Shown in pieces: positions 1 to 64,000 of a DNA stretch of 64,000 nucleotides; positions within the stretch are counted from its first letter, which is position 1, and each line of letters opens with the position of its first letter. The stretch comes from a virus, in the IMG/VR virus record IMGVR_UViG_3300027762_000003, positions 1 through 64,000 of that record; one strand, 5' to 3'. Under the pieces are notes generated by a model. It saw only the letters and a list, made by a program, of their open reading frames with translations, had not been told where the DNA came from and ran no database searches. Made by a program: the position numbers and the translations under genes.

Positions 1-3000
1 GAGGAAGCCGCCCTACGCTCAATTGAGGAATCAAAGTTCGGAGAGACAGACGTTGAGGAATTGGACAAGTTAGAGGAGGAATCTAAGAAAAAGCAACTCG
101 CTCTATATGATATGAGAGCAGAGATTTCTAAAAAAGAAATGGAATTAAGGGAGGCTCACGTAGCGGAATTGTCTGCTAAATATAAAGAAGAAAGGGAAGT
201 GACTAGCGATCATCATACGCAGATACAGAATCAGCTTGTCGAGTCACTTGAGAAACAAGAGCTTCACTATAAAGATTACAACCTCAAAAATGCCGAACTA
301 AGCAAGATGGCGATGGAAGCAGAACTTGCATCCTATCAGAAGCAACTTGAGGATTTAGCGAAACTTAAGGAGCAAGGAAAAATATCAGACATTGAGTACA
401 ATTCTGGAAGCAAGGAAATAAACAATCAGATCGTAGAAACTGAACGTCAAATACAAGAAGCTAGGCTTAACGAAATTCGGATCGCTTACGAGACGGAGGG
501 AAGCCTAAGAGAGCAATTCAAGGAGATGGCTATTCAAGCCAATGAAGACCAGTTCAGGGAGCAGAACATTTCCCTGGAAGAGTACAACAACCGAGTCAGG
601 GCTATCAACCAAATTAATCTCCAAGAGCGGCAAAAGGAGATAACTATGGAGTTGAATATGCTGATTAAGTCATTCCAGGCTGGGGAATTGGCAGCAACTC
701 AGTATATTCAAAGGAGAGAAGAGCTGGAGAGCGCGGCTAGGGAAATCTCAGGGGAGATTGAGCAACAGAGACTTGATGATTTGAAAGCTTATCATGAACA
801 GGCATTGACCGAAGTTGAAAACTTTAAGGATAAAGCGATTCTTGCTAATGAAGAGCAGTACCGACAGGGATTGATTAGCCGGGAGGATTATAAATCCAGA
901 AGCCTAGAAATCGACACAATCATGAGTTACGAAGTCCTAGAAAATCGCAAGAAGGAGCTAGAGGCTTTAGAGTCATCCTATAAGGCTGGAGAAATTGCAA
1001 CTGAGGGCTATATCGAGAGACGGAAGGAGTTGTCGAACTCAATCAAGGAAGCAGAAGACCAGCTCAATAAGGCTCGAATGGCATCAATTCGTGATTACTA
1101 CACTAAAGCCATCAAAGAGGTCGAGAGATTCACCGAGAATGAGCGACTCGAAGTCAAACGTCAATTGGCGGCCGGTGAAATCGATCGCCGTGAGTACAAT
1201 GAAGCGTTGAAGCAGATTGACCAAAGTGGCTCAGAGGAACGTAAGCGCTGGCTAGAAGCTGAGTTGAAAGCGCTTGAGGATAATAATAAGAAGGGGATTA
1301 TCTCAGTTGAGGACTTTGGCGATCGCAAGGAGGAAATCCTAGAAGAGTTAGGTGATATTGCTGAAGCGCAACTCGACCGTGAGATTGAGAAACTTGAGGA
1401 AGTCGCTAGGGCATATGAGGATAAACTTTCCATTATGGCTGAACAGATGTCGCTACAGGAGTCACTAAACGAATTGGAGATCGTTGAGGCACAAGCGGCG
1501 GGCGCTTCAGATGTACGGATAGAGCAGATGAGGCTTGAACAAGTAAAACAAATTACAGAACTTAAGCGCCAAGAATTAGAAGCACAACTTGCTAAAAACC
1601 TAGCAACGGCTGAGGATGTGGAGCTACAGCGTCAACTCAATGAATTAGCCTTACAACAGTTTGAGGTGAACGCGACAAAGGACATTAAAGGTGCAGAGAT
1701 GGGACTAAGGAATGCATTTGATTCCGCTGATTCCGCAGGCCAAGAAAGGGAGAGTGAACGTTACGAACTAAAAGGGGCTTACCTGGATGATGATATCAAT
1801 AAGTTAGAGCAAATAAACAATCTAAGAGAGGAGGAAACGCAACACATTGAACAATCACGGCAAGCCTTAGAGCAACGTGCAGCGATCGCCCAGTCCAACT
1901 CCCAAATTGTTCTCCAGGGATTAGAGCAACAGGTTGCATTAGCTGACGAACTTCTCAACCTCTTAAACGCCGGTGCAGAGGCGGACAAAATCAGGGCAGA
2001 GATTGCCAGCCAAATTGGACTACCTGCACAGGCTACGGAACTGGAGATTCTCAAGAAAAAATACGAGCTGCAAACTCAAGCTGATGAAGAGAAGCAGCGC
2101 ATGATGGACATGCAGCACCAGTTACAAGACCAGATCCTCCAGTCAGAAAACCAGCAAAACGCGATCGCCGCCGAACGTGCAGTTCAGGAAGCCTTTATCA
2201 ACAACCTGAAATCACAACAAGCGGTAATCTCAGCAGAGGCTGCAATGGCAGAAGCGCGGGCTACTGGTGCATCGGCTGATAAGATTGCAGTGCTTAAAAT
2301 CGGGCTAGACATAGCTAAACGCCAGCTTGATCTATCCGCTCGTCAAGTCGCGTCAGCACAGCAAAACGTGGAGGCAGTCAAGGATCAGAACGCTGCAAGA
2401 CAGACGGCACTTGACTTGCAACAAACAATCGAAAGCTCTGAGCAGAAAGCAACAGCAGAAGCAGCCGATCGCACCGGGCGCTTGGCGATCGCCACAGCCG
2501 AAGCCAAAGAGAACAGCGAGGGTATGGCTGACGCTATGGGCAAAGTTGCCGACAATGCCGGAAAGGCGGCTGATGAGATGGGTGAGGCGGCTGATGAGAT
2601 GGGTAAGGCGGCTGATGCTGCGAAGTCTACATCTACACAGAAGATGGCGTATCAGCGCCCCGATTTAGAGGAGATATCGAAAAAAGAGCTAGAGTTAGCA
2701 GCTAAGATAGCTGAAGCGCAGGGGGATACGGATAAAGCCCGCCAAATAAGAGACCAGATCGCTAGTGAGCAGAGAACACGAGAGCTAGAGGATCTCCAGA
2801 AAGAGGCGCGCTATTTACAAGAGCAGAGAGCGCTTTATTACAGTGAACGTGAGCGCTTTATCAAAGAGCAGACGACGATGGCTCAAAGCCTTGCGCGGGT
2901 AATGCCCGGCTTCTCCGTAGGTGATGCGAACGAAAAAGTATCGCGTATAGTCGAGAATGTATACGGTAAAGAGGGGTTAATGGGAGTAACGCCGGGCGGT

Positions 3001-3249
3001 GGAAAATCCGCTCAGTTACTTAATGAAGCGCTGCAAGGCTTTAACCCCAGCGCTCTTCAGCAAGGCAATAAAGAGATGCAGAAGTCCATGGAAAAGGGCA
3101 ATCAAGACGTGGTACAGGGACTCGATAAAGTTAATGACACTCTCGCAAAAGGTGCTGCGCGCCCCAATAATATCACCATCAACGGAAGCCAGGATACGGG
3201 AGGGGACTTAGAGAAAACACTGGGGGCACTACAGAGGGCACAGCGTTAG
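1..3249 (+). CDS. Tail tape-measure-like coiled-coil protein, 5' end outside window
   Basis: Frame is open from base 1; >1000 aa E/K/Q/A-rich helical protein with internal repeats; C-terminus (NNITING...) resembles tape-measure ends. Confidence 0.7.
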   Translation, partial: EEAALRSIEESKFGETDVEELDKLEEESKKKQLALYDMRAEISKKEMELREAHVAELSAKYKEEREVTSDHHTQIQNQLVESLEKQELHYKDYNLKNAELSKMAMEAELASYQKQLEDLAKLKEQGKISDIEYNSGSKEINNQIVETERQIQEARLNEIRIAYETEGSLREQFKEMAIQANEDQFREQNISLEEYNNRVRAINQINLQERQKEITMELNMLIKSFQAGELAATQYIQRREELESAAREISGEIEQQRLDDLKAYHEQALTEVENFKDKAILANEEQYRQGLISREDYKSRSLEIDTIMSYEVLENRKKELEALESSYKAGEIATEGYIERRKELSNSIKEAEDQLNKARMASIRDYYTKAIKEVERFTENERLEVKRQLAAGEIDRREYNEALKQIDQSGSEERKRWLEAELKALEDNNKKGIISVEDFGDRKEEILEELGDIAEAQLDREIEKLEEVARAYEDKLSIMAEQMSLQESLNELEIVEAQAAGASDVRIEQMRLEQVKQITELKRQELEAQLAKNLATAEDVELQRQLNELALQQFEVNATKDIKGAEMGLRNAFDSADSAGQERESERYELKGAYLDDDINKLEQINNLREEETQHIEQSRQALEQRAAIAQSNSQIVLQGLEQQVALADELLNLLNAGAEADKIRAEIASQIGLPAQATELEILKKKYELQTQADEEKQRMMDMQHQLQDQILQSENQQNAIAAERAVQEAFINNLKSQQAVISAEAAMAEARATGASADKIAVLKIGLDIAKRQLDLSARQVASAQQNVEAVKDQNAARQTALDLQQTIESSEQKATAEAADRTGRLAIATAEAKENSEGMADAMGKVADNAGKAADEMGEAADEMGKAADAAKSTSTQKMAYQRPDLEEISKKELELAAKIAEAQGDTDKARQIRDQIASEQRTRELEDLQKEARYLQEQRALYYSERERFIKEQTTMAQSLARVMPGFSVGDANEKVSRIVENVYGKEGLMGVTPGGGKSAQLLNEALQGFNPSALQQGNKEMQKSMEKGNQDVVQGLDKVNDTLAKGAARPNNITINGSQDTGGDLEKTLGALQRAQR

Positions 3250-3331
3250 ACTGCGTTTAATAGCGGAAAAACCCACTAACAGATGGATTCATACTCTGAC
3301 GGATCAATTTTAAATCTTGCCATATGTAATT

Positions 3332-3628
3332 CTAAAGCCTCTGCTGAGTAGACGTAAACTTCACGCCGTTCCTGTGCGCGAGTTTCTGCACTTTTGAGTA
3401 GCGCAAGGATAACAGGTGCGCTACATCGCCTATGGTGTAACCGTCCTTGGCATATCGCGCAATCTGGGAAAGCAGCCGGCGATCGCGCTCATCCCTGAGC
3501 TGCTGCAATACGATTCCGTACTCCTTGCATTTTTGATGCACTCTCTGGCGGCTTACGGATTCTCGCCTACCTATTTCTGCCAGAGAGACCCCTTCAAGAA
3601 TTAATGACTCTATCTCTGATTTATTCAC
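3332..3628 (-). CDS. Double HTH DNA-binding protein (sigma-4-like)
   Basis: GVSLAEIGRRESVSRQRVHQ and GYTIGDVAHLLSLRYSKVQK helix-turn-helix patterns. Confidence 0.65.
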   Translation of the reverse strand: MNKSEIESLILEGVSLAEIGRRESVSRQRVHQKCKEYGIVLQQLRDERDRRLLSQIARYAKDGYTIGDVAHLLSLRYSKVQKLAHRNGVKFTSTQQRL

Positions 3629-3866
3629 TCATCAACCTCCCAGACGCTGGAATGCTGTGGAACTCACAGCAGGATGCTGTGGAACCACATTCGTACCATC
3701 CATCCTCTCTAAGGTGGTAATAACGCCCGCTGCCTGGTACTCCAGTTATTAGGTAAGGATGGGATTGGTCACCATCCCCCTCTAGTACCGCCATACGCAG
3801 ACTTAACCTTTCCGCGACCTCATGAGGAAACTCAATTTCATGAGGAAACTCAATACTATTCATCAT
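3621..3866 (-). CDS. Hypothetical protein
   Basis: Overlaps both neighbours in a minus-strand operon; 18-bp tandem duplication (IEFPHE x2). Confidence 0.5.
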   Translation of the reverse strand: MMNSIEFPHEIEFPHEVAERLSLRMAVLEGDGDQSHPYLITGVPGSGRYYHLREDGWYECGSTASCCEFHSIPASGRLMSE

Positions 3867-4197
3867 CTTCTCCTTCAAAAATTTGGTGAATCCGCTCCCA
3901 AAATTCCGGACACTGATCGTCCTCTGGGTAGAAGCACCCTGAAGTCTCTACCAGTTTCCGGGCTATTCCTTGCCCAAGGAACTCATCCTTGACTTCTATA
4001 GCTACGCACCTCCAATCCCCATTGATTATCATGTATCCTACGGGGATGCCGTCGGATAGCGCTACATAGTAGTCGGGGCAACCACCATACCCGTCTTCGG
4101 TGAGTTCCTCTTCCGTAAGGAAAAGCATTGCCCATTCAGCGATCTGGGCGGATTCTTCTTGGGAAATTCTATTGTGGACGTGGATTTCGATGCTCAT
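3856..4197 (-). CDS. GNAT-family acetyltransferase
   Basis: IEVKDEFLGQGIARKLV acetyl-CoA-binding motif A; GAGGT SD before ATG 4197. Confidence 0.7.
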   Translation of the reverse strand: MSIEIHVHNRISQEESAQIAEWAMLFLTEEELTEDGYGGCPDYYVALSDGIPVGYMIINGDWRCVAIEVKDEFLGQGIARKLVETSGCFYPEDDQCPEFWERIHQIFEGEDDE

Positions 4198-4265
4198 GGT
4201 ACTTACCTCGTTTTGTTTATCGAACGTGCGCAAAACCGCCTCACCTACAAGGGGATGGGGTTAAC

Positions 4266-4847
4266 TTAGATATTGATATTGTCCCGATTTTCTATCCACC
4301 ATTTAGCGGATAAGGGAATCTCCTTACCGGACTTCCAAGCAAGAGCAATTTCCTCCAAATTTTGGAGGGCAATATCGCTTGCCCATTTTTTCTGTTTGTC
4401 GGAACCCTGGAAGGGATTTGACTCTACCCAGTGGAGAGCGTCCTCCACATCCGATTCATCGGGTTCAGATTCATCGGGATTGTTGTCTTCACCGTCAAAA
4501 ATAGCTCCGTAAGTATCATCGTTGTCATCTACCTCCTTGAGGTAGTGATAATAGATCTGCTCTTCCCATGCTTTTTGCCCAGATAAAGGACGGGAATCAT
4601 CGAGTGCTTCTGTTGAGAACAGAAGCAAAGTCTTCCCTTGCGGGATTTTTGAAGTTGGGTGCGCAATGTCTGATTTTTGGAAGATAAACTTCCCTTCAAA
4701 CTTGCGCTTTACGGCATTAGCAACTTTATGGCAACCAGGCTGGTCGCCATGTAAGGAGATAAGCTTATTGAGCAAGCGCTCGTAAGCGCTCGTTTCGGCT
4801 TCTGGGCAAAGAAGCCGATAGGGTTGTGGGCGTGGTCGGGATATCAT
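4266..4847 (-). CDS. Hypothetical phage protein
   Basis: 193-aa ORF with SD, directly behind a consensus promoter; C-terminal GSDKQKKWA...AKWWIENR motif common in phage proteins. Confidence 0.65.
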   Translation of the reverse strand: MISRPRPQPYRLLCPEAETSAYERLLNKLISLHGDQPGCHKVANAVKRKFEGKFIFQKSDIAHPTSKIPQGKTLLLFSTEALDDSRPLSGQKAWEEQIYYHYLKEVDDNDDTYGAIFDGEDNNPDESEPDESDVEDALHWVESNPFQGSDKQKKWASDIALQNLEEIALAWKSGKEIPLSAKWWIENRDNINI

Positions 4848-4860
4848 GGCGTTTACCTCG

Positions 4861-4905
4861 TTTTGTCTATATCTCCATAATAGTCAAACGTTCCGCAATT
4901 GTCAA
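4861..4905 (-). promoter_or_regulatory. Sigma70-type promoter of a repeated family (TTGACA-N17-TATTAT + AGATATAGACAAAA)
   Basis: Minus strand TTGACA ATTGCGGAACGTTTGAC TATTAT GGAGATATAGACAAAA; same architecture at 10 other sites. Confidence 0.8.
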
Positions 4906-4963
4906 GCAATTCCTAAAACTCTCAGAAAGTGGGACAATAGCAACGACAGAGTGGAATCGGTAA

Positions 4964-6292
4964 TTAACCGATTGAACTCTTAACCAGGTTCCTGAACCGG
5001 GCGAACTCTGCATCAAAGAGTAGTTTGACAACGCCGGTCGGGCCGTTCCGATGCTTGGCGATGATGACTTCAGCGATCGCCCTGTCAGTTGTTTCAGGAT
5101 TGTAATACTCATCCCGATAGAGCATGATGATCAGATCCGCCTCCTGCTCAATACCTCCACTTTCCCGAAGATCCGACATGATGGGGCGCTTGTTTGTTCG
5201 GGATTCTACGGCTCGACTTAGTTGGGATAGTGCGATGATGGGGACATTCAATTCTCTGGCTAATCCTTTTAGTTGCCGGGTAATTTTAGACAACTCCTGA
5301 ACCCTGTTATCGCTCCCACCTTCCATTAGCTGTAGGTAGTCGATTATGACCAGACCAATATCGCCCTTTTCAGCCTTTAGCTGACGTAGCTGGCTCTTCA
5401 TTTGATTAACGGTAACGTTGGGTGAATCCTCAATACAGATAGGTAATTCAGCAAGTCTAGTATGGGCGTTAATGATCTCCTCCCACTCGTTTTCCGTTAT
5501 CCGTCCCGATTTGATTCGAGTCCCTTCTATTTGGGTCTCGTTGGAAAGTAAGCGAAGCGCTAGTTGCTCCTTGCTCATCTCTAGGGAGAAGATTGCGACA
5601 ACTTGCTCCTCTGCGTAGGCTGAGACGCTACGGGCGATCGACATTGCGAAGGCGGTCTTGCCCATTGACGGACGACCAGCGAGAATAATCAAATCCCCCC
5701 TCTGGAAGCCTGCGGTCATTGCGTCAAGATCGTAGAATCCACAGGGAATTCCTGGGGATATCTGATGAGTTGCTCTAGCTTGCATCTCTTGGTAAGTGCG
5801 GGATAGAGTATCCTCTAGCCACTCAAACCCTGTACGCTTTTGCTCTTGGGCAATATCAAAGATTGCCCCTTGAGATTTTTCCAGAACCTCTGAAGCTGGC
5901 ATTGAAGTATCATAGCCGTACCCGTTAATGCGGTGGGATGCAGTGATAACCTGACGGCGGAGGTATTTATCCATGACAAGCTTGGCGTACTCATCAATAT
6001 TAACCGCGTGAACCGTTGTGTTGATGAGGTGGAGTATTTTATTTGCTCCTCCAATCTTTTCTAGATTGTGATTGTCCTCCAGCTCGGTTCTCACGGTCAT
6101 GAAATCCACTGGAATATCTTGTGCCCATAGTTTGAGCGCTGCCAGGTAAATAATTTTATGTGCTTGTACGCTGAATGATTCCGGGTCTAGGGTGTCGGCA
6201 ATGCGCCCGATCGCCTCCCTATCCATCAGCACGCCACCTAGGATTGCCTCTTCCGCTTCAAGATTGTGTGGGGGGAGTTGTTCTTTCATCAT
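4964..6292 (-). CDS. dnaB: Replicative DNA helicase DnaB
   Basis: LPPHNLEAEEAILG N-terminus, AGRPSMGKT Walker A, FSLEM, IIDYLQL, LSQLSR, SDLRESGGIEQEAD, IIAKHRNGPTG. Confidence 0.97.
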   Translation of the reverse strand: MMKEQLPPHNLEAEEAILGGVLMDREAIGRIADTLDPESFSVQAHKIIYLAALKLWAQDIPVDFMTVRTELEDNHNLEKIGGANKILHLINTTVHAVNIDEYAKLVMDKYLRRQVITASHRINGYGYDTSMPASEVLEKSQGAIFDIAQEQKRTGFEWLEDTLSRTYQEMQARATHQISPGIPCGFYDLDAMTAGFQRGDLIILAGRPSMGKTAFAMSIARSVSAYAEEQVVAIFSLEMSKEQLALRLLSNETQIEGTRIKSGRITENEWEEIINAHTRLAELPICIEDSPNVTVNQMKSQLRQLKAEKGDIGLVIIDYLQLMEGGSDNRVQELSKITRQLKGLARELNVPIIALSQLSRAVESRTNKRPIMSDLRESGGIEQEADLIIMLYRDEYYNPETTDRAIAEVIIAKHRNGPTGVVKLLFDAEFARFRNLVKSSIG

Positions 6293-6303
6293 CTCTGTTT
6301 TGT

Positions 6304-6543
6304 CTAAAAATAAGATTGTCGCTCTGATCGACACAAAGGGTGGCTTGCAAAATATAGGGAGCCAAGCGTGTCAACAATGTACTCGGTCGATTCATTTGTC
6401 CGGACTTTGAACCGGATTGGAGTGTACCAGCCTAATTGCCCCTTGAGAGAAGCGTATGTAAAACAAGCTGTCCTGCTGTGAATCTTGACCGCTTTAATTC
6501 CAGACTCGCTGGTGTATTCCTTTCCAATTTCAAATCTTTTCAT
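6304..6543 (-). CDS. Hypothetical protein
   Basis: 79-aa ORF overlapping the upstream gene in an operon. Confidence 0.5.
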   Translation of the reverse strand: MKRFEIGKEYTSESGIKAVKIHSRTACFTYASLKGQLGWYTPIRFKVRTNESTEYIVDTLGSLYFASHPLCRSERQSYF

Positions 6544-6919
6544 TGTTTTGTCCGGCTATTTTTTGAAACTCATCAAAATTGTCATCAATCCAATTGAGGC
6601 ACTTCACAATCACGTCACCGTGACAGTCCTGGGGCTTGCAGTAGCATACAAGTTGCACCCCGTTGGGGTAGCGATCACTCTGCACTTTTTGCCGAATTGC
6701 CCTCAATTCCCGAATCACTGTGCGATCGCCTAAGCAGATTCTCTCGTAAAGCCATACCCTGTACTTGCGGACAACTTGTTGGCGATCGCCGTCTTCCCCA
6801 ATAGTGAACGGATTGGCGAGGGGGGATTTTCTCAGTCCCAATTTGTAGTTAGACCGCCCGATGTAAATCTTACCCTTCCCAGTCCATCCTGATTTGTAAC
6901 CATTGGTAACTCGGTACAT
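6530..6919 (-). CDS. DUF4326-family protein
   Basis: IYIGR...SPLANPF...LVCYCKPQDCHGDVI signature. Confidence 0.85.
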   Translation of the reverse strand: MYRVTNGYKSGWTGKGKIYIGRSNYKLGLRKSPLANPFTIGEDGDRQQVVRKYRVWLYERICLGDRTVIRELRAIRQKVQSDRYPNGVQLVCYCKPQDCHGDVIVKCLNWIDDNFDEFQKIAGQNNEKI

Positions 6920-6921
6920 CT

Positions 6922-7374
6922 TTAGATGTTAATCATTGGGATGATACGACTGCTGTAGTCATGATTGAACTGGTTCCAATATTGCTCTCTCTCGTGAATT
7001 AAGTATTCAGCGATTTGTTTCGTAAACGGGACTGCGTTTACTTCCTTTGCCGCTATTTTTTTTGCAGCGTCAAGAGTTAAAACAGAGAATCCGTGTAACC
7101 TTACAGGATCAATCGCTTTCAAGTCAAAGCAGATCCTGTTTGAGCCATACAAGTAATAGTAAATACCTTCCGGAATTTTATACACAAATGTGTATCCGTC
7201 ATACATCCATCTTCCATCTTTAATTTCTGTTTTTGTTACTCCGATCTGCGATGTCCCTTTTGAGTAAACAAGCCAGAACCCTGGTTCAACTTCAGATTCT
7301 CTAGAGGAAGCTAGACTGGGAATGTGGGAAACAAGCGCCCATCCTCTTTGCGCTGGCGATAATGCTTTAATCAT
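6922..7374 (-). CDS. Hypothetical protein
   Basis: 150-aa ORF with ATGA overlap to the upstream MTase. Confidence 0.6.
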   Translation of the reverse strand: MIKALSPAQRGWALVSHIPSLASSRESEVEPGFWLVYSKGTSQIGVTKTEIKDGRWMYDGYTFVYKIPEGIYYYLYGSNRICFDLKAIDPVRLHGFSVLTLDAAKKIAAKEVNAVPFTKQIAEYLIHEREQYWNQFNHDYSSRIIPMINI

Positions 7375-8036
7375 GACTGGTTCTCCTGTCTATTTTGCTT
7401 TACTTGTACGTTACCAATGTCTTCAAAACTATCTTTAAACCTATCAACATCATCTCCTAAATAAAGGAAATCGTTGTAGTACCGTGGTGATTTTTCTTGA
7501 ATGCCTTCCGGAGAAATAAACGCTATCCGCTTGTAGGCTTCACAGATAGCGGAACACTGAGACTTCCACTTCAGATACCACGCAGCCCCGGTTCGATTAA
7601 GAAGTAGGATCGCGCTCTCTATACGCCCTTGTCGGTAAGAGTAGATAGCTTTTTCGAGGAAGGCTTGTTGGAGATTTCCGTAAGGGGGATTACACCAAAC
7701 TTGCCCTACCCACTGATGGTTTAATCCGTCGGTTTCTTGGGTATAGAATTTCCTGGCTTTTATCCACTCTTGAGCTATTAAGTTGGAAGCTGGATCTGTG
7801 TAAATTCCCCCCATGACCTTCCTGGCTTTCTCGATATATTCAGGAGGTGTGTACCACTCAACGGTCTGCTCCTTTCTCCACCCAATACTATCGGAGATGG
7901 CGGCGATCGCCTCATAGTGCTTTACTACCTTCTCTAATTCGTAGTATCGCGCTAATTCGGATTGAGGAACCGGCGATTGCTCTCGCTCTTTTTTGATGCG
8001 CTTCATCTCATCTAGCGCTTGTCTTTTAGTAATCAT
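7371..8036 (-). CDS. Phage Dam-like DNA N6-adenine methyltransferase
   Basis: EWYTPPEY, TDPAS, DGL, VWCNPPY motifs. Confidence 0.85.
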   Translation of the reverse strand: MITKRQALDEMKRIKKEREQSPVPQSELARYYELEKVVKHYEAIAAISDSIGWRKEQTVEWYTPPEYIEKARKVMGGIYTDPASNLIAQEWIKARKFYTQETDGLNHQWVGQVWCNPPYGNLQQAFLEKAIYSYRQGRIESAILLLNRTGAAWYLKWKSQCSAICEAYKRIAFISPEGIQEKSPRYYNDFLYLGDDVDRFKDSFEDIGNVQVKQNRQENQS

Positions 8037-8045
8037 TCCAAGTAA

Positions 8046-8249
8046 TCATTCCAACTCGCTATCTTTTCCCCAAAAGAGTCTATACAAAATTTCTTGAATT
8101 TCGTTATGTTCCTCTTCATATTTCTCTAGCCGTTCAAACAACTCAGGAGATATGTTAACAGCTGAAGGATTTCCAGGCTTTGCTTCATAGAATTCATAAA
8201 GATACCTTTCTTGTTCGCGCACTTCGATAAATTTAGGCTCTTCAACCAT
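8046..8249 (-). CDS. Hypothetical protein
   Basis: 67-aa ORF with GAGGT SD, coupled in operon. Confidence 0.5.
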   Translation of the reverse strand: MVEEPKFIEVREQERYLYEFYEAKPGNPSAVNISPELFERLEKYEEEHNEIQEILYRLFWGKDSELE

Positions 8250-9021
8250 AGTTAGCTACCTCTAGAAACTCTTGCAAAAAGACCGCCCCCAGTTGGGGGA
8301 CTATGGCGTTTCCGTAGCCACGCAGGGCATCTAATCGCCCCACTCTTTGGGATAGCCCATCAACCATCGGATGAATTCCGGGTTTAATGGGGCGGGCTTT
8401 CCCGTCGGAACACCTAACCCACTCTGGATTATCCCAGATATCAAACCTCGAATCTTTCTCAGCCCTACAGAATCCCCGGCTCCACTGTTTCCGTTCTGGG
8501 GTGGGGTTAGTGATGTGGGTGTTGGCCACAGCGCCCCAGTACAGCCGGTCGCGCTTATGGTAGGCTCCGACAGATGAAGCCGGTAGAGCGATCGCCGCGA
8601 CGGCGTAACCAATTCCTTCCAAGTCGCGTGCCACTTTATCCCACCATTTAAGGGCAGTATTTGAAACAACCTGCTCTCCAACGAGGATTGGAGGGCGACA
8701 CTGTTCAACGAGATTAAAGAAGACTGGCCACAGGTGGCGACGGTCGGTGAATCCCCTTTGGTAGCCTGCCCTTGAAAACGGCTGGCAAGGGAGACTTGCC
8801 GTCCAGATGGGGAAGTTTTGAGGGATGCCTGCCATATCGCAAGAGAGTGGCCATCCTCCAATACCACAGAAGAAGTGGCATTGAGTAAATTCAATAAGCT
8901 GAGTTGACGTGACTTCATTGATGTCAGCCTCCAGGACTTTGCCTGGAGGTAGTGTTTTATTTTGTGTGAGCAATCGCATCTTTTCACAGCATTTGTGGGA
9001 GCGATCGGTATAGAGAATCAT
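8242..9021 (-). CDS. DNA (cytosine-5)-methyltransferase, alpha chain (motifs I-VIII and X)
   Basis: FFCGIGG (I), SLPCQPFS (IV), GEQV (VI), HKRDRLYW (VIII), LRGYGNAIVP (X); motif IX absent. Confidence 0.9.
   Translation of the reverse strand: MILYTDRSHKCCEKMRLLTQNKTLPPGKVLEADINEVTSTQLIEFTQCHFFCGIGGWPLSCDMAGIPQNFPIWTASLPCQPFSRAGYQRGFTDRRHLWPVFFNLVEQCRPPILVGEQVVSNTALKWWDKVARDLEGIGYAVAAIALPASSVGAYHKRDRLYWGAVANTHITNPTPERKQWSRGFCRAEKDSRFDIWDNPEWVRCSDGKARPIKPGIHPMVDGLSQRVGRLDALRGYGNAIVPQLGAVFLQEFLEVANYG
8331..8918 (-). CDS. Overlapping-frame beta subunit of the C5 methyltransferase (motif IX); start uncertain
   Basis: Alternative frame open over about 650 nt inside the MTase, ending LWPTPT...LNPEFIRWLMGYPKEW. 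Confidence 0.7.
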   Translation of the reverse strand: MKSRQLSLLNLLNATSSVVLEDGHSLAIWQASLKTSPSGRQVSLASRFQGQATKGDSPTVATCGQSSLISLNSVALQSSLESRLFQILPLNGGIKWHATWKELVTPSRRSLYRLHLSEPTISATGCTGALWPTPTSLTPPQNGNSGAGDSVGLRKIRGLISGIIQSGLGVPTGKPAPLNPEFIRWLMGYPKEWGD

Positions 9022-9054
9022 TTTTTGGTTTTGGATTCCTGTTTAGGTGTCGCT

Positions 9055-9891
9055 TTAGCCATGATCAAATAATTCCACATGATCAAATAATTCCAATTGT
9101 TTACTACGTTTACCAGTACGATCACACACCCAAAGAACTTCTACTCGCTTCTCCCTGTGGTGTTGACTGGCGCTTGTATATGTCGGGATTTCGATTCTCT
9201 CTTGAGCGCTTAAAGGTTCAACGTTTTGCGCGTAGTTACTCAAGATATAGGATGACTTGCACTGATCAAGCTCAAAACATAATGATGCCCAATCCTGTGC
9301 CGTGTATCCCTTGTAGTGTCCTTGGTCATATCCAGGATAAGGTGGATCGATATAGATCAGTGTCTCCGGTGAGTCCCACCGTTTAATACAGTCAATCGCA
9401 TCACGACAAGCGATCGCCACATTACTTAATCTCTTCAGACATTGACCTAATACACTCTTCTTATTTGCCCAAGTATGGGATTGGAATTTACCCCTAACTG
9501 AGGTCTTCCACCCACCGTTTAGATCATGGGAAAAAGACTGCATAACTGCGACATAGTAAGCCCATGCTCGTTCCAGATCGGCGTATAATCCTGGATCTTC
9601 GAGAATCTCCTTAGCTCGACGGTGTTCAGCTTCTGAATAGGGGGTAAGCTCAATTAATCGCTCTAGTTCGGTAGGGAGCGATCGCGCTACTCTATACAGG
9701 TTAATCAAATCAGAAGATTTATCGTTGATAATCTCCTGTTTTGATGGTTTCTTTCTAAAGAAAACCGCCCCACCGCCAAAGAACGGTTCAAGATAGTTGA
9801 CATGGGGTATCGAGTCAACTATAGGGAGGATGTGGTGTGCAATTCTTTGCTTTCCTCCGTAGTAGGTTATCAATGGGGTCATCGGGGTCAT
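9055..9891 (-). CDS. D12-class DNA N6-adenine methyltransferase
   Basis: YYGGKQ, EPFFGGGAV, IIND, YIDPPY. Confidence 0.92.
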   Translation of the reverse strand: MTPMTPLITYYGGKQRIAHHILPIVDSIPHVNYLEPFFGGGAVFFRKKPSKQEIINDKSSDLINLYRVARSLPTELERLIELTPYSEAEHRRAKEILEDPGLYADLERAWAYYVAVMQSFSHDLNGGWKTSVRGKFQSHTWANKKSVLGQCLKRLSNVAIACRDAIDCIKRWDSPETLIYIDPPYPGYDQGHYKGYTAQDWASLCFELDQCKSSYILSNYAQNVEPLSAQERIEIPTYTSASQHHREKRVEVLWVCDRTGKRSKQLELFDHVELFDHG

Positions 9892-10391
9892 CTTTTAACA
9901 GCGCTATCTTTTCCCGAAGTGATTTTGATAATCCCTCCTTTAATTGTCGAAATCTTCAGATGCGGGAACGCCTCCTTGATTTCTTGAACGTAGAACGAAG
10001 GGCGTTTATGCATCTGATAGCCCTTAGGGGTTTCCCCCTCTTGTTTATTACCGTCATAGTAGACGGTAATAAAAACCTCTTCGGCAACTTCTAGGGCATG
10101 AGCGATCACCGTGAGACGGACGGTCTTCTCTCGAATGACATTGAGGACATTCGAGAGAAGGACAGTGTGGTATTCGCCACTCAGGACGCGGCTGTTATGT
10201 TCAGGAGTGCGATTGAAAGGATCGTAAACCTGAGCATCAAAACCCGCATCCTTAAGGTAGTCAATGCCTAGATCATATTTACCACCACCGTAGTCAAGTA
10301 CGGATTTTCCAGAAAACAGTTGGTGGTGACGGTGCAGTGCAGGCACTTGTTTAATACTGGTCAGTGCTGATGAGTATTGTTGAGTAATCAC
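9888..10391 (-). CDS. Small class I SAM-dependent methyltransferase
   Basis: VLDYGGGK, YDPF, SNVLNVI motifs. Confidence 0.8.
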   Translation of the reverse strand: MITQQYSSALTSIKQVPALHRHHQLFSGKSVLDYGGGKYDLGIDYLKDAGFDAQVYDPFNRTPEHNSRVLSGEYHTVLLSNVLNVIREKTVRLTVIAHALEVAEEVFITVYYDGNKQEGETPKGYQMHKRPSFYVQEIKEAFPHLKISTIKGGIIKITSGKDSAVKR

Positions 10392-10440
10392 GATATGGCT
10401 CCTTGTTTTATCTATATCCTTATAATAACTGAATGTTTAG

Positions 10441-10791
10441 TTATTGTAAAGTATTTTCCACAAAGCGCTGAAACCCTTGCTGCACATCACCGATCGCCCT
10501 CTTCTTCTTAGCCATCTCACCAAGGACGTAGAGAAGCGGTAACTGCTTACCCAGTAAGTCCGCTTCTTCGGCGATCACCCTCAAGGACTTCGGCTCATCG
10601 GTCAGGACGGTGATCGCTGCGCGGGCAATTTGCTGTAGCTCCAGCGAGTCCCTAAGAGTCCCGTTTTCCGGACAAAAAAGGATCGCAATGATCTCCTCTG
10701 TGCCACGGGTTCCCTTGTCTGCATCAAATTCAAAGTATCCAGGAGGATAGACTTTTACCTCCTGCTTGGGTGTTGCTTTAGCTCTAGCCAT
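10441..10791 (-). CDS. Hypothetical protein, possible winged helix
   Basis: 116-aa ORF directly downstream of the putative initiator. Confidence 0.55.
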   Translation of the reverse strand: MARAKATPKQEVKVYPPGYFEFDADKGTRGTEEIIAILFCPENGTLRDSLELQQIARAAITVLTDEPKSLRVIAEEADLLGKQLPLLYVLGEMAKKKRAIGDVQQGFQRFVENTLQ

Positions 10792-10794
10792 TTC

Positions 10795-12138
10795 CTAAGA
10801 CTCCAAGCTCTCAGGAGGTTCAGCAAATCCGATCAGCCGGCAATCCTTGAAGACTTCCACTAATCCGTACCTGATGGCATGTTCCCTAGACGCTTCAAGC
10901 AATGGATCATCTGGGCCCATTGCCAAGAATCGATCGCGGGCACTATTCGCTGCTGCTTCCTTCTTCTCATCTTTCCTGGTAGGAAGAAGTCCCCGAACCG
11001 TCTTTAGGTATCCAACGCTCTGCTTCTTGCTAGAATCAGGTTGAGATGCACCCTGGGTTCCCTGCTCCTCTTGAGCGATTCCGGTTCTGGAATCGGCGGG
11101 GTTTATTTTGGGTTGGGGTGCGGGTTCCTCAACGTAGATTGAAGTAGGGGAAACGGCTGCAAGATGGCGAACAAACTGCTCTTGCTCTTCGGCGGGAATA
11201 GACAAGCCTGCATCTATTCTGGTCTTGACGTTATTGGCGCGTTTTTCAAAATGCCGGCAGTAGACGTTCCAGTCAGCTTCTAATCGCTCGTATTTTAACT
11301 GAGCGTCAGCATCCCGATCTTCAGACGTTTTACCACTAACGCGATAGTAGCCCAATACTTGCGGTTCAGCTAAGTCTTCTTTGCCCGTTTTAACGTTCTT
11401 GAATCGGTCACTAAAAGTGTCGATCCAGCAATCAATTTTCCACGCCAAGAACTCTGGCTTTATCCTTCTGTGTTCATTTTTCCATGGGCCATCGGGGATG
11501 GATGCGTGAGGGTTGGCGTTCAGAGATCTCTGTCCCCACTGGTTACGGGTGGGTTGAATACCAAAGTGCGGGTCTGTGGTACTGATTTCGCCGGGATTTG
11601 AGATCTCCTCTACCTTTTCCTCAGTAACCTCTACCTTTTCCTCAGTAACCTCTACCTTTTCCTCTATAACCGGAGCCGGTGCGGGTGGCTTGGGTGGCTT
11701 GGGTGACTTGGGCTTGGTGTTTTTCCGCTTCTCAGAGGATGCCGGTTTGGTTGGGGTTGGAACTGGGATGGACTTCTTTAGCCAGCGATAAAGCTGTGCG
11801 TACTTACCGCTAACTCTCTCTAGAATGCCTTCCTTGATTAGCTTGGCAATAAAACGTTGGGGTGTCCGCTCGGACTGGTATCCAAGCTTTTGAGCCAAAA
11901 ACCTAGGATCTAATCTGAACTCCCCACCGTTCCTACACTCAAAGGGATAGAGCGTTTGGATCTGGATGACAAAAAACCGGAGTGGTGGGTTCACGATTTT
12001 CTCCCGGATGTAGTCAAGGAAGGAGCTTGTGCAGGGGAAAAACTTCTCCTTGATTTTCTTGTCAACTTTGGAGCTGACTGTGCTATGATCAGAGGAGCTT
12101 AACTCCAAGTCAAAGGAAGTTGTTGTAGAAGCCGTCAT
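10795..12138 (-). CDS. Probable replication initiator (N-terminal winged HTH, Pro-rich linker)
   Basis: FLAQKLGYQSERTPQRFIAKLIKEGIL wHTH, low-complexity linker, C-terminal domain; lies upstream of dnaB on the same strand and near an origin-like element. Confidence 0.5.
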   Translation of the reverse strand: MTASTTTSFDLELSSSDHSTVSSKVDKKIKEKFFPCTSSFLDYIREKIVNPPLRFFVIQIQTLYPFECRNGGEFRLDPRFLAQKLGYQSERTPQRFIAKLIKEGILERVSGKYAQLYRWLKKSIPVPTPTKPASSEKRKNTKPKSPKPPKPPAPAPVIEEKVEVTEEKVEVTEEKVEEISNPGEISTTDPHFGIQPTRNQWGQRSLNANPHASIPDGPWKNEHRRIKPEFLAWKIDCWIDTFSDRFKNVKTGKEDLAEPQVLGYYRVSGKTSEDRDADAQLKYERLEADWNVYCRHFEKRANNVKTRIDAGLSIPAEEQEQFVRHLAAVSPTSIYVEEPAPQPKINPADSRTGIAQEEQGTQGASQPDSSKKQSVGYLKTVRGLLPTRKDEKKEAAANSARDRFLAMGPDDPLLEASREHAIRYGLVEVFKDCRLIGFAEPPESLES

Positions 12139-12446
12139 TCCGCCCCTCCGACACTTTCCGAAATATCTGCATCAGACCGCTCTTGCCACATCTCCGCAAG
12201 GGCGGTTTTGATGTGTTGGGATGTTGTACAGAGGGTGTTGGCGATCGACTCTATCTCGCGGGCAATCACTTCATTAGTGAGTAGCTCAAACTTAATTTCA
12301 GATTCAAGCTCACTAGGGAGTCTATGTATCGTTTGAGTCTCTGTGCTTTGGTTGTGACGGATCGGGGTGTTGGGAACCGCCATCAGTGGGGGAAGTTTTA
12401 GGGTATTTTCACCAGACTTGTTATCTGGCTTAGATTCTGATATCAT
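12135..12446 (-). CDS. Hypothetical protein
   Basis: ATGA overlap with the downstream gene. Confidence 0.55.
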   Translation of the reverse strand: MISESKPDNKSGENTLKLPPLMAVPNTPIRHNQSTETQTIHRLPSELESEIKFELLTNEVIAREIESIANTLCTTSQHIKTALAEMWQERSDADISESVGGAE

Positions 12447-12562
12447 GAGATTAGTGTTTTATTTTGTGTAAGGGTTGGCGTTTGGAAAGCCGGGTTTTCT
12501 AAAATCCTCCTTCATTCGCCTCCCCCTTTTTTTTCTCTCTTCACAGGTTCAACCTCGAAAGT

Positions 12563-12928
12563 ATGAAAAATCACCATTTTTCCCTCCAGTCTATTATAGT
12601 CAATTGCCTCAAGGACTTAGATGTACCAACAAGTTACTTATCGGAAGTTACCGGTAGAACACCCCAAGCGATTAACAAAATCAAACGAATGGGTGGCGGT
12701 ACTCAAGTAGAGACATTAGAAGCCATTATACAATCTGTCTCAGCATCTTATCCAGAGTTTTGTCCGATCTTCATAGATCGGATTCATCAATCTTTGGGGT
12801 ATCAACCCCCGGAAAGCGCTGACCGGAGCAAGATAGCAATGGCGGCTATCCGTTCCTCTTCCTTCAATGAAGCCTTCCTTTATTATAAGTCCATCAGTGA
12901 TCGCCTGATGCGGGAGGATCTTCTTTGA
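12563..12928 (+). CDS. XRE-like HTH regulator
   Basis: PTSYLSEVTGRTPQAINKIKR...TLEAI; divergent from the replication operon. Confidence 0.6.
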   Translation: MKNHHFSLQSIIVNCLKDLDVPTSYLSEVTGRTPQAINKIKRMGGGTQVETLEAIIQSVSASYPEFCPIFIDRIHQSLGYQPPESADRSKIAMAAIRSSSFNEAFLYYKSISDRLMREDLL

Positions 12929-13049
12929 TTTTTCTAGTCCTGCGTCTTCTCTTGATTTCGGAGAGGATCAGCAAGTTGTCAGCTAGGTTAGTTTGGAGTA
13001 AGCTAAGTAGCTCATCGTCTGGGATACGTTGGAGATCCCTGGGTTTCAC
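12894..13049 (-). CDS. Small 51-aa protein (MKPRDLQRIPDDELLSLL...), not in ORF track
   Basis: GTG start with GGAGG SD and upstream TGTTATAAT extended -10. Confidence 0.45.
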   Translation of the reverse strand: MKPRDLQRIPDDELLSLLQTNLADNLLILSEIKRRRRTRKIKEDPPASGDH

Positions 13050-13126
13050 GCTGTATTGTTCCCCTCCTCCTTTGTTGTTTTGTCATTATAACACATACCC
13101 ATTATATTTACACAGGATCAAGAAAT

Positions 13127-13708
13127 GTGTCAAGAGAAAAATTTGTCCGAGTCCAGATCGTTGTCACTCCAGAGCTGAAGGATCAGTTAGACAAGCTATC
13201 TAATAAGAGTGCATTCATCCGTGCTGCGATCGCCGAAAAGCTTGGTATCGATGCCCATACATTTGAGATTGATACTGAGGATACCCGACTGGTTGACCAT
13301 CAATGCCAGGTCTACGTTACGGAATCCATGAAGCAAGCTTTGTCAGAAGTAGAGAATCAGAGCGAATTTGTCCGACAGGCGATCGCTGCACGAATGCGAA
13401 AATTTGGGCTATGTAATGATGACTATTCTAGACTAAAATCCCTCGCTGCTGGATTGGGGCTACCCTTAGATGAATTAGTGTACCGGGTTCTGAAATCGGC
13501 AATCAAGGATGGTGATCGGGGACAGTTACGGCTCGACTATGTTGAGCGGTTCCGAGATCTGCTGCCAAGGGGCGATCGGGAATTAAGAGAATTGAGTGAG
13601 CGATCGGGTGTGGAATTACAGAAGCTTAGGGATATTCGCTCAGGGAAGCTCAACGACTTAAGACACAAGGAGTTATCCCGCCTCCAGGAAGCATTAGGAG
13701 TCGATTAA
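13127..13708 (+). CDS. Tandem ribbon-helix-helix plus C-terminal HTH DNA-binding protein
   Basis: Repeats VQIVVTPELKDQLDKLSNKSAFIRAAIAEKL and QVYVTESMKQALSEVENQSEFVRQAIAARM, a third RHH-like unit, then LRELSERSGVELQKLRDIRSG. Confidence 0.7.
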   Translation: MSREKFVRVQIVVTPELKDQLDKLSNKSAFIRAAIAEKLGIDAHTFEIDTEDTRLVDHQCQVYVTESMKQALSEVENQSEFVRQAIAARMRKFGLCNDDYSRLKSLAAGLGLPLDELVYRVLKSAIKDGDRGQLRLDYVERFRDLLPRGDRELRELSERSGVELQKLRDIRSGKLNDLRHKELSRLQEALGVD

Positions 13709-13770
13709 GTGTTACGGATATCAAATCGGGCTAGGGGTTGTTTCGGTTCTTACCAAGATGACCCCCCTCT

Positions 13771-14182
13771 TTTTCAGTATTTTCAACAGGCAGGAAACGA
13801 CATTCTTGTCGTTTAGTGGGTATAAGTAAGCGACATCTTTGTCGTTTCCTCGACGACAGGTTTGTCGTTTAAACGATCACTTTGTCGCTTCCTTCGTCTG
13901 AAAGTCTTATAAATCAAGCTTTCCAGGTTCTCTTAGATCTTTAAGATCTAAATACAAATAGATCTATAGGAATTACAGATCTTGATCATTAAAACAAGAA
14001 GGAAAGGCAAAGCGCGTAAAACCCCTAATTTCAAAATCAACGCTCTTAAAAATAAATTACATCTCTCTTTGGTTGAAAAACAAAAATCAATATCCTCACC
14101 CACAACCTTAAAGAAAAGATCCTTATGGGGTTGACGAAAAAATCAATAGTCATAGGGGTTGACGAAAAAATCAACATTATTG
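13771..14182 (+). repeat. Origin-like element copy 1 (four 20-bp palindromic iterons, AT/AGATCT-rich tract, two GGGGTTGACGAAAAAATCAA boxes)
   Basis: AAACGACA-N4-TGTCGTTT-type boxes at 13795, 13828, 13851, 13871; inverted homologue at 44499-44906. Confidence 0.85.
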
Positions 14183-14294
14183 AGGGTGTAGGTGTTGAAC
14201 AATGAGTCAATACCATAGGTAAAGACACTAAAAAAAACGAGGTCGGTTATACCACCTCGGCTGGTTGATGAGTCGCTCAAATTTGCCCCTACGG

Positions 14295-15863
14295 CTAACT
14301 AGCCAGCTTAACCCTCTGTTCCCTCTTTTCAATCTTATCCATCGCCTCCTGGACAAATATAAGGGCTTTGTGGCTCACGCCTGGGTACTCATTGAAAAAC
14401 TCGGATTGAACCCAACCCCGATCGCTACCTGAGCATTCCCAGAGATATTCTAGATAATCCTCCTTGCTGCATCCCGTAAAGGAGTAGGCACGCCAATTGC
14501 TTGGCGGTAGCTCACCGACTTCCGTTTTGTACTGGAAGAAAGCCCAGCTAGGAGGGTAACCCAAATCATAGGCTTGTCGGATTGATTCATAGTAGATATC
14601 GCGCTTCTCCTGGATTGTGAGCTTCCTGATTTTAGGCTTTTTGACCACCAACTCCTCAAGCTCTCGCTCTTTCCTGATTTCCTTAGCCCAGGTATATCCA
14701 CAAGAACAGACCTGTACGAAGCAATAATGAATCTCTCCGCACTCTGGACACTCTTTCATTGGTACATCACCCCGACCAACCTCTTTCGCCTCATCTAGGG
14801 TAAATTTTCGCATGGATTCAGGAAGCCCAAGAGTCTTGCAGTTTCCGGTCTGGTCGAGTACGATGCAATTCTTTTTCCCTGGTGCGATCCGCATTCCCCG
14901 GCCAATCTGCTGGAAGTGGATCGCCTTAGATTTGGTGTGTCGTAGGAGCATCAAGCAATCAACCAGTGGGGAATCGAAACCTATGGACACGACCATGCAT
15001 GAGGTTAATACCAAGATCTCACCGGATTCAAGCTTGGAGTAGATCCGGTTCCGTTCAGCTATGGGAGTCTCACCGCTCACCGTAGCAGCCGGGATGCCCG
15101 CTTCATTGAAGGCGATCGCCACCGCTTCAGCGTGAGAGACATCCACACAGAAAGCCAGCGATCGTCGTCCGTTTGCCTTCTCTCTCCAATCGTTAATGAT
15201 TGCCTTGATTAGTTCGGGGTCATTACAAGCGTTCGACAGGTCTTTGGTTTTGTAATCTCCTTGGCTTAAGGGGACATTAGAAACATCTGCTTGCTGCTTT
15301 AAGCTGAAGTACCTCATCTTGCATAGGTATCCCATCTCTTGAAGCTTGTGGGGCACAGGAGCAGCCAGTAGCGAATCGAAATAGGTTTTCATCCCTTCCT
15401 TCTTACTGAGGCGGTAGGGGGTAGCCGTGAATCCTATGCGCTTGGATTCCAGATTCTCCATAATCCACTTTCCTGCCGTGGAGAATGCGGTGGTGTGCGC
15501 TTCATCCAGAACCACCATCTTCCAGGGTTGATGCTTCCACCAATCCCGTCGGGCTAAGGTCTGTGCTGACGCGACTTGGATTGCCATGCGTCGGTCTTCT
15601 TTGAAGCGCCCGGCGATGATGCCGATATTGTAAACGCCTACGGATTGGAGCTTGGCGATCGTTTGTCCGATGAGTACATCCATGTGAACAACGATGAGGA
15701 CTTGGCACGGTTGCCAGACGGCTGGAGCGACATACCTGGAACAGGCTTCGGAGAAAATGACGGTTTTGCCTGCACCGGTTGGAGCGCAAACGCATGTCCG
15801 TGCGTCTGAGGGTAACCCCATGATTTGGTCAATTAGTTCTTGTTGGTAGTCTCGGAGTTTCAT
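14295..15863 (-). CDS. SF2 DEAH helicase (RadD/UvsW-like) with Zn ribbon
   Basis: LRDYQ, APTGAGKT, LDEAH, GFTATP, IGFD, QQIGRGMR, CPECG. Confidence 0.92.
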   Translation of the reverse strand: MKLRDYQQELIDQIMGLPSDARTCVCAPTGAGKTVIFSEACSRYVAPAVWQPCQVLIVVHMDVLIGQTIAKLQSVGVYNIGIIAGRFKEDRRMAIQVASAQTLARRDWWKHQPWKMVVLDEAHTTAFSTAGKWIMENLESKRIGFTATPYRLSKKEGMKTYFDSLLAAPVPHKLQEMGYLCKMRYFSLKQQADVSNVPLSQGDYKTKDLSNACNDPELIKAIINDWREKANGRRSLAFCVDVSHAEAVAIAFNEAGIPAATVSGETPIAERNRIYSKLESGEILVLTSCMVVSIGFDSPLVDCLMLLRHTKSKAIHFQQIGRGMRIAPGKKNCIVLDQTGNCKTLGLPESMRKFTLDEAKEVGRGDVPMKECPECGEIHYCFVQVCSCGYTWAKEIRKERELEELVVKKPKIRKLTIQEKRDIYYESIRQAYDLGYPPSWAFFQYKTEVGELPPSNWRAYSFTGCSKEDYLEYLWECSGSDRGWVQSEFFNEYPGVSHKALIFVQEAMDKIEKREQRVKLAS

Positions 15864-15894
15864 TGTTTTGTCTATGTGGGATAGGGTTCAAAGG

Positions 15895-16428
15895 CTAGAA
15901 GGGGCTATCCAAGAACAACTCTTGCTCCGTGATAATTTTCCAGTCCTCACGGTTATAAGCAAGCGCTTCTTGTAAATCTTCGTTAGTCCACCGCTCAAAA
16001 TATTTAATCTTTTCGTCTAAATAGGATAGAGAGCGATTAGAAAACAAATCATCTAGAATTCTCTCTAGTCCAGTTTCTCCGAAAGCGGCTAATAGAACGA
16101 TGGATTCCGATCTTCTATTGGTGATTGCATCCCAAGTGACAAACTTGATGAAGTCTCGGACGGATATCGTTTGGGATCTAGTTCCATACCTCTCAGATGA
16201 GATCTGTACCTCAATTTGACAACCCGTGAAACCCTGTTCCTGTAAAGCTTTGAGGGCTTTCTTGCCGTTTTTTGGCAACCTGCCTAAATACTCCTTACTG
16301 CGTCCGATCGCTAAAGAAGCGCCTGTCACCCCAATCCGTTTTTCCCCATCAGGGAGCATGTAGCAGTCCAGTGCCACATCCCCTGCTAACTTTAATTCCG
16401 CATTAACAGCTCTAATGGTATCATTCAT
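15895..16428 (-). CDS. Phage antirepressor-like DNA-binding protein (P63C-associated N-terminal type)
   Basis: LDCYMLPDGEKRIGVTGASLAIG pattern; preceded by the conserved leader motif. Confidence 0.55.
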   Translation of the reverse strand: MNDTIRAVNAELKLAGDVALDCYMLPDGEKRIGVTGASLAIGRSKEYLGRLPKNGKKALKALQEQGFTGCQIEVQISSERYGTRSQTISVRDFIKFVTWDAITNRRSESIVLLAAFGETGLERILDDLFSNRSLSYLDEKIKYFERWTNEDLQEALAYNREDWKIITEQELFLDSPF

Positions 16429-16485
16429 ATGTTGACCTCTACTACAGGTTGACCACGCCCTCGGTTGCTGATAACAACGCGGGGG
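16429..16485 (-). promoter_or_regulatory. Conserved structured 5' leader (copy B)
   Basis: CCCCCGCG TTG TTATCAG CAA CCGAGGG CGTGGTCAACCT GTAGTAG AGG TCAAC AT ATG. Confidence 0.7.
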
Positions 16486-16566
16486 TACTTTAATGCTTAT
16501 ATCGTATCATAAAAAGCACGGTAAAAACCGCGCTTAACTATCAGTTATTCAGAGGTTTAATACGGT

Positions 16567-17370
16567 TTAATACGGGATATCTTCCTCCTCCATCGGCGGA
16601 TAACTCCCCTTACGCTTAGTGACCCACTCCACCCAAGCGGCTCCCTTTTTACCACTTTCAGAAGCGGGTAAGTTGTCAAAGCAATCTTGAATATAAGTGA
16701 TGTCCCATTCGGGCAACTCTCCCTGTGCCCATATTATTGCATCATCCGGATTCTTCCACTTTCTCCAAGGTTTAGACGGGTCATCGATCGCCGCCACATT
16801 CCCCACTACCGGCGCGGGGGTCTCTCTCGGTTGAACGTTGAGAACTTGAGAACCGGGGTATTGCTTGGCGATCGCCGAAGCCGCCGCACTAACCGCTCTT
16901 TGTTCCTGTTGCCTTGGCGATGTTTGTACAGGTCTTGCCGGGGGTCTACTTCCTCCCCCATTTCTTTCCCGTCCTTTTTTGTGGTATAAGTCGAGACCTA
17001 GCCCAAATTTTGCACAACAGCGCCGAAACGCCATAGCTTCTGCGTTAGAGGTCGGATCGCCAAAGGAGCGTTTCCGTTTCCCGTCAGACTTAAAAACATT
17101 ATGAGCGTCGTGCTCTTCTTGCCCGGTTGATTGCCTGGAAAGGGCAATATCTTCCCCTTGGATCGTAAGCTTACCGATCACGATGGTTCTATCATCGTGG
17201 TGTCTCACCTCTATTTCCCATTCCCAGAGATAATCGGCGCGCTCGTTAAGCAAATCTACTAGGTTATACCAGGAGATATAAGAGACCTCTGTCCCTTCCT
17301 CCCTTTTGATAGAGACAAGCTCTTGGGGTACGGGGGCGCGTAGTGCGGCTAGGATTTCAGAAATATTCAT
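16567..17370 (-). CDS. Rad52/22 (Sak-like) single-strand annealing protein
   Basis: SYISW, GDPTSNAEAMAFRRCCAKFGLGLDLY. Confidence 0.88.
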   Translation of the reverse strand: MNISEILAALRAPVPQELVSIKREEGTEVSYISWYNLVDLLNERADYLWEWEIEVRHHDDRTIVIGKLTIQGEDIALSRQSTGQEEHDAHNVFKSDGKRKRSFGDPTSNAEAMAFRRCCAKFGLGLDLYHKKGRERNGGGSRPPARPVQTSPRQQEQRAVSAAASAIAKQYPGSQVLNVQPRETPAPVVGNVAAIDDPSKPWRKWKNPDDAIIWAQGELPEWDITYIQDCFDNLPASESGKKGAAWVEWVTKRKGSYPPMEEEDIPY

Positions 17371-17594
17371 GCTTCACCTGTGTTTTATTTTGTGGTGTGC
17401 TAGTATCGATGAATCACGCTTCGTGTCGTGATTTTCTTTGTTTTGTCTATGCATGAAGGGGAGAGATGCTTGTCCGGCGCTCTCCCTTTCGTGTATGTAT
17501 CTACAATAGCGCGATATTTTACTATTGTAAATAGATGCGATAAACCACATTAGTGTTAAACTCAGCTATAATACGTTTACAATAGCGAGGCGCT

Positions 17595-17855
17595 ATGGTT
17601 AAAAAAGGCGAAAAACGAGAAGTAACCTGGACTCCGAACCCCGACGGTTGTCCTTTGTTTGGCAAGAAATATAAATTCGAGCCAAGGTATGGGAAAAGGA
17701 TGGGAAAGTCGATAACCCTGGCTATGCTCACTGAGGATTATATGCGCGTAAAGGATCGGGCTAAGGAAGAGAATCGCAGTGTACAGGATTTCATCCGTGC
17801 GGCGATCGTCTACGCGCTAGAACACCCAGAAACCATTAAGGAGGAGCGCCAGTAA
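17595..17855 (+). CDS. Ribbon-helix-helix (CopG/Arc-like) regulator
   Basis: [32 protein letters not shown]. Confidence 0.7.
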
Positions 17856-19839
17856 TGTAAATTTCGGTTATATTCCCTACCTTCCTCTGCTCAATGGGGC
17901 AACCGTTAACGCCCTGGACGAATGCGGCGACGTTAGGGTATGTGCCCCAATCCCAGACAGGGAATAATGCATTAGGATCTGTGAAGTTTGTGGCTAAGTT
18001 GTCATCTCCATCGTAGGCACCGAACCTGAAATAATAGTTGGTGGTAACGCTGGCATCGGGGTTAATGACATCAACCTGCCAGAAGTGTACATCTCGAACG
18101 TCAGCTTGGCTATAAACTACATGGCCCCTAAGTTCCTCACAAGGGTTAGGTTCTGGCGTAGGTGTTGGCGTAGGCGTTGGCGTAGGTGCTGGCGTAGGTG
18201 CTGGACTTGGAGATGGACTTGGAGATGGACTTGGAGATGGGGATGGTGCTGGACTTGGAGATGGGGATGGTGCTGGACTTGGTGCAGGAGTGGGCGCTGG
18301 ACTTGGTGCAGGAGTGGGCGCTGGACTTGGTGCAGGAGTGGGCGCTGGACTTGGAGATGGGGATGGTGGAGAAGGCGCTGGAGTAGGGTAAGGTGATGGT
18401 GCGGGGGTTGGGGTGGGTGGGTCTTTCTCTTCTTCTTCCTCCTCCTCCTCTTCTTCTTCCTCCCGTTTTTCGGGGCGAAACTCTAATGCCCAACTTCCCC
18501 ATGGACTCAAAAACTCTTCCTCTCCTTCTTTGTACCCTATTTTGTAGTGAATAAAATCAACGTACCCTTCTTTTTTTTCTTCTCCTGCAATAACTGTGGG
18601 TTCGGTATAAGTAGGGTATACAACATTTTTCTTGGTGACCGTTCCTACGTTATCAAGAAAACCGCCTCTCGAATACTCTAGCTGACTTTTAGGTTTAACC
18701 TTGGCTAAATAAGTGCCTGGTGGTAGTACAACAAAATTAGTAGACAAGGGAGACGGTGCGCCCGGATTACCTATTTGTGTGTCACACTTATATTGCCCAT
18801 CTTTGTAATATTCTCTATTTTTAGTAGAGTAATATTTTGAGTCTACCTGTTCAGACCACTTGCCCCCATTTATTAGCTTGCTGTCTGACATTAACGAGAA
18901 ACCCCTTTGTGTCTTTATCCTACCATCGACTCCCGTAGGAAGGCACTCGTATCTTAATGGAAATATAGCCTCAATTGATTTCGTGGATATGTCAGCTATA
19001 GGATTACATGCAGCCACTTCTAGTCCCCTAGGTAGAAGCCTAATTTTTATTTTTACACGAGTTCCTTTTGACTGATAAGAAAAACTGTCGCTACCCAGCA
19101 CATCATACAATCTTCTATATTTAAAAACTTTGAGATCCTCATCCCATTCCACTTTTGCTCCTTTACTGGACTCATGATCGTAGCTATCTACTTTAAATCC
19201 TTCTACTGCTTTTGTCTCTGCGTCTTTAAGGATTGAAGGCGTTATCTCTACGGTTCTAGAGTCAGTGTTATCTAAGATAGTCTCTTTTTCCAAAGTAGGG
19301 GAATCATCATCATTTACATATATTGTCGATCCGCCTTTTTCATTGTTTGGTGTTGTCGATGCAAGAAATGGCCATCCCACTTTTATTTCATTCCAGGGTG
19401 GTGGAGCCTCACCCGCATCATAATTCAAGCAGGACGTGCTAAACTTCCACATATGATCGTGATCTGGCCAAAATAGCATCTCGACCGTCTCGTCTTCTGG
19501 ATCAAGGGTAACCTTGTCTTCTTCTTCCTCATCCGATCGCCGCTTCTTCCGATCCTGCTCCAGATTCACCCGTGGTTTGTACGTTATTGACTTCGCATTT
19601 CCCTCCATTCGCGGCACAACTTTCTCGCCTTTCTTGATGCCACCAGAAGCGAGGTTATGGACTTCAGTTTCTCGACCGTTCACTTTGACGATCGCCTGTC
19701 CATTTTTATAGCCTACAAAATAGGTGTCCTTGCGCTCCTCATCCGCTTTCTCCCTTTCTGCCACTTCCTCTGTGTGCTTCTGGCGATTCTGTGCGGCTAG
19801 GCGTTGAATTAAGCGCTGCTCTTCTCTGGAGAAAGTCAT
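17836..19839 (-). CDS. Probable virion/tail-associated protein with Ig-like segment, poly-Glu and Pro/Ser/Thr linker
   Basis: Last gene of the tail operon; GSDSFSY Ig-like motif; poly-Glu run then about 90 aa of PAPSPS/PTP repeats. Confidence 0.55.
18154..18465 (-). repeat. Coding low-complexity tandem repeats (24-bp PSPAPTPA units, PS/PT dipeptides, poly-Glu)
   Basis: GCTGGACTTGGTGCAGGAGTGGGC x3 and GGACTTGGAGAT repeats. Confidence 0.9.
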
Positions 19840-19841
19840 TT

Positions 19842-20117
19842 TTAATAATATCTACGAGTCCTGTTTTTAGCGAGAATCATGATATCCGCACCTACCCTAG
19901 TCGCGACACCTTTACCGTAAGATGCGTTGGTCATCATCCTTGGGTTAGGGATCTCTTTTCCAGTTGCATCCGAGATGACCTTACGCCCTCGGATAGTAAC
20001 CGATTCATCCGCATTCCCCCCTTGCGCTGCCTTTGATTTCTCCTGAGTGCCACCGCCATTTCTAACGGAGTGAACATAGCGATTAAGCAGCGCCATCTCT
20101 TCTAAAGATAGACCCAT
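19842..20117 (-). CDS. Hypothetical protein of tail operon
   Basis: TAATG stop-start overlap at 20115-20119 fixes the start at MGLSLEE. Confidence 0.6.
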
Positions 20118-20779
20118 TAGACTATCCTCCCCCAAAGCTGATTTTGCCTGAATAAAGAAGTCGAGCCGGTCTGGATATTTGCAGCCGGTGAAAGGACTTG
20201 ATAAAGCTTGACAACCGCCTGGCAATATCGCACTCCTAAAGTACCCGCACCCCCATTGGTAATGTCAATGGTGTTGCCGGAAATATTATCTTTCAATGTG
20301 ATAGTGGTCGAGTTTGTAACCCCTACATAATAAAAAGCGTCCGCAGTCGTTCCACCCGGTGCTGTAGCTCCTGCTATTTCATGGATCATTACCCGGTCAT
20401 TTTCCGCAAAACCATGGGCAGCGCCAAAGGTGATCGTATTATTTGCGGGGGAAATTGTGGAAATAATAATCTCTGGAGTCGCGCTAACTGCTGTCGGTTG
20501 AGCCATTACAAAAGTCGAGATCACAGTAAAGTCATCCGCACCTGTAATGATGGCTTCTACAAGCGTTTCAGCCTGGAGAGTTAGCGATTTCCAAGATACT
20601 GCATTAGCGTTAAAATTAAGGAGCGGGCGCGTTCCTTGATCCGTGATTTCGTTGCTGTAATATTCTAAGTCAGTCGTGTCTATTGTCGGTGCGGCTAAAC
20701 TACAAAAGCCTAACCGCCATTGGTAGGCATTGATGTGTAGTTTAGCTAAGTCTAATATTCCTTGTTTAGTTGATGGCAT
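20117..20779 (-). CDS. Probable tail structural protein
   Basis: beta-rich; NTITFGAAHGFAENDRV...YYV...TITL motif typical of phage tail appendages. Confidence 0.6.
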   Translation of the reverse strand: MPSTKQGILDLAKLHINAYQWRLGFCSLAAPTIDTTDLEYYSNEITDQGTRPLLNFNANAVSWKSLTLQAETLVEAIITGADDFTVISTFVMAQPTAVSATPEIIISTISPANNTITFGAAHGFAENDRVMIHEIAGATAPGGTTADAFYYVGVTNSTTITLKDNISGNTIDITNGGAGTLGVRYCQAVVKLYQVLSPAANIQTGSTSLFRQNQLWGRIV

Positions 20780-20787
20780 AGTAATTC

Positions 20788-21144
20788 TTAAATAGCTAAG
20801 TGTTCAATCTCTAAATCATCTAATATTAGCTCTGGTGTAGCTAGTATATTGCAAGTCTCATCCCATAAAGATTTATTGATTAGTCCATGGTAAATATGAT
20901 CATAAATTTGAACACAGTATCCTCCTAGTGCTTGCCCTTGGTTGATGTATCTACCTCCATTTAAATCCATGACGCTAGTAAACTCTACAGTCCCTTTATC
21001 GTTAGGGTAGGGGGACGCACTACCAAATAACTCAAAAAAGAAGATCTGTAAATGTTGACTAGCCTGACCAATAAAGTCATGCGATCGCCTCCACCTATTA
21101 GCGCTTTCGTAGTCGTCAAAGATTAAATACTTCATATTCCCCAC
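20788..21144 (-). CDS. Hypothetical protein (possible fibre chaperone)
   Basis: Overlaps the end of the large tail gene. Confidence 0.5.
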   Translation of the reverse strand: MGNMKYLIFDDYESANRWRRSHDFIGQASQHLQIFFFELFGSASPYPNDKGTVEFTSVMDLNGGRYINQGQALGGYCVQIYDHIYHGLINKSLWDETCNILATPELILDDLEIEHLAI

Positions 21145-24100
21145 CTGGTCATCATTTCGTTCTCTATTTTAGCAATGTCAGTAGTTGAATAGGAATCGCT
21201 AAATACAGCTATTTCCGCTACATACATCTGAGCCATATATCCCTCATGGGATCTACCTATTAAAAAGTTAATCGTATCTCTGACGAAACTCGTTTTATAT
21301 GACTTATCCCAAACTACGGTTAAGCAGAAAAAGTTATTGATTGGAGCGCAGCTAAAGGGAGAGGATAGCCCACTACCATTTTTTCTGACTAATGCGGGGG
21401 ATGGGTTATTATTGAAATAAGTCTGCCCTGATTCAAATAGATAAGAGCGATAAGCTGGAGCGTTTTGGGCGGGGTAAGAAAAGACTTGTCCAAAGGTTGA
21501 CCAATTTGCCCCAACTGAGCGTAATACCGCACATATACCGTAAACATGGGGGGATGCTTTTGCGTGGTTGGACAGCCATGTTGATCCGTTAAAGTGGACT
21601 GTATCTCCTAAACGGGCATCTGAATAAATTAAAGGCTGATTAACTTTTGTTGTTTGTATCGCGTCCTCTCCAGACCCATTGTTAGCCCAAGCGGAAACAC
21701 TATTAATTCCTGAGCTGGTATCAATGGTCAATCCCATATCAGCTCTAAACCAATAGTAAAGATCAAAGGAGGCGATATCTGTGTAAGAATGAGTAGCTCC
21801 AATATTCCACCTTGCTATCATCTCATCTTCAATGTCCTCAATATCTGGCGCACTTAAAGCGGTATCATGAATTACAATTTCTGCGAGATAAAATCCTAAA
21901 TAGTAATTCTCGAAACTTCTATTAATTCTAAAGTTTTCAGCCCCTGAAATACGGTTATTTATATAAGTGGGATTGAATACCACGGTAATACAGAACCATT
22001 CATCTATTGGAGCGCAATTAAATGGTGATGAAACGCTTATTTTATTCCTCCTTACTAATGCGGGGGATGGGTTATTATTGAAATAAGTCTGCCCTGATTC
22101 AAATAGATAAGAGCGATAAGCTGGAGCGTTTTGGGCGGAGTAAGAGAAGACTTGTCCAAACAAAGGTACTTGGATAGTTCTCCACTGTGGTAGAGTGCTT
22201 CTAATGATCGCCGTGAAGCCATAATAAGCTTTAGTTACCCCACTATCTGTTAATCCCAAGAAAGTTGGGTTGTCGAAATACGCAGCGTTAATTTTGCCGA
22301 CTTTGAAATATTGGGGCTGATTTGATTTAGTGGTTTGAGTTAGTGACTCAGCAGATCCTTGGTTAGTCCAGGTAGAAATCCCCGCATAAGTCGTGTAGTC
22401 GATTGTGATACCTTCGTCAGTCCTGAACCAGAAGCGGGGGTTAAGAGCGGCGATCGCGCTCGTTCGATCCTCATATTCCAATGCCCCGCCATAGTTGAAT
22501 CCGCCGGTTAATTCATGAACGCTCGTTTGATCCTCATATTCTGACGTACCGCCATAATTAAACCCGCCGGTTAATTCATATATCTCACCAAGCACGTAAG
22601 CTAAATTTCCACCGTAGCCTACCCATGCCTCAGCATTGATGATGGTGGGAATGATTTGCTCCAATTTCCCCGTATACCCCCACAGATACTCAGTTTTCAC
22701 ATAGGGAATATAAGCTTCTGATAAGTCGCTACCGTGGAGATACTCCCCTTCAGACTCGACGATCTGATCGCCGTGGATTGTCATACCCCCATAGTTCCAT
22801 TCGTCTATTAAATTGAACTCCTCTGGTGTGTTCGGATCGAAGTTGAACCACTGCGCCGATCCGCCATGCCTCCACCCTCCCGTCAGGATAGGTACAGGTT
22901 GGGGGATGATTAATGGGGGCGGTGGAACCGGTGACGGACTCGGTACGGGTACAGGAGAGGGGACTGGAGTTGGTGCGGGGGTGGGGGCGATCGGATCTTT
23001 GGGGTCTGTGGGGATGATGGGGGGCGGGTTGAGCTGCGGGTAGTATTGCTGAGTGCGGATAAAGAAATTCGGGACGCTCTTATAAAGGATGAGATCCATG
23101 GACATCAAAGCGGTATCGTTTTCCAGAGTCCAGGAAATTCCCTCTGCGATATACATGAAGGTTCGATCAAGGCTCGTGAACTTGTTGCGTCCGTACTCCT
23201 GCACTTTAATGAAGCCCACTGGCTTGAAGTTCTGAACGATATCTTCTCGCAGTGGGATAACTAGTTCGTGAAGCCAAACACGCCCTTGATCGAGGGCGGC
23301 GATCGCATTACCGATTTCGGACAAGTTCGACTTGTCTTTGATGAACTCTAACCGGATGTCTTTTTGCTTGGGGCGATACTCTGCATAGGCTGGCGCTTGC
23401 ATCTCGACTTCGCATTCAATGTTCTCGGTTTCCTTACCAGAGCTTTCTTCCTGCATTGCGTCGCTCATGGTTTCCGGTTCGGGTGGTTGAGAGTCTCCCG
23501 AGTTAGAAAGAATGTACTCGGATTCTTCCATATCCACCCTTAAATTAAGGGCATCCTCCCTAGAAACCGCATCATCTCCTCTGGCTATCTTGCCATGAGA
23601 TTGCCAGACAACTTTATTCCACTGCCATTCATCTTTCCTAAATTCTTCCCAGGTCTGCTCTTCTTTGTAGGTAGGAACAAGATCTAGTATCCAATTGGCA
23701 TTATTAAACAACTCGTAGGCACTCTCAAAAGGCCAATAACCAAACTCCCTCTCAACGTCCCTTGGGGACATCTTGACACCTTCATTCTCCTTCTCGGATT
23801 CTGACTCTTCCTCCTCTTCTTTTTTGTCTTTCTCAATTACATACTTCTTCCCGTACCACATCTCGAATTTATAGTATTTTGACGTGATAGATCCTTTAGG
23901 TTCCTTAATTAATTTTGTATACTTATTAGTGACTCCGGTCTTTTCGTCAAAAAACCACTTTTCCTCAACTTCCCTGATCGGCACTGTCATTGTAGCGATA
24001 TCAACGTTAGCAAAATAGTTCCTGTAATATTCTACCTTCTCTCCAGTGTTTGACCTTTCAACTTCTTCCGGTATCTGATCCATTAAATCCTTTAGAATCT

Positions 24101-25229
24101 CTCCTGGCATCCTTTGCTCGAATGTTTCTCGTTTATGAAGAATTCCATCGGAATTGTAATACCATTTTTCTTGAATTCCTTCTTTTGATATTAAATACCC
24201 CTGCCCTCCCCTCTTTGCCCAAAAAACTAGCCCTCTACGCCGCCTAATTGCTGTTGTTACCCAACGAATCCACCCATCCCCATTTTTTTCCCATCTATCG
24301 CACTTCTTCTCCTCTATGACCCATAAGTTGTTTTTTGATTCCGAAAATATACTCCCATTTGCTGGTTCAAGATCAGCCATTGTCCCATGAACCCGACGGG
24401 TAGAACACCCATCGTCCTCTTCTTCCCCTTCCTCTCCTTCCTCCCCATCACTCGTATCGCCCTCTGCTGTGAACAGGTACTTACTTGGGGGAATATCCAT
24501 ACCTGTGATGGACTTATAAGATATCTCCATCCCGTTATCACCCCCAATCACAATATCGGGGAACTTATGGCTAATCTTACTGGGAACGATGCGAACGGCT
24601 CTAAGTTTTTCGGTGTTGTCGATCCAAAGAGCATGACCGCCACCAAATGCGATATCACCGCACAATTCAATATAGGAGCCACTCCCTAATTTATCGGCTT
24701 TTACGGCAAGCGGATAATCGGGAATTGTGCCCTGTAACTGAATATTCGGAATCCCCTGCTCTTTTGCGAGATTGGAGAGGATTTCATTAATAATTTGATG
24801 TCTAGGCTTTTCCTGCTTCTTAGTTTCCTCCTCCTGCTTATCCTTATCTGGTGGGGACGCAAAATCAAGCAGGGTCAGCAAGCACCCAATTTCAATCTCA
24901 ATGTAATCTTTACCAGGGTAGGGAGGTGCGGGGTCTCTGATGATTCGTAGCGCTCCCCTGGGGTGTCTGTATCTAAACCATCTCCCGTTTCTGCTGAATT
25001 CGACTTCAATAATGACAGGCGATCCCCTGGAGAATATGGGGTTAGTTCTGGAGTCTAGATCGATCACCCCATTATCCATAATTTGCAGGGTTCCCGATGT
25101 CTTTATCAGTCCACGGCTAATCTTCTCATCGCTAACACCAAAGAAAGTACCACCACCGCCAACGAGTTCGGAGACATCCACGCCTCCGACAGTTACCATA
25201 TGAGCGATCGCCCCTGCAAATACGGTCAC
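21132..25229 (-). CDS. Large tail tip/hub protein with two C-terminal LamG/ConA-like receptor-binding domains
   Basis: 1365 aa; two repeats WFR(T/A)DxG...W(T/A)NxGS...QTTKxNQP...AEI; Pro-rich hinge. Confidence 0.7.
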   Translation of the reverse strand: MTVFAGAIAHMVTVGGVDVSELVGGGGTFFGVSDEKISRGLIKTSGTLQIMDNGVIDLDSRTNPIFSRGSPVIIEVEFSRNGRWFRYRHPRGALRIIRDPAPPYPGKDYIEIEIGCLLTLLDFASPPDKDKQEEETKKQEKPRHQIINEILSNLAKEQGIPNIQLQGTIPDYPLAVKADKLGSGSYIELCGDIAFGGGHALWIDNTEKLRAVRIVPSKISHKFPDIVIGGDNGMEISYKSITGMDIPPSKYLFTAEGDTSDGEEGEEGEEEDDGCSTRRVHGTMADLEPANGSIFSESKNNLWVIEEKKCDRWEKNGDGWIRWVTTAIRRRRGLVFWAKRGGQGYLISKEGIQEKWYYNSDGILHKRETFEQRMPGEILKDLMDQIPEEVERSNTGEKVEYYRNYFANVDIATMTVPIREVEEKWFFDEKTGVTNKYTKLIKEPKGSITSKYYKFEMWYGKKYVIEKDKKEEEEESESEKENEGVKMSPRDVEREFGYWPFESAYELFNNANWILDLVPTYKEEQTWEEFRKDEWQWNKVVWQSHGKIARGDDAVSREDALNLRVDMEESEYILSNSGDSQPPEPETMSDAMQEESSGKETENIECEVEMQAPAYAEYRPKQKDIRLEFIKDKSNLSEIGNAIAALDQGRVWLHELVIPLREDIVQNFKPVGFIKVQEYGRNKFTSLDRTFMYIAEGISWTLENDTALMSMDLILYKSVPNFFIRTQQYYPQLNPPPIIPTDPKDPIAPTPAPTPVPSPVPVPSPSPVPPPPLIIPQPVPILTGGWRHGGSAQWFNFDPNTPEEFNLIDEWNYGGMTIHGDQIVESEGEYLHGSDLSEAYIPYVKTEYLWGYTGKLEQIIPTIINAEAWVGYGGNLAYVLGEIYELTGGFNYGGTSEYEDQTSVHELTGGFNYGGALEYEDRTSAIAALNPRFWFRTDEGITIDYTTYAGISTWTNQGSAESLTQTTKSNQPQYFKVGKINAAYFDNPTFLGLTDSGVTKAYYGFTAIIRSTLPQWRTIQVPLFGQVFSYSAQNAPAYRSYLFESGQTYFNNNPSPALVRRNKISVSSPFNCAPIDEWFCITVVFNPTYINNRISGAENFRINRSFENYYLGFYLAEIVIHDTALSAPDIEDIEDEMIARWNIGATHSYTDIASFDLYYWFRADMGLTIDTSSGINSVSAWANNGSGEDAIQTTKVNQPLIYSDARLGDTVHFNGSTWLSNHAKASPHVYGICAVLRSVGANWSTFGQVFSYPAQNAPAYRSYLFESGQTYFNNNPSPALVRKNGSGLSSPFSCAPINNFFCLTVVWDKSYKTSFVRDTINFLIGRSHEGYMAQMYVAEIAVFSDSYSTTDIAKIENEMMTRWGI
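21388..22160. repeat. 107-bp direct repeat pair (21388-21494 and 22054-22160), 2 mismatches
   Basis: Direct base comparison. Confidence 0.95.
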
Positions 25230-25313
25230 AAATTCCCCTTATTCCAACACTATGCCTATCTTAATTCCGTGGTGGGCAGGCTACACTAGAAATATACTTA
25301 CTCTAAAGTAGCC

Positions 25314-25514
25314 ATGATTAAAAAACGGAAACTCAACATCGCCCAACTCCGAGAAAAACGGGGACTGACGCAACGTCAATTAGCAGCAGAAATCGGAGTC
25401 GCACAAAAGACCATATCAAATTGGGAAGTAGGTCGTTACGGCTTCATGATGATCGACACGGTTGTAAACCTTTGCCAGGCTTTGGACTGTAAACCAGAAG
25501 ACTTAATCAGTTAA
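25314..25514 (+). CDS. XRE/Cro-C1 HTH transcriptional regulator
   Basis: IAQLREKRGLTQRQLAAEIGVAQKTISNWEVG...LCQALDC. Confidence 0.92.
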   Translation: MIKKRKLNIAQLREKRGLTQRQLAAEIGVAQKTISNWEVGRYGFMMIDTVVNLCQALDCKPEDLIS

Positions 25515-26131
25515 AAACCACGCTGCAAGATTTCCAATTCTGTAGCGGTGAAATCGACCGAAACATACCCAAACCGCACCGAGCCAAATTGAGCCATGGT
25601 GAAATCTGTTAGAGCGACGTTGTAGACTCGGTAGCCAGCATGATTGAAGTATCCATTGGCAATAGGATCGCTTAGGTCTGGGCTTCCAGGTTCCTGGCTT
25701 GCTCCGAACTCACCGATATTCCACGATGCCAGTGCCCTGGATGTTCCAGGATCTTGTTTCCCTAAAACATTTTCAGAGTAAAACGAATCCGCATAGATCG
25801 TATCCTCTAGCAGAATTCTCCACTCATCCCCCGCCGCCATGTCGTAACGTTGGCGATCCAGCATTGATTGGATCGCCCAAGCCGATTTCTCTTTCACTAT
25901 CCCCCCAGCAACTTTCCATTGCCAATAGCGATGATAGAACGAATCTTTCATGAAGATATTACCCCAGTGTGATCGCTCGATCTTCCTCTCTGAGATCATC
26001 GATTTCTGCACCGCTCCATAATCTCGGAAGATATTCACGGTGACTTCCCATACTGGAAGGCGCTTGTAAACTAAGCGAATCCTCCCCCATGGCTCTTGTT
26101 CTTCTGGAATAAAGGGTGGGGATAGTGGCAT
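25511..26131 (-). CDS. Hypothetical protein, possibly distal-tail-like
   Basis: 206-aa ORF just upstream of the tail-tip gene on the same strand; ends VSVDFTATEL. Confidence 0.5.
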   Translation of the reverse strand: MPLSPPFIPEEQEPWGRIRLVYKRLPVWEVTVNIFRDYGAVQKSMISERKIERSHWGNIFMKDSFYHRYWQWKVAGGIVKEKSAWAIQSMLDRQRYDMAAGDEWRILLEDTIYADSFYSENVLGKQDPGTSRALASWNIGEFGASQEPGSPDLSDPIANGYFNHAGYRVYNVALTDFTMAQFGSVRFGYVSVDFTATELEILQRGF

Positions 26132-26137
26132 AGGGCA

Positions 26138-26455
26138 TTAGGGGAGAAGGGTTTCTAGTTCTTTCTTGACTGTATTTTCTGCTATCCTAGCCTCCTCAAC
26201 GCAGTCAAAAGTTGCCTTACCTTGCGCTAAAGCTTGGAAGATTTTCTCAAGGAAAAGAACAGCAGCGCGTTGGTTCTCAAACCCGGCAAGCGGGTGTCCA
26301 TATATGTCTCCGCCCTGCGAGAGAGATACAGTTGCGGAACATACAATATAGGGTTCCTCAAATCCATCAAATTCACATTCCGATCCATCATCTACGGAGA
26401 TACTGTTAACCAATACTGTGTTAACAAGTAAATTATCCTTTGTTTTCATCCACAT
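26138..26455 (-). CDS. Hypothetical protein (paralogue of 32597 and 32863)
   Basis: Shared pattern MxxxTxDxxxxN...A...LxxI...xxG. Confidence 0.6.
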   Translation of the reverse strand: MWMKTKDNLLVNTVLVNSISVDDGSECEFDGFEEPYIVCSATVSLSQGGDIYGHPLAGFENQRAAVLFLEKIFQALAQGKATFDCVEEARIAENTVKKELETLLP

Positions 26456-26466
26456 ATTTTTGTAGT

Positions 26467-27039
26467 TTACCTAGCGATCGTGACTTCGTGCTTCTGATCT
26501 TGGTATTTGCCGACACCGTAAGATTCACGGCAAGGAGCGCCTTCAAATAACAGCACTTGGGCAATTCCTTCATTGGCATAAACCTTGATTGGGTTGGGGC
26601 TTGCGTTGAAGAACTCTAATGTTAAATGACCGCGCCAACCGGGTTCTACTGGGGTCATATTCGTGATCAGCCCACATCGAGCATAGGTCGATTTTCCCAT
26701 ACAGATTCCTAGTGCGTTCTCAGGCATATTGAATTCTTCAACTGATACGCCCAAAGCGTAAGAATTGGCAGGTAAAAGAAAGAATGTACCCGTATCATTA
26801 GTCGATGCACCCGCCTGCTTGAATATCCCAGCCTCTAAGTCTTTGGGGTCTACAACCGTCCCTCTCGGTTGAAAAATTCTGAAATCTTTTGAGGACAAGC
26901 GAATATCGTAGCCGTAGCTTGACAATCCAAAGCTAACGGCACTCGCTACACCGCTGATTGTTTCTATGATTCGGGTTTTCCCTGACAGGAATGGGTTGAA
27001 TATTTTCTTTTCTTCTATTTGTCTATCGCTCAGAATCAT
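26467..27039 (-). CDS. dcd: dCTP deaminase
   Basis: MILSDRQI, SFGLSSYGYDIRL, GKSTYARCG, TPVEPGWRGHLTLE, GKYQDQ. Confidence 0.95.
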   Translation of the reverse strand: MILSDRQIEEKKIFNPFLSGKTRIIETISGVASAVSFGLSSYGYDIRLSSKDFRIFQPRGTVVDPKDLEAGIFKQAGASTNDTGTFFLLPANSYALGVSVEEFNMPENALGICMGKSTYARCGLITNMTPVEPGWRGHLTLEFFNASPNPIKVYANEGIAQVLLFEGAPCRESYGVGKYQDQKHEVTIAR

Positions 27040-27069
27040 ACTATAATGGGGTAAATTTCTACCATTATT

Positions 27070-27345
27070 ATGGCACAAAATAAACACCGCGTGAAGTTGG
27101 ATTTTAATTTGCTCACGCCCGGACAAAAAGAGATGTTTCAATCTATCGCATCCTATGATAAAGATTCAGCATATCGCTACTATAAAATAGTCACCAGCCC
27201 CGACTACGGGATGATCACGAATACAGAGAGTAAGAAGCAGAATTATGGAATTCAAAGTAACCACGATCGCCAAAACCCCAAACCCACAACAAGTCACATG
27301 GTGCGCTATGCACCAGTGCTATTCCTCGCACCCTATTGGAATTGA
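27070..27345 (+). CDS. Hypothetical protein overlapping the thyX 5' end
   Basis: ATG 30 bp from the divergent dcd start, across an ATAATGG-N12-CCATTAT palindrome. Confidence 0.4.
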   Translation: MAQNKHRVKLDFNLLTPGQKEMFQSIASYDKDSAYRYYKIVTSPDYGMITNTESKKQNYGIQSNHDRQNPKPTTSHMVRYAPVLFLAPYWN

Positions 27346-27958
27346 AGAGCTGCCCACTGAAGAGAAGTGTGGGGAGATTGTGGTACGTCGGTTGTTGAAG
27401 GGCGATCGCGGTCATTATGGCCCGTTAGAGCATCCTCAAATCACTTTTGCTTGCGCTAATTTTCCCCATAGCGTAATGCAGCAGGCACGCACCCACAGAG
27501 TCGGGGTGAGTTTCGATTGCCAGAGCATGAGGTACACGGCAGAGCATATTCTGATGGTTGCTAAAGGAGAGCGCTTACCGGAGGAGGTCTTCTATTTGCG
27601 TCCGGTTGGGGAATACGGCGATCGCCAAGGAACCCGATACGAATACACTCACGAACTCAGAGAGCAACACCTAAGTCTCATTCAGGATATGTGCCAGTCC
27701 TATGCTGATGCCGTGGACATGGGGATGCCCTACGAACAAGCGCGGGGGTTGATTCCGTTTGATGTCCGTCAGCATTTTGTGGTGTCATTCAACTTGCGCT
27801 CGTTGATGCACTTTCTAGACTTGCGCGCCAAAAAAGACGCACAACTCGAAATTCAAAAGCTGTGCGAATCAATGATGATGGAGTTTGAATGCTGGTGTCC
27901 GGCGATCGCCCAGTGGTACAAAGAGAATCGATGGGGGAAAGCGAGGTTAGCGCCATGA
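27245..27958 (+). CDS. thyX: FAD-dependent thymidylate synthase
   Basis: GHYGPLEH, QQARTHRVGVSFDCQSMRY, NLRSLMHFLDLR...AQLEI. Confidence 0.96.
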   Translation: MEFKVTTIAKTPNPQQVTWCAMHQCYSSHPIGIEELPTEEKCGEIVVRRLLKGDRGHYGPLEHPQITFACANFPHSVMQQARTHRVGVSFDCQSMRYTAEHILMVAKGERLPEEVFYLRPVGEYGDRQGTRYEYTHELREQHLSLIQDMCQSYADAVDMGMPYEQARGLIPFDVRQHFVVSFNLRSLMHFLDLRAKKDAQLEIQKLCESMMMEFECWCPAIAQWYKENRWGKARLAP

Positions 27959-27960
27959 TA

Positions 27961-28161
27961 CTAAGCAGGAAGTCCTGGGACACTGAGTTGAGATACTTTA
28001 GGGGTAACTATAAGTCTGAGTATCTTAGGCTCTAATTCTAGCGGACTATCTTCTATTACTTCTCCGTCTAATACAATTATTCTATGGATCGGTGAGTTCC
28101 AGTGCCTCTCTCTTTCTGTCTTTGGGAAGAACAGAGTCCAATGTAGCCATACAGAATTCAC
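27961..28161 (-). CDS. Hypothetical protein
   Basis: 66-aa ORF only. Confidence 0.35.
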   Translation of the reverse strand: MNSVWLHWTLFFPKTERERHWNSPIHRIIVLDGEVIEDSPLELEPKILRLIVTPKVSQLSVPGLPA

Positions 28162-28232
28162 GTCTGAAGGACTGCGGGTTGAGATACTTTTAGGATTGCC
28201 AGATCCATACCCTGCAAGGGTTAAAGTAAGGA

Positions 28233-28275
28233 AAAAGCCCGCAATCCGCTACGCTGTCAGGGATTGCGGGCTTTT
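28233..28275. terminator. Intrinsic terminator
   Basis: AAAAGCCCGCAATCC...GGATTGCGGGCTTTT. Confidence 0.8.
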
Positions 28276-28281
28276 CAAATG

Positions 28282-28692
28282 TTACGTTTCAAGCAGTTCT
28301 TTGTATTCCGCGATTATCGCGGGTAACTTGTCGACAACGAATTCTTCCGCCTCGAATTGGCTCCACTCCTTGTGGATCGACTCGATTTCTCTGTCAATCT
28401 CCCTTGACAGATCCAAGGGGAGATCCCCATTGTAATATGCATCGAATAAGGCACTTGGATTATAGTGCCTTGCTTTGCCTTGCATCACGAGGTCGATGCA
28501 ATCCAAAAATGCATCTTTTTTGCTTTGAAAGCCGAAAGAGAGTCCTTCTAAGGAACCAACACATACCCATCCGTCAATCCGACCCGGCTCTTGGACTGCC
28601 CTGTATTCCTCTTCTGGAAGATCTGGATTTACCCAGATCTTCCAATTATGCTCTCCTGAGTTCAAATTCGAGAGAAAATCTTTAAGGCTCAT
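28282..28692 (-). CDS. Hypothetical protein
   Basis: AGAGG SD, own family promoter (28721-28751) and terminator. Confidence 0.65.
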   Translation of the reverse strand: MSLKDFLSNLNSGEHNWKIWVNPDLPEEEYRAVQEPGRIDGWVCVGSLEGLSFGFQSKKDAFLDCIDLVMQGKARHYNPSALFDAYYNGDLPLDLSREIDREIESIHKEWSQFEAEEFVVDKLPAIIAEYKELLET

Positions 28693-28752
28693 TGTTGCTT
28701 TCCTCTAAGTTCTTATTTTTTAATAATAGCAAGATGTCCCGTTATTGTCAAG

Positions 28753-29793
28753 CTAAAGATCCTCCCAACCCTCAAGTCCGGATGACATCACGTAGCTGGT
28801 AACCCCCGCTTCAAAGAAGTTGGACTTAGTGGAAGCGTCAGCAGAAGTGTCCGCAAACCGCTCCAGGTGAGCATAGGGGTTTTTCTCTTGTTCGTAGAGC
28901 GTGTCCAGTCCGATCGCTTTTAGCCGGATGTTGGCCAAATAGCGCGTGTATTGCTCTGTACTTGCCTCGGTTATTCCCAGAATCTGATCGCCGATGATGT
29001 GATTTGTCCACCTGCACTCTTGCCGTACCGCTTCACGGAACATCTCACTGATTTGGGCTTTCGAGTGGGGGAAGACCGTCATCCCCTCTGTGATCAGCTT
29101 CTGAAAGATGCGGACGTGGGATAGTTCATCTCGGTTGATGAGCCGGAAAACATCGGCGCTACCAGACATGAGCTGACGACTAGCCAAGTTGTAGAAGAAG
29201 CAGAATCCGTTGAAGAAATAGAGACCCTCTAAAAGGTAATTCGCAATTAGGGTGATGAAGTAGTTCTCCTCCGTGGGGTCATCGATATACTGCTGGTAGT
29301 ACTGTGCAATGAACTCACAGCGCTCTTTGAGAATGGGGTCGGTTCGCCAAAAGTCATAGATGTCGTTACGGCGATCGCCCGGCACAATCGCCTCAAGCAT
29401 AGTCTGATAACTTTGGCTGTGCAATGCCTCCTGTGATGCCTGCTCGGTCAAACACAAGGCGATTTCAGGGGCGGTGATAGGACTTTTGATGTAGGGCAAA
29501 TTATAGGTTTGCACTGAGTCCAGGAATGTGAGGTAAGAAAGAATCCCGTCATAGGCGCGGCGTTCATGGATGGTCAGATTGGCGTAGTCCGTCACGTCCG
29601 TGGTGAGGTCGAGCTTTTCGGGTATCCAGAAGTTCTCTCTCATCTGCTTGTAAATCTTGGCGGCCCAATCATAGCGGATATTGTTGAGCTGCATCAGGTT
29701 GGTGGATCTGCCGTGCCACGCTTTCCGGGCTTCACGGCGATCGTCTCCTTGGGGGTTAAATACTGGGTTGGGTTTTAGTGTTGGTTGGTTCAT
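28753..29793 (-). CDS. nrdB: Ribonucleotide reductase class I beta subunit
   Basis: FWIPE, LDSVQ, EALHSQSY, LLEGLYFFNGF, DELSH, NFFE. Confidence 0.95.
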   Translation of the reverse strand: MNQPTLKPNPVFNPQGDDRREARKAWHGRSTNLMQLNNIRYDWAAKIYKQMRENFWIPEKLDLTTDVTDYANLTIHERRAYDGILSYLTFLDSVQTYNLPYIKSPITAPEIALCLTEQASQEALHSQSYQTMLEAIVPGDRRNDIYDFWRTDPILKERCEFIAQYYQQYIDDPTEENYFITLIANYLLEGLYFFNGFCFFYNLASRQLMSGSADVFRLINRDELSHVRIFQKLITEGMTVFPHSKAQISEMFREAVRQECRWTNHIIGDQILGITEASTEQYTRYLANIRLKAIGLDTLYEQEKNPYAHLERFADTSADASTKSNFFEAGVTSYVMSSGLEGWEDL

Positions 29794-29863
29794 GGTTGTT
29801 TTTGGATTAGATGAAAGAAAATCGCCCTCATTTAAGATAACAAGGGCGATCTAGAAGGGTTGA

Positions 29864-30517
29864 TTACTGAGCAAAAACTTCGTCTAAGATTTCAATCAGA
29901 TACTGGTTGATTTTCCCATACTTGGAGTCATGTGAATCGTGGATTGGGATACCCCGACTACGAGAAAGTGCGGCCGCTTTTCTTCCCAGTAGGTTAGCTT
30001 CTTTAGATGTGATTTGAATCCCCAAGATATTGGCATATCCCAAAATCGTGTAGTAGTGTCCATCGGGGTGAGAGATTCGGTCAAGCTCCGCATTGTGACG
30101 GGTGACGGTTTCCTCAACTTGAGCTAGTCGGCGTTCCTGCTCTCGATATGCTAGAGCCATCTCAACGAGCGCGTCACCGGTGGTTTTCTGGATGGCGTAA
30201 GAGCCGGTTTTACGAATAGATGGCAAGACTTCAGATGTCACCCACTTACGAAAAGGTTTTGCTTCAGGCTTACGTGAAGACAGCACCAGCGCATACATGC
30301 CGGACTCTGAAACTACTGCTGTGCTTGGGTTTCCCCGATTACCCTCATTTAGAATGATAGTATTCTTTTCTTCTTCATCAAGCCGGGTTAATGCCTGACT
30401 CGGATTGCTGATTTCCAAAACTTCGCACAAGTCCTTAGCAACAAACCAAGGCTCTCCATCTTGAGTGATGATGCGAACATCTTGACCTTTGAAGTCGAAA
30501 ACTGATAACTTATTCAT
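29864..30517 (-). CDS. BRO-N domain antirepressor-like protein
   Basis: VRIITQDGEPWFVAKDLCEVL...SESGMYALVLSSRKPEAKPFRKWVTSEVLPSIRKTGSY. Confidence 0.92.
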   Translation of the reverse strand: MNKLSVFDFKGQDVRIITQDGEPWFVAKDLCEVLEISNPSQALTRLDEEEKNTIILNEGNRGNPSTAVVSESGMYALVLSSRKPEAKPFRKWVTSEVLPSIRKTGSYAIQKTTGDALVEMALAYREQERRLAQVEETVTRHNAELDRISHPDGHYYTILGYANILGIQITSKEANLLGRKAAALSRSRGIPIHDSHDSKYGKINQYLIEILDEVFAQ

Positions 30518-30591
30518 GTTAGCCTCTAGTACAGGTTGACCAAACCCCCGGATGTTGATAGCATCGCGGGGGTTGTTATGTTTTTATTATA
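30518..30591 (-). promoter_or_regulatory. -10 box plus conserved structured leader (copy A)
   Basis: TATAAT...CCCCCGCG ATG CTATAA CAT CCGGGGG TTTGGTCAACCT GTACTAG AGG CTAAC ATG. Confidence 0.7.
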
Positions 30592-30620
30592 GTATAGACT
30601 CTAGTTGTTAGTCGCAAAAA

Positions 30621-31215
30621 CTAAGCCGTGAGAAGGTCTTTTATTTTCCGTTTCTTGCGTACTTTTTTGATGTTCTCCTTGATGATTTTCTGGAGGCTCG
30701 GATCGCACCCAACCTTGGCAATAAGTTCAGACGAATTAACATCCCGATCGCTCTCATGTCCACAACAAGCGCAATGGTAGACGGGTTTGTTGATATCCAT
30801 TTCTGGATCATAGGACAGGCACTGAGAGCAGATCCGAGATAAAGGTAAATCCGACGCAGGTTTTAATCGCGTCATCTTTTTGCCAAACTCTTGAGTTTTC
30901 TTGTCGATTAAGTCGATTTGCTGACCGATCGCCGCGTCCAAATTACTCTTATTTTGACCCGCTAAAGCCGCTCCCGTCATCCTTGGCTTTGGCTTTGACT
31001 TTCCCTACCTTCTTCTGCAAGCCATCCTCAACTGCGATACCGGATGAATAGGTGGTCAGGTAAGAAGCGATGCGGTACTGGTGCGATCGCCGTCTGCGTT
31101 TCGTCTTCTCATGGATGCGTCTTATCCTCTGCTTACACTCCTTTACTCCTTGGGAATCACCGCAATGTTTCCACCGTAGGCGTTGAATAGTCCTGGGATA
31201 AGGGCTTCGAGGATT
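30621..31215 (-). pseudogene. tnpB: 5'-truncated, frameshifted TnpB (IS200/IS605 RNA-guided nuclease) remnant
   Basis: Frame 1: RIRRIHEKTKRRRRSHQYRIASYL...IAVEDGLQ...KAKAKDDGSGF. Frame 2: AGQNKSNLDAAIGQ...SRICSQC...CACCGHESDRDVN. RuvC-I region missing. Confidence 0.85.
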
Positions 31216-31223
31216 TTAAGAGG

Positions 31224-31548
31224 ATTGAGCAGGATCTAATACTCTCTTAGGGATTGAAACCGAACACCAAATCGCATTAATCACTGCCGAAATTCAGGAT
31301 TCAATGGATCTAATACTCTCTTAGGGATTGAAACGTAATCCTGATCAACCCAAGCTAAGGCATTAGCCAGATTCAATGGATCTAATACTCTCTTAGGGAT
31401 TGAAACAAGCTTGTGGGTAGCTCGCAGATCCCCATCAAGATGATTCAATGGATCTAATACTCTCTTAGGGATTGAAACTGTTGCGTGCTAAATTAGAATC
31501 ATCAATTGAGAGATTCAATAGATCTAATACTCTCTTAGAGATTGAAAC
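31224..31548 (+). CRISPR. CRISPR mini-array: five 37-bp repeats (GATTCAATGGATCTAATACTCTCTTAGGGATTGAAAC), four spacers of 37/35/35/33 nt; cyanobacterial I-D-like
   Basis: Repeats at 31224 (5' 8 nt diverged), 31298, 31370, 31442, 31512 (2 mismatches); 3' ATTGAAAC handle; terminator follows. Confidence 0.97.
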
Positions 31549-31562
31549 GATTAAATCAACAA

Positions 31563-31598
31563 AAAAAAGCGATCGCCCCCAAAGACGACCGCTTTTTT
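31563..31598. terminator. Bidirectional terminator ending the array transcript
   Basis: AAAAAAGCGATCG...CGACCGCTTTTTT. Confidence 0.75.
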
Positions 31599-31614
31599 GC
31601 TACGCTTCCGACCT

Positions 31615-32034
31615 TTAGCCGGACATTCCATCCCCCATAAAAATGATGAGAACGTTGTCCGTCTTCAGTGACTCAGAAGCTTTCCGAGCGATCGCCACCG
31701 CCTCACCGTAACTCTGCACCGGCAGTGCCACCAGCGCACCACTGACCCGACCCCGTAAGACGTGGGTAAATTCGTGCGTGCAGGTGGTCACGCCCCGGTT
31801 CCCTGGTACGGCGCGGTTTATTTCAGCAACAGCATGATCGCCGGGAACGAACAACGCCCAGCCAACGCTAGGGCACGTCGAGTAAACCTTGGGTGCGGCG
31901 GCGATTCCGGTTCTGGAATCGGCGATCGCTGTCTCTCCCATATTTACGATGCCATTGGTCACCCCGATGATTGCCCCCACAAGCATCCCGACTACGGTTG
32001 CTATCATAGTGGTAAGTTTAGATGTCTTGCTCAT
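31615..32034 (-). CDS. Membrane-anchored/exported small protein
   Basis: N-terminal hydrophobic helix; TCP...TCT cysteine pair as in 35511-35909. Confidence 0.6.
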   Translation of the reverse strand: MSKTSKLTTMIATVVGMLVGAIIGVTNGIVNMGETAIADSRTGIAAAPKVYSTCPSVGWALFVPGDHAVAEINRAVPGNRGVTTCTHEFTHVLRGRVSGALVALPVQSYGEAVAIARKASESLKTDNVLIIFMGDGMSG

Positions 32035-32097
32035 TGTTTCACCTCTTGTTGTTGGTTGTGGATGGCGATCGTCGGTGGTTCGGCGATCGCCTTTTTC

Positions 32098-32382
32098 TTA
32101 GCGGATCGCGTAGTTTTTAGCGCTCAGGTTAAGGTAGGGTTGCATATTCCTTAGCGCCCGAACTGCTGCATCAAAATGATCAATGCCGCCTTCTGGAATA
32201 GGTAGACTATTTAATGCCTTAACCGCCGCGTTAAAAGGTTTGATATCATCCTCCCTAGAGAGCTGTTGGAGAGTATTGATTGCCGCATCAAAAGACTCGA
32301 TATCGTCTTCCGTGGAAAGTTGCCGAAGGGCGGCGATCGCCTCTTCCTTGTACCGATGAATCCGTACTTCGTTGTGGGTCAT
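32098..32382 (-). CDS. Hypothetical helical-repeat protein
   Basis: About 20-aa repeats (DDIxxFDAAxxxLxxL); start MTHNEV with AGGA SD. Confidence 0.6.
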   Translation of the reverse strand: MTHNEVRIHRYKEEAIAALRQLSTEDDIESFDAAINTLQQLSREDDIKPFNAAVKALNSLPIPEGGIDHFDAAVRALRNMQPYLNLSAKNYAIR

Positions 32383-32596
32383 TTTCTTTTCCTTTTGTCT
32401 ATGTGTTCTAGGGGTTTTGGAGTCCCCCAAACTCTTAAAGTCGAATGTGCATCGTGGATAAAATCGCTGCTTTCAGATCGGCGGATGTGTGTCCGCGATC
32501 GATAAAGTATTTAGCCAAATCCACCGCTACAGCGATAATCTTTTCCTCTTCAATTGAGAGGGGTCTAACCTCATAAATACCCTTGGTTTCTGTCAT

Positions 32597-32863
32597 TTAC
32601 TCCGCCTCCTTAATGGCATCCAGGATATCGGATATATTGCAGTATTTATCGCCAGAGATCCAACGGTGGATAATCTCGTCTAGGATGGTTTGGGCGATTA
32701 CTTCATCATCGGCTTCGTGGAGGGTCACGAACTTATATCCTTCTGATTCTGAAGGATAGCTGCCTTGAATGAAGTATTTTCTGCTTCCTTTTGTGATGAG
32801 GAAGTGTGTGAATTTGTTGTTCAGATTAACGTAGGTGTTGTCAGTTAATAACTTTAAAATCAT
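32597..32863 (-). CDS. Hypothetical protein (paralogue family)
   Basis: Coupled to 32863-33156 and similar to it. Confidence 0.6.
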   Translation of the reverse strand: MILKLLTDNTYVNLNNKFTHFLITKGSRKYFIQGSYPSESEGYKFVTLHEADDEVIAQTILDEIIHRWISGDKYCNISDILDAIKEAE

Positions 32864-33156
32864 CAGAAGATCTCCTCAATAGATGTAGATAGTTTGTTGA
32901 TTTCTTCCCGAATTTTGTAGTAGCTACAGTAGTCCCACCCTTGCGACATCCGTAGCATTATTTCCGAGAGGAGCGCTACTGCATCATCCTTAGAATCGGC
33001 AGTAGCAATCACTTCATCAAACGGTGCAACGTGGGGATACCGAGGAATCAGTTCGGCGGTGATGCACCACCCCTCGTCGATTTCTCCTTGTTGCACATGG
33101 AATTTGTGGTAGTGGGAGAGATTGTAAAACTCGTCGTCAGCAGTTCTAAAAATCAT
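32863..33156 (-). CDS. Hypothetical protein (paralogue family)
   Basis: See 26138 and 32597. Confidence 0.6.
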   Translation of the reverse strand: MIFRTADDEFYNLSHYHKFHVQQGEIDEGWCITAELIPRYPHVAPFDEVIATADSKDDAVALLSEIMLRMSQGWDYCSYYKIREEINKLSTSIEEIF

Positions 33157-33207
33157 GGTGTAGGTGTACCTCTGTCAACATATCCGATTAAATCCGATTA
33201 AATCCGA

Positions 33208-34287
33208 TTAATAATCCCTAATCTGAACCGGCATAATCAACACAAGACGATCACCGTCCTTCACGACCGCCGGGGTATTCGGTTGATTGACGTGGAGAGT
33301 AAACTCACCATCAGGAAGGGCGGACACAAGGTAGGGGTGATGGATAGCGATTCTGAACGGCTCATCAATAATGGATGCAACGACTTCCTCGCTCGCAGAT
33401 CCGGTATCCCCGCTACATGAGAATGACTCAACTTTTGCGAGAACGCCTTCCCCAAATTGGAGCGCGACATTCCTGGTATCACCACAAGTGATTGCTACCC
33501 GATCTAGAGCCGCTTTCAACTCACTCCCATTCATGGTGATTTCATGCTTGAATTCAGCCGGTATAAGCCTAAGTGCATCAGGATACTGCCCAGAAGGGAT
33601 GCGTGCTGCAATTCGGGTATCTCCAGTGATAAATAAAATCTGAGAATCATCAAACTTGAATTCGATATTCCCATCAGCCGCCACCTTGAGAATGGCAACC
33701 GCCGATCCGGGAATAGTAACCATGAAATCATCAGACTTCAATTCTCCAGATGAGTAGCCCAAGCGCTTTCCGTCTGTGGCGATCGCGTGGAGAATATTGT
33801 CGGCAATCGAAACATTTACCCCGGTCAAAACCTGCTTCGTTTCATCTTTGCTGGCATAGCGCGAAGCGAACCGAAGATGTTCTATGACTGACTCAGGGAG
33901 CGTGTAGGCACGGTCGCTTTCGATTTCGGGGAATTCCGGAAAATCGTCAGCAGCGATCGCCTTGTATTGAAACTTACCTTTACTCCACTTAATCAAGACA
34001 TTGAACTCATCATCAATGTCTAGGCTGATTTCCTGATTGCGGTCGATTTTGCTAACGACTTGCTTTAGGAAATCGTAGGGGATACAGAATTCTCCAGAGT
34101 CGGAACTTTCCACTGGAATCTTGGTGGCGATCGCCGTCTTCAGATCTGATCCCGTCACCAGTAAGGAGTCCTCTGTTAATACCATCTTGACGTTAAGTAG
34201 CATGGTATTGAATGGTCGGGAATCGATTGTGCGCCCAACAATATCAAGAGCGCTTTTTAGGACTGCAACATTACAACTAAATTTCAT
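33208..34287 (-). CDS. dnaN: DNA polymerase III beta sliding clamp
   Basis: GSDLK, DDFPEFP, ASKDETKQVLTGV, ATDGKRL, GQYPD, LIMPVQIR. Confidence 0.93.
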   Translation of the reverse strand: MKFSCNVAVLKSALDIVGRTIDSRPFNTMLLNVKMVLTEDSLLVTGSDLKTAIATKIPVESSDSGEFCIPYDFLKQVVSKIDRNQEISLDIDDEFNVLIKWSKGKFQYKAIAADDFPEFPEIESDRAYTLPESVIEHLRFASRYASKDETKQVLTGVNVSIADNILHAIATDGKRLGYSSGELKSDDFMVTIPGSAVAILKVAADGNIEFKFDDSQILFITGDTRIAARIPSGQYPDALRLIPAEFKHEITMNGSELKAALDRVAITCGDTRNVALQFGEGVLAKVESFSCSGDTGSASEEVVASIIDEPFRIAIHHPYLVSALPDGEFTLHVNQPNTPAVVKDGDRLVLIMPVQIRDY

Positions 34288-34442
34288 TATTGATCTTCCT
34301 CGATACTTAGAATAGCTAAAGCTCTGGACATGGCGCTTAGTGCTGTTTTGAAAAGTTCACGATCTCGTAGATTGTTTACCTCACTAAGCGCCTCTTTGGC
34401 GGTGGTGATCGCTTTCTGGAATTCAACCTCATGCCTGCTCAT
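34287..34442 (-). CDS. Small hypothetical protein
   Basis: MSRHEVEF... coupled by ATGA/TAATG overlaps. Confidence 0.45.
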   Translation of the reverse strand: MSRHEVEFQKAITTAKEALSEVNNLRDRELFKTALSAMSRALAILSIEEDQ

Positions 34443-34617
34443 AATTTCGATCCAACGGCTTTGTCTTCCATTATCCACCCGATCGCCATCCAGTCGTACT
34501 CAGACATAATGACCCCCGTGTTAGATCTCCATCCGTTGGGGTCTTTAAATAGCACCTTAGTGTTGCCACTAACTTGATGTTTGAATCGAACAAATTGTAA
34601 TGCCATGGTTTTCCCTC

Positions 34618-34997
34618 TTATTTAATCAATGCAGAAAAATCTATCAAATCATCCAACTCTTTAATTATTGGATATTTACTTGAGAGTCTGTTTAATTTCG
34701 TAGTGGCTTTTTCATCACTACAGACAATAATAAGCCTCTCAATTACCCACCCTTAGCTTCCACAAAGAGAGACGGAACGGTTTCTCCTTTTTTGATGACC
34801 GCAAAATCACATCGCCATACAAGACTACGATTGGGCTTAACATAGGAATTACTTGGGCAAAGCGGGATTCTATATTGCTGGTCTATCCGGTGTTCGCTTT
34901 CTGGGAAATGGTCTAACAGATGGTAGTAAACGCAAGCTTCAAAATTTGAGTCAAACTTCTTACCCTCCAAATAAGTTACATTGCTTCGATACCTCAT
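34618..34997 (-). pseudogene. Frameshifted PD-(D/E)xK endonuclease (DUF1064-like)
   Basis: KKFDSNFEA...CDF...VEAKGG then stop at 34743; another frame continues VIERLIIVC...LIK* to 34618. Confidence 0.6.
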
Positions 34998-35560
34998 TTG
35001 ATCTTCTCCATGTGTGAATTAACTTTCTCTGCCCAACTTGGATCGGTGGCGTAAACTTCTCCAATTAGTTTAAGGCTTTCCTCTGGATTTGTCTTAGTAA
35101 ATTCAGTTGTTCTACCATGTTCCTTGAGGATGTTCTCTACCGTTTGAGCAAACAGAATATCGCTCTTGTCGTCTGCAAATCCCAAGTCCTGCACAACCAT
35201 TTGCCCGCCATAATATTCGGTGGTGGTGGTGGTGACATCGTTACCCTTGATTCCCCAATGATTGTTCTCGCCAATTACTGCTGCGCCGTTACCTGTTTCG
35301 TGAGAGGCGATCGCCAATGTAATTGCAGGGTTGATGCCGTAATCTTTCTCCAGATCTTGCGCGATCGGGTAGAGGGATTTCTGATATTCATCAAGGTTAG
35401 TCAGTGTTGTTAGCTGTTGCTCTCCTGGATTAGATAGCGGTATCCACCAATGGGATTGCCCTAGGTTGCCCAGGATGAGATGAATAGATAAAAGCCCGGC
35501 TGCCATTAGGCTAATTTTGGCTAGGAGCTGTAGCTGTGGGTCGTGGCTCGTTTGTTCCAT
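34994..35560 (-). CDS. Membrane-anchored glucosaminidase/muramidase (FlgJ/GH73-like)
   Basis: AITLAIASHETG, NNHWGIKG, TTEY, YATDPSW; N-terminal TM helix. Confidence 0.85.
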   Translation of the reverse strand: MEQTSHDPQLQLLAKISLMAAGLLSIHLILGNLGQSHWWIPLSNPGEQQLTTLTNLDEYQKSLYPIAQDLEKDYGINPAITLAIASHETGNGAAVIGENNHWGIKGNDVTTTTTEYYGGQMVVQDLGFADDKSDILFAQTVENILKEHGRTTEFTKTNPEESLKLIGEVYATDPSWAEKVNSHMEKIK

Positions 35561-35909
35561 AGATAGTGTCTAGTCCTAGTTCGTAGGCTCTTGCGTTTGC
35601 AAATTCTCTCGCTGATTCGATTGAGTTAAATTCAATGGGGTAAATGCTATACCTAATCCCTTCAAGGGTGCAGGTTTGCCCAATTGGGGGAGTCAGGGCG
35701 ATCGCCACATAATAAGTATTTCCCTTAGCTCTGGTTGGGCATGTGTCACCAGGTTGGTTATTTTTACCCTTGATGTTGACATCAAAATCCCCAATAAATG
35801 TGTGGTCGAATTCATCCGGGATGATTCTGTATTCGCCTTTGGGAGTGGCGAGCGTGCAACTGGATATTAGTCCAGTGATTAAAGTCAAAAACACGAGCTT
35901 GAGTTTCAT
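35511..35909 (-). CDS. Lipoprotein
   Basis: MKLKLVFLTLITGLISSC lipobox-like signal. Confidence 0.65.
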   Translation of the reverse strand: MKLKLVFLTLITGLISSCTLATPKGEYRIIPDEFDHTFIGDFDVNIKGKNNQPGDTCPTRAKGNTYYVAIALTPPIGQTCTLEGIRYSIYPIEFNSIESAREFANARAYELGLDTIYGTNEPRPTATAPSQN

Positions 35910-36586
35910 GGCTTGAGTACCTTCTCTAAAAGTTCTCTGGATGGAATGGGGCGATCGCCGTTCTTGTCCTTGAGCCTCAAGTCCAAATGGGGGCCGGTTC
36001 CTGCATCCCCACTTTCGGCGATCTTCTGTCCCTTCTTGGCAGCGCCTGGGGTGCAGTCATGTAAGTGGAGAAATTGAACGGTGTACGTGCCTTCTGGGCT
36101 AGGGAACTCAGCCACTAATCCGGCTAATCCGCCATAATTGGGACATTGCACCGTAGTGTCAAAAGGTGCGTAAAGTGGAGTGCCGGTTGGCGTTCCAACA
36201 TCGATCGCTGCATGATAAGAGGAGCAGCCGCTACAGGGTGAGACTCTTGGCCCATAGCCAGAGGTCACGGGATGTCCAGCAATGGAGTCACCGGGAACTA
36301 GGCTTATGTTTGAAATTAGTTGAGCGTCTTGAATAGCTCCAGAGGTAGGGATGTTTGCCGTGCTTTTAGTCTTGCCGGGTTTACCTAATTGAGATTCTAG
36401 AAAAGATTGCCAGGGTTTCATTGTTTCATCCCATGTTTTATTTAAGTTTGGAAGGATTTGGATAGCCACAGCACCACAAGTTATAATGGTTGTGATCAGG
36501 AGAACACTGGTTTTTCTATTCGAGATCGTGGGACTTTTATTGCTGCGTTGAACTTCTTGCAGGTGGGGGGTGGTGATGCCCCCCAT
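35906..36586 (-). CDS. Membrane-anchored M23 peptidase
   Basis: TSGYGPR, HAAIDVG (HxxxD), GTPLYAP, FLHL, SGDAGTGPHL; TM helix. Confidence 0.88.
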   Translation of the reverse strand: MGGITTPHLQEVQRSNKSPTISNRKTSVLLITTIITCGAVAIQILPNLNKTWDETMKPWQSFLESQLGKPGKTKSTANIPTSGAIQDAQLISNISLVPGDSIAGHPVTSGYGPRVSPCSGCSSYHAAIDVGTPTGTPLYAPFDTTVQCPNYGGLAGLVAEFPSPEGTYTVQFLHLHDCTPGAAKKGQKIAESGDAGTGPHLDLRLKDKNGDRPIPSRELLEKVLKP

Positions 36587-36605
36587 TTTTACTTTGAGCT
36601 GGAAA

Positions 36606-36737
36606 TCAAGAGCCACCTTTAATAATCTCCACAATATTTGGGATATAGGAGCGTCGATAGCCTGGTGCGTCAAAACTCAAGGCGACTATCGCAAAAGCGC
36701 AGCAGGCTATAATTATTCCTTTGCTTATCGACCCCAT
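36606..36737 (-). CDS. 43-aa single-TM protein (MGSISKGIIIACCAFAIVALSF...), not in ORF track
   Basis: Fills the operon gap and overlaps the upstream gene. Confidence 0.45.
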   Translation of the reverse strand: MGSISKGIIIACCAFAIVALSFDAPGYRRSYIPNIVEIIKGGS

Positions 36738-36979
36738 GGCATTTGCACCGATGTAGGACGAATGGGACTTGTGTTGTTAGCGGCTTGATTGGCTCCGATA
36801 TTTCCGATCCAATAAGCCGCGCCAACAAAGAAGCAAATAACGATAACGGAAGTGCCTACGACTTGCGACATAACCGAGAATCCACCGGCCACCGTATCGG
36901 TAACGGTGTGTGCCACATCAATCGTTGTTTTACGTTTCGCTAGACTTCCACCACGGGAAACCATATCAATATCTGCCAT
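36725..36979 (-). CDS. Small membrane protein
   Basis: VVGTSVIVICFFVGAAYWI TM; AGGAG SD. Confidence 0.6.
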   Translation of the reverse strand: MADIDMVSRGGSLAKRKTTIDVAHTVTDTVAGGFSVMSQVVGTSVIVICFFVGAAYWIGNIGANQAANNTSPIRPTSVQMPWGR

Positions 36980-36981
36980 GA

Positions 36982-38223
36982 TTATGCTCCTTTCTTCTTG
37001 AATTCGATTACATTACTTTTTGGCTGGGGATTGGATGGCGCTTGTACCGATAAATCAGGGGTAGCGGTCACGAAAGGATCGTCCCCTTCTCTGCAAATAA
37101 TCGCCGCATATTTACCAAGCGCAATCCTTTCTCTGTGTAGTTTTTTCCTGTCCCAATGGTCAGGAATAATGGTGTTCGTATCGTTAATTAAGTTGCCCAA
37201 CAAGTACCAATGCATCTGCATGGTTGCGCTGGAATCAAGCTCGCACATTCCTTTTTTGAGGGAGTGCAACCCTAGGAAAACATCGACGTGAAACTTACGG
37301 AATCCATTCTGGATATAGGTAATCATTTCAGCCATTTCCTTGCCCGCACCAGTCCGGGTGATAAACCCTTGATATTCATCGATCACTACCAATAGCGGGG
37401 GTTCTTTTTTTAGGATCGCTTCTTCTCTTCTTAGCCCTTCCTGGTAAACCTTGTTGAACGCGGATAAAGCTTTGAACGGGTCTCTGACTACAATTTGGCC
37501 ATGCTCATCTTCTGAACATCCAGACAACCAGGACTCTTCATCGGGGTCATAGTGGGGGTCAATGATTAGAAGCTTTGTATCCGGCCTCGCTTGCAACCGC
37601 TTGCTGAGTAAGTGTCTCAGTGCGGATGACTTCCCCGAACCACGGGAACCCGCGATGATTGCCGATCCATTATGAAAAATCTTCTCGATTTCACTGAAGG
37701 GTTCAGATTCCTCATTGAATCCCATCCCATCAGCCCTGGCCGGGAATGAGGGTAACTCTTCCTCCTCTTCTTCGTCCCACAAGTCAATCGGGCTTGGGGA
37801 TATAGGTTGTGGACGAGACCCAGCCGTAAATGGTGGGGGACTGCTGAAGATGTTGAACGAGCGCTCGGTGGTATCTGTTGGCTCTTCTTCTGCGCTTCTT
37901 GGTTCCGATGTCTGCCATGATTCTTCTTCCTCTTTGTCTAGTTCGTAATCGTCGATTCCGGTCACGGAATCGTCTATGGGTTCATTAGTTTCTTTGATTT
38001 GCTTCTTGTTCGGGGTGTAGGCATATAGCCCGCCTATCGCTGCCCCGCCGATCATCATCATTCCCAATCCCTTGAAGAGTGGGTGCGCGGGCGGCTGCAC
38101 AGCTTCCTGGATGGATGAGTACGGGGTGGAGTTAAGCTCAATGGGTGGCTGGTAGCTGAAGGTGATCGCCCCACCTATCGCCAGGAGTGTCGATGCTGCC
38201 AGTACAGCCGGATTAAAAGGCAT
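36982..38223 (-). CDS. Membrane-anchored FtsK/HerA-superfamily P-loop ATPase
   Basis: Two N-terminal TM helices, acidic linker, GSRGSGKS Walker A, LLIIDPH, LLVVIDE Walker B, RKFHV. Confidence 0.8.
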   Translation of the reverse strand: MPFNPAVLAASTLLAIGGAITFSYQPPIELNSTPYSSIQEAVQPPAHPLFKGLGMMMIGGAAIGGLYAYTPNKKQIKETNEPIDDSVTGIDDYELDKEEEESWQTSEPRSAEEEPTDTTERSFNIFSSPPPFTAGSRPQPISPSPIDLWDEEEEEELPSFPARADGMGFNEESEPFSEIEKIFHNGSAIIAGSRGSGKSSALRHLLSKRLQARPDTKLLIIDPHYDPDEESWLSGCSEDEHGQIVVRDPFKALSAFNKVYQEGLRREEAILKKEPPLLVVIDEYQGFITRTGAGKEMAEMITYIQNGFRKFHVDVFLGLHSLKKGMCELDSSATMQMHWYLLGNLINDTNTIIPDHWDRKKLHRERIALGKYAAIICREGDDPFVTATPDLSVQAPSNPQPKSNVIEFKKKGA

Positions 38224-38939
38224 CAGTGTACACCTCCATCCATCGTGATTGTTATGGTGGGATCGATTGAGCGTTGAACATCAAAAGCAATATCAGAGCG
38301 ATTGTTGGCACGTTCGAGATCTCGGTATCCTTCCAGAACTTTCCGGCTATTCGCCAACTCCTTTAACCACACTCCGTCTGTATCACCGCCTAAGTCTCTG
38401 TCAAAAACTAGCGCGGTATGGGCCGCCTGATGTTTGACAATTGCAAAAGCTTTTAATTCCTCATCGGAAACTGCTAATTCTACTCTCCTGCCTTCACGGT
38501 TGACATAGATGATCTTGGCTTGAGTGCCCCCAACCGTTGCATCATTAGCTAAGTCTTGGGCATTGGCGATCGCCCCTAGGATGGCTTGATGTTCAGGAAC
38601 TCGATACAGGGGAGACTCTGGATTTGTGGACGCATCTTTAACCCGATCCTTCATGCTTGACGCAACCGAGCTAATGATTTGCTGGTGGATACCCATTTGG
38701 GTTGGACTTGGTGTGCGGTCATTATCAAAGTAATCCTTTAGGTAGGTGTTCCATGCTTGCTGGAGATTGTCGGATGTCTGCGCCTGCTCTTGAGTAATCT
38801 GCGGAATAACTGCACCGTAAGGAACTTGGGAGCGGAAGGGTTGCATCGCTACGATCAGAATAGATGCAAAAAGGATGGAGGCGGCGATCGAGATTTGTTG
38901 TAAATTGAATTTGAACCGTGCAAGGGTAAAAGCTTCCAT
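38223..38939 (-). CDS. Single-TM protein
   Basis: ISIAASILFASILIVAM TM; TGATG coupling to the ATPase; GGAGG SD. Confidence 0.7.
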   Translation of the reverse strand: MEAFTLARFKFNLQQISIAASILFASILIVAMQPFRSQVPYGAVIPQITQEQAQTSDNLQQAWNTYLKDYFDNDRTPSPTQMGIHQQIISSVASSMKDRVKDASTNPESPLYRVPEHQAILGAIANAQDLANDATVGGTQAKIIYVNREGRRVELAVSDEELKAFAIVKHQAAHTALVFDRDLGGDTDGVWLKELANSRKVLEGYRDLERANNRSDIAFDVQRSIDPTITITMDGGVH

Positions 38940-38941
38940 GA

Positions 38942-39316
38942 TTAGAATCCTCCAAAAGGAACGACGGCGGGGGTAACGGGTTGCTCGTAGGGGTAGGCGC
39001 TAATCCCCTCCCGAATGAGTGAGCCAATATATAAAGCAGATCCGATCGCTACCCAAGTGGAGGTCACGTGAACCACCGCCGCTATGAACGGCATTGGTAG
39101 CGCCCAAGCAATGATAGGGATGAGTGGGGAAATAATCATAAGGTCGATGATGCGATCCATTTTTCTGATTCCTGTCGTTATGTTGTTTATTTCTCTCTCC
39201 TGAAGCCAATGAACGCGCCTAGCGCTGCTACGGCTAAGGCTGAGAAAAGAGGGGAAAGGGTGGGGTGGATTGCGTACCCGACAAATCCACCGATACCGGA
39301 GATGGGTGCGGCACAA
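38942..39316 (-). CDS. Multi-TM small membrane protein (start uncertain)
   Basis: Hydrophobic C-terminal half. Confidence 0.5.
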   Translation of the reverse strand: MCRTHLRYRWICRVRNPPHPFPSFLSLSRSSARRVHWLQEREINNITTGIRKMDRIIDLMIISPLIPIIAWALPMPFIAAVVHVTSTWVAIGSALYIGSLIREGISAYPYEQPVTPAVVPFGGF

Positions 39317-39344
39317 AGTAAAACTTGGCGCTGCTCTTTCCAGG

Positions 39345-39890
39345 CTAGTTGCTGCTGCTGAGATACGAACTCGGCAAGCAGGGCTTCACTGGTTGGGGTA
39401 TCGATCCAGCGATGACTGCCATCGTCTTCTCTACCGGGCGCAATCCCAACTCCCCCAGTGCTTGGTCTAAAGGGCTTTCGTAAATCTCCCTCATTGCTTG
39501 CATCCGTGATTCGATTAATCGCTGCCCCAACTCTTCCAGGGATTGAGCTTCACCTGCAACATAAGCGCGCAAGGTTTCAGTCCCGGTTAGAACCCCTGCT
39601 GTCGCTCCCCTTTGAATGCCCTGGCTACGAAGCACGGAAAAGATATCACGGTGGGCGCGATCACCACTCGAAAGGTTGGATATAGTTTCCTGTTCTGGAG
39701 TCAGGTCGCCGCCCTTCACTTGTTGGCGGTTCGCATTCTGTGCAGCCTTCTCTTTTGCTGATAATAATTGCTCAACAATTTCATCGGGAATCTCATTGAC
39801 CCCATAAAGCGTTTTGTCGATAGCTGACAGCATTTTGTCAAGCTGGGGATTGGTCACGTTGATAAGTTGTAATACTTCTGCTCGTTTCAT
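39345..39890 (-). CDS. Hypothetical protein, possible N-terminal HTH
   Basis: ATGA coupling; MKRAEVLQLINVTNPQLDKML. Confidence 0.6.
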   Translation of the reverse strand: MKRAEVLQLINVTNPQLDKMLSAIDKTLYGVNEIPDEIVEQLLSAKEKAAQNANRQQVKGGDLTPEQETISNLSSGDRAHRDIFSVLRSQGIQRGATAGVLTGTETLRAYVAGEAQSLEELGQRLIESRMQAMREIYESPLDQALGELGLRPVEKTMAVIAGSIPQPVKPCLPSSYLSSSN

Positions 39891-40297
39891 TTGTTTTTCC
39901 TGAAGTTAAAGTGAATGATGGTTTGACTTTCTCTCTGTCCGTTCAGCCGCTTGTTGTATTGTGCCAAGCTGAATTTCTCTGGTTCGGTAATTAATGCTGT
40001 TTTGATTTCCTCTCGTTTCAACCTCTTCTTGCCTGGAGACCTACCAGGCTCGGTATAGGGTGGGGAGGTGAAAATTTTTAGGAGCCAGATCACGTAATCA
40101 TCGAGTGGTGACCTGGGATTAACAACAGCTTCATCGCAAAGAGCGGAGATTGTTGTTAATAAATAATGCAAAGAAGACGTTCGATAAATACCTAAATCAT
40201 CGGCTATTTGATGACGGGTCAACGTTCGGTTGGACAATGTAATCACTTTGTTTTTACTGTGTTTAATTCCTCTGTGATGTCTATGCTCATGTGACAA
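39887..40297 (-). CDS. Hypothetical basic protein, possible HTH
   Basis: LTRHQIADDLGIYRTS. Confidence 0.55.
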   Translation of the reverse strand: MSHEHRHHRGIKHSKNKVITLSNRTLTRHQIADDLGIYRTSSLHYLLTTISALCDEAVVNPRSPLDDYVIWLLKIFTSPPYTEPGRSPGKKRLKREEIKTALITEPEKFSLAQYNKRLNGQRESQTIIHFNFRKNK

Positions 40298-40431
40298 AAT
40301 CGTTTTATTTGTTTCTGTCGCATGAGCTTAAGTTAGCCCATATAAATCGAGGGTTCAATGGTTGTGTAGCGACTTGCTCGCGTGGGTCGTCACATGAGCG
40401 ATTGCACAGTGCTTCCGGGGAATATGGCACT

Positions 40432-40459
40432 AAAAAAGCCAAGTCTCTAAACTTGGCTT
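40432..40459 (-). terminator. Intrinsic terminator
   Basis: AAGCCAAGT-CTCTAA-ACTTGGCTT with A-run on +. Confidence 0.65.
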
Positions 40460-40484
40460 AAAATTTTTGGGGTTGTTTTTTCGA

Positions 40485-40763
40485 TCAAAATAGTGCTAGT
40501 TGTCCAGATCTCTCGTGCCTCAGTTCTTCGAGTCGATCCACCTGCTCTTTAGCCAACCCAATACAGTGGTCAGCTTCGCCTGAAACATTTTCCACTACGC
40601 ACGACCAAGCAGAATCGTTGCTATCTACCACGCTTAAAACAGGGGGACTATATTCAGAAATAAAGATCCTATATCCCCGGTACTCATCAATGAGAGTGTC
40701 TAACTCAAGAATATAGCGCGCATAAACTTCACCCCATCCCATGGCTAGATTTCCTCCCCGCAC
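40485..40763 (-). CDS. Hypothetical protein
   Basis: Ends GQLALF, resembling a beta-clamp-binding motif. Confidence 0.5.
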   Translation of the reverse strand: MRGGNLAMGWGEVYARYILELDTLIDEYRGYRIFISEYSPPVLSVVDSNDSAWSCVVENVSGEADHCIGLAKEQVDRLEELRHERSGQLALF

Positions 40764-40995
40764 TCATAACATGATCAGCGATCGCCAACTGAAGCAATGT
40801 ACTGCGTGGTGGCTTGTGTTGCCCGCACACCCATTTGCGAACAGTGACCGGATGGACTTTTAGTAATTCAGCCACTTTTGTATAGCTGCATTCCCACCTC
40901 TGTAAGAAGGTGGTGATGGTGTACCCCTCGTACTTCCTGAAGAAGTGAGAAGCGTTCAGGATGTCTTCATCCGTTAGATATATGGGATGATGCAT
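40729..40995 (-). CDS. HTH (XRE/Cro-like) protein
   Basis: SYTKVAELLKVHPVTVRKWVCGQHKP; GGAGG SD. Confidence 0.75.
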   Translation of the reverse strand: MHHPIYLTDEDILNASHFFRKYEGYTITTFLQRWECSYTKVAELLKVHPVTVRKWVCGQHKPPRSTLLQLAIADHVMSAGRKSSHGMG

Positions 40996-41159
40996 GTAAG
41001 CCTCCTATAGGTTCGGTCTATTGGGGGTCAGAAGTGATCGTTGGGTGGCCGCCCGGCGATCACTTCGTCTTTTGTGTCACATGATAGCACTATTCACTCG
41101 AAATAGATACACTGTCAACACAAATTAGATAGAATCGATTCAAGAGAAAGGAGACAAGT

Positions 41160-41381
41160 ATGAATAACGAGCGAATATTGATCACGTTAAGCCAAGACGA
41201 GCTAAGACTACTCAAACTCTGGGCCGCTTGGCACGGAAAACCGCAATCCACTTATGCCGGACAGATATTGGGAGCTAGATTGGAGGCGAACCGAGAACTG
41301 ATCGAAGATCTAGTGAGATCGGCAGCAGAAAACCGAGGCATGAGCCATGAACAACTCTGTAAAGAATGGTTGGATGAGTAG
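41160..41381 (+). CDS. RHH-like small regulator
   Basis: RILITLSQDELRLLKLWAAWHGKPQSTYAGQIL; AGGAG SD. Confidence 0.65.
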   Translation: MNNERILITLSQDELRLLKLWAAWHGKPQSTYAGQILGARLEANRELIEDLVRSAAENRGMSHEQLCKEWLDE

Positions 41382-41488
41382 TACACCTATTGTTTTTTAC
41401 ATTGAAAACTATGCTAATCATCAGTATGTTTTACTGGTAATTAATGTTAGGAGAAGGTATGATTAAGGGGTGAGTTAATAACAGCCCT

Positions 41489-43762
41489 ATGCACAAAATA
41501 AACACTACTCAGAAAACACAACCGGAAGAAATCATCGGAGGCAAATCTAACGAGATTTCTGTAACTCGAAGAAACGGGTCGGTTGTGCCCTTAGATATTA
41601 CGAAAATCAGAAGAGTTGTAGAGTGGGCGTGTGACGGATTGGGAGCCAGTCCCATCGTTCTTGAATCCGGTCTCTGTGTTCGCCTTTGTGACGGTATTTC
41701 AACTAAGAGTATTCAGGACAATTTAATTAGCGTCTGCCTAGAGATGTGTTCCCCAGAAGAGCCTTATTGGCGTTATGTGGCTGGACGCTTACACATCTGG
41801 AGTTTGTGGAAAAATACCCTGGTTAGCCGTGGCTATCAATATGGGAATTATGCCGGATGGGTCAAGCACCAACTAGAGGCTAAGAAGTATGACGATCGCC
41901 TAGGCATCTATTCCAGTGAAGAACTACAAGAAGCGGGTAGTTGGATTAATCCAGATTGGGATGCTGACTACGATTACGCTGGAGCCACCCTACTAACCCG
42001 GCGCTATCTTTTAGAGAATGAATTACCCCAAGAGGCTTTCCTAACTTGTGCGCTATTGCTTGCATCGGTAGAAGAACATCGCGATCGCCTGAAGTGGGCG
42101 CGTCAATTCTACGAGGCGATCGCCCAACGGAAGCTCTCCCTAGCTACACCCATCCTTGCCAACCTCCGTATTCCCGGCGGCTCCCTCTCCAGTTGTTTCA
42201 TCACCGCCATGGATGACAACCTAGAGAGTATCTTTGGGGTAATCACCGATACTGCTCGAATCTCTAAGAATGGGGGCGGTGTTGGGGTCAATGTAAGCCG
42301 TGTTCGGGCCACGGGTTCGGATGTGATGGGACGTAGCAATGCATCCGGTGGTGTGGTTCCTTGGGTTAAGCTACTCAACGACACGGCGATCGCAGTTAAC
42401 CAGGGTGGAAGACGGGCCGGCGCGGTCACGGTTAGCCTCGATATCTGGCATCTAGATATCCTTGAATTCTTGGAGATGCAAACCGAGAACGGCGATCAAC
42501 GGCGTAAAGCTTACGATGTCTTTCCTCAGTTAGTGATTACTGATGAGTTCATGCGGCGGGTTGATGCTAAAGAGGAGTGGACGCTCGTTGATCCCCATGA
42601 AGTAAAAACCAAGTTAGGTATTGACTTACCGATCCTCTGGGGTGAGAAATTTGAGGAAGCCTGGGGAATCGTAGAAAGGGAGGTGGGGCGATCGCTCAAG
42701 CTTTATAACCGAATCAATGCCAGGGATCTCTTCAAGACCATAATGCGTACCCAAGTGGAAACGGGGATGCCCTATCTGGCTTTCAAGGATACGATCAACC
42801 GTTTTAACCCGAATCAGCATCTGGGGTACATCCCTGGGGTTAATTTATGTTGTGAAAGCTTCTCGAATGTAAGCCCTGGCAAAGAGGTACATTGCTGTAA
42901 TTTAGTCAGCCTGAACCTAGCAAACTTGGAGATTGCGGACATTCCAGATCTATGCCGTGCGGCTGTACGAATGCTGGACAACACCATCGACCTAACTAAC
43001 CCGCCGATCTCCGCCGCCGAAAACCACAATAGTATCTACCGCACTATTGGAGTCGGGGCGATGGGTCTTGCCGATTGGCTGGCCAAGAGGGAATTGAGCT
43101 ACTCAGACACCATGGCAATAGGGTTACTTTTTGAGGAAGTCGCCTATTGGTGTACCCATGCTTCTATGGAGTTGTCCAAGACTAGGGGGTGGTATCCTGG
43201 ATTCCCTGGTAGTGAATGGCAGAAAGGGAAAATCATTGGGCATGATGCCGAGTGGTTCAAGTACCATTCAATGATTCCGGATAGATGGCAGCATTTGGCG
43301 TATCTAATCCGGATTAATGGCATCAGGAACAGCCATATAACAGCAATCGCCCCTAATACCTCATCTTCCCTCGTCCAAGGCTGTACAGCGAGCGTTTTGC
43401 CCACGTTCAATCGATTTTTCTACGATAAGTCGTCTAAGGGTGGCGTGCCTGTCGCTCCTCCGTTCATCGACTCCCATTACTGGTACTACCAAGAGAGCCG
43501 GAACATGAATCAAGATGTGGTGGTGCAGGCGATCGCCACCATTCAACAATGGATCGACACAGGGATATCGATGGAGTTGCTCTTTAATCTGAACGAGGGC
43601 GTTTACTTCCCAGATGAACCGGAGCGGGCGCTTAAGGCGATCGATATTTTCGAGACGTTGATGCTGGCTTGGCGATCGGGGTGTAAAGCGGTCTACTACG
43701 TGAGAACTGTGCAGCGTGATGATTTCAAAGAGTCGGGCGGATGTAGTACTTGCGCTAATTAA
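41489..43762 (+). CDS. nrdA: Ribonucleotide reductase class I alpha subunit with ATP cone
   Basis: VTRRNG ATP cone, ATPILAN, LSSCF, NGGGVG, GGRRAGA, NLCCE, TAIAPN, KAVYY, C-terminal CSTC. Confidence 0.96.
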   Translation: MHKINTTQKTQPEEIIGGKSNEISVTRRNGSVVPLDITKIRRVVEWACDGLGASPIVLESGLCVRLCDGISTKSIQDNLISVCLEMCSPEEPYWRYVAGRLHIWSLWKNTLVSRGYQYGNYAGWVKHQLEAKKYDDRLGIYSSEELQEAGSWINPDWDADYDYAGATLLTRRYLLENELPQEAFLTCALLLASVEEHRDRLKWARQFYEAIAQRKLSLATPILANLRIPGGSLSSCFITAMDDNLESIFGVITDTARISKNGGGVGVNVSRVRATGSDVMGRSNASGGVVPWVKLLNDTAIAVNQGGRRAGAVTVSLDIWHLDILEFLEMQTENGDQRRKAYDVFPQLVITDEFMRRVDAKEEWTLVDPHEVKTKLGIDLPILWGEKFEEAWGIVEREVGRSLKLYNRINARDLFKTIMRTQVETGMPYLAFKDTINRFNPNQHLGYIPGVNLCCESFSNVSPGKEVHCCNLVSLNLANLEIADIPDLCRAAVRMLDNTIDLTNPPISAAENHNSIYRTIGVGAMGLADWLAKRELSYSDTMAIGLLFEEVAYWCTHASMELSKTRGWYPGFPGSEWQKGKIIGHDAEWFKYHSMIPDRWQHLAYLIRINGIRNSHITAIAPNTSSSLVQGCTASVLPTFNRFFYDKSSKGGVPVAPPFIDSHYWYYQESRNMNQDVVVQAIATIQQWIDTGISMELLFNLNEGVYFPDEPERALKAIDIFETLMLAWRSGCKAVYYVRTVQRDDFKESGGCSTCAN

Positions 43763-43857
43763 TCTTTGAAAAAAAGGGGTTTTAGACCCATTCTTCTGAC
43801 AATTAATCCCCAAAAAAAGAAACTAAAGCTTTCGTCTAAACAGATCGAAGCCCATCA

Positions 43858-43884
43858 ACCCCCTGGAGCGATTCGGGGGTTTTT
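43858..43884. terminator. Terminator between convergent genes
   Basis: AACCCC...GGGGGTTTTT. Confidence 0.55.
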
Positions 43885-44434
43885 ACTTGGAGATTAAGAT
43901 GATGTGGGAGATAAACCCGGCAAGCGCGGCGATCGCTCCAGGAACCAAGATGACCATGAGGTGGAGCGTATCCAAGGAACTCTGCATCTTGACCTTGTAC
44001 TCAATCAGTCGATCCTGATCGCCTTCAATCTCGGAGAGCCGTTTGTCAATCCGGCTCAGATGCTCTTCTGTCCGGACTTTAAGCTGATCCATCCGATCGC
44101 GTAGTTCAGAGCGATGGAGATTTTGTAGATCTACAATCTGCTTGTGCCAAGTGAGCATCGACTCCTTAAGAGCCGCAGAACGCTCTGCTTCATTGGTGGC
44201 CATCTCAACAGCCGCCGCATTCTTTTGAAGCGCATCCAAGAAGAATTTCATTAGCTCATCGTCGATGTTTTTATCCATGCCTATCCTCCTGAGTTCCTCT
44301 ATGGCATTTTTGAGGGTAATCAGTTTTCGCTGCAAGCGCTTCACACCATAGCGATTGATGCCCACATCAACTTTACTGTACCCCAGAATCCCGGTCGAAA
44401 ATCGGATCTCTGTATTCGGGTCTTCTGCATTCAT
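43883..44434 (-). CDS. Coiled-coil protein with C-terminal TM (XhlA/holin-accessory-like architecture); second in-frame start at 44278
   Basis: SDs GGAGGT (44434) and AGGAGG (44278); TM LMVILVPGAIAALAGFISHII. Confidence 0.55.
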   Translation of the reverse strand: MNAEDPNTEIRFSTGILGYSKVDVGINRYGVKRLQRKLITLKNAIEELRRIGMDKNIDDELMKFFLDALQKNAAAVEMATNEAERSAALKESMLTWHKQIVDLQNLHRSELRDRMDQLKVRTEEHLSRIDKRLSEIEGDQDRLIEYKVKMQSSLDTLHLMVILVPGAIAALAGFISHIILISK

Positions 44435-44498
44435 CCGATCACCTCCCTTTGTGTAAGTTACTCCTATCGTATCTGCTCAGGAAGGGGCACACCTATAT

Positions 44499-44906
44499 CA
44501 TGACTGTTGACTTTTTCGTCAACCCCAATAATGTTGATTTTTTCGTCAACGCCATAAGATCTTTTCTTTAAGGTTGTGGGTTAGCTATCAATATTTTTTT
44601 CAACCAAAGAGAGATGTAACTTATGTTGGAAGACCTGATTTTAAAATTAAGGGGTTTTTACGCGCGGCTGTTTCCTTCTTGTTTTAATGATCAAGATCTG
44701 TAATTCCTGTAGATCCCTTATGTATTTACATCTTAAAGATCTAAGGCAACTTGAAAAGCTTGATTTATAAGACTTTCAAGGATCGGAAACGACAAAGTGA
44801 TCGTTTAAACGACAAACCTGTCGTCGAGGAAACGACAAGAATGTCGCTTACTTATGCCCACTAAACGACAAGAATGTCGTTTCCTACCTGTTGAAAATAC
44901 TGAAAA
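44499..44906 (-). repeat. Origin-like element copy 2 (inverted relative to 13771-14182)
   Basis: Reverse complement matches copy 1 in long blocks, including the four palindromic boxes. Confidence 0.85.
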
Positions 44907-44954
44907 CCCTACCCTTATTTTGGTAAATTCTGAAAAGAGGAAACGACAAAATAC

Positions 44955-45581
44955 TTAAGTACATGGCTTCTGTATACGGGCGATCACTCCACCCGATCGC
45001 CTCTTCACCTCTAGGAATATATCCCTAGCAATATCCTCGATCACCCCAACACTATCGACCCGGATATAGCTTTCTCCAGCAAGAGCCAATCGGTAGCCAG
45101 CCCTTACCCTTTGCCAGAATTGGTCAGATCGCCAGTCGAGCTTATCGTTGCCTACCCGCCCTTTAATTTGCTGCTTACTAAACTCCAATGGTGGATCTAT
45201 CCACACTACAAAATCCGGCTTTCTGGCGGGGATAGCTCTGTGAATCTCATTGATTAAGTGCAAGTCAACTCCCGCTCCATATCCGTCATAGGCAATGGTC
45301 GAGTAGAGCGAACGATCGCTGATCACCCACTTTCCCTCTTGTAATGCCGGGTTGATGACTTCCTTATAGTGCTGTGCCCTATCTGAGCAGAATCGCAGGC
45401 ATTGAGCCAAAGGGCAGAGATCCCGCCCCATTACCGCCTCATAGACAAGAAGTCCGTAATCTGTGGCTCCTGGCTCTTTGGTTAAGATGTGGGGAATTTC
45501 TAGCTCGTGCAGGCGATCGCTTAGTAGTTTCGCCTGTTCAGATTTCCCCGATCCATCAATCCCCTCAAACGCGATAAACAT
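44955..45581 (-). CDS. tmk: Thymidylate kinase
   Basis: FIAFEGIDGSGKS, TKEPG, DRAQH, ISDR..YSTIAY. Confidence 0.93.
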   Translation of the reverse strand: MFIAFEGIDGSGKSEQAKLLSDRLHELEIPHILTKEPGATDYGLLVYEAVMGRDLCPLAQCLRFCSDRAQHYKEVINPALQEGKWVISDRSLYSTIAYDGYGAGVDLHLINEIHRAIPARKPDFVVWIDPPLEFSKQQIKGRVGNDKLDWRSDQFWQRVRAGYRLALAGESYIRVDSVGVIEDIARDIFLEVKRRSGGVIARIQKPCT

Positions 45582-45665
45582 TGCGGTTCCCCATTTCTCA
45601 CTACTGTCATTCTATTTGGAAGATCCCTCTTCCATAGGGCGCTAAGATTTTCTTAGATGAACTGC

Positions 45666-45710
45666 TTGACAATAGTTGAATATCACGTTATTGTAGATAT
45701 ATAAACAAAA
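45666..45710 (+). promoter_or_regulatory. Family promoter
   Basis: TTGACA ATAGTTGAATATCACGT TATTGT AGATATATAAACAAAA. Confidence 0.75.
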
Positions 45711-45732
45711 AGAGGACAAAACGGAGAAAATC

Positions 45733-45963
45733 ATGAGTAGAACCAAACGAGACGAATTTGCTTTGAGCGGCTACACAGCCTTCCGGAAGTGCCGGACTAT
45801 AAACCGAAAAGCTGAAGTTATGGCAATCAGTGCTGTACAGGAAGAGGGATTTCTCCCTTCCAATCGCCAAAAACACCGTGCGAATAGGGGTAGACTTATA
45901 CGCGGAGGCTACCGCGAAATTGCCGCCCTACGTGAGCTTCCCAAAGCTTGCTGGACGCGGTAA
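45733..45963 (+). CDS. Small basic hypothetical protein
   Basis: GGAG SD, own promoter. Confidence 0.6.
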   Translation: MSRTKRDEFALSGYTAFRKCRTINRKAEVMAISAVQEEGFLPSNRQKHRANRGRLIRGGYREIAALRELPKACWTR

Positions 45964-46072
45964 TAGGGAGACGTATGAAAACTGATGGCGCATCAAGCGT
46001 GACGCTGTGACTCAAATTCACTGCGCCATCATTGCCAGATATCTGGTAAGTATACATTCAGAAAAAAACTGC

Positions 46073-46117
46073 TTGACAACAGCTAACTATTTAGCTATCA
46101 TAGGTGTATAGACAAAA
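46073..46117 (+). promoter_or_regulatory. Family promoter
   Basis: TTGACA ACAGCTAACTATTTAGC TATCAT AGGTGTATAGACAAAA. Confidence 0.75.
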
Positions 46118-46132
46118 CGGAGAAAGAAAATC

Positions 46133-46684
46133 ATGTTAGTAGGTGAATCAGTATTTGTGTATTGGGGTGGAGATGTAATCGAGGGTGAGATCTACTACGA
46201 AGCAGTCGTAGTCGATTACATCCCCGCCTCCTATGATGTGATTAAAGATGTATGTGATTTCTGGTTTTTGGGGGTATTCCCCCCCCATACAAAAGAATTC
46301 GGCAGGGTAAGAGAAGGGATTGCAGTCTTGCAGTCTGTCTTAGGATGCGGCGACTGTTTTACAGCCCCTGCCGATAGGGTATTTCGTCTTCTTCCCCCCC
46401 AAGGTGAGTATCCTCAAAAAGTCGTTCCTTTTGAGTCTCTCTTGCGAGACTTCAAGAAAGTCGAGTTAAAAGAGACTCAGCTCATTGGTGGTGTGCGGAT
46501 TTTCCGCACCGAACACATTACGACTACGCTGCGAAATGGAATGATGAGTTCCGAGAGGGTCTTTGAATGGAAGGCTGAGATCTCCCAAGAGCGGGGGAAT
46601 GGGTTTTATCTCACGACATCCGAAGATCTCTCCTGGGAGGAGATCTATTCAAAGGCTGTTAAAAAGTTCACATTTCAAAGGTAA
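46133..46684 (+). CDS. Hypothetical protein
   Basis: First gene behind promoter 46073. Confidence 0.65.
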   Translation: MLVGESVFVYWGGDVIEGEIYYEAVVVDYIPASYDVIKDVCDFWFLGVFPPHTKEFGRVREGIAVLQSVLGCGDCFTAPADRVFRLLPPQGEYPQKVVPFESLLRDFKKVELKETQLIGGVRIFRTEHITTTLRNGMMSSERVFEWKAEISQERGNGFYLTTSEDLSWEEIYSKAVKKFTFQR

Positions 46685-46690
46685 GGATCG

Positions 46691-47596
46691 ATGCCAAAAT
46701 TTATCACCCAACCCATGTTGTCAAACTTCTACACTGATGCCGTCTGCTTCGCGCTCGAAGCGCACCGGCAACAAATCAGAAAAAACGGAACACCCTATGC
46801 CGCACATCTCTTAGCGGTATCCAGCCTTGTGCTTGAGGCTGGAGGAACGGAGAAAGAGGCGATCTCCGCACTTTTTCACGACCTGCTTGAAGATATCTGG
46901 GGTGGAAAATTCCCAGATCAATGCTTGAACCGCAAAGGGGAATTTATCATTCCTTGCAACGATCCATACGTTCCGTCTGATTGGGTCGTTGACGGCGATA
47001 TCCTCCGAATCATGAAGGCGCTGAGTGAGGATAAGTCCCTCCCCAAAGCGGATAGGAAAGCTCAGTACATCATAGGAGTGTCTGATCTCTCCAATCCTCT
47101 CCACAAGTCTATAGCACTCGTAAGTGCGGCGGATAAGCTCCATAATCTCAGGAGCTATTACCACGATTTCTGCACCTACGGCACTCTGATTGATGCTGAA
47201 GCTAAACGCTTCAACAAGCATTTAGTAGATGTTTACGCGGTAGCTGAATCTGTGCCCAGTCACTGGGTGAATGAAATGAATCGAATCTTAGAGCAACTAT
47301 TAGACGAATACAACCTCCTCGAACTTGAGGAGGTCCGCTTCGATTTGAAAACGTGCGAGAAACAAATCGATGACAGAGAGAACGAGATCCGGAGGGAGTG
47401 CGGCGATATCATTTCCCTTCTTGATAACCTAATCAGGGAGCATGAGACCCTGAATGATGACGGAACTCCCAGCCTTACAGGAGAGCAAGTGAGAGAGAGG
47501 GCTGCTCCACTCATCAAAAGGCTTGAAAGCTTTGCCCACAACTGGAAGAGACGCTTCTCTCCCGAAGAACGGTTCTTTCTAACAGGAGAAGAGTGA
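46691..47596 (+). CDS. HD-domain (p)ppGpp-hydrolase-like protein (Mesh1/SpoT-HD) with added C-terminal coiled domain
   Basis: AHRQQIRKNGTPYAAHLLAV, ALFHDLLED, VSAADKLHNLR. Confidence 0.85.
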   Translation: MPKFITQPMLSNFYTDAVCFALEAHRQQIRKNGTPYAAHLLAVSSLVLEAGGTEKEAISALFHDLLEDIWGGKFPDQCLNRKGEFIIPCNDPYVPSDWVVDGDILRIMKALSEDKSLPKADRKAQYIIGVSDLSNPLHKSIALVSAADKLHNLRSYYHDFCTYGTLIDAEAKRFNKHLVDVYAVAESVPSHWVNEMNRILEQLLDEYNLLELEEVRFDLKTCEKQIDDRENEIRRECGDIISLLDNLIREHETLNDDGTPSLTGEQVRERAAPLIKRLESFAHNWKRRFSPEERFFLTGEE

Positions 47597-47695
47597 GTGA
47601 AGGGCAAAATCTTCTTGCCTAGATCCCCTGACTAATCGCATTTCATTCACCTAGTCACTGGGTGAATGAAATGAATCGAATCTTAGAGCAACTAT
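47258..47695 (+). repeat. Exact 43-bp direct repeat (47258-47300 and 47653-47695)
   Basis: AGTCACTGGGTGAATGAAATGAATCGAATCTTAGAGCAACTAT twice. Confidence 0.95.
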
Positions 47696-47704
47696 AGAGG
47701 TAGC

Positions 47705-48718
47705 ATGAAATACATCGTAACGACAAGATTTGCAGCGATCGCCCAGGTCAAAAAGTTCGCCATGGTAGATGGAACGGTGCCGGGATGGTTGGCAGCAAGT
47801 GGTGATGACTTGCACTATGATCACCACCGGCCCGGCGGGGCGGATATCCAGATCTTGGAGATGGACACTGCTCCAATCCTGCGCGATACTGATGGTTATA
47901 CCATCGTAACGACGCAAATAGACGCGGATGCCTGCGTAGCGGCGGCATGGCTTCAGCTTAACGAAGATGAACGTCAGGTTAACCTGCGGAAATTATCGGC
48001 GATCGCCTATGACTGCGACCACCTTGCAGTTCCCAGTTACCTTGCTAACCTTTCGAGCTTCGCAGCGCAAGCAGTCGCTGCCATGAAGACCGGTTCATCA
48101 AGCCTAGTTAAGGAACTAGACTTGCCCGCCGACCGTAAGGGGTGGAGCGTCCTAGACAAGGAGGAGTACGCTTCTAAAGCGTTTGAGGCTGGCACACAAG
48201 CTATCCTTGACGCTTGCCGGGGAATTGCCCCATGGCCAGGAGAAAATGGGGAAGCGTCTGGGTACTGGCAGACCGTTGAGAAAAATGTTCAAATGATTTT
48301 GGATGGCGATCGGGTAAGCCTTTACAAAGGTTGCTTGATCTTTGATGGGAAAGGGCTTCAAGGGAAGTATATCGATCCAAGGTGCTGGTTACGGGCAGCG
48401 CAAGCAATGGGTATCCGCGACGATGCACCCTTGCAGTCTCGGACGCTTTGCCCTATAACCCTTACTCAAAGGGAGGTTTACATTGAGGATACCTTCCAGG
48501 GTTACTCTTACACCATCGGGTGTATACCGTTCCATCCCAAGCTCAACGAACTCGACTTCACCAGTGGGACATTTGATGCGCTTACTAAAGCGGAAAAATC
48601 AATTAATCCCCATGCTGATGGGTGGGGAGGACGCAAGACAGTTGGCGGATCTGGGTGGAATACTCCATCTAACCTTTCGCCGCAGGAAATTATTGATATA
48701 GCTGTTAAATGTTTTTAG
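47705..48718 (+). CDS. DHH-like phosphoesterase/nuclease
   Basis: MVDG, YDHH, QIDADA, YDCD acidic motifs and C-terminal WGGRKTVGGS. Confidence 0.6.
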   Translation: MKYIVTTRFAAIAQVKKFAMVDGTVPGWLAASGDDLHYDHHRPGGADIQILEMDTAPILRDTDGYTIVTTQIDADACVAAAWLQLNEDERQVNLRKLSAIAYDCDHLAVPSYLANLSSFAAQAVAAMKTGSSSLVKELDLPADRKGWSVLDKEEYASKAFEAGTQAILDACRGIAPWPGENGEASGYWQTVEKNVQMILDGDRVSLYKGCLIFDGKGLQGKYIDPRCWLRAAQAMGIRDDAPLQSRTLCPITLTQREVYIEDTFQGYSYTIGCIPFHPKLNELDFTSGTFDALTKAEKSINPHADGWGGRKTVGGSGWNTPSNLSPQEIIDIAVKCF

Positions 48719-48795
48719 GAGGAGAACAGGGAAATCTTTTCCAAGATATGGAAAGGCATCCATTGGGAAGTCCTTTCTCCTAAAACTTAATCCAC

Positions 48796-48839
48796 TTAAC
48801 TAAAAAGCACCGGTAAAAAAACCGGTGCTTTTTAGTTAA
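48796..48839. terminator. Perfect 19-bp inverted repeat, bidirectional terminator
   Basis: TTAACTAAAAAGCACCGGT-AAAAAA-ACCGGTGCTTTTTAGTTAA. Confidence 0.85.
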
Positions 48840-48846
48840 ACTTGAA

Positions 48847-49437
48847 GTGCAATCCAAGGAAGCAAAAACAAGGATCAAAGTGTACCGATTTTACGGAATG
48901 CCAGCAACTACGGAACCCAGGTATGGATTAATTTCGGCCATATCTTATGCAGTATTGATCTGCCGAGATCGTCGTCGAAGTCAGCTTCAAGGGACTAGCT
49001 TCTGGGAGCGATTTCACAAGTGTGTCTATGATGCTGGAATCAGATCGACTAATCTCCTGGAGTATCCAGCACTCCTATGCCAAGGGGTGAGTTCAGACTT
49101 AACCCAGGCTATCCTCAAGGGATTGTCCATCCCTCTATCCGAATGCCCTGATATTCACCTCCCCATCCTCCCCACTGGAGAAGCGGGGGACTTGTTCACC
49201 CCCAACCAGTCCCCACTACTGACAGCCTATTGGGTAGAGACCGTGGCTAAATGCTGCAAACTCCACGGATATACAGAAGAGGATATTCTGGAAATTCCTA
49301 GGGATATCACCAAGTCGCAATGGGTAGCGGTCTCTTGTCGGGTCAGAAGAGAGGAGGATAAGGAGATAGCCAAGGTTAATAGTGATCGAGCCAAGGCACT
49401 GGAAGAATTGGAAACAATTGAAGTCGAGGTAAGTTAA
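48847..49437 (+). CDS. cas11: Type IV-B small subunit (Cas11-like); start may be ATG 48898
   Basis: Helical protein immediately upstream of csf2; FWERF...STNLLEY..LLC pattern; the call is mostly positional. Confidence 0.55.
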   Translation: MQSKEAKTRIKVYRFYGMPATTEPRYGLISAISYAVLICRDRRRSQLQGTSFWERFHKCVYDAGIRSTNLLEYPALLCQGVSSDLTQAILKGLSIPLSECPDIHLPILPTGEAGDLFTPNQSPLLTAYWVETVAKCCKLHGYTEEDILEIPRDITKSQWVAVSCRVRREEDKEIAKVNSDRAKALEELETIEVEVS

Positions 49438-49439
49438 TA

Positions 49440-50603
49440 ATGGACTACGATATCCACGATCGCCGTCACGTCACTTATCACTGTGTATTCGATCTGCTCT
49501 CCCCCTTGAGCCACATTGGGGAAACTCTCGGTGGTAGCAATATCACCGTACTTAAACAAGCCAAACGCATCGCCATTGATGGGAGGGAGCGATCTCACTT
49601 CGTTTTTTCTTCCAACGCATTCAGAAACGCCATATTTAGACGCAAGGGATTTGGATTTACCCTTGACGGATTAGGCGTGCAAGTTGACCCCACCACCCAT
49701 CACACCCTTTTTGCAGGAGGGCGGATCGACTCCGGGACAGTTGCCAATATCGAGCTTGAAGACCAGTTTCGGCGCTGGCTTCCTGGCTTATCCGTACTCG
49801 GAACCGCCAAACCTAAAGACATGGGAGGGGAGAAAGGCTCCCAGATGATTAGTGGGCGGCTATCCGTAGGTGATGCTGTTCTTGTTTGTTACGAAACTAT
49901 TAATTACATTTATCAGCAAGCGCCTGGATTGATTCCCTATTCAATTTACTCATCCGTCAAGCGGATTATGGAGGCAAGGGAGGCGATCACTGCCGATATT
50001 TTTTCGCAACCGTCTCCAGAGGCGAGCGCTGCTTATGAGAAAGCACTGGAGGAGGAGCTACCCAAAATCAAGCAGCACTTGAAATCCTCTACTGCGTGCA
50101 TTTCCACTAATCGCTTCTATCGCCGCGATAGCGAGAGTGATCCTGATTTAGTGAAATACCTGAAAGCGCCTGAGCAGAAACTCATCGGCACTATCCCCGG
50201 ACTTACGGAGGAAAAAAAGAAGCCGGTAGCAGAGAAACAGGAGTCTCGATTCATGGGAGACGACCACTTGATTGCTCCAGGCAACCAACTCTATAGCCGG
50301 ATGGACATGCACGGCACGACTGTAGAGGAAGGATTTCTCTGTGCAGCGCTCCTAGAATTCGCCAAGCACCCTTATATAGGTGGTAAATCGAATCGAGGTA
50401 ATGGGCACGTAAACTTGAGGATAAATTACAAGGATCACACCATAGGGGAATCGGGAATATTGCTTTCGGTGGGAACCGACTACCAGCAATTAAGCGATCG
50501 CGCTCAAGAGAATTACCGTCGGTATTGTAATCATTTGGAGGAATTTAAGCACCATCTGGAATCCGCAGATTCTATGCCTAGACATCTTTTAGGAGGGAAA
50601 TAA
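49440..50603 (+). CDS. csf2: Type IV CRISPR backbone RAMP Csf2 (Cas7 family)
   Basis: LLSPLSHIGE, FSSNAFRN..RR, TLFAGG, LSVLG, GRLSVG, G-loop IGGKSNRGNG. Confidence 0.88.
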   Translation: MDYDIHDRRHVTYHCVFDLLSPLSHIGETLGGSNITVLKQAKRIAIDGRERSHFVFSSNAFRNAIFRRKGFGFTLDGLGVQVDPTTHHTLFAGGRIDSGTVANIELEDQFRRWLPGLSVLGTAKPKDMGGEKGSQMISGRLSVGDAVLVCYETINYIYQQAPGLIPYSIYSSVKRIMEAREAITADIFSQPSPEASAAYEKALEEELPKIKQHLKSSTACISTNRFYRRDSESDPDLVKYLKAPEQKLIGTIPGLTEEKKKPVAEKQESRFMGDDHLIAPGNQLYSRMDMHGTTVEEGFLCAALLEFAKHPYIGGKSNRGNGHVNLRINYKDHTIGESGILLSVGTDYQQLSDRAQENYRRYCNHLEEFKHHLESADSMPRHLLGGK

Positions 50604-50609
50604 ATAGAA

Positions 50610-51296
50610 ATGGAACCCATACAGATTACCGCTTGGATGAGTAGCGCGATCGCGCTGCCCGACGATTGGTCGCCCGACTTGGTGGGCATAGTGATCGCTA
50701 CCATATTTGATAAAGATCCTCGCCCTTTTCAAGAGGATTTATCCACACTTGAGGGGGTTCCCTTTGCTAAAACCGATTTAGGTTCCCCTCTACTTTGGTA
50801 TTTTGCCTGCTCGTCCCCTTGCTACGAGCTACTTAGTGAAGAGGTGACCCGTTTCCGAAAACGCTGGGACGCTGATGACGGTCGGGTTAGCTGGGGTAAG
50901 CGCAAGCCCCAATTTAACGCATCGGAGGGGAGTGAGAAAAATTATGATCTCCCTCTTCCTCTCAGGGGAATGGAGCGGATCGATTGGTTCGCCATTGGAG
51001 ATATCGGAGGCGCAGAGCGACTGCTCAAGCAAGTCACCCACCTAGGGAAAAAACGGAAAGGGGTTGTGGCGCGGTGGGTGGTGAAGGCAATCGCTCACGA
51101 CTGGCATCTGTACCGCAACAACGAGCTAATGCGTCCTATCCCTATTAGCTGCAAGCGTCCCGAATGTCTTTCATACGGCATTCGGGATTGGGGATGGCGG
51201 CCCCCAATCTGGCTACCTAAGAATAAGGAGCGGTGTGCCATGCCGGTAATCACAGTAATCAAGCCATGGATGAACAATCAAGAGCAAGCTTTTTAG
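50610..51296 (+). CDS. csf3: Type IV CRISPR RAMP Csf3 (Cas5 family)
   Basis: MEPIQITAW, WYFACS, IDWFAIGD...LLKQVTHLGKKR.G.V..W.V, LMRPIP, WRPPIW. Confidence 0.85.
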   Translation: MEPIQITAWMSSAIALPDDWSPDLVGIVIATIFDKDPRPFQEDLSTLEGVPFAKTDLGSPLLWYFACSSPCYELLSEEVTRFRKRWDADDGRVSWGKRKPQFNASEGSEKNYDLPLPLRGMERIDWFAIGDIGGAERLLKQVTHLGKKRKGVVARWVVKAIAHDWHLYRNNELMRPIPISCKRPECLSYGIRDWGWRPPIWLPKNKERCAMPVITVIKPWMNNQEQAF

Positions 51297-51958
51297 GATG
51301 GACTCAACTCCCTCGATTTAAGAAAAGAGTGGAGGAAGCCAAGCGAACCATCAATGAGGCACTGGCGATCGCTCCCTCCTATGTTGCGGTTAGTTGGGGA
51401 AAAGATAGCACCGTACTACTCCACCTGTGCCAACAAATCGATCCGAATATCAAGGCTATTTCACTAGGGAATCCGGATCGCTCTTTTTGTGGCTATGAGC
51501 AGGTAATTTCGGACTACTGCGATCGCTTCCCAACCAATCTCGAAACAATCGAAATAGAGGGAGATCACGTTCCCGACAAACTCAAGCAACTGCGACTGTG
51601 GGAGCGGTATCCTATGGCGATCGTAGGAGTACGGAAAGAGGAATCGCAATATCGCTCGATGGCTATTTCTCGTTATGGGCTGATCTACCAATTCACCAAT
51701 GGCGAAAAGGAGGGAAGTTGGAGGTGCTTTCCTTTGGGATATTGGGGATGGCAAGATGTCTGGGGTTATATAGTGCAGCACGATTTACCTTATCTGAGTG
51801 CCTACGATCGCCAATCTTGGGAAAGGGGAAGGACGACTGACCATTTGAGTAAAAGCACTAAAAAGCGATGGCAGCGTACCCGATTAGAGGGATTAGCGTC
51901 CATCGCTCCTGAATACTATCAGTATTTGCTCAAGCAATACCCAGAAATGTTCAACTAG
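51266..51958 (+). CDS. cysH: PAPS-reductase-family (CysH-like) protein of type IV-B
   Basis: VAVSWGKDSTVL PP-loop, GVRKEES..R, PLGYWGWQDVWGYI..HDLPY. Confidence 0.9.
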   Translation: MDEQSRASFLGWTQLPRFKKRVEEAKRTINEALAIAPSYVAVSWGKDSTVLLHLCQQIDPNIKAISLGNPDRSFCGYEQVISDYCDRFPTNLETIEIEGDHVPDKLKQLRLWERYPMAIVGVRKEESQYRSMAISRYGLIYQFTNGEKEGSWRCFPLGYWGWQDVWGYIVQHDLPYLSAYDRQSWERGRTTDHLSKSTKKRWQRTRLEGLASIAPEYYQYLLKQYPEMFN

Positions 51959-52283
51959 CTAGGACAAAATCGACCCCATTAGGGGTTACAATCCCATCCC
52001 CGTAGCTGACCGAAATAAACTCCAACCCTTCATGTCCAATATCGGAAAATCCATGAACTTGCCCGGATTCCTTATGGTAAAGATCCCCCTTCTTTATCTG
52101 GTGATTTTTGTCTCCATCAAACCAGATCCCACTTCCTCTTAGGATTTGGATACTACAGGGTACTTCGTGACTATGGGGAGGGACTTCACCACCCTCTTCT
52201 ATCCTCACCAGGAGGACTTGAGTATTGTAGCGATTGAAGATATTTTGAACGGTTGTTTTCTTGCACTCGTCAATCTCAAACAT
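51951..52283 (-). CDS. Cupin-domain protein
   Basis: GGEVPPHSH...ILRGSG...KKGDL....GQVHGF. Confidence 0.88.
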   Translation of the reverse strand: MFEIDECKKTTVQNIFNRYNTQVLLVRIEEGGEVPPHSHEVPCSIQILRGSGIWFDGDKNHQIKKGDLYHKESGQVHGFSDIGHEGLEFISVSYGDGIVTPNGVDFVLAS

Positions 52284-52320
52284 ACACTAATCCAATTTTG
52301 TTGACCCATCTATTTTAACC

Positions 52321-52995
52321 ATGAATTACTGTTATCTGTGCGGGAAAGACGGAGATCGCCCATTAGATCTTCCCAAAACATTCACCGCCCATAACCTAGC
52401 CAAAAACCCCACGTCTGACGTACTCTGTGATCGCTGTTACGGGACGATTGCAGGTGACGAAAAACAGCTCTACTACTGGAACGAGAACAAGAATCCGCCT
52501 GCATGGTCAAAGTTATGGGGGCGATCGCTCTCCAGGCTTTACGTGGGAGAAGAACTGAGATCACCCATCATCGAAGGAGAGCGGGAAGGTACGGCGATCG
52601 TCCACTCTTTACCCACTCGTGTAGAAATCCGGCAATGGCTCATCAATCCACCTGAGCCACCATTTACAATCGCCATCTCGGTTTCAGGGCAAAAGCATAT
52701 TTTACCTTTTGCCCAAGAAGCGCATGATAGAGAGCGGTTTCCGATTCGATTTGAGTTAACCTCTTTGGAGGTCAACCGCCAAGAATTCACTCGCCTACTC
52801 GCTAATTTTGAAATGCTTTACGACATGGGATTGACTAAAGCGGAAATCCTTAAAGGCAATTACAGTGTGTCACGAGTGGCGGCGATTCCTTATGCGGATT
52901 TCCTGAAAAGAGAGGAGGAGATCGCGCAGTACCGTGGCACTGACCTGCTAGAGTTGGCGGCGTTTGTAGCGCAAAAGGAAGGGGCGATCGAGTAG
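52321..52995 (+). CDS. csf1: Type IV CRISPR large subunit Csf1 (Cas8-like)
   Basis: CYLCG...FT......SDVLCDRC Zn finger, LINPPEPPF, SGQKHIL. Confidence 0.85.
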   Translation: MNYCYLCGKDGDRPLDLPKTFTAHNLAKNPTSDVLCDRCYGTIAGDEKQLYYWNENKNPPAWSKLWGRSLSRLYVGEELRSPIIEGEREGTAIVHSLPTRVEIRQWLINPPEPPFTIAISVSGQKHILPFAQEAHDRERFPIRFELTSLEVNRQEFTRLLANFEMLYDMGLTKAEILKGNYSVSRVAAIPYADFLKREEEIAQYRGTDLLELAAFVAQKEGAIE

Positions 52996-53045
52996 GGTAA
53001 AGGTGATCGTGGATTTGTTGTATAAATCGATTTGATTAACGACTT

Positions 53046-53072
53046 AAACGCTAGTCGAAACCAGCGTTTTTT
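53046..53072. terminator. Terminator after csf1
   Basis: AAACGCT...AGCGTTTTTT. Confidence 0.6.
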
Positions 53073-53075
53073 GTG

Positions 53076-54965
53076 TTAAAAATTAGTAGATCTCAATAAC
53101 TCCAGTTCCCTCTCGCGTTTCTTACCTTCAATTAACTGCTGACTAAAATACTCATACTCTTTTAAGTCGAGCTTGACATTGATTTTCGCTATCTGTTCAG
53201 TAGCGTATTGAATGCGCTTTTTGCAGATCAATTTTTCCACAGTTAACACCGCTTTCTCGATTGAAAGAATAGGCTTTTGAATATCCGATAAGTGTTTTTC
53301 CTGTAGGCATAATAATCTGTGGTACTGCTCACCAGCCTCTATGTATTCCAGTTCACTTTGCAGCCTAGAGATTAAATCGGTAGAGTCTATGGGCAGGCTT
53401 TCTTGTAATTCCTTGATCTGATTCCAGAGCGCTTGATGGTGGGGATACTGGAACGAGAGACGACGATCTCTCACAACCCGCAAGAAATAATCACGCGCTT
53501 CAGGTGCGTGGAGGTAGATTCGCAAAATCAGACTCTCGGCTTCAAGTAGTAACCGGTCTTCTGGGTTGGACTCGATTTTGATTTTCGGAATACTGGGATT
53601 ACTTCTAGATTGGGGAATGTGGCGTAAGCGCTGCACTTGCCTTGCCAAGTCTGCGGTAATCAATTTGAGGCGATCGCTGTTACCCCGGCTTAGATACTCA
53701 CTACAGACCCCAATATAATAATTCCGCATAGTAGGGTCATCGATTTTGCTTAAGACTTTTACCCAAGCTTGCGCTACCTCTTGGAATTCGTGAGCAGAAC
53801 CGAGATCCTTACCTTTCATGGTTTGCTCAATCTGCCAGTCAATCCAGAGGGAAGCTTTCTGCACCAGGTCTAAATAGGCTTGATTTCCTGAAGATTTCAG
53901 AAACTCATCAGCATCTTTACTTTGGGGGAGACTAAGAATGCGAAGTTGGATTTGCCCTTGATAGACTAGATCCGCAATCTCTGAAATAGCGCGCCCTGTG
54001 GCCGTGGTTCCTGCTTGGTCGGTATCAAAATTGAGGATGATTACCTTGGAGTACCGAGCCAACCTCTTGATTTGGGAGCTACTCAATGCAGTACCCAAAG
54101 ACGCGACAGACTCGGAAACGCCGGAGGCATGGAGGGCAATCGCATCGAAGTAACCCTCGACCACAATAGTCCGATCCTGCTTGACGATCGCCTTCTTGGC
54201 TTTGTCGAGTCCAAACAGCAGATTCCCCTTTTCAAAGATGGGGGTTTCTGGAGAATTCAGATACTTTGGCTTTGCATCCCCTAACGCTCTTCCCCCGAAG
54301 CCCACAACCCGCCCCTGGATATCGCAAATGGGAATCATTAGGCGATCGCGGAACCGGTCATAATAACCAGAGGATTTGCGCTTAATCACCAACCCCGCTT
54401 TCTCAACCACGCTTACCGGATATCCCTTGACCTCTACCAAGTGGCGATAGAGGTCTTGCCACTCATTTGGTGCATAGCCCAATCCGAATCCCTGGATCGT
54501 CTCCCTGGACAAACCTCGCTGTTCCTGTAGGTAAGTTAGCGCTTTTGTCGCGTTGGGTTGATGTAGGGCATGTTGGAAAAAGTTGGCGGCGATCGCCATA
54601 ACCTCAAACAACTGTTCATTCAGGGATAACTGTCGTTGAAACTCCTTACTGTCCTGATTATCCATTGTGCGGATGGGGACTTCGTAGCGTTTTGCCAGAT
54701 CTAAGGCTACTTCCCCAAACGAGCGACTATCCAACTGTTTCAGGAAGCTAATGGCATCCCCACCCGCGCCACAGCCGAAGCAGTGAAAAACCTGCTTAGT
54801 CGGGCTAACGGTAAAGCTTGGACTCCTTTCGTCATGGAACGGACACAACCCGGCAAACTCACGCCCCTGTTTCTTCAGTACCACCCGCTCCGAGATGATC
54901 TCGACAATATCAATCCGTTGCTTGATTTCTTCAATGGTGTCGGGGTGGAGTCTAGGGATATTCAT
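53076..54965 (-). CDS. dnaG: DNA primase (cyanobacterial type)
   Basis: MNIPRLHPDTIEEIKQ start, GLCPFHDERSPSF, CFGCG, YDRFRDRLMIPI, KYLNSPET, VVEGYFD, FDTDQAG, KDADE. Confidence 0.97.
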   Translation of the reverse strand: MNIPRLHPDTIEEIKQRIDIVEIISERVVLKKQGREFAGLCPFHDERSPSFTVSPTKQVFHCFGCGAGGDAISFLKQLDSRSFGEVALDLAKRYEVPIRTMDNQDSKEFQRQLSLNEQLFEVMAIAANFFQHALHQPNATKALTYLQEQRGLSRETIQGFGLGYAPNEWQDLYRHLVEVKGYPVSVVEKAGLVIKRKSSGYYDRFRDRLMIPICDIQGRVVGFGGRALGDAKPKYLNSPETPIFEKGNLLFGLDKAKKAIVKQDRTIVVEGYFDAIALHASGVSESVASLGTALSSSQIKRLARYSKVIILNFDTDQAGTTATGRAISEIADLVYQGQIQLRILSLPQSKDADEFLKSSGNQAYLDLVQKASLWIDWQIEQTMKGKDLGSAHEFQEVAQAWVKVLSKIDDPTMRNYYIGVCSEYLSRGNSDRLKLITADLARQVQRLRHIPQSRSNPSIPKIKIESNPEDRLLLEAESLILRIYLHAPEARDYFLRVVRDRRLSFQYPHHQALWNQIKELQESLPIDSTDLISRLQSELEYIEAGEQYHRLLCLQEKHLSDIQKPILSIEKAVLTVEKLICKKRIQYATEQIAKINVKLDLKEYEYFSQQLIEGKKRERELELLRSTNF

Positions 54966-54988
54966 GGGAAGTCCGGAGGGCGATCGGG

Positions 54989-55060
54989 TATAATATAGAA
55001 GTGCCCCCGCGATGTAATCAGCAACCGAGGGCGTGACCCATCTAGAACAAGTAGACAGGT
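54989..55060 (+). promoter_or_regulatory. -10 box plus conserved structured leader (copy C)
   Basis: TATAAT...CCCCCGCG ATG TAATCAG CAA CCGAGGG CGTGACCCATCT AGAACAAGT AGA CAGGT ATG. Confidence 0.7.
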
Positions 55061-55204
55061 ATGAATAAGTTAAGATATTTTGACGGAATCCGCTATGGGG
55101 AATACCGCGATCTTGAGGTATTGGTTGGTCGTCTTTGGGGAGGGCGATCGGTAAATGTCCATAATGCCTACTCATGCCCGCCTATGTCGGTTTGTGTCCA
55201 TTGA
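55061..55204 (+). pseudogene. 47-aa ORF (MNKLRYFDGIRYGEYRDLEVLV...), probable truncated antirepressor-like gene
   Basis: Sits behind the conserved leader; its start ATGAATAAGTTA is identical to the BRO gene start. Confidence 0.4.
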
Positions 55205-55262
55205 TATGTCCGTATGTATTTGGCGTGCGATAATGGACGCATTAATTTAGTTATTTAGCCTT

Positions 55263-55637
55263 ATGGCAAAAAAATCTAGGTTCACCAACACTCAGAAGAG
55301 AACTATCTTAGTTGAGTCTGTCGCTCTTGGTGATAGTGCTACGGCAAAAAAATATAATATAGACCCTAAGACACTGTTTCGATGGCGAAAAGAGATAGAT
55401 CAAGAGGAGTTAGATAGAGCCATAGAAGAGGCTGGCCCATTTTCGACAGAATTCAACGAAACCCTCAAACTCTCCACTCAATTCCTGAATGAACTCCTGA
55501 AGAAGGCGATCGTTAATATCCAGAACATGAATGACCAAGGGGAGTCCAGGGCGATCGCCGCCTACCATGGATTATTTAAGGCGTGTGCCGATCTTAATAT
55601 CCTGAAAGAGTTAGAACGAGACTCAGAGGATGATTAG
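55263..55637 (+). CDS. Probable terminase small subunit
   Basis: HTH (DSATAKKYNIDPKTLFRWRK), overlaps the terminase large subunit. Confidence 0.65.
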   Translation: MAKKSRFTNTQKRTILVESVALGDSATAKKYNIDPKTLFRWRKEIDQEELDRAIEEAGPFSTEFNETLKLSTQFLNELLKKAIVNIQNMNDQGESRAIAAYHGLFKACADLNILKELERDSEDD

Positions 55638-57120
55638 CATACAAGCCAGAATTAATGAAAAGCTTAATCGGAGGCGACAAAAACGCAGAGAAGGCAGGAG
55701 GTCACCACTAATTAAGCTTGAGCAAGCGATCTCCGACATCGATGGGCCAGTTGATTTCACACGCCAGATTCTTGGCATCAAGCTCTACCCCAAACAAGAA
55801 GAACTCTTAGCCGCGATCTGGCAACCTGGAGTTACCCACGTGGTGTTGTCACTCGGCAGACGTTCCGGTAAGACCACCATGGCGGCTATTTGTGCGGTTT
55901 ATGCTGCAATCTGCTTGGGCGATCGCTACCGTAAAGCGCTTGGTCTACGCTCCACGTTTAATATCCTCTGTATCGCCAACAAGGAGGCACAATCCAAAGT
56001 CGCGCTAGGGATGATTAGGGACTTAATTCAGAAAGCGCCCCTACTCAAACCCTTAATCAAGCGCCAAGCAATGGAAACCCTAGAACTAACCAACGGGGCA
56101 ATCTTTACGGCATCCCCCGCCTCATCTAGGGGTATCCGTGGGGAAGCATCACCCCTAATTATTTTCGATGAGTTGGCTCACTCCCTCGACACATCCGGAA
56201 ACGCAGCCGGTGACCAACTCTATCAAGCGGTGGCTCCTGGCGCTGCTCAGTTCGGGAAGTACGCCAAGATTCTTATGCTTTCTACCCCATGGATTCAAGG
56301 GGGAATTTTTTGGGACTTCTATAACCAAGGGCAATCCCCCGATTACCCGTCCACGTTCTCTATTTCCTTGCCAACATGGGAAGTTAACCCCCATCTACCC
56401 TATGATGGGGAATTCCTCAAAGAAGAGCGCGATCGCGACCCATGGTCATTTAACATCGAGTACGGCGCTAACTTTGCCTCACCCGTAGGCGCTTTTCTCT
56501 CGTCTGATGACGTGGAAGCGTGCATACTCAGAGAACATGCCAACCCCACCCCAACGAAGTCAGACCACTACTACACCCTTTCTCTTGACCCTGCTAAAGG
56601 TGGGCGGGATGAGTATGTAGCCTGCATCCTCCACTGGGAAAAGGATGAGTGCATAGTCGATCGCTGGTATGTATTTGAGCCATCCGTCCAGGATGGTAAG
56701 CGGAAACTCGTAAGCGTGGAAGAAGTAGAGAATTGGATTATCGAGAGCGATCGCCGCTACCGGTTCCACAAGATTATCCTCGACCAGTACAACAGTCAAA
56801 GCACTATACAGAGCCTAAAGAAGCGCGGGTTACCTTGCCGTGAACTTCATTGGTCAGCCAAGTCGGTGACGGAAGCCTACACCAAACTAAGAAACCTGGT
56901 CATCTCTGGCAACCTAAACCTGTACCGGCACAAGAAGGCGATCGAACAGTTGAAGGGATTAATTGTGAGGTACAACAGCGTAGGCACAATGTCTATTAGC
57001 GGCGGTGACGGTGCGGGGGTTGACGACTACTGCGCTGCTCTTGCCGGCGCTGTGTTGGTGAGTACGCCACCCAGACCGCCAGGGCGATCGGGTACGTTCT
57101 CGATGAGTATGTGGGGGTGA
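55630..57120 (+). CDS. terL: Terminase large subunit
   Basis: LYPKQ, GRRSGKT, IRG, IIFDELAH, LSTP, EYGANF, SLDPA, LDQY, DDYCAALA. Confidence 0.93.
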   Translation: MISIQARINEKLNRRRQKRREGRRSPLIKLEQAISDIDGPVDFTRQILGIKLYPKQEELLAAIWQPGVTHVVLSLGRRSGKTTMAAICAVYAAICLGDRYRKALGLRSTFNILCIANKEAQSKVALGMIRDLIQKAPLLKPLIKRQAMETLELTNGAIFTASPASSRGIRGEASPLIIFDELAHSLDTSGNAAGDQLYQAVAPGAAQFGKYAKILMLSTPWIQGGIFWDFYNQGQSPDYPSTFSISLPTWEVNPHLPYDGEFLKEERDRDPWSFNIEYGANFASPVGAFLSSDDVEACILREHANPTPTKSDHYYTLSLDPAKGGRDEYVACILHWEKDECIVDRWYVFEPSVQDGKRKLVSVEEVENWIIESDRRYRFHKIILDQYNSQSTIQSLKKRGLPCRELHWSAKSVTEAYTKLRNLVISGNLNLYRHKKAIEQLKGLIVRYNSVGTMSISGGDGAGVDDYCAALAGAVLVSTPPRPPGRSGTFSMSMWG

Positions 57121-57132
57121 CCCCACTACTGC

Positions 57133-57855
57133 CTAGCAGCAAAGGTAGGAGAGAAATTGCCCTCCGTTACCTTCCCAGATTGTCGATTTGGCTCCTTCTA
57201 GGACAAGGTATCGGACTGTCCGGATCATGGTTTCCCAGTCTTCTACCGGAAAGCTCATTAAAAGTCTTTCCTCTAACTTTAGCCGTCCTATAGAGTCCAC
57301 CTCTACAGCCCCAAAGGGGACGTGACGTTTCCCCAATGGTATGTCTTCCCCACCGGCAGTTGCCAGGATTACCTTGGCTCCAGACCTTAGCTCAGGGGCG
57401 ATCGCCTCGTAGTTGGCGTTTAGCCAGTGGGCGACATCCCCACTCATCAATCCATTGCTGGCAATTTCCGCCAGTAGGTCGGTAATCTCTAATCCATCCT
57501 TGGACTCTAACACCATGGACAACCGTCCATCGATTCGCGCGGTAGCGATCGCGTACCGGATACCGTAGGCAGCTTCACGGAGAGAGTCTCCACACCGGAA
57601 AAGCTTGTAGACCAAGTCGGTCACTCGCTCCATATCCGAATTTCGGACATCTACCAGGCTTAACCCGTAGCCTGCTAGGGCTTCTAGAGCCTGTGCCTTT
57701 AGCGCTGCTTTGGCGCTAAAGGATTTGAAGCTTACGAACCGCGCCCCAATCCCGGAGGCAACCACAAACCAGCAATTAGCCCATTTTTCTACCCGCTTGA
57801 TAGCAGTGACCTCTACAGATAGGATGTTAGCGAATTGAGAGAAGAAGTTAAACAT
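57133..57855 (-). CDS. Hypothetical protein
   Basis: GAGG SD, own family promoter (57895-57933). Confidence 0.65.
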   Translation of the reverse strand: MFNFFSQFANILSVEVTAIKRVEKWANCWFVVASGIGARFVSFKSFSAKAALKAQALEALAGYGLSLVDVRNSDMERVTDLVYKLFRCGDSLREAAYGIRYAIATARIDGRLSMVLESKDGLEITDLLAEIASNGLMSGDVAHWLNANYEAIAPELRSGAKVILATAGGEDIPLGKRHVPFGAVEVDSIGRLKLEERLLMSFPVEDWETMIRTVRYLVLEGAKSTIWEGNGGQFLSYLCC

Positions 57856-57948
57856 TGGGGAACCTCGTAGGATAAAGGGCTGTAGCCGTTTGGTTATATT
57901 TCTATAATAGTATAATGTTTCGCTATTGTCAAGCAGTTTACCAAAAGA

Positions 57949-57973
57949 AAAACCCGGTAGTTAACCGGGTTTT
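57949..57973. terminator. Repeated terminator family CCCGG-(N3)-GTTAAC-CGGG
   Basis: Related copies at 58675-58700, 58725-58745, 63432-63456, 63748-63764. Confidence 0.7.
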
Positions 57974-57990
57974 GATTTAGCGAATTAAGA

Positions 57991-58332
57991 TCAAAGCTTG
58001 TTCCATTCCTTGGGGAAGAACCCAGGATCTGCAATCATTGCTTGTCTATGTTCCTCGGCTTCTCTGCGTGCTTGTGGACTGTTCCAGTCAAATCCCTTCA
58101 TAAAAGGGTTTTCCTTAACTTTGTAAGCGCGACAAAGATAGTCGTCATTGGGCGCGTGTTTCCTCACGAATTCGGTGCAGTCTTCCAGCTTTTCAACATA
58201 GAAAAGCGCGTCTTTGATCCCTTTAGGGGTTTTGGGGAACTCGTGAGTCTTGCCCGTCCGATCTTTTACGAACACTCGTTCGCCGACAGTCTTGATACAT
58301 CCTTGTTTTACGTTGGGAGTTTTAGCAGCCAT
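57991..58332 (-). CDS. Hypothetical protein
   Basis: AGAGG SD, family promoter 58350-58394. Confidence 0.65.
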   Translation of the reverse strand: MAAKTPNVKQGCIKTVGERVFVKDRTGKTHEFPKTPKGIKDALFYVEKLEDCTEFVRKHAPNDDYLCRAYKVKENPFMKGFDWNSPQARREAEEHRQAMIADPGFFPKEWNKL

Positions 58333-58473
58333 GATTTAGTCCTCTTTGTTTTGTCTATATCTATACAATAAGGGAATGTTTCGCTATTGTCAAGCAGTTC
58401 AGTAAATCAGATCTAGCATTGACAATAGCCAGATATATGAGTATTATAGAGTTATAGATGAACGGAGAACACC

Positions 58474-58656
58474 ATGAACTACACAACCATTGAAGAAATC
58501 AAAACCCTGAGCAAGAAAGACGCTTTAGCGCTACGCAAGGACTATCTGAAAGAGATCCCCTTCTACGTTTCGATGGGCGGCGATCGTGATGAGACTGCTG
58601 TAGAGATGAGGTTGGTAGTTGGGCTTATAGATAGCCTCTACCCCAGGAAAAAATAA
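58474..58656 (+). CDS. Small hypothetical protein
   Basis: Family promoter at 58419, GGAG SD, terminator at 58675. Confidence 0.65.
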   Translation: MNYTTIEEIKTLSKKDALALRKDYLKEIPFYVSMGGDRDETAVEMRLVVGLIDSLYPRKK

Positions 58657-58783
58657 AGGGAAATAAAGAAAAGTAAATCGGGGTTAACCCCGATTTTTTT
58701 ATTGGTTATATTTAGGCAAAGAAAAACCCGGCGGTTAACCGGGTTGTAGTTCATGTCCCGTAGGCGGGGCTGATGGGATGGGG

Positions 58784-59065
58784 TTAACCGGGATATTCCC
58801 ACTCTTCAAATACATTTAGTGATTCTTCAATAAGCTTCATATCGCGAATGTCTCGGCATTTGCACCGATTAATGTTAATACCGGGTACACGATAGGCGGG
58901 GGGTTCACTCCCCTCGATCAAGGTCGAGGGAGGGATCAGCGAGGCGATCGCCTCTTGCTCAGAATCCGCTTCTATAAATAACCGGTGGGTTACGATCTCT
59001 TTTATCTCTATAATATATCTAGCCATGATTTTGTCCTCTTTGTTGTGTGTGTAGTATGTGGTCAT
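58784..59065 (-). CDS. Hypothetical protein (start may be MARYII at 59026)
   Basis: AGAGG SD before MARYII; YIIEIKE...IEADSEQEAI motif common in phage ORFs. Confidence 0.55.
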   Translation of the reverse strand: MTTYYTHNKEDKIMARYIIEIKEIVTHRLFIEADSEQEAIASLIPPSTLIEGSEPPAYRVPGININRCKCRDIRDMKLIEESLNVFEEWEYPG

Positions 59066-59140
59066 GCCCTCAAAGGAGAGGGCGGTGAAAATCAGTATAT
59101 GTGGTCATGCCCTCAAAGGAGAGGGCGGTGAAAATCAGTA
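59055..59140. repeat. Exact 43-bp tandem duplication containing a GCCCTC/GAGGGC hairpin
   Basis: TATGTGGTCATGCCCTCAAAGGAGAGGGCGGTGAAAATCAGTA x2. Confidence 0.95.
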
Positions 59141-59584
59141 GACGTAGTTTAGAGAATCGGCTTTCCAGCATCCGTGATCGCGATCGCCCCAGTAGATCTC
59201 CTCCTGCCCTCGCTGGTAGTCGTCATCATCCCGTTGTGCTTTCTTGTAGCCAGCCATGTACGCCTGGCTGGTTTCTTGGGGTTCCAAGCCGGTCAACCAA
59301 TCCTCGTACCCACGGCGGTGGGTACGGGCATAATCATCTGGGCGGTAGGCGAGTGCCACCTTGTAGCCCAGCTCATAAAACTTGAAAAAATATAAATTTT
59401 CTTTTTGGGTGTGCAGGGGGGAGAAGGGGCGGTAGGCGAGTGCGTCAGCCACAGCCTGACGCACAATGAGGGAACCGGGGCAGCGATCGTAGCGAGGCGA
59501 GAGGTGGTAACCGATGGTGGGGTCGGTGTAGATCGAAGAGTAGGTCGAGAGGTGAAGTGTGTTAGACTTGTCGTTAGAAGACAT
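59135..59584 (-). CDS. Hypothetical protein
   Basis: AGGT SD, family promoter 59651-59691; Y..GY repeats. Confidence 0.6.
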   Translation of the reverse strand: MSSNDKSNTLHLSTYSSIYTDPTIGYHLSPRYDRCPGSLIVRQAVADALAYRPFSPLHTQKENLYFFKFYELGYKVALAYRPDDYARTHRRGYEDWLTGLEPQETSQAYMAGYKKAQRDDDDYQRGQEEIYWGDRDHGCWKADSLNYVY

Positions 59585-59762
59585 GAGGTTTTACCTTTTG
59601 TTTGCGAGTGAGAGGGAAGCGAGACTTTGGTCGGTAGCGCTTCCCTTTCGTGTATATCTCTATAATAACTAAACATTTCGCTGTTGTCAAGTAGAAAAAT
59701 AAAATTCATTCAAGTAAGCCGCAATCCTTTTGTGGGAAGGCGTTGAGGGCGATCGGTTGTGC

Positions 59763-59854
59763 TATAATAATCAAAAGCCCAGAGCGCAGGATTGCGGGAA
59801 ACAATCCAGGCTCTATCACCGGGCTGGTCAACCTAGAACAAGTAGGCCAACTAC
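59763..59854 (+). promoter_or_regulatory. -10 box plus structured leader (copy D, expanded first stem)
   Basis: TATAAT...GCCC AGAGC..GGATTG..CAATCC..GCTCT..GGGC TGGTCAACCT AGAACAAGT AGG CCAAC TAC ATG. Confidence 0.65.
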
Positions 59855-60574
59855 ATGGATTTTACCGAATTAGTGTCCAGCACACAACGTGCTGATGGTT
59901 TTGTCAACGCTACCAAGTGGTGTAAAGAATTTGGCTATGAAGTCAAAAATTGGAAGCGACTGCCTGAGACCAAGAAGCGAGCCAAAGCTTTACAGGATGA
60001 GGTTTTCAGGTTAACGGGTGAAAAAATTACGCCCATTATTTCTGAGAATAAAGGACGTGCCGGATCGGTAACTTGGGTACATCCCATCATGGCTATCCAC
60101 TTAGCCCAATACCTTTCCCCTGAGTTTGCCAACTTTGTCGCTGAAGTCTTTCAACGCTACCTTGAGTCCGATATCACCCTGGCTGATGAGATCGTGCAGC
60201 GCCAAGATGATCCAGAGCGGGTTAAGTGGCTGAAGGAGCGGATTGAGGGCAAGCTTGCACGTTTCTATTTCACTGATGTTCTGAAACGACATGGAGTCGG
60301 TGAAGTCAATCGGGGTCGGTATCGTGAGAACGGCTACGCTCTCTGCACCGAGGCAATCAACAAAACCCTTTTCGGCAAGACTGCCAAGCAGATCCGGGAA
60401 GAGCGCCAAGTCCAAGAAACCAGGGACGGATTAAGCCGCGTGGAATTGGCAGCGCTCAACTTAGCTGAAACGATCGCCGCCGAAAATATCCGAGAGGGCG
60501 ATCGCCGTGGCAATCGGCAGTGCCGGGACAGTTGTCAGGACGCGGCATCAAGGGTGCGCCGCGTCTTTGATTAG
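59855..60574 (+). CDS. KilA-N domain DNA-binding protein
   Basis: RADGFVNATKWCK...WKRLPETK...TWVHPIMAIHLAQYLSPEF. Confidence 0.92.
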   Translation: MDFTELVSSTQRADGFVNATKWCKEFGYEVKNWKRLPETKKRAKALQDEVFRLTGEKITPIISENKGRAGSVTWVHPIMAIHLAQYLSPEFANFVAEVFQRYLESDITLADEIVQRQDDPERVKWLKERIEGKLARFYFTDVLKRHGVGEVNRGRYRENGYALCTEAINKTLFGKTAKQIREERQVQETRDGLSRVELAALNLAETIAAENIREGDRRGNRQCRDSCQDAASRVRRVFD

Positions 60575-60597
60575 CGGGTCACAGGTTCTCACCTAGT

Positions 60598-61104
60598 TCA
60601 CTTCCCAACGAAGTGAACCCAACAACCCCCGTCTGGCATACAGGCTTCCTTGATTAGGGCGTAGGAGTAGTGCAGGTTTTTCCCTGATGCCTTAGTATCA
60701 TAGCCGTCAGCCCACCACTCCCCCCACGGGTCGTTTACAAAGAACCCCCTTTCGTCAAAACCCTTGACCACAATGATATGTCCAGAACTGGTGAAGTATC
60801 CGTGGATAATACAAGGTTTTTTTGCTATTAAATGGTCTTTAATATCTTTAATCCGAGCGTCACTACGAAATTCATCTTTGTGTCCATAGTCTTTAATTAA
60901 AGAAGCTAAATCATGGGGACTGTGACGGTCTAGTCCATGGTCAAGGCAGTATCGGTAAAGCTCGTCTTCTAGTTGCTCATTGGGGTTTGCTGGTTTAACC
61001 CCATAGTAAAGCAAACACATTGCAACGCTCGACACATTACACGATCCGGATGGATTATATTCATTGTCTCGCTGTGATCTGTAGGGAACATCTAGATTAA
61101 TCAT
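60598..61104 (-). CDS. C39-like peptidase, candidate endolysin
   Basis: VPYRSQRDN...SCNVSSVAM, GHIIVVKG, VNDPWG. Confidence 0.85.
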   Translation of the reverse strand: MINLDVPYRSQRDNEYNPSGSCNVSSVAMCLLYYGVKPANPNEQLEDELYRYCLDHGLDRHSPHDLASLIKDYGHKDEFRSDARIKDIKDHLIAKKPCIIHGYFTSSGHIIVVKGFDERGFFVNDPWGEWWADGYDTKASGKNLHYSYALIKEACMPDGGCWVHFVGK

Positions 61105-61211
61105 AATTACCCCCCCACTTCTTATTCCCTTTAACTTAAATTCTAGAGACCTATATATATTATAGCTTCATCAAAAATGAACTAGAATAAAGGTATTTTA
61201 TCTCTAAAAAT

Positions 61212-62555
61212 ATGCCCTATTCACCTGAAGTTAAATGGGATTTTTACCAAGGCGATCACGAAACAGCGATCGCCTACTGGAGTGGCCCCCGCCCATCCGA
61301 AACCCAACGCAGTGCCGACACATTTAACCGGTATCTTGACCAGTCGATTAACACCTACAACATCATCAAGGAACTGGTGTCCCACTATGTGAACGCCTTA
61401 GTAGGTAAGCCATTCAACTATCCAGAAGATGAACTTCTATCTGAGTGGCTCCATACCCAAAGACGCTTATCCGCTTTCCGTCGTCGCGCCGACCCATTTA
61501 TGGAGGCGGTCACACAAGCGCTAGTCTCTGGGCGATCGTTCATCCGCTTGTACACCCCGGAAAGATTCCAGAACTCTAAAAATTCCCTACTCCTAGTTAC
61601 CCCGCACCTGTGCCATCTTCAAGACTCTAAGCCAGAGTACGATTCTGATGGATTCTTAAATCGATTCACCTATACCTATCGCGATTCAAAGGGCGGGCGA
61701 AAGCAAGAAGTATATTTCATTGATGAATCGGGATACACTCACATCCTGGCTAATGGTGAGGAGATTATTGTCGATCGCCGTGGGATGATGCCTATCTTTG
61801 AGCTATCGGTCGATCCGGTAATCTCGGATGCTGCCATCTGTGCCCAGAGAGCGCTTACCGTACTACTCACGATGTTAAATGAGTTTATCTGCTCTTCTGC
61901 CCTTCCTGAGCATATCGTCACCAATGCTCAAGTACCAGGTGAAATCATTGAAGATCCCGATCACCCTAGGGGACAACGGTTTGAGCCGAGACAAGATCTA
62001 CTTGAGTTTGGGGCTAACCAGTTAGTGATGCTCGATGGGAAACCAATCGGCGATCCAGATATGCCATCAGGGTTCACCAGTCCGTCCGTTTACTTCAAGG
62101 AACCGAGTAACCCGCAAACTTTTAGGACTGCATTAGACATCCTCATGGAGACGGTTTATAGAGAGGCGGGATTGGGGCATTTACTGACGAGTGGAGATGG
62201 TTCATTGTCCGGGGTAAGTCGTGCCACACTAAAGTCCGACTTTGAGCTTCGACTAGGGAACTATAGGGAATATATTGAGGATTTCTTTAACGCTATTCTG
62301 GAGTATGTCTTGATTGAATTGGGGCAAAAAGACCCCTATGTAGAGACTCAATTAAATCTTGATACCGGGAATATTTTACCAGAGGAACGTAATGCAATCT
62401 TAGAGGAACTCAACTCAGGAATCCGATCTCGTAGGTCTGCTATGCGGGCGCTCGGCATTGAAGACCCTGATGCAGAGGAGGAGCAAATACTACTGGAACA
62501 AAACCGGGATATGGGGGTGACCGATATCCCGGATGAAGAAGCTACCCTCGATTAA
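61212..62555 (+). CDS. Probable portal protein (SPP1-like)
   Basis: FYQGDH, NIIKELV...LVGKP, SGVSR, GIRSRRSAMRALGIEDPDAEEEQI. Confidence 0.8.
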   Translation: MPYSPEVKWDFYQGDHETAIAYWSGPRPSETQRSADTFNRYLDQSINTYNIIKELVSHYVNALVGKPFNYPEDELLSEWLHTQRRLSAFRRRADPFMEAVTQALVSGRSFIRLYTPERFQNSKNSLLLVTPHLCHLQDSKPEYDSDGFLNRFTYTYRDSKGGRKQEVYFIDESGYTHILANGEEIIVDRRGMMPIFELSVDPVISDAAICAQRALTVLLTMLNEFICSSALPEHIVTNAQVPGEIIEDPDHPRGQRFEPRQDLLEFGANQLVMLDGKPIGDPDMPSGFTSPSVYFKEPSNPQTFRTALDILMETVYREAGLGHLLTSGDGSLSGVSRATLKSDFELRLGNYREYIEDFFNAILEYVLIELGQKDPYVETQLNLDTGNILPEERNAILEELNSGIRSRRSAMRALGIEDPDAEEEQILLEQNRDMGVTDIPDEEATLD

Positions 62556-63210
62556 AGTTTAAGCGGGTTCTTTTTAGATAATCCCCAACTAGATCCTCTT
62601 TCTTGCTGGCCGGGCGATCGTTACTTGGTGCGCTTGGCAGCGATCGCTCCCGTGTTTGGGGTTCAGGTGATTCTCGCTTGAGCGCGGGGAGGAACATGCT
62701 GAGGGTCGGGTCACTGGCGATCGCCTGGGTTATTTCCTGAGATTGGTAATATGCTTTCCCTCCTGAAATCTCAATGCTGTCCACATCAATAGCCGAAATA
62801 TTAGAGAGGATATTTGCATCAAACCCAGTTAGCCTACTCACCTCTTGCAGCGTGTATTTCCGGTTGATGGTTTGCAATTCTTGTCGGCTTTCCGCTAATT
62901 CATTCTTAGCCAGTTCCAAGTCTGATTTCATCCTTTGATTAGCCAGGTGTAAATCTCGTTTCTCTTGTGAGACTTTCTTCACTACCTGGTCAATGGAAAT
63001 CGTCGGATCACTACCCTCTAATAGGCTTTGGATTTCTGATTGTGCGCTTGCCAACTCAGCTTCAGCCTTGCGCAACTTATCGTTCTTTTCCCTGATTTCA
63101 CCAATAACTTTAGTCTTGCCGGATTCTAGTTCGGAAATTCGAGAGGCGATCGCGGTTTTTATTTCTTCATCCGCAATAGCCTCTAAGGCTTGTTCGTAAT
63201 TGTAAGGCAT
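62542..63210 (-). CDS. Probable capsid scaffolding protein
   Basis: Coiled-coil N-terminus, P.LF-like motif and Pro/Ser tail; adjacent to the portal. Confidence 0.5.
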   Translation of the reverse strand: MPYNYEQALEAIADEEIKTAIASRISELESGKTKVIGEIREKNDKLRKAEAELASAQSEIQSLLEGSDPTISIDQVVKKVSQEKRDLHLANQRMKSDLELAKNELAESRQELQTINRKYTLQEVSRLTGFDANILSNISAIDVDSIEISGGKAYYQSQEITQAIASDPTLSMFLPALKRESPEPQTRERSLPSAPSNDRPASKKEDLVGDYLKRTRLNFNRG

Positions 63211-63222
63211 AGTATTTTTAGG

Positions 63223-63341
63223 GTTTCAATCTCTGATATTGAATTATCTATTAGAAATCGCCGGTTGATCTCACCAGCAAATTGTGGCTGCCAAGACTGC
63301 ACCACCATACCCCCCGAAACCGGGGAACATCCGAGGACGTT
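63223..63341 (-). ncRNA. Putative structured RNA/leader: four hairpins followed by a solitary CRISPR-like repeat (63223-63259)
   Basis: Extended -10 TGTTATAAT (63348-63356); hairpins start at the predicted +1; ends GATTTCTAATAGATAATTCAATATCAGAGATTGAAAC. Confidence 0.5.
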
Positions 63342-63484
63342 AGAATTATTATAACAGCAAAACAAAGACAATTAGAGTCAACGATTGCCCCACCCCCACC
63401 CGCATTTCTACGAGTGGGGGTGGGGCAACAGAAAGCCCGGTTAACCACCGGGCTTTGGGCATATTTAATATTCGATTTATTGCA

Positions 63485-63781
63485 TTACATCCAAGGGCAT
63501 CCAGAATATCCGTGCCTATAGATTACCCAATCAATGGATTTCTTCAAATCCTCTCCTTCATCAAGGATATTCTTCATGTCGTCATAAAACAGCCAGTCTT
63601 GGGTGTAAATTCTCCACCCATCCTCTCCTTCATTCCGATTCCGAACTGCTACGGTGCTTTCAGTGAATCGGACTTCGTGGGTTGTTCCAGTGAATAACGA
63701 GTTCATAACGAGTTCATATTGGTTTCCTTTTTGCGATTGAAAGAAAACCCGGCGGTTAACCGGGCTGTGGGGTGGGGTCAT
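63485..63781 (-). CDS. Hypothetical protein (start may be MNSLF at 63706)
   Basis: Family promoter 63805-63846; AGGAG SD before 63781. Confidence 0.5.
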   Translation of the reverse strand: MTPPHSPVNRRVFFQSQKGNQYELVMNSLFTGTTHEVRFTESTVAVRNRNEGEDGWRIYTQDWLFYDDMKNILDEGEDLKKSIDWVIYRHGYSGCPWM

Positions 63782-63983
63782 ATTGGTCTCCTTGTTTTTT
63801 GTTTTGTGTATATTACTATAATAACTGAACGTTCAGCTAATGTCAATTGATTTAGGGAAAAAACTTTTCTAGATCCTTCAAGCCCTTATAGTTGCCACAC
63901 TTTAGGTGATCGCCCTATAATAGATTCAACTCAGCCACTGGTGGCATTCAGTCGCGTGCTGGCACGTACGACTGATTGGAGAG

Positions 63984-64000
63984 CAGGGAATAGCTCAGAG
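63984..64000 (+). tRNA. Possible 5' end of a tRNA cut by the window edge
   Basis: 7 nt + TA-GCTC-AG D-arm pattern (CAGGGAATAGCTCAGAG), TATAAT at 63916; only 17 nt visible. Confidence 0.3.

Follow-up and report, generated by a model that had tools for sequence, protein, structure and literature searches.

A portable cassette at the translation starts of unrelated phage and bacterial genes probably encodes a cis-antisense RNA

In IS10/Tn10, RNA-OUT and RNA-IN are transcribed from promoters that face each other, and RNA-OUT forms a stable antisense stem-loop over the ribosome site of a selfish gene. T4-type homing endonuclease genes (I-TevI and its relatives) are limited in expression by hairpins that sequester the ribosome-binding site (RBS) and by late promoters. 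In phage P22, translation of the antirepressor mRNA ant is limited by sar, an antisense RNA of 68/69 nt that pairs with its ribosome-binding region (PMC12197685, PMC5415839). Translation of the nuclease-like toxin SymE is blocked by SymR, whose gene lies opposite the 5′ end of symE and overlaps the RBS and the start codon (PMC4147584).

Here we describe a portable unit of 85-95 bp that heads unrelated genes in phages and bacteria. In our best reading, this cassette would act like sar/ant, SymR/symE and RNA-OUT but be portable between unrelated genes. As in sar/ant, two of its four targets in the window (the 64,000-nt stretch of viral DNA that was analysed) are of the antirepressor type, Bro-N and KilA-N. 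However, sar is part of a single immI locus in P22-like phages, whereas the cassette stands before many unrelated genes in several phyla, and the two have no sequence or model similarity (Rfam, either strand). As in SymR/symE, the predicted antisense promoter falls just within the target ORF, and nucleases and small hydrophobic ORFs are among the targets. Unlike in type I toxin-antitoxin systems, the targets are mostly not classical toxins and one conserved RNA scaffold would serve many target families. One member (L092) heads a DDE transposase gene, which recalls IS10, but RNA-OUT is a single long hairpin specific to that element, whereas the predicted cassette RNA has two hairpins, with a conserved tandem G.U and a bulged G in the 3′ hairpin, and is not bound to one element. 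With the T4-type homing endonuclease genes the cassette shares the arrangement in which selfish nuclease genes carry their own compact, expression-limiting device at the ribosome site. In the T4 type, however, the controlling fold is on the mRNA itself, and every member of the cassette family folds less stably on the sense strand.

Four copies in a cyanophage

The window is part of a complete cyanophage of 80,027 bp, which has exactly four copies of the cassette, at 16.4, 30.5, 55.0 and 59.8 kb. On the strand of the downstream genes they occupy 16485..16426 (-) for copy A, 30572..30515 (-) for B, 55004..55063 (+) for C and 59777..59857 (+) for D. Copy A shares 83% identity with B across 58 nt and 92% with C across 37 nt. 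The covariance model, whose scores are given below in bits, finds the four with E-values of 3e-18 to about 1e-4 and nothing further anywhere in the 80,027 bp. The predicted features are as follows.

16419 to 16495, plus strand: copy A, predicted antisense RNA gene (72.8 bits; fold, -22.2 kcal/mol). TG-extended -10 TGgTATCAT (hexamer 16419-16424); 5′ hairpin 16431-16453 (GUUGACCU / AGGUUGAC); linker CACG; GC-rich 3′ hairpin with a bulged G, 16458-16485; mixed A/U tail
15895 to 16428, minus strand: gene behind copy A, 177 aa; matches phrog_32599, a PHROG of unknown function. Its SD (GAGG) and the spacer up to AUG are covered by the predicted antisense RNA; sense -10-like TATAAG at 16501..16496
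30503 to 30590, plus strand: copy B, predicted antisense RNA gene (65.7 bits). -10 TGaTAACTT (hexamer 30506-30511); 5′ hairpin 30518-30540; 3′ hairpin 30545-30572; U-rich tail UUGUUAUGUUUUU
29864 to 30517, minus strand: gene behind copy B, Bro-N antirepressor-type, 217 aa (Bro-N, 9e-28; anti-repressor Ant PHROGs); sense -10 TATAAT at 30591..30586
54994 to 55072, minus strand: copy C, predicted antisense RNA gene (61 bits). -10 TAACTT, 55072..55067; 5′ hairpin 55060..55036 (ACCUGUCUA / UAGAUGGGU); 3′ hairpin 55031..55004
55061 to 55204, plus strand: ORF behind copy C, 47 codons; sense -10 TATAAT at 54989-54994
59769 to 59864, minus strand: copy D, predicted antisense RNA gene (21.9-24.4 bits). 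-10 TAAAAT, 59864..59859; 5′ hairpin 59851..59827 (GUUGGCCUA / UAGGUUGAC); expanded, three-part 3′ hairpin 59824..59777; tail CUUUUGA
59855 to 60574, plus strand: gene behind copy D, KilA-N domain protein, 239 aa (KilA-N, 5.7e-17); sense -10 TATAAT, a promoter-like plus-strand site, at 59763-59768
40996 to 41066, minus strand: "looser variant" before an HTH gene, not a member (6.2 bits, E=6); a different long hairpin

The four copies sit where a preliminary description of this DNA had placed them, their similarity is far above chance, and the expanded first stem that it noticed in the KilA-N copy is borne out by the fold analysis. The looser variant, which it had added as a fifth case, is excluded from the family by its score, and no antisense -10 adjoining the start codon was seen there by inspection. 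The proteins behind the copies are unrelated to each other, as had been proposed. The label "P63C-like" for the gene behind copy A is without Pfam support, phrog_32599 being its sole match. The orphan ORF behind copy C resembles the Bro-N gene of copy B in its first 8 residues only, and is possibly a remnant. As a description of the whole target set, "antirepressor-type" fits Bro-N and KilA-N and is too narrow for the genes behind the relatives.

Strand of the conserved fold

About 50 distinct relatives were collected from IMG/VR contigs, Streptomyces, cyanobacteria, one Myxococcales MAG and one Pirellulaceae MAG. Members were first gathered by patterns that fixed both boxes, the direct repeats of the sense strand, so that only about 20 later covariance-model matches escape this bias. 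More than 20 nt upstream of the hairpin, as well as past position +16 of the gene, pairwise identity drops to background (26-27%). The two boxes stand 6 to 16 nt apart, depending on the member, and the loops of hairpin 1 are not conserved except for a 3′ AA. Covariation of the stems, claimed in the preliminary description, is stronger than could be seen there: among 42 members, both sides vary in 17 of 20 pairs, with 100 double-change cells, a level reached by none of 500 shuffles.

The functional RNA could be the mRNA leader, in which a 5′ hairpin and then a small hairpin (ACCU/AGGU) burying the SD would control translation in cis, perhaps with a protein or ligand. Both hairpins can form, weakly, on the sense strand, hairpin 2 covaries at its fifth pair (high-GC members have G-C, cyanobacterial ones A-U), and all four window copies have a sense -10 located 9-13 nt upstream of hairpin 1. 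However, the reverse complement folds better in each of the 50 distinct members, where it averages -29.9 kcal/mol against -25.0 kcal/mol for the sense strand, and the two-hairpin architecture recurs in all of them. Taken alone, hairpin 1 is more stable on the antisense strand in 42 of 48 cases, and the antisense 5′ hairpin, which is the sense second helix, in 42 of 42. On the sense strand this second helix is weak and has a conserved tandem C.A/A.C mismatch in its middle, and C.A mismatches also recur in hairpin 1; pairs 48-73 and 49-72 of the sense alignment are unpaired in 16 and 23 of 24 sequences, respectively. The antisense strand turns the tandem into U.G/G.U, which gives a stable helix: the sense "direct repeat", GGUCAAC twice, is the 8-9 bp antisense helix GUUGACCU/AGGUUGAC with its tandem G.U. 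Divergent copies (copy C of the window, L090, L085 and L086) retain this 5′ helix and the tandem G.U with different letters, and in copy C the tandem is kept despite a change at six positions of the canonical 8-bp helix. In a MAFFT alignment that was made without fitting to structure, 94.8% of cells are paired on the antisense strand against 82.6% on the sense strand (31-46% in slid controls), and 104 G.U cells stand against 6 A.C; many of these G.U cells are non-independent, since the conserved tandem G.U is one inherited sequence feature.

A leader also leaves the GGUCAAC repeat and the positioned antisense TANNNT in the coding sequence (see below) unexplained, and a sense -10 within 40 nt is present in 31 of the 50 members but missing in 19. 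We regard the mRNA leader as an unlikely functional form. Of the earlier proposal, we retain RNA-level control by an element that is conserved and covaries and that sits where translation starts; its two-hairpin fold on the mRNA strand is not supported, as that strand is not the one on which the fold is best supported. The second stem said to bury the SD forms weakly on the sense strand (mean -5.0 kcal/mol) and is better supported as the antisense helix (-8.6 kcal/mol). Because the conserved fold fits the opposite strand, the cassette most likely encodes a small antisense RNA. A role of the sense leader may exist in addition, since the mRNA strand also forms both hairpins weakly.

The predicted antisense RNA and its alternatives

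In 47 of 50 members the antisense strand has a TANNNT hexamer that precedes CAT by 0-4 nt; at other 7-nt offsets, 1-2 of 50 have one. It falls in codons 2-5 of the downstream genes, independently of frame or protein. Its distance to the 5′ helix of the MFE structure is 6-8 nt in 38 of 47, and when the helix start is instead set manually at the conserved GTYGRCC, nearly all distances take these values. The hexamer has a TG extension in 23% of members, where chance would give about 6%. This positioned -10 box indicates a separate small antisense RNA gene. Past the 3′ hairpin, the next 10 nt of the antisense strand are 48% U. A simple consensus scanner, applied to the four window copies, called neither a two-hexamer sigma-70 antisense promoter nor, at the 3′ hairpin, a classical terminator with 5 or more U in 8, and thus the promoter would be of a -10-only type and the terminator atypical. 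Together, the cassette presents, as judged from sequence, a predicted opposite-strand promoter whose transcript would cover the SD and start region, and a stable antisense structure with covariation and G.U pairs.

Each copy is probably a cis-encoded antisense RNA gene of roughly 60-80 nt, lying over the 5′ UTR of its target. Its -10-only, sometimes TG-extended promoter would be placed inside target codons 2-5 on the opposite strand, and transcription would start at, or a base or two from, the first G of GUUGACCU. The RNA would begin with a hairpin of 8-10 bp, in which the complement of the SD (AGG) and spacer is predicted to pair with an upstream mimic through a stem that always has the tandem U.G/G.U. 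After a linker of 3-4 nt, a GC-rich hairpin that has a single bulged G and is followed by a U-enriched tail would end or stabilise the transcript just before the target's own -10 box. The antisense RNA may then pair with the mRNA leader, probably loop to loop first, masking the SD up to the AUG and lowering translation of genes that are harmful when over-made, such as antirepressors, homing nucleases, a transposase and small hydrophobic proteins. The design would be asymmetric, because G.U pairs that fold the antisense RNA well become C.A mismatches in the mRNA, so that the ribosome site would be open when the antisense RNA is absent.

Coordinated control of the four phage genes, as suggested in the preliminary description, is possible, since non-cognate antisense/mRNA duplexes among the four copies are predicted at -45 to -89 kcal/mol. 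A wider reading, which we consider doubtful, is that the cassette is a single ancient, horizontally travelling antisense brake attachable to any dangerous gene, whose copies cross-pair as an RNA network. Such pairing in trans between copies in one genome would be expected as the stems are conserved and only the loops differ. If this were true, antirepressors, homing nucleases and transposases would have their expression set jointly by the network, both in phages and in more than half of the sampled Streptomyces genomes.

The cassette may instead terminate or feed transcription that leaves a selfish gene, as an insulator or outward promoter, with a short RNA that leaves the gene behind it unregulated. 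Read in the antisense direction, copies C and D do run into divergent genes, namely the DnaG primase gene (likely start 54965, minus strand) and a minus-strand ORF near 59.6-59.7 kb. However, the upstream neighbour is co-oriented with the target in A, B and most relatives, and the 5′ hairpin always complements the target's SD region, 0-3 nt from the start codon. An insulator needs neither this complementarity nor this position, and such a function seems improbable to us. A DNA-level element, either a single-stranded hairpin pair or a protein-binding or recombination site marking insertion points of a mobile cassette, is the least probable: G.T against A.C asymmetry would also fit one folded DNA strand and the cassette has clearly moved among unrelated genes and hosts, but the variable box spacing means that the boxes are not helically phased, the arms are unlike integron attC or IS200/IS605 ends (outside the hairpin the boxes form direct repeats in place of inverted R/L boxes), and TANNNT 6-8 nt from the helix start points to transcription.

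Other readings of the boxes were tried and dropped. As an antisense -35, TTGACC has a suitable -10 only in copy B, and none is visible in GC-rich members. A LexA box at GTAC is a half-site only, and copy B is the one copy that has it. That the boxes pair with the 3′ region of 16S rRNA was dropped because their complement lies inside helix 45. A pseudoknot joining the hairpin 1 loop to the spacer was discarded given the unconserved loops, autoregulation by the downstream proteins given that these are unrelated, and a phage-specific DNA-binding regulator given different box variants within one phage (G007 and G019).

Distribution, targets and significance

The cassette occurs in at least four phyla (Actinomycetota, Cyanobacteriota, Myxococcota and Planctomycetota) and in their phages. 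Among Streptomyces, 35 of 61 sampled genomes have it, with up to a dozen copies per genome. The window gave no match at gathering score in Rfam 15, which should include sar, SymR, RNA-OUT, C4 and riboswitches, and 12 member loci (from phages, Streptomyces, cyanobacteria and a Pirellulaceae genome) gave no relevant match at E ≤ 1 on either strand, in agreement with the earlier statement that no named family could be assigned. No match to plasmids or cultured phages was found by megablast with 20-24 kb of the window, nor to cultured phages by short-query blastn with two elements; short-query blastn against plasmids gave three actinobacterial matches, all unannotated. Literature searches by sequence (TGGTCAACCT and variants) returned unrelated primers only, and word searches found no description of the cassette.

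Most targets are nucleases or regulators of 130-440 aa. The gene types behind the relatives comprise HNH, endonuclease VII, GIY-YIG and T5orf172 nucleases, the DDE transposase, and small hydrophobic ORFs, the last behind some Streptomyces and cyanobacterial copies.

Should the antisense RNA prove real, it would form a large uncatalogued sRNA family across four phyla and their phages, and antisense control of selfish or toxic genes would also be portable, beyond the locus-by-locus invention represented by sar, SymR and RNA-OUT. It would offer a testable handle on how antirepressors are kept silent in temperate cyanophages and on how phages tolerate free-standing homing endonucleases, and could serve synthetic biology as a compact, host-independent repression cassette. 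In annotation, the cassette marks true start codons. For example, it precedes an annotated HNH gene on a Rhodococcus plasmid, and this gene probably starts 75 nt upstream of its annotated start.

Cassette copies in the phage and the genes behind them

Four cassettes, units of 85-95 bp that head unrelated genes, lie in the window where the preliminary description had placed them, and the complete phage record (80,027 bp, with direct terminal repeats) contains exactly these four. On the sense strand, that of the gene behind, each copy runs from a TATAAT-like box through 9-13 nt to a GC-rich hairpin with one bulged C (hairpin 1), then 1-2 nt, a first box TGGTCAACCT, 7-9 nt, a second box AGG-YYAAC, 0-3 nt and ATG. 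Copy C has TGACCCATCT as its first box and AGACAGGT as its second. Identity is 83% over 58 nt between copies A and B, and 92% over 37 nt between A and C. A "looser variant" formerly placed at 40996-41066 is a non-member by the covariance model (6.2 bits, E = 6).

Cassettes of the window: position; gene behind; antisense -10 element
Copy A; 16.4 kb; 177-aa protein, phrog_32599, without Pfam match; TGgTATCAT
Copy B; 30.5 kb; Bro-N antirepressor-type protein; TGaTAACTT
Copy C; 55.0 kb; 47-codon ORF, its likeness to the copy B gene restricted to the first 8 residues; TAACTT
Copy D; 59.8 kb; KilA-N protein; TAAAAT

The assignment of the copy A gene lends no support to its earlier label, "P63C-like". 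Copy B directly follows a 119-aa ORF (30621-30980) whose sole match is the C-terminal TNB domain of Cas12f1/TnpB, and about 250 bp from this ORF is a CRISPR-like mini-array (31224-31548) of five 37-nt repeats spaced by about 72 nt. Near copy C, the DnaG primase ORF is listed from 55175, and its probable start is the ATG at 54965. Within the long ORF, the first residue of the Zn-ribbon domain is 78; cassette C fills the stretch between. The predicted antisense promoter of copy C is directed into the primase gene.

Exact patterns, run twice over IMG/VR and once over species-representative genomes, recovered relatives; covariance models R1 and R2 were used to sort true relatives from chance or coding matches, and whole-record model searches added divergent copies with differing boxes. 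The first members came from patterns fixing both boxes, so that only model-derived matches are unbiased. The genes behind the relatives share a theme wider than antirepressors: they are accessory, selfish or potentially harmful.

Gene types behind cassette relatives: type; loci
Endonuclease VII; L009, L029, L042
HNH; L017, L031, L043, L062, L157
HNH with NUMOD4 or AP2; L085, L086
GIY-YIG; L161
T5orf172; L010, L048, L051
Bro-N and KilA-N; L055 (two copies)
Rha; L088
DUF932; L049
DUF6415; L142
DDE transposase; L092
Small ORFs with hydrophobic N-terminus, or 14-codon ORFs; several loci in Streptomyces and cyanobacteria

In one further relative (L213), on Rhodococcus rhodochrous plasmid NZ_CP027560.1, RefSeq places the start of an HNH endonuclease gene at position 2420 of the locus. 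Another ATG in the same frame lies 75 nt upstream, at 2495, directly after the AGG-N-ATG of the cassette, which itself has no annotation in the record.

Strand of the fold and covariation

The cassette had been read as a two-hairpin leader of the mRNA. Control at the RNA level at the ribosome site is retained from that interpretation; the fold is most likely that of the other strand, and the cassette is probably an antisense RNA gene. The whole element is stabler as antisense in 50 of 50 members (mean -29.9 vs -25.0 kcal/mol for sense), and the antisense MFE structure is the identical clean two-hairpin fold in each of them. Among 48 distinct sequences of hairpin 1 alone (the 3' hairpin on the antisense strand), 42 are stabler as the reverse complement, and helix 2 alone (the 5' hairpin) averages -8.6 kcal/mol as antisense against -5.0 as sense, with antisense better in 42/42. 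The antisense fold gains because U.G and G.U pairs take the places of C.A mismatches on the sense strand. For example, one fixed position of the sense outer stem is frequently a C.A mismatch (GCC-C-CCG ... CGG-A-GGC), where the antisense strand has U.G. Similarly, the sense direct repeat U-GGUCAAC-CU ... A-GGUCAAC-AUG becomes 5'-GUUGACCU-loop-AGGUUGAC-3', a continuous 8-bp helix with tandem U.G/G.U at its centre; on the mRNA strand, these four bases open into a 2x2 CA/CA internal loop. Copy C, which had appeared degenerate, is a perfect 9-bp antisense helix (ACCUGUCUA/UAGAUGGGU) that keeps the tandem G.U. The tandem G.U is also kept in AUGUCCU/AGGAUGU of locus L090 and, with the helix and different letters, in the two loci with NUMOD4- or AP2-type HNH genes.

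Covariation was measured in A5, a MAFFT alignment of 42 antisense sequences built without structure fitting. Standard pairs make up 94.8% of its 805 cells; 17 of 20 pairs have changes on both sides, with 100 double-change cells, and 0 of 500 shuffles matched any of five measures. Pairing falls to 31-46% when partners are slid, and to 82.6% when the cells are read on the sense strand. There are 104 G.U cells vs 6 A.C cells; the G.U counts overstate independent events because the tandem G.U is inherited. Helix 2 of the sense alignment lacks its two central pairs in 16/24 and 23/24 sequences, respectively. Both hairpins are still possible, weakly, in the sense leader, which may contribute beside the proposed antisense RNA.

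Proposed antisense promoter and mode of action

In 47 of 50 members, the antisense strand has a TANNNT hexamer 0-4 nt ahead of CAT, which complements the start codon; other 7-nt windows across the next 45 nt contain one in 1-2 of 50. Since it spans different frames and unrelated proteins, the hexamer is a nucleotide signal. Its only fixed positions are 1, 2 and 6, which are likewise the fixed ones in sigma-70-type -10 elements, and 23% of members carry a TG extension. The hexamer lies 6-8 nt from the MFE-defined 5' helix in 38/47, and mainly 0-4 nt from CAT. Spacing outliers are mostly folds with the helix extended into CAT, and hand re-anchoring on the conserved GTYGRCC start brings nearly all members to 6-8 nt. 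This constant spacing suggests that the hexamer is placed for a start at the hairpin base and is not bound to the codon. A sense -10 lies within 5-16 nt of hairpin 1 in just 31/50 members and is absent from most Streptomyces chromosomal copies. For the window copies, a simple scanner (two hexamers; at least 5 U in 8) called neither antisense promoter nor terminator.

Past +16 of the ORF, and farther than 20 nt upstream of the hairpin, pairwise identity averages no more than the compositional background of 26-27%. Of the 10 nt preceding hairpin 1 on the sense strand, 48% are A, which gives the antisense strand a U-rich stretch behind this hairpin. Thus, the conserved unit comprises an antisense -10, the 5' hairpin, a linker, the 3' hairpin and a U-enriched tail, the layout of a small RNA gene.

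Such a gene would be transcribed face to face with its target at the target's start. The antisense RNA would cover the Shine-Dalgarno sequence and spacer as far as the AUG and block 30S binding; cleavage of the duplex, or an effect on the sense promoter by interference, may add to this. First contact would be made by the variable hairpin loops, which are complementary to the mRNA's own loops. In the phage, cognate duplexes are predicted at -124 to -170 kcal/mol vs -45 to -89 for non-cognate ones, and, as the latter still form in prediction, cross-regulation among the four genes is conceivable.

The RNA-OUT of IS10 has a mode of action like that proposed here. The same holds for P22 sar on ant (PMC12197685, PMC5415839) and SymR on symE (PMC4147584). 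Unlike these, the cassette is a conserved scaffold portable across unrelated genes and phyla, and it is distinct as well from the RBS hairpins of T4-type homing endonuclease genes, which are on the sense strand. In the Rfam check foreseen in the preliminary description, Rfam 15 gave no match to any existing family on either strand, even at E <= 1, which places the cassette outside the sar, SymR and RNA-OUT families.

Family range and other repeats

The analysis covered about 50 distinct members, on contigs with 41-69% G+C. Several Streptomyces species are among the named hosts, as are a Rhodococcus plasmid, a Pirellulaceae MAG, a Myxococcales MAG and the cyanobacteria Nostoc, Calothrix, Microcoleus and Goleter. 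With the antisense model (E <= 1e-5), 35 of 61 sampled Streptomyces genomes have at least one match, with up to 11-12 per genome; the same model finds matches in just 2/61 sampled genomes of one cyanobacterial order. A divergent subfamily of the two-hairpin RNA in Streptomyces genome G021 (L202, L205, L207) precedes 14-codon ORFs with the common pattern M-x-x-G/A-T/A-A-R-...-E-G-A-T, and in a second subgroup (L204, L208-L210) the 5' hairpin is of another kind and an obvious ORF is absent. L060, a viral contig with two cassette copies, also has a group I intron match at 1312-1696 (E 3e-9; 47.6 bits, just under the Rfam gathering score of 50).

The window holds other repeats. Inverted copies of about 410 bp at 13771-14188 and 44498-44906, 30.7 kb apart and 91-98% complementary in blocks, each contain several AAACGACA-N4-TGTCGTTT sites and are candidates for origin-like or transposon-end-like elements. 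Another family of regulatory repeats, about 50-57 nt long (families D3, D5, D19, I2-I13), occurs at 4862, 10407, 17483, 28708, 45660, 46067, 57889, 58350, 59647 and 63803. On one strand it reads TTGACAAT-AGC...-TATTATAG, a -35 and -10 flanking a small inverted repeat, and probably represents an operator-promoter set of the phage itself. Three terminator-like AAAAACCCGG-N4-AACCGGGTT hairpins (family D12) lie at 57937-57971, 58711-58745 and 63732-63766.

Follow-up and report, generated by a model that had tools for sequence, protein, structure and literature searches.

The 80-kb genome of a tailed cyanophage carries an operon whose best explanation is that the phage has a copy of a module belonging to the backbone of mobile elements from filamentous cyanobacteria. 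The module was read in a 64-kb window, the whole stretch of DNA that was analysed. Its minus-strand genes (34994-40297) specify, from 5' to 3', first a pair of soluble proteins and then a small protein with two TM segments, a bitopic protein and a P-loop ATPase with two TM helices. Two further small TM proteins, an M23 peptidase anchored by a TM segment, a lipoprotein and a GH73 glucosaminidase with the same kind of anchor follow (Table 1). A conjugation-like or TraB-like role in DNA transfer is the best reading of this operon, and we give it just under an even chance. No published description of such a module was found in the literature.

Table 1 Features of the operon and its surroundings in the 64-kb window
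Feature	Coordinates	Strand	Description
Intrinsic-terminator hairpin	40436..40459	minus	10-bp stem followed by T run (terminator scan); ends upstream gene
Leader with three 11-bp boxes (GCTCATGYGAC)	40285..40399	.	pattern search
g136	39887..40297	minus	soluble, 136 aa, no TM (hydropathy scan); HTH-like by eye only
g181	39345..39890	minus	soluble, 181 aa, no family assigned; start overlaps g136 stop
Small polytopic membrane protein	38942..39160	minus	72 aa from ATG 39160; TM by hydropathy scan
g238	38223..38939	minus	bitopic, TM 11-36 and ~200 aa (hydropathy scan)
2-TM P-loop ATPase	36982..38223	minus	413 aa; FtsK/HerA-superfamily clade without a name
g84a	36725..36979	minus	small membrane protein, TM 30-63 (hydropathy scan)
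g43	36606..36737	minus	very small membrane protein, TM 1-27 (hydropathy scan)
M23 (LytM) peptidase, membrane-anchored	35906..36673	minus	start TTG 36673 or ATG 36586
Lipoprotein	35511..35909	minus	132 aa, lipobox ...LISSC, no known family
GH73 N-acetylglucosaminidase, membrane-anchored	34994..35560	minus	FlgJ-like; TM 11-34
g84b	34743..34997	minus	coupled 84-aa soluble protein; weak DUF1064 match (Pfam)

An earlier note on this DNA had described a translationally coupled operon of about ten genes at these coordinates. The ORF list bears this out: stop and start codons abut or overlap at most junctions, among them that of g238 with the ATPase gene, the exception being 185 nt between g181 and the small TM gene. 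The latter probably starts at ATG 39160 and not with a 124-aa TTG frame, since the block conserved in a diverged relative stops at 39161. The operon lies immediately upstream of the clamp gene (33208-34287), amid nucleotide-metabolism genes and outside the late block. In a relative with approximately 80-85% nucleotide identity, taken from another study, the operon block is collinear and indels preserve the reading frames, that of g84a through compensating +1/-1 indels and that of g43 through compensating indels at 36683/36687; this suggests selection for the operon. The boundary gene g84b, with 14 of 21 listed substitutions at third codon positions relative to the diverged relative, may belong to the downstream replication block with the clamp gene.

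At the other end, the predicted terminator of the upstream gene marks the putative 5' limit of the transcription unit. The non-coding leader, previously noted as hairpin-rich, is indeed structured (RNA fold z = -4.4), although this terminator falls within the folded stretch. Two box copies are on the minus strand (40399-40389 and 40327-40317), and the third, inverted (40285-40295), overlaps the TTG start of g136. A search of the 64 kb allowing up to one mismatch returned three matches, all exact and all in the leader. A dedicated regulator probably uses the boxes as its operator, and g136, a possible regulator of the operon, may be that protein; alternatively, the boxes may serve as a cis site for the machine. 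Neither g136 nor g181 matched a family in Pfam, PHROG or NCBIfam, and the proposal that these first two genes encode DNA-binding proteins found no support there.

The ATPase begins with two TM helices (residues 5-24 and a glycine-rich helix at about 48-67, from a hydropathy scan, the second helix being seen in a further analysis as well). A 107-aa linker, acidic and disordered, leads to a RecA-like core at residues 171-391, and the protein ends in a conserved tail of about 30 aa. Both Walker motifs, A (GSRGSGKS, 192) and B (LVVIDE, 278), are intact. In structural comparisons the core matched best TcpA of pCW3 (6o1x, Z 14.5, rmsd 3.5 over 196 residues), followed by the FtsK motor (14.0) and EccC/EssC (13.5); HerA, VirB4 and TrwB gave lower Z (12.4-11.5). 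By these comparisons and a Foldseek search the fold class is FtsK/TcpA-like, and the assignment as a 2-TM FtsK/HerA-type ATPase was upheld. No curated model passed for the family, and in Pfam AAA_22, FtsK_SpoIIIE (19 against a cut-off of 24) and DUF87 were all sub-threshold. By sequence, the family profile matched HerA proteins of defence systems best (E 1e-9 to 1e-7), which ranked over FtsK or TcpA in the profile-to-sequence search. The C-terminus showed no DNA-recognition domain of the TraB or FtsK (gamma) type.

Both wall hydrolases exceeded their Pfam cut-offs and possess a TM segment, in agreement with the earlier note. The M23 peptidase (PF01551, 8e-8, 32.8 bits versus 28.7; MepM/ShyA-like in NCBIfam; TM 55-77) retains HxxxD, and its HxH motif reads HLD, an Asp replacing a Zn-ligand His. 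The GH73 enzyme (PF01832, 5e-15, 56.7 bits versus 30.2; TIGR02541 FlgJ, 1.4e-7) has the catalytic-Glu motif SHETGNG and YATD. The hydropathy scan likewise found TM segments in g238, g84a, g43 and the small TM gene, as expected for the membrane proteins proposed around the ATPase. An outer-membrane component was not recognisable.

Six other loci have the same order of small TM protein, bitopic protein, 2-TM ATPase, small TM proteins and TM-anchored wall hydrolase, g238 occupying the position of the bitopic proteins in the plasmid and chromosomal cassettes. The hydrolase is NlpC/P60 on a Spirulina chromosome, M23+SLT, M23 alone and M23+SLT in three further cyanobacterial genomes, and GH108 on two Oscillatoria acuminata PCC 6304 plasmids, where the cassette adjoins ParM and replicase genes. 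Because the hydrolase type swaps between loci while position and anchor stay, a dedicated wall-opening role fits. TcpG, CwlT and PrgK are dedicated wall-opening enzymes of transfer systems. Accessory proteins of the plasmid clade share homology with one another (E 1e-9 to 1e-12), indicating co-inheritance; no homology to those of the window was detectable. MOB-suite detected a mating-pair system on neither plasmid. The shared architecture on plasmids and chromosomal islands identifies the genes as one conserved module, neither a chance neighbourhood nor a lysis cassette.

The ATPase family occurs in 7 of 50,697 phage records, with hosts all Nostoc, Anabaena or Dolichospermum, and in 8 of 401 sampled cyanobacterial genomes, all of 4.1-7.8 Mb. 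In the phylogenetic tree the window's ATPase joined copies from cellular genomes (Roseofilum 98, Spirulina 99), and the A-1(L)/YongM clade and a third viral contig fell elsewhere, which argues for acquisition of the module by phages more than once. Wherever a carrier has a name, it is a filamentous cyanobacterium or a phage of such a host, as the supposed link with filamentous hosts would have it; against it, the nearest cultured relative of the present phage by TerL infects a unicellular Synechococcus.

For DNA transfer, the FtsK/TcpA-like ATPase would form a ring at the cytoplasmic membrane and, joined by the bitopic protein and the small membrane proteins, build an ATP-driven conduit. The two anchored hydrolases (M23 and GH73), possibly aided by the lipoprotein, would open the peptidoglycan only at the site of the machine, and the likeliest cargo would be the element's own DNA, passing virion-free into an adjacent cell. 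Packaging is covered by TerL, as noted before, and the reported lack of a relaxase or recognisable T4SS gene held when the search was widened: no relaxase, VirB4 or VirD4 model matched in the whole 80-kb genome. The route would then be either a TraB-like one for dsDNA or a Tcp-like one that uses a coupling protein but no VirB4. The virion-independent spread proposed earlier is consistent with the conserved module, the motor and the failure to detect a relaxase or T4SS, but a TraB-type recognition domain was not found. Models for an integrase and for partition proteins (ParM, ParA, ParB) did not match in the phage genome either. If the phage is purely lytic, as it may be, little time would remain for transfer.

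The Tcp locus of Clostridium perfringens pCW3, source of the best structural match and related to the ICEBs1/Tn916 sets (ConQ/Orf21, CwlT/Orf14), comprises the coupling protein TcpA, TcpC, TcpD/E and the hydrolase TcpG. TcpA and the phage ATPase both carry two N-terminal TM helices ahead of the FtsK-like domain, and both systems combine a bitopic protein, small integral membrane proteins and a dedicated wall hydrolase. TcpG joins a FlgJ-type glucosaminidase to NlpC/P60, domains met as GH73 in the phage operon and as NlpC/P60 in the Spirulina copy. In contrast, the phage genome yielded no VirB4-like TcpF, no VirB6-like TcpH and no relaxase. Similarity to TcpA at the sequence level falls short of significance (E 0.4), and no homology was detectable for the accessory proteins. 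The setting differs too, with diderm cyanobacteria as hosts and a tailed phage as carrier.

Streptomyces TraB/Spd plasmids such as pSVH1 achieve plasmid transfer and intramycelial spreading. They, too, use one FtsK-like motor alongside several small membrane proteins and have neither a relaxase nor VirB4, and are mobile elements of multicellular filamentous bacteria with cross-walls between compartments. The likeness to TraB drawn in the earlier note holds for the motor; it does not extend to the C-terminal winged-helix domain with which TraB reads 8-bp clt repeats, replaced here by the short tail, and the FtsK_SpoIIIE match is sub-threshold. To our knowledge, two anchored hydrolases as in the phage operon are not usual in TraB systems. 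Conjugation hydrolases of the VirB1-like type, PrgK (Enterococcus pCF10) and TraG (pIP501), are membrane-anchored, serve a transfer machine and combine LytM/M23, SLT and CHAP-type domains. Similarly, the cyanobacterial cassettes contain TM-anchored M23+SLT, M23+GH73, NlpC/P60 or GH108, whereas in the phage the activities reside on separate small proteins and the M23 HxH is altered.

One point against DNA transfer is the proximity of protein-secreting EccC/EssC, whose FtsK-like domains score no more than about 1 Z unit below TcpA and FtsK and share the two-TM anchor. The ATPase could, like a single-domain EssC/EccC, export or position proteins (hydrolases, effectors) with no DNA passing, the envelope or septal peptidoglycan being remodelled for the element (nutrient access, filament fragmentation, wider septal pores). 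Weak EccCb matches of relatives (NCBIfam), the lack of a detected DNA-recognition domain, relaxase or oriT, and LytM domains without HxxxD in some cassettes, resembling regulator-type LytM factors, point the same way. EccC/EssC, however, have three tandem ATPase domains against one here and work with WXG100 substrates and EssA/B or EccB/D/E, none of which was recognised (Pfam, NCBIfam) along with any other T7SS component, and on plasmids the cassette adjoins ParM and replicase genes, the usual site of transfer genes. We consider protein export or wall remodelling unlikely.

The motor could also ensure that each side of a closing septum retains copies of the element, or tether replicating DNA to the membrane, working with ParM on plasmids while the hydrolases tune septal wall synthesis. 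The rank of the FtsK motor, the phage operon's place in the replication block and ParM/ALP genes directly upstream in five cellular loci (L018, L020, both plasmids and, sub-threshold, L004) favour such a segregation pump. It is nevertheless distinctly unlikely, as the phage copy lacks ParM, ParA or ParB, the ATPase has no gamma-type domain and two different membrane-anchored hydrolases are hard to account for.

Very unlikely is a lysis cassette, in which M23 and GH73 would act as signal-anchor-release endolysins, with the small TM proteins as holins or spanin-like proteins and the lipoprotein as outer-membrane spanin, next to an ATPase unrelated to them. PHROGs places both hydrolase domains in endolysin families, and a lipoprotein with small TM proteins is typical of lysis cassettes. 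The sole other lysin candidate, described earlier as a soluble endolysin at 60598, proved to be a papain-like protein (Peptidase_C39_2) with at most a putative lysin role. Yet the block of ATPase and anchored hydrolase also occurs on plasmids and chromosomal islands, which do not lyse cells; the genes are coupled to the ATPase, beside replication genes and away from structural and late genes; and the GH73 most resembles FlgJ, a machine-insertion hydrolase. Superinfection exclusion or defence, with a HerA-type membrane ATPase and helpers blocking or expelling competing phage or plasmid DNA, is highly improbable: despite the profile's HerA matches and a weak NCBIfam 'anti-phage protein' match (0.0012), the known HerA partners (Sir2, DUF4297, nucleases) are absent beside the ATPase (Pfam, NCBIfam), its structure favours the TcpA/FtsK branch, and we know of no role for anchored wall hydrolases in HerA-type defence systems.

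The same ATPase family includes the FtsK-like 'DNA translocase' genes of the Nostoc/Anabaena phages A-1(L), N-1, YongM, Elbi and Dfl-JY23 (26-29% identity, E down to 8e-12; phrog_38189, 3.7e-20). These form another clade of longer proteins (530 aa) with a 362-aa unassigned neighbour and, as in viral contig L007, no recognisable hydrolase beside the ATPase. As in the present operon, small TM proteins precede each of them, and all are found in phages of filamentous cyanobacteria.

The module encoded by the operon recurs in other loci, and this recurrence is the main result of the analysis. The window was compared with a Spirulina locus (L004), three cyanobacterial genome loci (L017, L018 and L019) and the two plasmids of Oscillatoria acuminata PCC 6304 (L023 and L024), whose ATPases affiliate to the same family with E values of 1e-51 to 1e-19. 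In the window, a small transmembrane (TM) protein, a bitopic protein, an ATPase with two TM segments (2-TM), small TM proteins and a TM-anchored wall hydrolase follow each other in this order. On the chromosome of a Spirulina MAG, an actin-like gene precedes a small polytopic protein, a 260-aa bitopic protein and a 418-aa 2-TM ATPase, followed by two small proteins and a TM-anchored NlpC/P60. Three carrier loci show the same order and end with TM-anchored M23+SLT, M23 alone and M23+SLT, respectively. Both Oscillatoria plasmids encode ParM, a small protein, a small TM protein, a bitopic protein of 354-364 aa and the 2-TM ATPase, then two small TM proteins and a TM-anchored GH108, the block adjoining a DUF5906 replicase. 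They share this whole stretch from ParM to GH108, with ATPases 80% identical and a divergent DUF5906 replicase gene upstream. Members of the plasmid clade have homologous bitopic and small TM proteins. The window's accessory proteins correspond to those of other clades in position and topology only; no homology was detected to those of phage A-1(L), the viral contig L007, Spirulina or the plasmid clade, and PHROGs gave no match on the neighbours in other loci.

Scanned in full with HMMER, 1.8 billion representatives yielded 355 relatives of the ATPase, mostly of 400-540 aa, and its Atlas neighbours were cyanobacterial or viral. The family profile matched 8 of 401 sampled cyanobacterial genomes, the carriers all having 4.1-7.8 Mb. 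Of 50,697 phage records only seven contain the family, all phages of Nostoc, Anabaena and Dolichospermum, in which small TM proteins precede the ATPase and no recognisable hydrolase adjoins it; another viral contig of 58 kb encodes the ATPase with TM neighbours only. A search for related loci with the ATPase, alignment A1 (viral, genome and metagenome contigs) or P0038 found no locus, and blastn of the operon had no match among phage records, nor did tblastn queries with P0009 and the ATPase of A-1(L) among plasmids; four other tblastn queries retrieved the two Oscillatoria plasmids only. In the phylogenetic tree, the ATPase of the window grouped with cellular copies from Roseofilum and Spirulina (SH-aLRT 98 and 99), and the A-1(L) group and the other viral contig fell into separate supported clades. 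Since the viral copies are thus dispersed, phages acquired the module at least three times. All named carriers are filamentous (the Nostocales hosts of the phages, Roseofilum, Spirulina and Oscillatoria), in a small sample in which kinship is ignored. The phage itself derives from a freshwater sediment metagenome, and its CRISPR repeat was not found in the 401 sampled cyanobacterial genomes. Its TerL has its closest match in Synechococcus phage S-CBS4 (41% identical) and its DnaB in Planktothrix phage PaV-LD (52% identical), which points to cyanophages of unicellular as well as filamentous hosts; the nearest cultured kin thus differ for the structural and the replication modules.

The source record (80,027 bp, window bases 1-64000) has direct terminal repeats and is rated complete. 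Its genes for DnaB, DnaG primase, both RNR subunits, a sliding clamp, TerL and portal are those of a tailed phage, to which ThyX, dCTP deaminase and DNA methyltransferases are added. The operon lies with the replication genes and encodes, in order, the soluble proteins g136 and g181, a small polytopic protein, the bitopic g238, the 413-aa ATPase, the small TM proteins g84a and g43, an M23 peptidase, a lipoprotein, a GH73 enzyme and g84b. The membrane segments and the lipobox were borne out by a hydropathy scan. Stop and start codons overlap or abut at the junctions, with the exception of a 185-nt gap after g181. A collinear contig of 7,610 nt from another study, of roughly 80-85% identity, retains most of the block. 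The indels listed for it lie in lipo132 (the lipoprotein gene), g43, g84a and the ATPase gene and mostly come as triplets or as +1/-1 pairs that compensate each other; as they keep the frame, these four ORFs, the small ones among them, are under coding constraint. Because conservation with this relative stops at 39161, the small TM gene probably starts at the ATG just inside that limit. Unlike its flanking genes, the stretch that separates g181 from the small TM gene is unconserved in the relative; it may contain an internal promoter or a variable element.

Positions of the operon, its leader and other phage genes in the window
Feature	Position	Strand	Remark
DnaB gene	4964-6334
Dam-type gene	7371-8036		Pfam match
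D12-class N6-adenine methyltransferase gene	9055-9891		Pfam match
Operon	40297 to 34743	-	eleven ORFs
Block retained in the 7,610-nt relative	34750 to 39161
Lipoprotein gene (lipo132)	35511..35909	-	132 aa
ATPase gene	36982..38223	-	413 aa
ATPase C-terminus	36982-37080		...SNVIEFKKKGA
Probable start of small TM gene	39160		ATG
Spacer between g181 and small TM gene	39161-39344
11-bp boxes	40285-40399		GCTCATGYGAC, three exact copies
Terminator hairpin	40436-40459		ends upstream gene
TerL gene	55630-57120
Papain-like cysteine peptidase gene	60598-61104		Peptidase_C39_2 / C70, E 1e-19

The ATPase firmly belongs to the FtsK/HerA superfamily: it has a RecA-like core, an intact Walker A motif (GSRGSGKS at 192), an intact Walker B motif of the hhhhDE type (LVVIDE at 278) and a conserved Arg after the next strand. 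In the family alignment of 60 members, G197, K198, E283, R309 and K310 are invariant and D282 is present in at least 90%. Pfam yielded sub-threshold matches to AAA_22, FtsK_SpoIIIE and DUF87. The cut-off of FtsK_SpoIIIE (PF01580) was not reached (19.0 bits versus 24), nor was any family cut-off when the 60 members were scanned singly, one of which gave E < 1e-3 for PF01580. In structural comparison, the predicted fold was closest to TcpA of pCW3 (Z 14.5), the FtsK motor (14.0) and EccC/EssC (13.5), followed by HerA (12.4), VirB4 (12.3) and TrwB (11.5), the likeness to this type IV coupling protein being at fold level only; the Foldseek ranking agrees with this order. The sequence profile of the family favours defence-type HerA. 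As structure and sequence profile favour different kin, the assignment is firm at the superfamily level, and the FtsK/TcpA branch is favoured by the modelled structure only. The AF2 model, good for the core and poor elsewhere, comprises two N-terminal helices, a 107-residue acidic disordered linker and the RecA-like domain; only about 30 residues of low model confidence follow the core, with no helix bundle. The last residues of this tail are almost unchanged in homologues of only 45-74% overall identity, and their conservation suggests a docking tail for a partner. Complex prediction of the ATPase with g238 scored 0.00, which is evidence neither for nor against; the AF2 model of g238 (mean pLDDT 39.6) was too low for fold comparison with VirB8/TcpC, and an Atlas search with g238 gave no lead.

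The earlier note had reported no relaxase or other recognisable T4SS gene, and this was confirmed for the whole phage genome: the relaxase models PF03432, PF08751 and PF01076, the VirB4 model PF03135 and the VirD4/TraG model T4SS-DNA_transf (PF02534, E <= 0.01) had no match in the 80 kb, while control genomes responded. A T4SS elsewhere on the genome is thereby removed as an explanation of the ATPase, and a canonical T4SS or coupling-protein reading was rejected. A tectivirus-like packaging ATPase was also rejected, TerL and portal being present and membrane-virus genes not seen. Models for tyrosine integrase, ALP/ParM, ParA (AAA_31) and ParB were equally unmatched in the phage genome, with responding control genomes; these models therefore lend no support to a phage-plasmid lifestyle, and there is no sign of a plasmid-like prophage state. 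In the three genome loci L017-L019, no ORF of 500 aa or more was present within 7.5 kb of the ATPase. Among known systems, the gene list of the cassette is most similar to that of the Gram-positive Tcp/ICEBs1 conjugation apparatus, but lacks VirB4, VirB6 and the relaxase. In its logic it is similar to the Streptomyces TraB/Spd system; as for Spd-type membrane proteins (SpdB2/SpdB3), the operon shows no more than that small TM proteins are present. In TraB-type transfer, a C-terminal winged-helix domain recognises repeated clt sites; in contrast, the ATPase has no such domain, its short tail forming the end of the protein. MOB-suite classified one Oscillatoria plasmid as mobilizable (MOBP relaxase), the other, pOSCIL6304.01, as non-mobilizable without relaxase and neither as conjugative, hence neither shows a known mating system. 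Conjugation of the MPF_C/VirB4 type has been described in cyanobacteria (PMC8600333). The literature search found no description of the present cassette, and the papers on the ParM-derived CorM/FcmB concern other loci.

The best explanation of the operon is that the phage carries a copy of an envelope machine of mobile elements. The FtsK/TcpA-like ATPase would be its motor in the membrane, the partner membrane proteins would provide the conduit and the dedicated hydrolases would open the wall. That the cassette transfers DNA has a chance slightly short of even; in this reading the ATPase would form a ring and DNA would be the cargo, moved from cell to cell. The outer membrane of a cyanobacterial filament is uninterrupted and stays out of the septum, so that a machine would need to cross only two cytoplasmic membranes and the wall of the septum. 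With no outer membrane to be crossed there, the proposal that 34994-40430 encodes a system for cell-to-cell DNA spread is coherent as a conjecture. In its full form, that a tailed phage passes its genome into neighbouring filament cells across both membranes and the septal wall by means of a captured DNA translocation machine of plasmid type, with a single ATPase and no relaxase, it is rather doubtful. Protein export or wall remodelling by the same proteins is unlikely; for export speaks that the modelled ATPase is structurally almost as close to EccC. An ALP/ParM gene lies upstream of the ATPase in the genome loci L018 and L020, and a function of the cassette in segregation or septum clearing is distinctly improbable.

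The hydrolases bear on a role in lysis. The M23 protein matches PF01551 with 32.8 bits (cut-off 28.7) and has the HxxxD motif (HAAID); as the HxH position reads HLD, its peptidase activity is uncertain. The GH73 protein matches PF01832 with 56.7 bits (cut-off 30.2), contains SHETGNG with the catalytic Glu as well as YATD, and has FlgJ as its nearest NCBIfam model. Across loci the hydrolase fold varies (M23, SLT, GH73, NlpC/P60, GH108) while position and membrane anchor are constant, a swap expected for the wall-opening helper of an envelope machine and arguing against a lysis cassette. The block is neither phage-restricted nor placed with late genes, but occurs also on plasmids and chromosomal islands and, in the phage, beside replication genes. 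A lytic function is thus very improbable, and chance juxtaposition with a lysis cassette was rejected. The supposed soluble endolysin encoded near the end of the window turned out to be a papain-like cysteine peptidase and no classical lysozyme or amidase. In L018 (11596-12357) and L019 (8105-8899), the M23 domains lack the HxxxD motif region in the alignment and may be non-catalytic LytM factors, i.e. activators, and not peptidases. Exclusion or defence, to which the affinity of the sequence profile to defence-type HerA would point, is scarcely credible.

If the phage did spread along filaments in this way, virus spread would proceed without virions, the cassette would join T4SS and Streptomyces TraB as a third kind of conjugation machinery in bacteria, and the phage would be the first tailed virus with machinery for virion-independent cell-to-cell spread, which would matter for the passage of infections through the filaments of blooms and mats. 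Should the cassette move DNA, a minimal conjugation system of their own would exist in filamentous cyanobacteria; standard tools (CONJscan, MOB-suite types) miss it, and plasmid-mobility scoring in the phylum would change. Even with a cargo other than DNA, it would be an undescribed envelope machine common to phages, plasmids and chromosomal islands. Its motor, dedicated hydrolase pair and putative private operator are testable parts, and cultured systems are available for this: Anabaena PCC 7120 together with phage A-1(L), N-1 or Elbi, and Oscillatoria acuminata PCC 6304, which carries both plasmids.

The leader of the operon had been described as hairpin-rich. It is indeed structured (RNA fold z = -4.4), the terminator accounting for part of this, but is better called an operator-like set of boxes, since the three exact 11-bp copies downstream of the terminator have no other match with up to one mismatch anywhere in the 64 kb. 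Two boxes are direct and one is inverted, the latter overlapping the TTG start of g136. They look like a private operator, or possibly a cis site for the machine; no reader domain for them was identified. Elsewhere in the genome, the Dam-type and D12-class genes lie close together (7371-9891), and the phage appears heavily invested in DNA modification.

Follow-up and report, generated by a model that had tools for sequence, protein, structure and literature searches.

The stretch of DNA analysed (the window, 64,000 nucleotides) belongs to an IMG/VR virus record with a terminally redundant genome of 80,027 bp bounded by 122-bp direct terminal repeats. The genome encodes TerL, gave a weak portal-like match, and carries 82 copies of HIP1 (GCGATCGC) versus 1.2 expected. 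These features support the cyanophage assignment of the initial annotation; the carrier is an 80-kb tailed phage. Five intact reading frames, cas11, csf2, csf3, a cysH-like gene and csf1, occupy the plus strand at 48847-52995. Together they encode a bona fide and undamaged effector of CRISPR-Cas subtype IV-B, with Cas11, Csf2 (Cas7), Csf3 (Cas5), Csf1, and a CysH-like PP-loop enzyme. The complete effector first proposed from motifs was thus recovered, with each component where it had been placed (Table 1).

Table 1 Features of the IV-B cassette, its surroundings and the two repeat-bearing sites (window coordinates).
Feature	Coordinates	Strand	Evidence or remark
TnpB/Cas12f-like remnant	30624-31215	-	adjoins array repeat 1; truncated, frameshifted
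CRISPR mini-array	31224-31548	+	5 repeats of 37 nt, 4 unique spacers of 33-37 nt
Upstream operon	46073-48718	+	context, outside the IV-B cassette
orf183	46133-46684	+	first gene of upstream operon
HD_4 SpoT-like hydrolase domain protein	46691-47596	+	HD_4 1.6e-9
DHH/DHHA1-fold phosphoesterase, 337 aa	47705-48718	+	AF2 pLDDT 92 and Foldseek
Perfect 19-bp hairpin between A-run and T-run	48796-48839	.	RNA fold -28.9 kcal/mol
cas11 (small subunit)	48847-49437	+	fold and synteny; likelier start GTG 48880 (alignment with relatives)
csf2 (Cas7 backbone subunit)	49440-50603	+	PADLOC Csf2_0_IV E 7.8e-33; TIGR03115 weak
csf3 (Cas5)	50610-51296	+	PADLOC Csf3_0_IV E 7.2e-31; TIGR03116 6.7e-7
cysH-like PP-loop enzyme (CasCysH)	51233-51958	+	Pfam PAPS_reduct 8.5e-13; PHROG 2302 5e-20; likely start ATG 51266
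Cupin_2 gene	51951-52283	-	Pfam Cupin_2 1.2e-9
csf1 (Cas8-like large subunit)	52321-52995	+	PADLOC Csf1_0_IV E 3.9e-26; TIGR03114 6e-11
Repeat-like 37-mer	63223-63259	-	13 nt 5' of ATG of minus-strand gene 62542-63210

Four of the gene identities were read directly from profile matches. The Csf2 profile also matched PDB entries, namely the Csf2 of the type IV-B complex 7JHY (E 7e-7) and the IV-A Csf2 of 8RC2 (E 1.4e-5). At E<=1e-3 there were 177 csf2 homologues, and among the 120 matches listed none is named as a Cas protein. csf3 adjoins csf2 in nearly every related locus and its 3' end is overlapped by the cysH-like gene. The cas11 gene, which had been called mainly by position, gave no HMM match, but its place directly 5' of csf2 is conserved in 47 of the 49 viral loci related to this one. 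An AF2 model of the protein is helical and of middling confidence (pLDDT 63). When aligned to 48,161 chains with VIA-align, the top match was chain h of 7JHY (rmsd 3.8, 119 of 143 residues aligned) with a Z of 7.3, a value reachable by chance among helical proteins; the second-best match had a Z of 4.3. Fold and synteny together support the assignment.

The closest PDB matches of the CysH-like protein were CysD and PAPS reductases. Across 20 relatives from two subfamilies its PP-loop (S-x-G-K-D-S) does not vary, whereas the C-terminal ECGLH-type catalytic cysteine motif is absent from the sequence. As the ATP-binding PP-loop is kept and the reductase cysteine is lost, the protein is predicted to be an ATP alpha-hydrolysing or adenylating enzyme rather than a sulfonucleotide reductase. 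Csf1 has four cysteines (C4, C7, C36, and C39), all invariant in the alignment of its relatives. A C-terminal tail of the QLSLF type is found in 7 of 17 aligned Csf1 relatives, and often in those of sister cyanophages, but not in the phage protein.

The IV-B system of the Mycobacterium sp. JS623 megaplasmid (PDB 7JHY; PMC7937560) has the same five parts (Csf1, Cas11, Csf2, Csf3, and a CysH-like protein) and, like the phage cassette, has no nuclease, helicase, Cas6, or adaptation genes. The two systems are connected by the Csf2 profile and Cas11 fold matches given above. However, their sequence similarity is very low, with scores below the curated TIGRFAM cut-offs, and the JS623 system resides on an actinobacterial plasmid, not in a phage. 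Moreover, csf1 closes the gene order here, cas11-csf2-csf3-cysH-(antisense cupin)-csf1, and the phage has a CRISPR array elsewhere on its genome. The initial annotation was right that Cas6, DinG, and adaptation genes are missing: no Cas6, DinG, Cas1, or Cas4 was found anywhere in the 80,027-bp phage genome. Two Cas6 models gave no match, and tblastn searches with Cas6, Cas1, Cas4, Cas3, Cas8b, Cas7b, and Cas5b proteins of a host gave no similarity at E<=0.1. The only helicases encoded, DnaB and a ResIII/DEAD protein, are >30 kb from the cassette. Absence of both an array and Cas6 is described for IV-B as a subtype (PMC7038947).

The cassette was found in ~50 phage contigs of IMG/VR, which have hardly anything else in common with this phage; most of the phages have cyanobacteria-like DNA. 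The order cas11-csf2-csf3-cysH-csf1 is kept in most of 49 IMG/VR loci, among them the sister cyanophages L021, L022, L024, L027, L030, L031, and G004 (37-53% protein identity), and the catalytic and zinc-binding residues are invariant among relatives at 25-50% identity. In pairwise comparison with nine large contigs of IV-B phages, 6-13 of 112 ORFs of the phage were shared with each, about half of these being the cassette itself, and no TerL is shared with any of the nine, which argues that the cassette clade moves horizontally between otherwise unrelated phages. Phage-borne IV-B systems have already been published and the present cassette is a further member. We give very little credence to the notion that it is a decaying passenger devoid of current function. 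Although no promoter was identified, the operon is split by an antisense cupin gene and its 5' side is bordered by a strong hairpin, the five reading frames are intact, the key residues are invariant, and the same five genes persist in the ~50 contigs.

The Cupin_2 gene separates cysH from csf1 on the opposite strand; it is convergent with cysH (8-nt overlap) and would interfere with transcription of csf1. It was seen in none of the related loci, where the cysH-csf1 junction holds other insertions. (The initial annotation made no mention of this gene.) The hairpin 5' of cas11 (z -10.1 versus 200 shuffles) looks like a bidirectional terminator that sets the cassette apart from the HD/DHH operon before it and leaves the cassette without an identified promoter. 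The upstream operon has a promoter of the phage consensus (TTGACA-17-TATCAT, 46073-46101). Its 337-aa product had no family match, but the best Foldseek hits were PAP phosphatase 8A8K (3.4e-5), PggH, GdpP, and NrnA, and the motifs DxxxDHH, DAD, and DH are invariant.

The HD_4 and DHH proteins could be messenger-degrading counter-defence enzymes, and their association with the cassette, which is one of location only, fits the proposal that the IV-B complex captures Cas6-processed crRNAs or pre-crRNA of a host type I-B or III system and thereby starves the host effectors. In keeping with this proposal, the type I-B array of cyanobacterial genome G334 contains spacers that match sister IV-B phages (36/37, 34/35, and 29/30), and hence those phages are under CRISPR pressure. 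Such sequestration was discussed in PMC7038947, the authors of which rated so complex an anti-CRISPR unlikely. Moreover, it provides no role for the invariant PP-loop enzyme, and the solved complex carried heterogeneous RNA rather than crRNA (PMC8175902). We therefore regard sequestration as distinctly improbable.

The mini-array is 17 kb from the cassette and is real, as had been claimed (0 matches in 100 shuffles). Three of its repeats are identical, repeat 1 is missing 8 nt at the 5' end, and repeat 5 carries two changes; the consensus has the 3' end ATTGAAAC. A bidirectional terminator (31563-31598) lies 3' of the array and no sigma-70-like promoter was seen 5' of it. The nearest chromosomal repeat (31/37 identical) is that of G334, where the array adjoins cas8b-cas7b-cas5b-cas3-cas6-cas4-cas1, a type I-B locus. 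Thus, the repeat is by similarity of the host type I-B kind and not, as first thought, I-D-type. No identical host repeat was found, the six differences from the nearest include the stem, and the repeat hairpin is weaker in the phage (5 bp) than in the host (8 bp). Searches of the phage itself, ~2 Mb of related phages, IMG/VR, and 401 cyanobacterial genomes yielded no protospacers.

Decay of the gene abutting the array was observed directly. Only the RuvC-II, zinc-finger TNB, and RuvC-III parts remain, with 30952-31215(-) matching positions 278-347 of the 445 of PADLOC Cas12u2 (E 3.5e-22) and 30624-31004(-), in a different frame, matching positions 354-441 (E 5.3e-24); Pfam Cas12f1-like_TNB also matched (1.2e-6). 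The sister cyanophages have an intact 625-aa Cas12-like effector and arrays of up to 28 repeats, as opposed to the remnant and five repeats found here. Their repeats, like those of this phage (G000), are 37 nt long and end in TTGAAAC, and that of L024 is identical to the phage repeat at 24 of 37 positions. The most plausible reading is that the mini-array was left recently by a separate CRISPR module of the TnpB/Cas12f type, a kind that sister phages still have intact. Given three identical repeats and unique spacers the array may still function, and as its decay is recent the dead neighbour does not prove that it is unused.

One such use, possible although unlikely, would be by the host type I-B Cascade-Cas3 and adaptation proteins against competing phages, unrelated to the IV-B cassette. 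The phage repeat is close to the host I-B repeat with the same 3' handle, and virus mini-arrays that copy host repeats have been described (PMC10848311), those of the 'Chiyouviridae' type being likewise short, lacking cas genes and having a repeat that resembles the host array. Here, however, the repeat resembles the nearest host repeat without matching it exactly, the spacers had no target in the searches above, no promoter was seen and the adjoining remnant suggests another origin. This use would involve just the array and does not conflict with the reading of the cassette favored below.

Could the array nevertheless feed the IV-B complex? In the scheme put forward initially, the phage array (with the element at 63223) supplies guides: its transcript is cut by host Cas6 and the crRNAs load the IV-B complex, which leaves rival or host DNA uncut but silences or marks it. 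The phage itself encodes no Cas6, the locus of the closest host repeat encodes one, and the array is intact except for its two end repeats; the phage may use a host Cas6. An archaeal virus is known that pairs IV-B with a 2-repeat mini-array (PMC10848311), and two array spacers of sister phage G004 target the genome that carries them, which would fit a non-cutting effector, although a Cas12-like gene is also present there. Against the scheme are the several relatives that keep the cassette without arrays, the position of the array against a dead gene, the lack of a detected promoter or protospacer and the weaker repeat hairpin. As the array abuts the remains of another type of CRISPR gene and has a repeat copied from a host I-B kind, its feeding of the IV-B complex is not supported and seems improbable.

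Half of ten large IV-B phage contigs have an array, which is far above expectation for phages generally, so the arrays may be functionally coupled to the cassette to some degree. However, each array of the relatives is within a few kb of a 625-aa Cas12-like protein, a TnpB or a type I-E Cas7, and scans that included 2-repeat arrays found none in the large relatives G002, G017, and G020; the relatives without arrays include complete or nearly complete genomes. The atypical IV-B system of the Fuxiviridae (Bathyarchaeia virus) is also virus-borne and includes a CysH-like gene, its genome likewise has a small array, and a protospacer was found for neither system. There the mini-array is inside the cas locus and the host is an archaeon, whereas here the array is remote and the host is a bacterium (PMC10848311).

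The IV-B module probably does not rely on an array carried by the phage. With a probability of roughly 0.6, we read the whole as an intact mobile IV-B system that gives a nuclease-free RNA-binding complex and acts without the array, the mini-array being left from a separate module. By analogy with the JS623 complex, which binds heterogeneous RNA and lacks a nuclease (PMC7937560; PMC8175902), the proteins would assemble into a nuclease-free RNA-bound filament in which Csf2 forms the backbone and Cas11 the minor filament, with Csf3 and Csf1 at one end. During infection the complex would bind or modify nucleic acid, and its role would probably be counter-defence or competition between elements.

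The element at 63223, previously called a solitary repeat, is of doubtful standing as part of a CRISPR. It folds no better than shuffled sequences (z -0.87), and the 24-nt 3' part is absent from 401 cyanobacterial genomes at <=3 mismatches. It is weakly repeat-like in that the final 12 nt are those of the degenerate array repeat 5, the remainder being ~60% alike after gapping.

The cassette encodes every component of a subtype IV-B effector, as the initial annotation had claimed from motifs: Csf2 (the type IV Cas7), Csf3 (the type IV Cas5), Csf1 (a small Cas8-like signature protein), the small subunit Cas11 and a CysH-like protein. PADLOC models derived from CRISPRCasTyper gave full-length matches to Csf2, Csf3 and Csf1. 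The curated TIGRFAM models gave weak partial matches only to these three proteins; Csf2 scored 22.5 bits against TIGR03115 and thus missed the curated cut-off of 130 bits. The Csf2 profile also matched the Csf2 of 7JHY, the solved type IV-B (Csf) complex of Mycobacterium sp. JS623. The fourth protein has a PAPS_reduct domain, and all ORFs between 48.8 and 53 kb could be assigned.

Coordinates of the IV-B cassette, its neighbours and related features (window positions unless a contig or locus is named)
Feature	Position	Strand	Remarks
cas11	48847-49437	+	first ORF of cassette; fold and synteny
csf2	49440-50603	+	PADLOC Csf2_0_IV, E 7.8e-33, residues 11-372
csf3	50610-51296	+	PADLOC Csf3_0_IV, E 7.2e-31, full length
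cysH-like	51233-51958	+	PAPS_reduct domain, E 8.5e-13
Cupin_2 gene	51951-52283	-	antisense, between cysH and csf1
csf1	52321-52995	+	PADLOC Csf1_0_IV, E 3.9e-26
Upstream operon	46133-48718	+	consensus phage promoter; 183-aa protein, HD_4 (SpoT-like hydrolase), 337-aa DHH/DHHA1 phosphoesterase
Perfect hairpin of 19 bp, bordered by A- and T-runs	48796-48839	.	-28.9 kcal/mol, z -10
TnpB/Cas12f-like gene remnant	30624-31215	-	truncated, frameshifted; only RuvC-II, zinc-finger and RuvC-III parts
Promoter-like motif	4862, 10407, 28708, 45660, 46067, 57889, 58350, 59647, 63803	both
Cas12-like gene, ~625 aa (related viral contigs)	L022:14179-16047, L024:17713-19596, L027:16330-18201, G004 75683-77512		PADLOC Cas12u2 ~1e-56, C-terminal half only

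The first ORF had been called cas11 mainly on its position and matched nothing in four HMM libraries. The protein was aligned with 18 relatives on viral contigs (alignment A2) and then folded, which gave a helical model. VIA-align, run exhaustively over 48,161 chains, ranked chain h of 7JHY first (7jhy_h; Z 7.3, rmsd 3.8, 119 of 143 residues), a match to be read with caution given the model pLDDT of 63 and a Z below 8; the second-ranked chain had a Z of 4.3. Neither Foldseek against the PDB nor a sequence profile gave a match. Given the fold match and the fixed place of the gene directly 5' of csf2 (47 of 49 viral loci), we accept the first ORF as Cas11, the scores being modest.

The CysH-like family comprises two subfamilies, and both the PP-loop motif S-x-G-K-D-S and a G-x-R-x-x-E-x-x-x-R block are kept in 20 of 20 aligned members, whereas the C-terminal catalytic (reductase) cysteine motif is absent from the phage sequence. 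CasCysH has been viewed as a putative ATP alpha-hydrolase, not a reductase (PMC8175902), and retention of the PP-loop together with loss of the cysteine motif is consistent with that view. In Csf1 four cysteines are invariant. Seven of 17 aligned Csf1 relatives (alignment A4; loci L018, L019, L020, L021, L024, L027 and L053) are extended at the C-terminus by a stretch that ends with QLSLF, QMCLF or QLSLW, a tail that by its sequence resembles a beta-clamp-binding peptide. No such peptide is present in the phage Csf1 or in any frame nearby, although the phage has its own clamp gene (33208-34287). Complex prediction with Csf1, Csf3 and the CysH-like protein returned a score of 0.00 ('no answer'), which is not evidence either way. 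The Cupin_2 gene, which the initial annotation did not mention, was found in none of the related loci, several of which have other insertions at the cysH-csf1 junction. Relative to known IV-B systems, the last position of csf1 and the inserted antisense cupin gene are minor variants.

The reported lack of dinG, cas6 and adaptation genes held up. Two Cas6 models had no match in the whole genome under conditions in which positive controls matched, and tblastn with host Cas1, Cas3, Cas4, Cas6 and Cascade proteins gave no match at E<=0.1. The cassette comes with no DinG/RecD helicase, no Cas6/Csf5 and, by the Cas1 and Cas4 searches, no adaptation genes. The 337-aa protein encoded upstream was considered as a hidden Cas6 and ruled out by its DHH/DHHA1 phosphoesterase fold (model pLDDT 92), the best structural matches being PAP phosphatase, PggH, GdpP and NrnA. 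It has 279 homologues at E<=1e-5, and those with a source name are all cyanobacterial. The HD_4 and DHH enzymes of this upstream operon may be nucleotide-messenger hydrolases directed against host defence; the operon context gives a hint only, in that its enzymes could degrade signalling nucleotides. The 19-bp hairpin lies directly 5' of cas11, between the upstream operon and the cassette, and no recognisable promoter of the cassette's own was found.

The label 'cyanophage' is well supported, because the sequence is an IMG/VR virus record, carries phage genes and has a large excess of a cyanobacterial octamer. The record is rated complete (80,027 bp, of which the first 64 kb form the window) and has direct terminal repeats, measured at 122 bp. 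Its genes include those for a large terminase, DnaB, DnaG, beta clamp and both ribonucleotide reductase subunits, plus a weak portal-like match, and the HIP1 octamer GCGATCGC occurs 82 times versus 1.2 expected. No GenBank phage record is similar. A freshwater sediment metagenome is the only public run that contains the whole stretch and is probably the source. No Rfam families or tRNAs were found within the 64-kb window.

A search of metagenome proteins with Csf2 yielded 177 homologues (E<=1e-3), none named Cas among the 120 listed, and the closest were 87% and 66-67% identical (P0002-P0005). A single-protein scan of viral contigs found no relatives, whereas an alignment-based scan did; the IMG/VR profile scan gave 49 loci with 36-43% identity, most of which have the gene order of the phage cassette. 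Among 185,579 species genomes the cassette was present on only two small contigs, both from cyanobacterial MAGs (Spirulinaceae and Dolichospermum). Seven of nine large cassette contigs are HIP1-rich. By local tblastn each large contig has in common with the phage only 6-13 of its 112 ORFs, about half of which are the cassette. A search for TerL across 24 related records was also blank, though a blank of this sort carries no weight. Because the large carriers share so few other ORFs with the phage, the sequence comparisons argue that the cassette is a module moving between unrelated phages.

No CRISPR array lies within the cassette locus; the mini-array (31224-31548) is 17.3 kb upstream. It consists of five repeats of 37 nt with four unique spacers between them, and a bidirectional terminator lies just behind it. 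Its first repeat adjoins the remnant of a TnpB/Cas12f-like gene, of which the C-terminal third of the protein survives; it is distributed between two frames, one with a match to model positions 278-347 (3.5e-22) and the other to 354-441 (5.3e-24) of 445. The N-terminal two thirds of the gene are missing, as are the first 8 nt of repeat 1, so the intact RuvC effector of a type V-F/U module is not found beside this array. A single deletion seems to underlie both losses and would have taken any leader with it, and no promoter-like site was found upstream of the array. The decay is recent, since the remnant still scores strongly, and hence little can be read about selection on the array from how well it is preserved.

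The initial annotation had proposed that the mini-array feeds guides to the IV-B complex and had called for a survey of IV-B phages for arrays. Among ten large cassette-bearing contigs, five carry arrays. Three carriers (G002, G017 and G020) keep the cassette and have no array even in a two-repeat scan; in a fourth (G016) the scan showed just a single pair of 31-nt repeats, next to a TnpB gene, and in a fifth (G019) just a tandem-like repeat. Moreover, the arrays of sister phages all lie within a few kb of another effector. This is a 625-aa Cas12-like gene at L021, L022, L024, L027 and G004 (array b), a TnpB-like gene in G018 and a type I-E Cas7 ~2 kb from the array in G003; the same Cas12-like gene is found at the contig edge of L030 and L031. 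Spacers of the mini-array matched nothing in the phage itself, ~2 Mb of related phages, IMG/VR (searched with patterns that ignored every sixth base) or 401 cyanobacterial genomes. With array-less carriers, effectors close to sister arrays, a dead neighbour, no promoter-like site upstream of the array and no spacer match, service of the array to IV-B was not substantiated, and we consider array-guided action of the complex improbable.

Arrays beside the Cas12-like gene have up to 28 repeats, and many of the 37-nt repeats start with CTTGCAA and end with TTGAAAC. In the complete 95-kb phage G004 (L063-L067) the arrays lie at 71460-71928 and 77866-78121, and two of their spacers match other places in its own genome (33/33 at 36438-36470 and 37/38 at 20702-20738). 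These matches suggest that an effector which does not cut serves in self-regulation, or else that the assembly is faulty. The G003 contig (L059, 2917-4170 and 6123-6443) is viral and GC-rich (57%) and combines the IV-B cassette with a type I-E Cas7 gene, an array and an integrase; it is possibly a provirus with flanking host DNA, or else an I-E-bearing phage.

The repeat had been described as I-D-type, and this assignment did not survive comparison with the one genome in which the nearest chromosomal locus was examined. BLAST of the whole array against the 401 cyanobacterial genomes matched 55, ~20 of them with many matches along large arrays. Whole-array BLAST was needed for this: the repeat with <=3 mismatches over 29 nt was absent from the 401 genomes (the true host is perhaps unsampled), the exact 19-nt core was absent from the genome contig set, and repeat patterns, whether exact or degenerate, detected no array in either genome or metagenome contigs, the latter giving three single matches. 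The best repeat match (31 of 37 positions identical) was in cyanobacterial genome G334, where the array is flanked by cas8b (E 0), cas7b (5e-132), cas5b (8e-113), cas3, cas6, cas4 and cas1, which by sequence is a type I-B locus. The best models for its Cas6 and Cas4 are of the 'd' kind. The locus (L105/L111) lies at 3.18-3.20 Mb of contig C1, and the array spans ~7.5 kb. Spacers of G334 match sister IV-B phages (36/37 in L054, 34/35 and 28/29 in L033, and 29/30 in G016), and thus this type I-B cyanobacterium represents a likely host lineage for the phage group.

A further possibility is that the array outlived its own Cas12f/TnpB-like effector because IV-B uses crRNAs that bear the host-type 8-nt ATTGAAAC handle, come from phage or host I-B arrays and are cut by the host Cas6. 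This we regard as unlikely; if it held, cyanophage IV-B would either silence targets under RNA guidance without a nuclease or trap crRNAs, and the PP-loop enzyme would act on the bound target. The model in which the complex acts as a crRNA sponge is about equally doubtful. We favor an array-independent IV-B ribonucleoprotein, assembled by analogy with 7JHY, which would bind or modify nucleic acid without cutting it. Its CysH-like partner is presumably active through the PP-loop, and its role would probably be in conflict with host defence or other elements.

Published carriers of IV-B include plasmids, prophages and certain lytic phages (PMC7038947; PMC11656645), and in one archaeal virus IV-B has been described together with a mini-array (PMC10848311); in the literature collection searched, no paper joins 'type IV-B' with 'cyanophage'. 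The function of IV-B is the main question of CRISPR classification, and the window narrows the options for phage-borne systems. The cassette appears to be a self-contained mobile module present independently of arrays, and other effectors account for the arrays that share a genome with it, which argues against simple models in which an array gives the guides. Attention is thereby drawn to the invariant PP-loop enzyme and to the RNA bound by the complex. The cyanobacterial type I-B locus, with its near-matching repeat and spacers against sister phages, offers a host for cross-talk tests.

The 'solitary repeat', a 37-mer at 63223-63259 (-), is doubtful as a CRISPR repeat. Its last 12 nt are identical to those of the degenerate fifth repeat of the mini-array; the remainder is weak, the fold is no better than shuffles and the pattern is absent from the 401 cyanobacterial genomes. 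The element belongs to the 5' leader of a gene on the minus strand, 13 nt before the start codon.

Elsewhere, a ~57-nt conserved promoter-like motif (CTTGACAATAG ... TATAAT-like) precedes many operons on both strands and probably represents a promoter consensus of the phage itself, of the early or middle class. A 43-nt unit is duplicated in tandem as a perfect copy at 59055-59140. A long run of 12-nt (24-nt) repeats at 18125-18392 encodes a Gly/Pro/Ser-rich repetitive segment of a 667-aa ORF (17836-19839, -), possibly a fibre-like protein.
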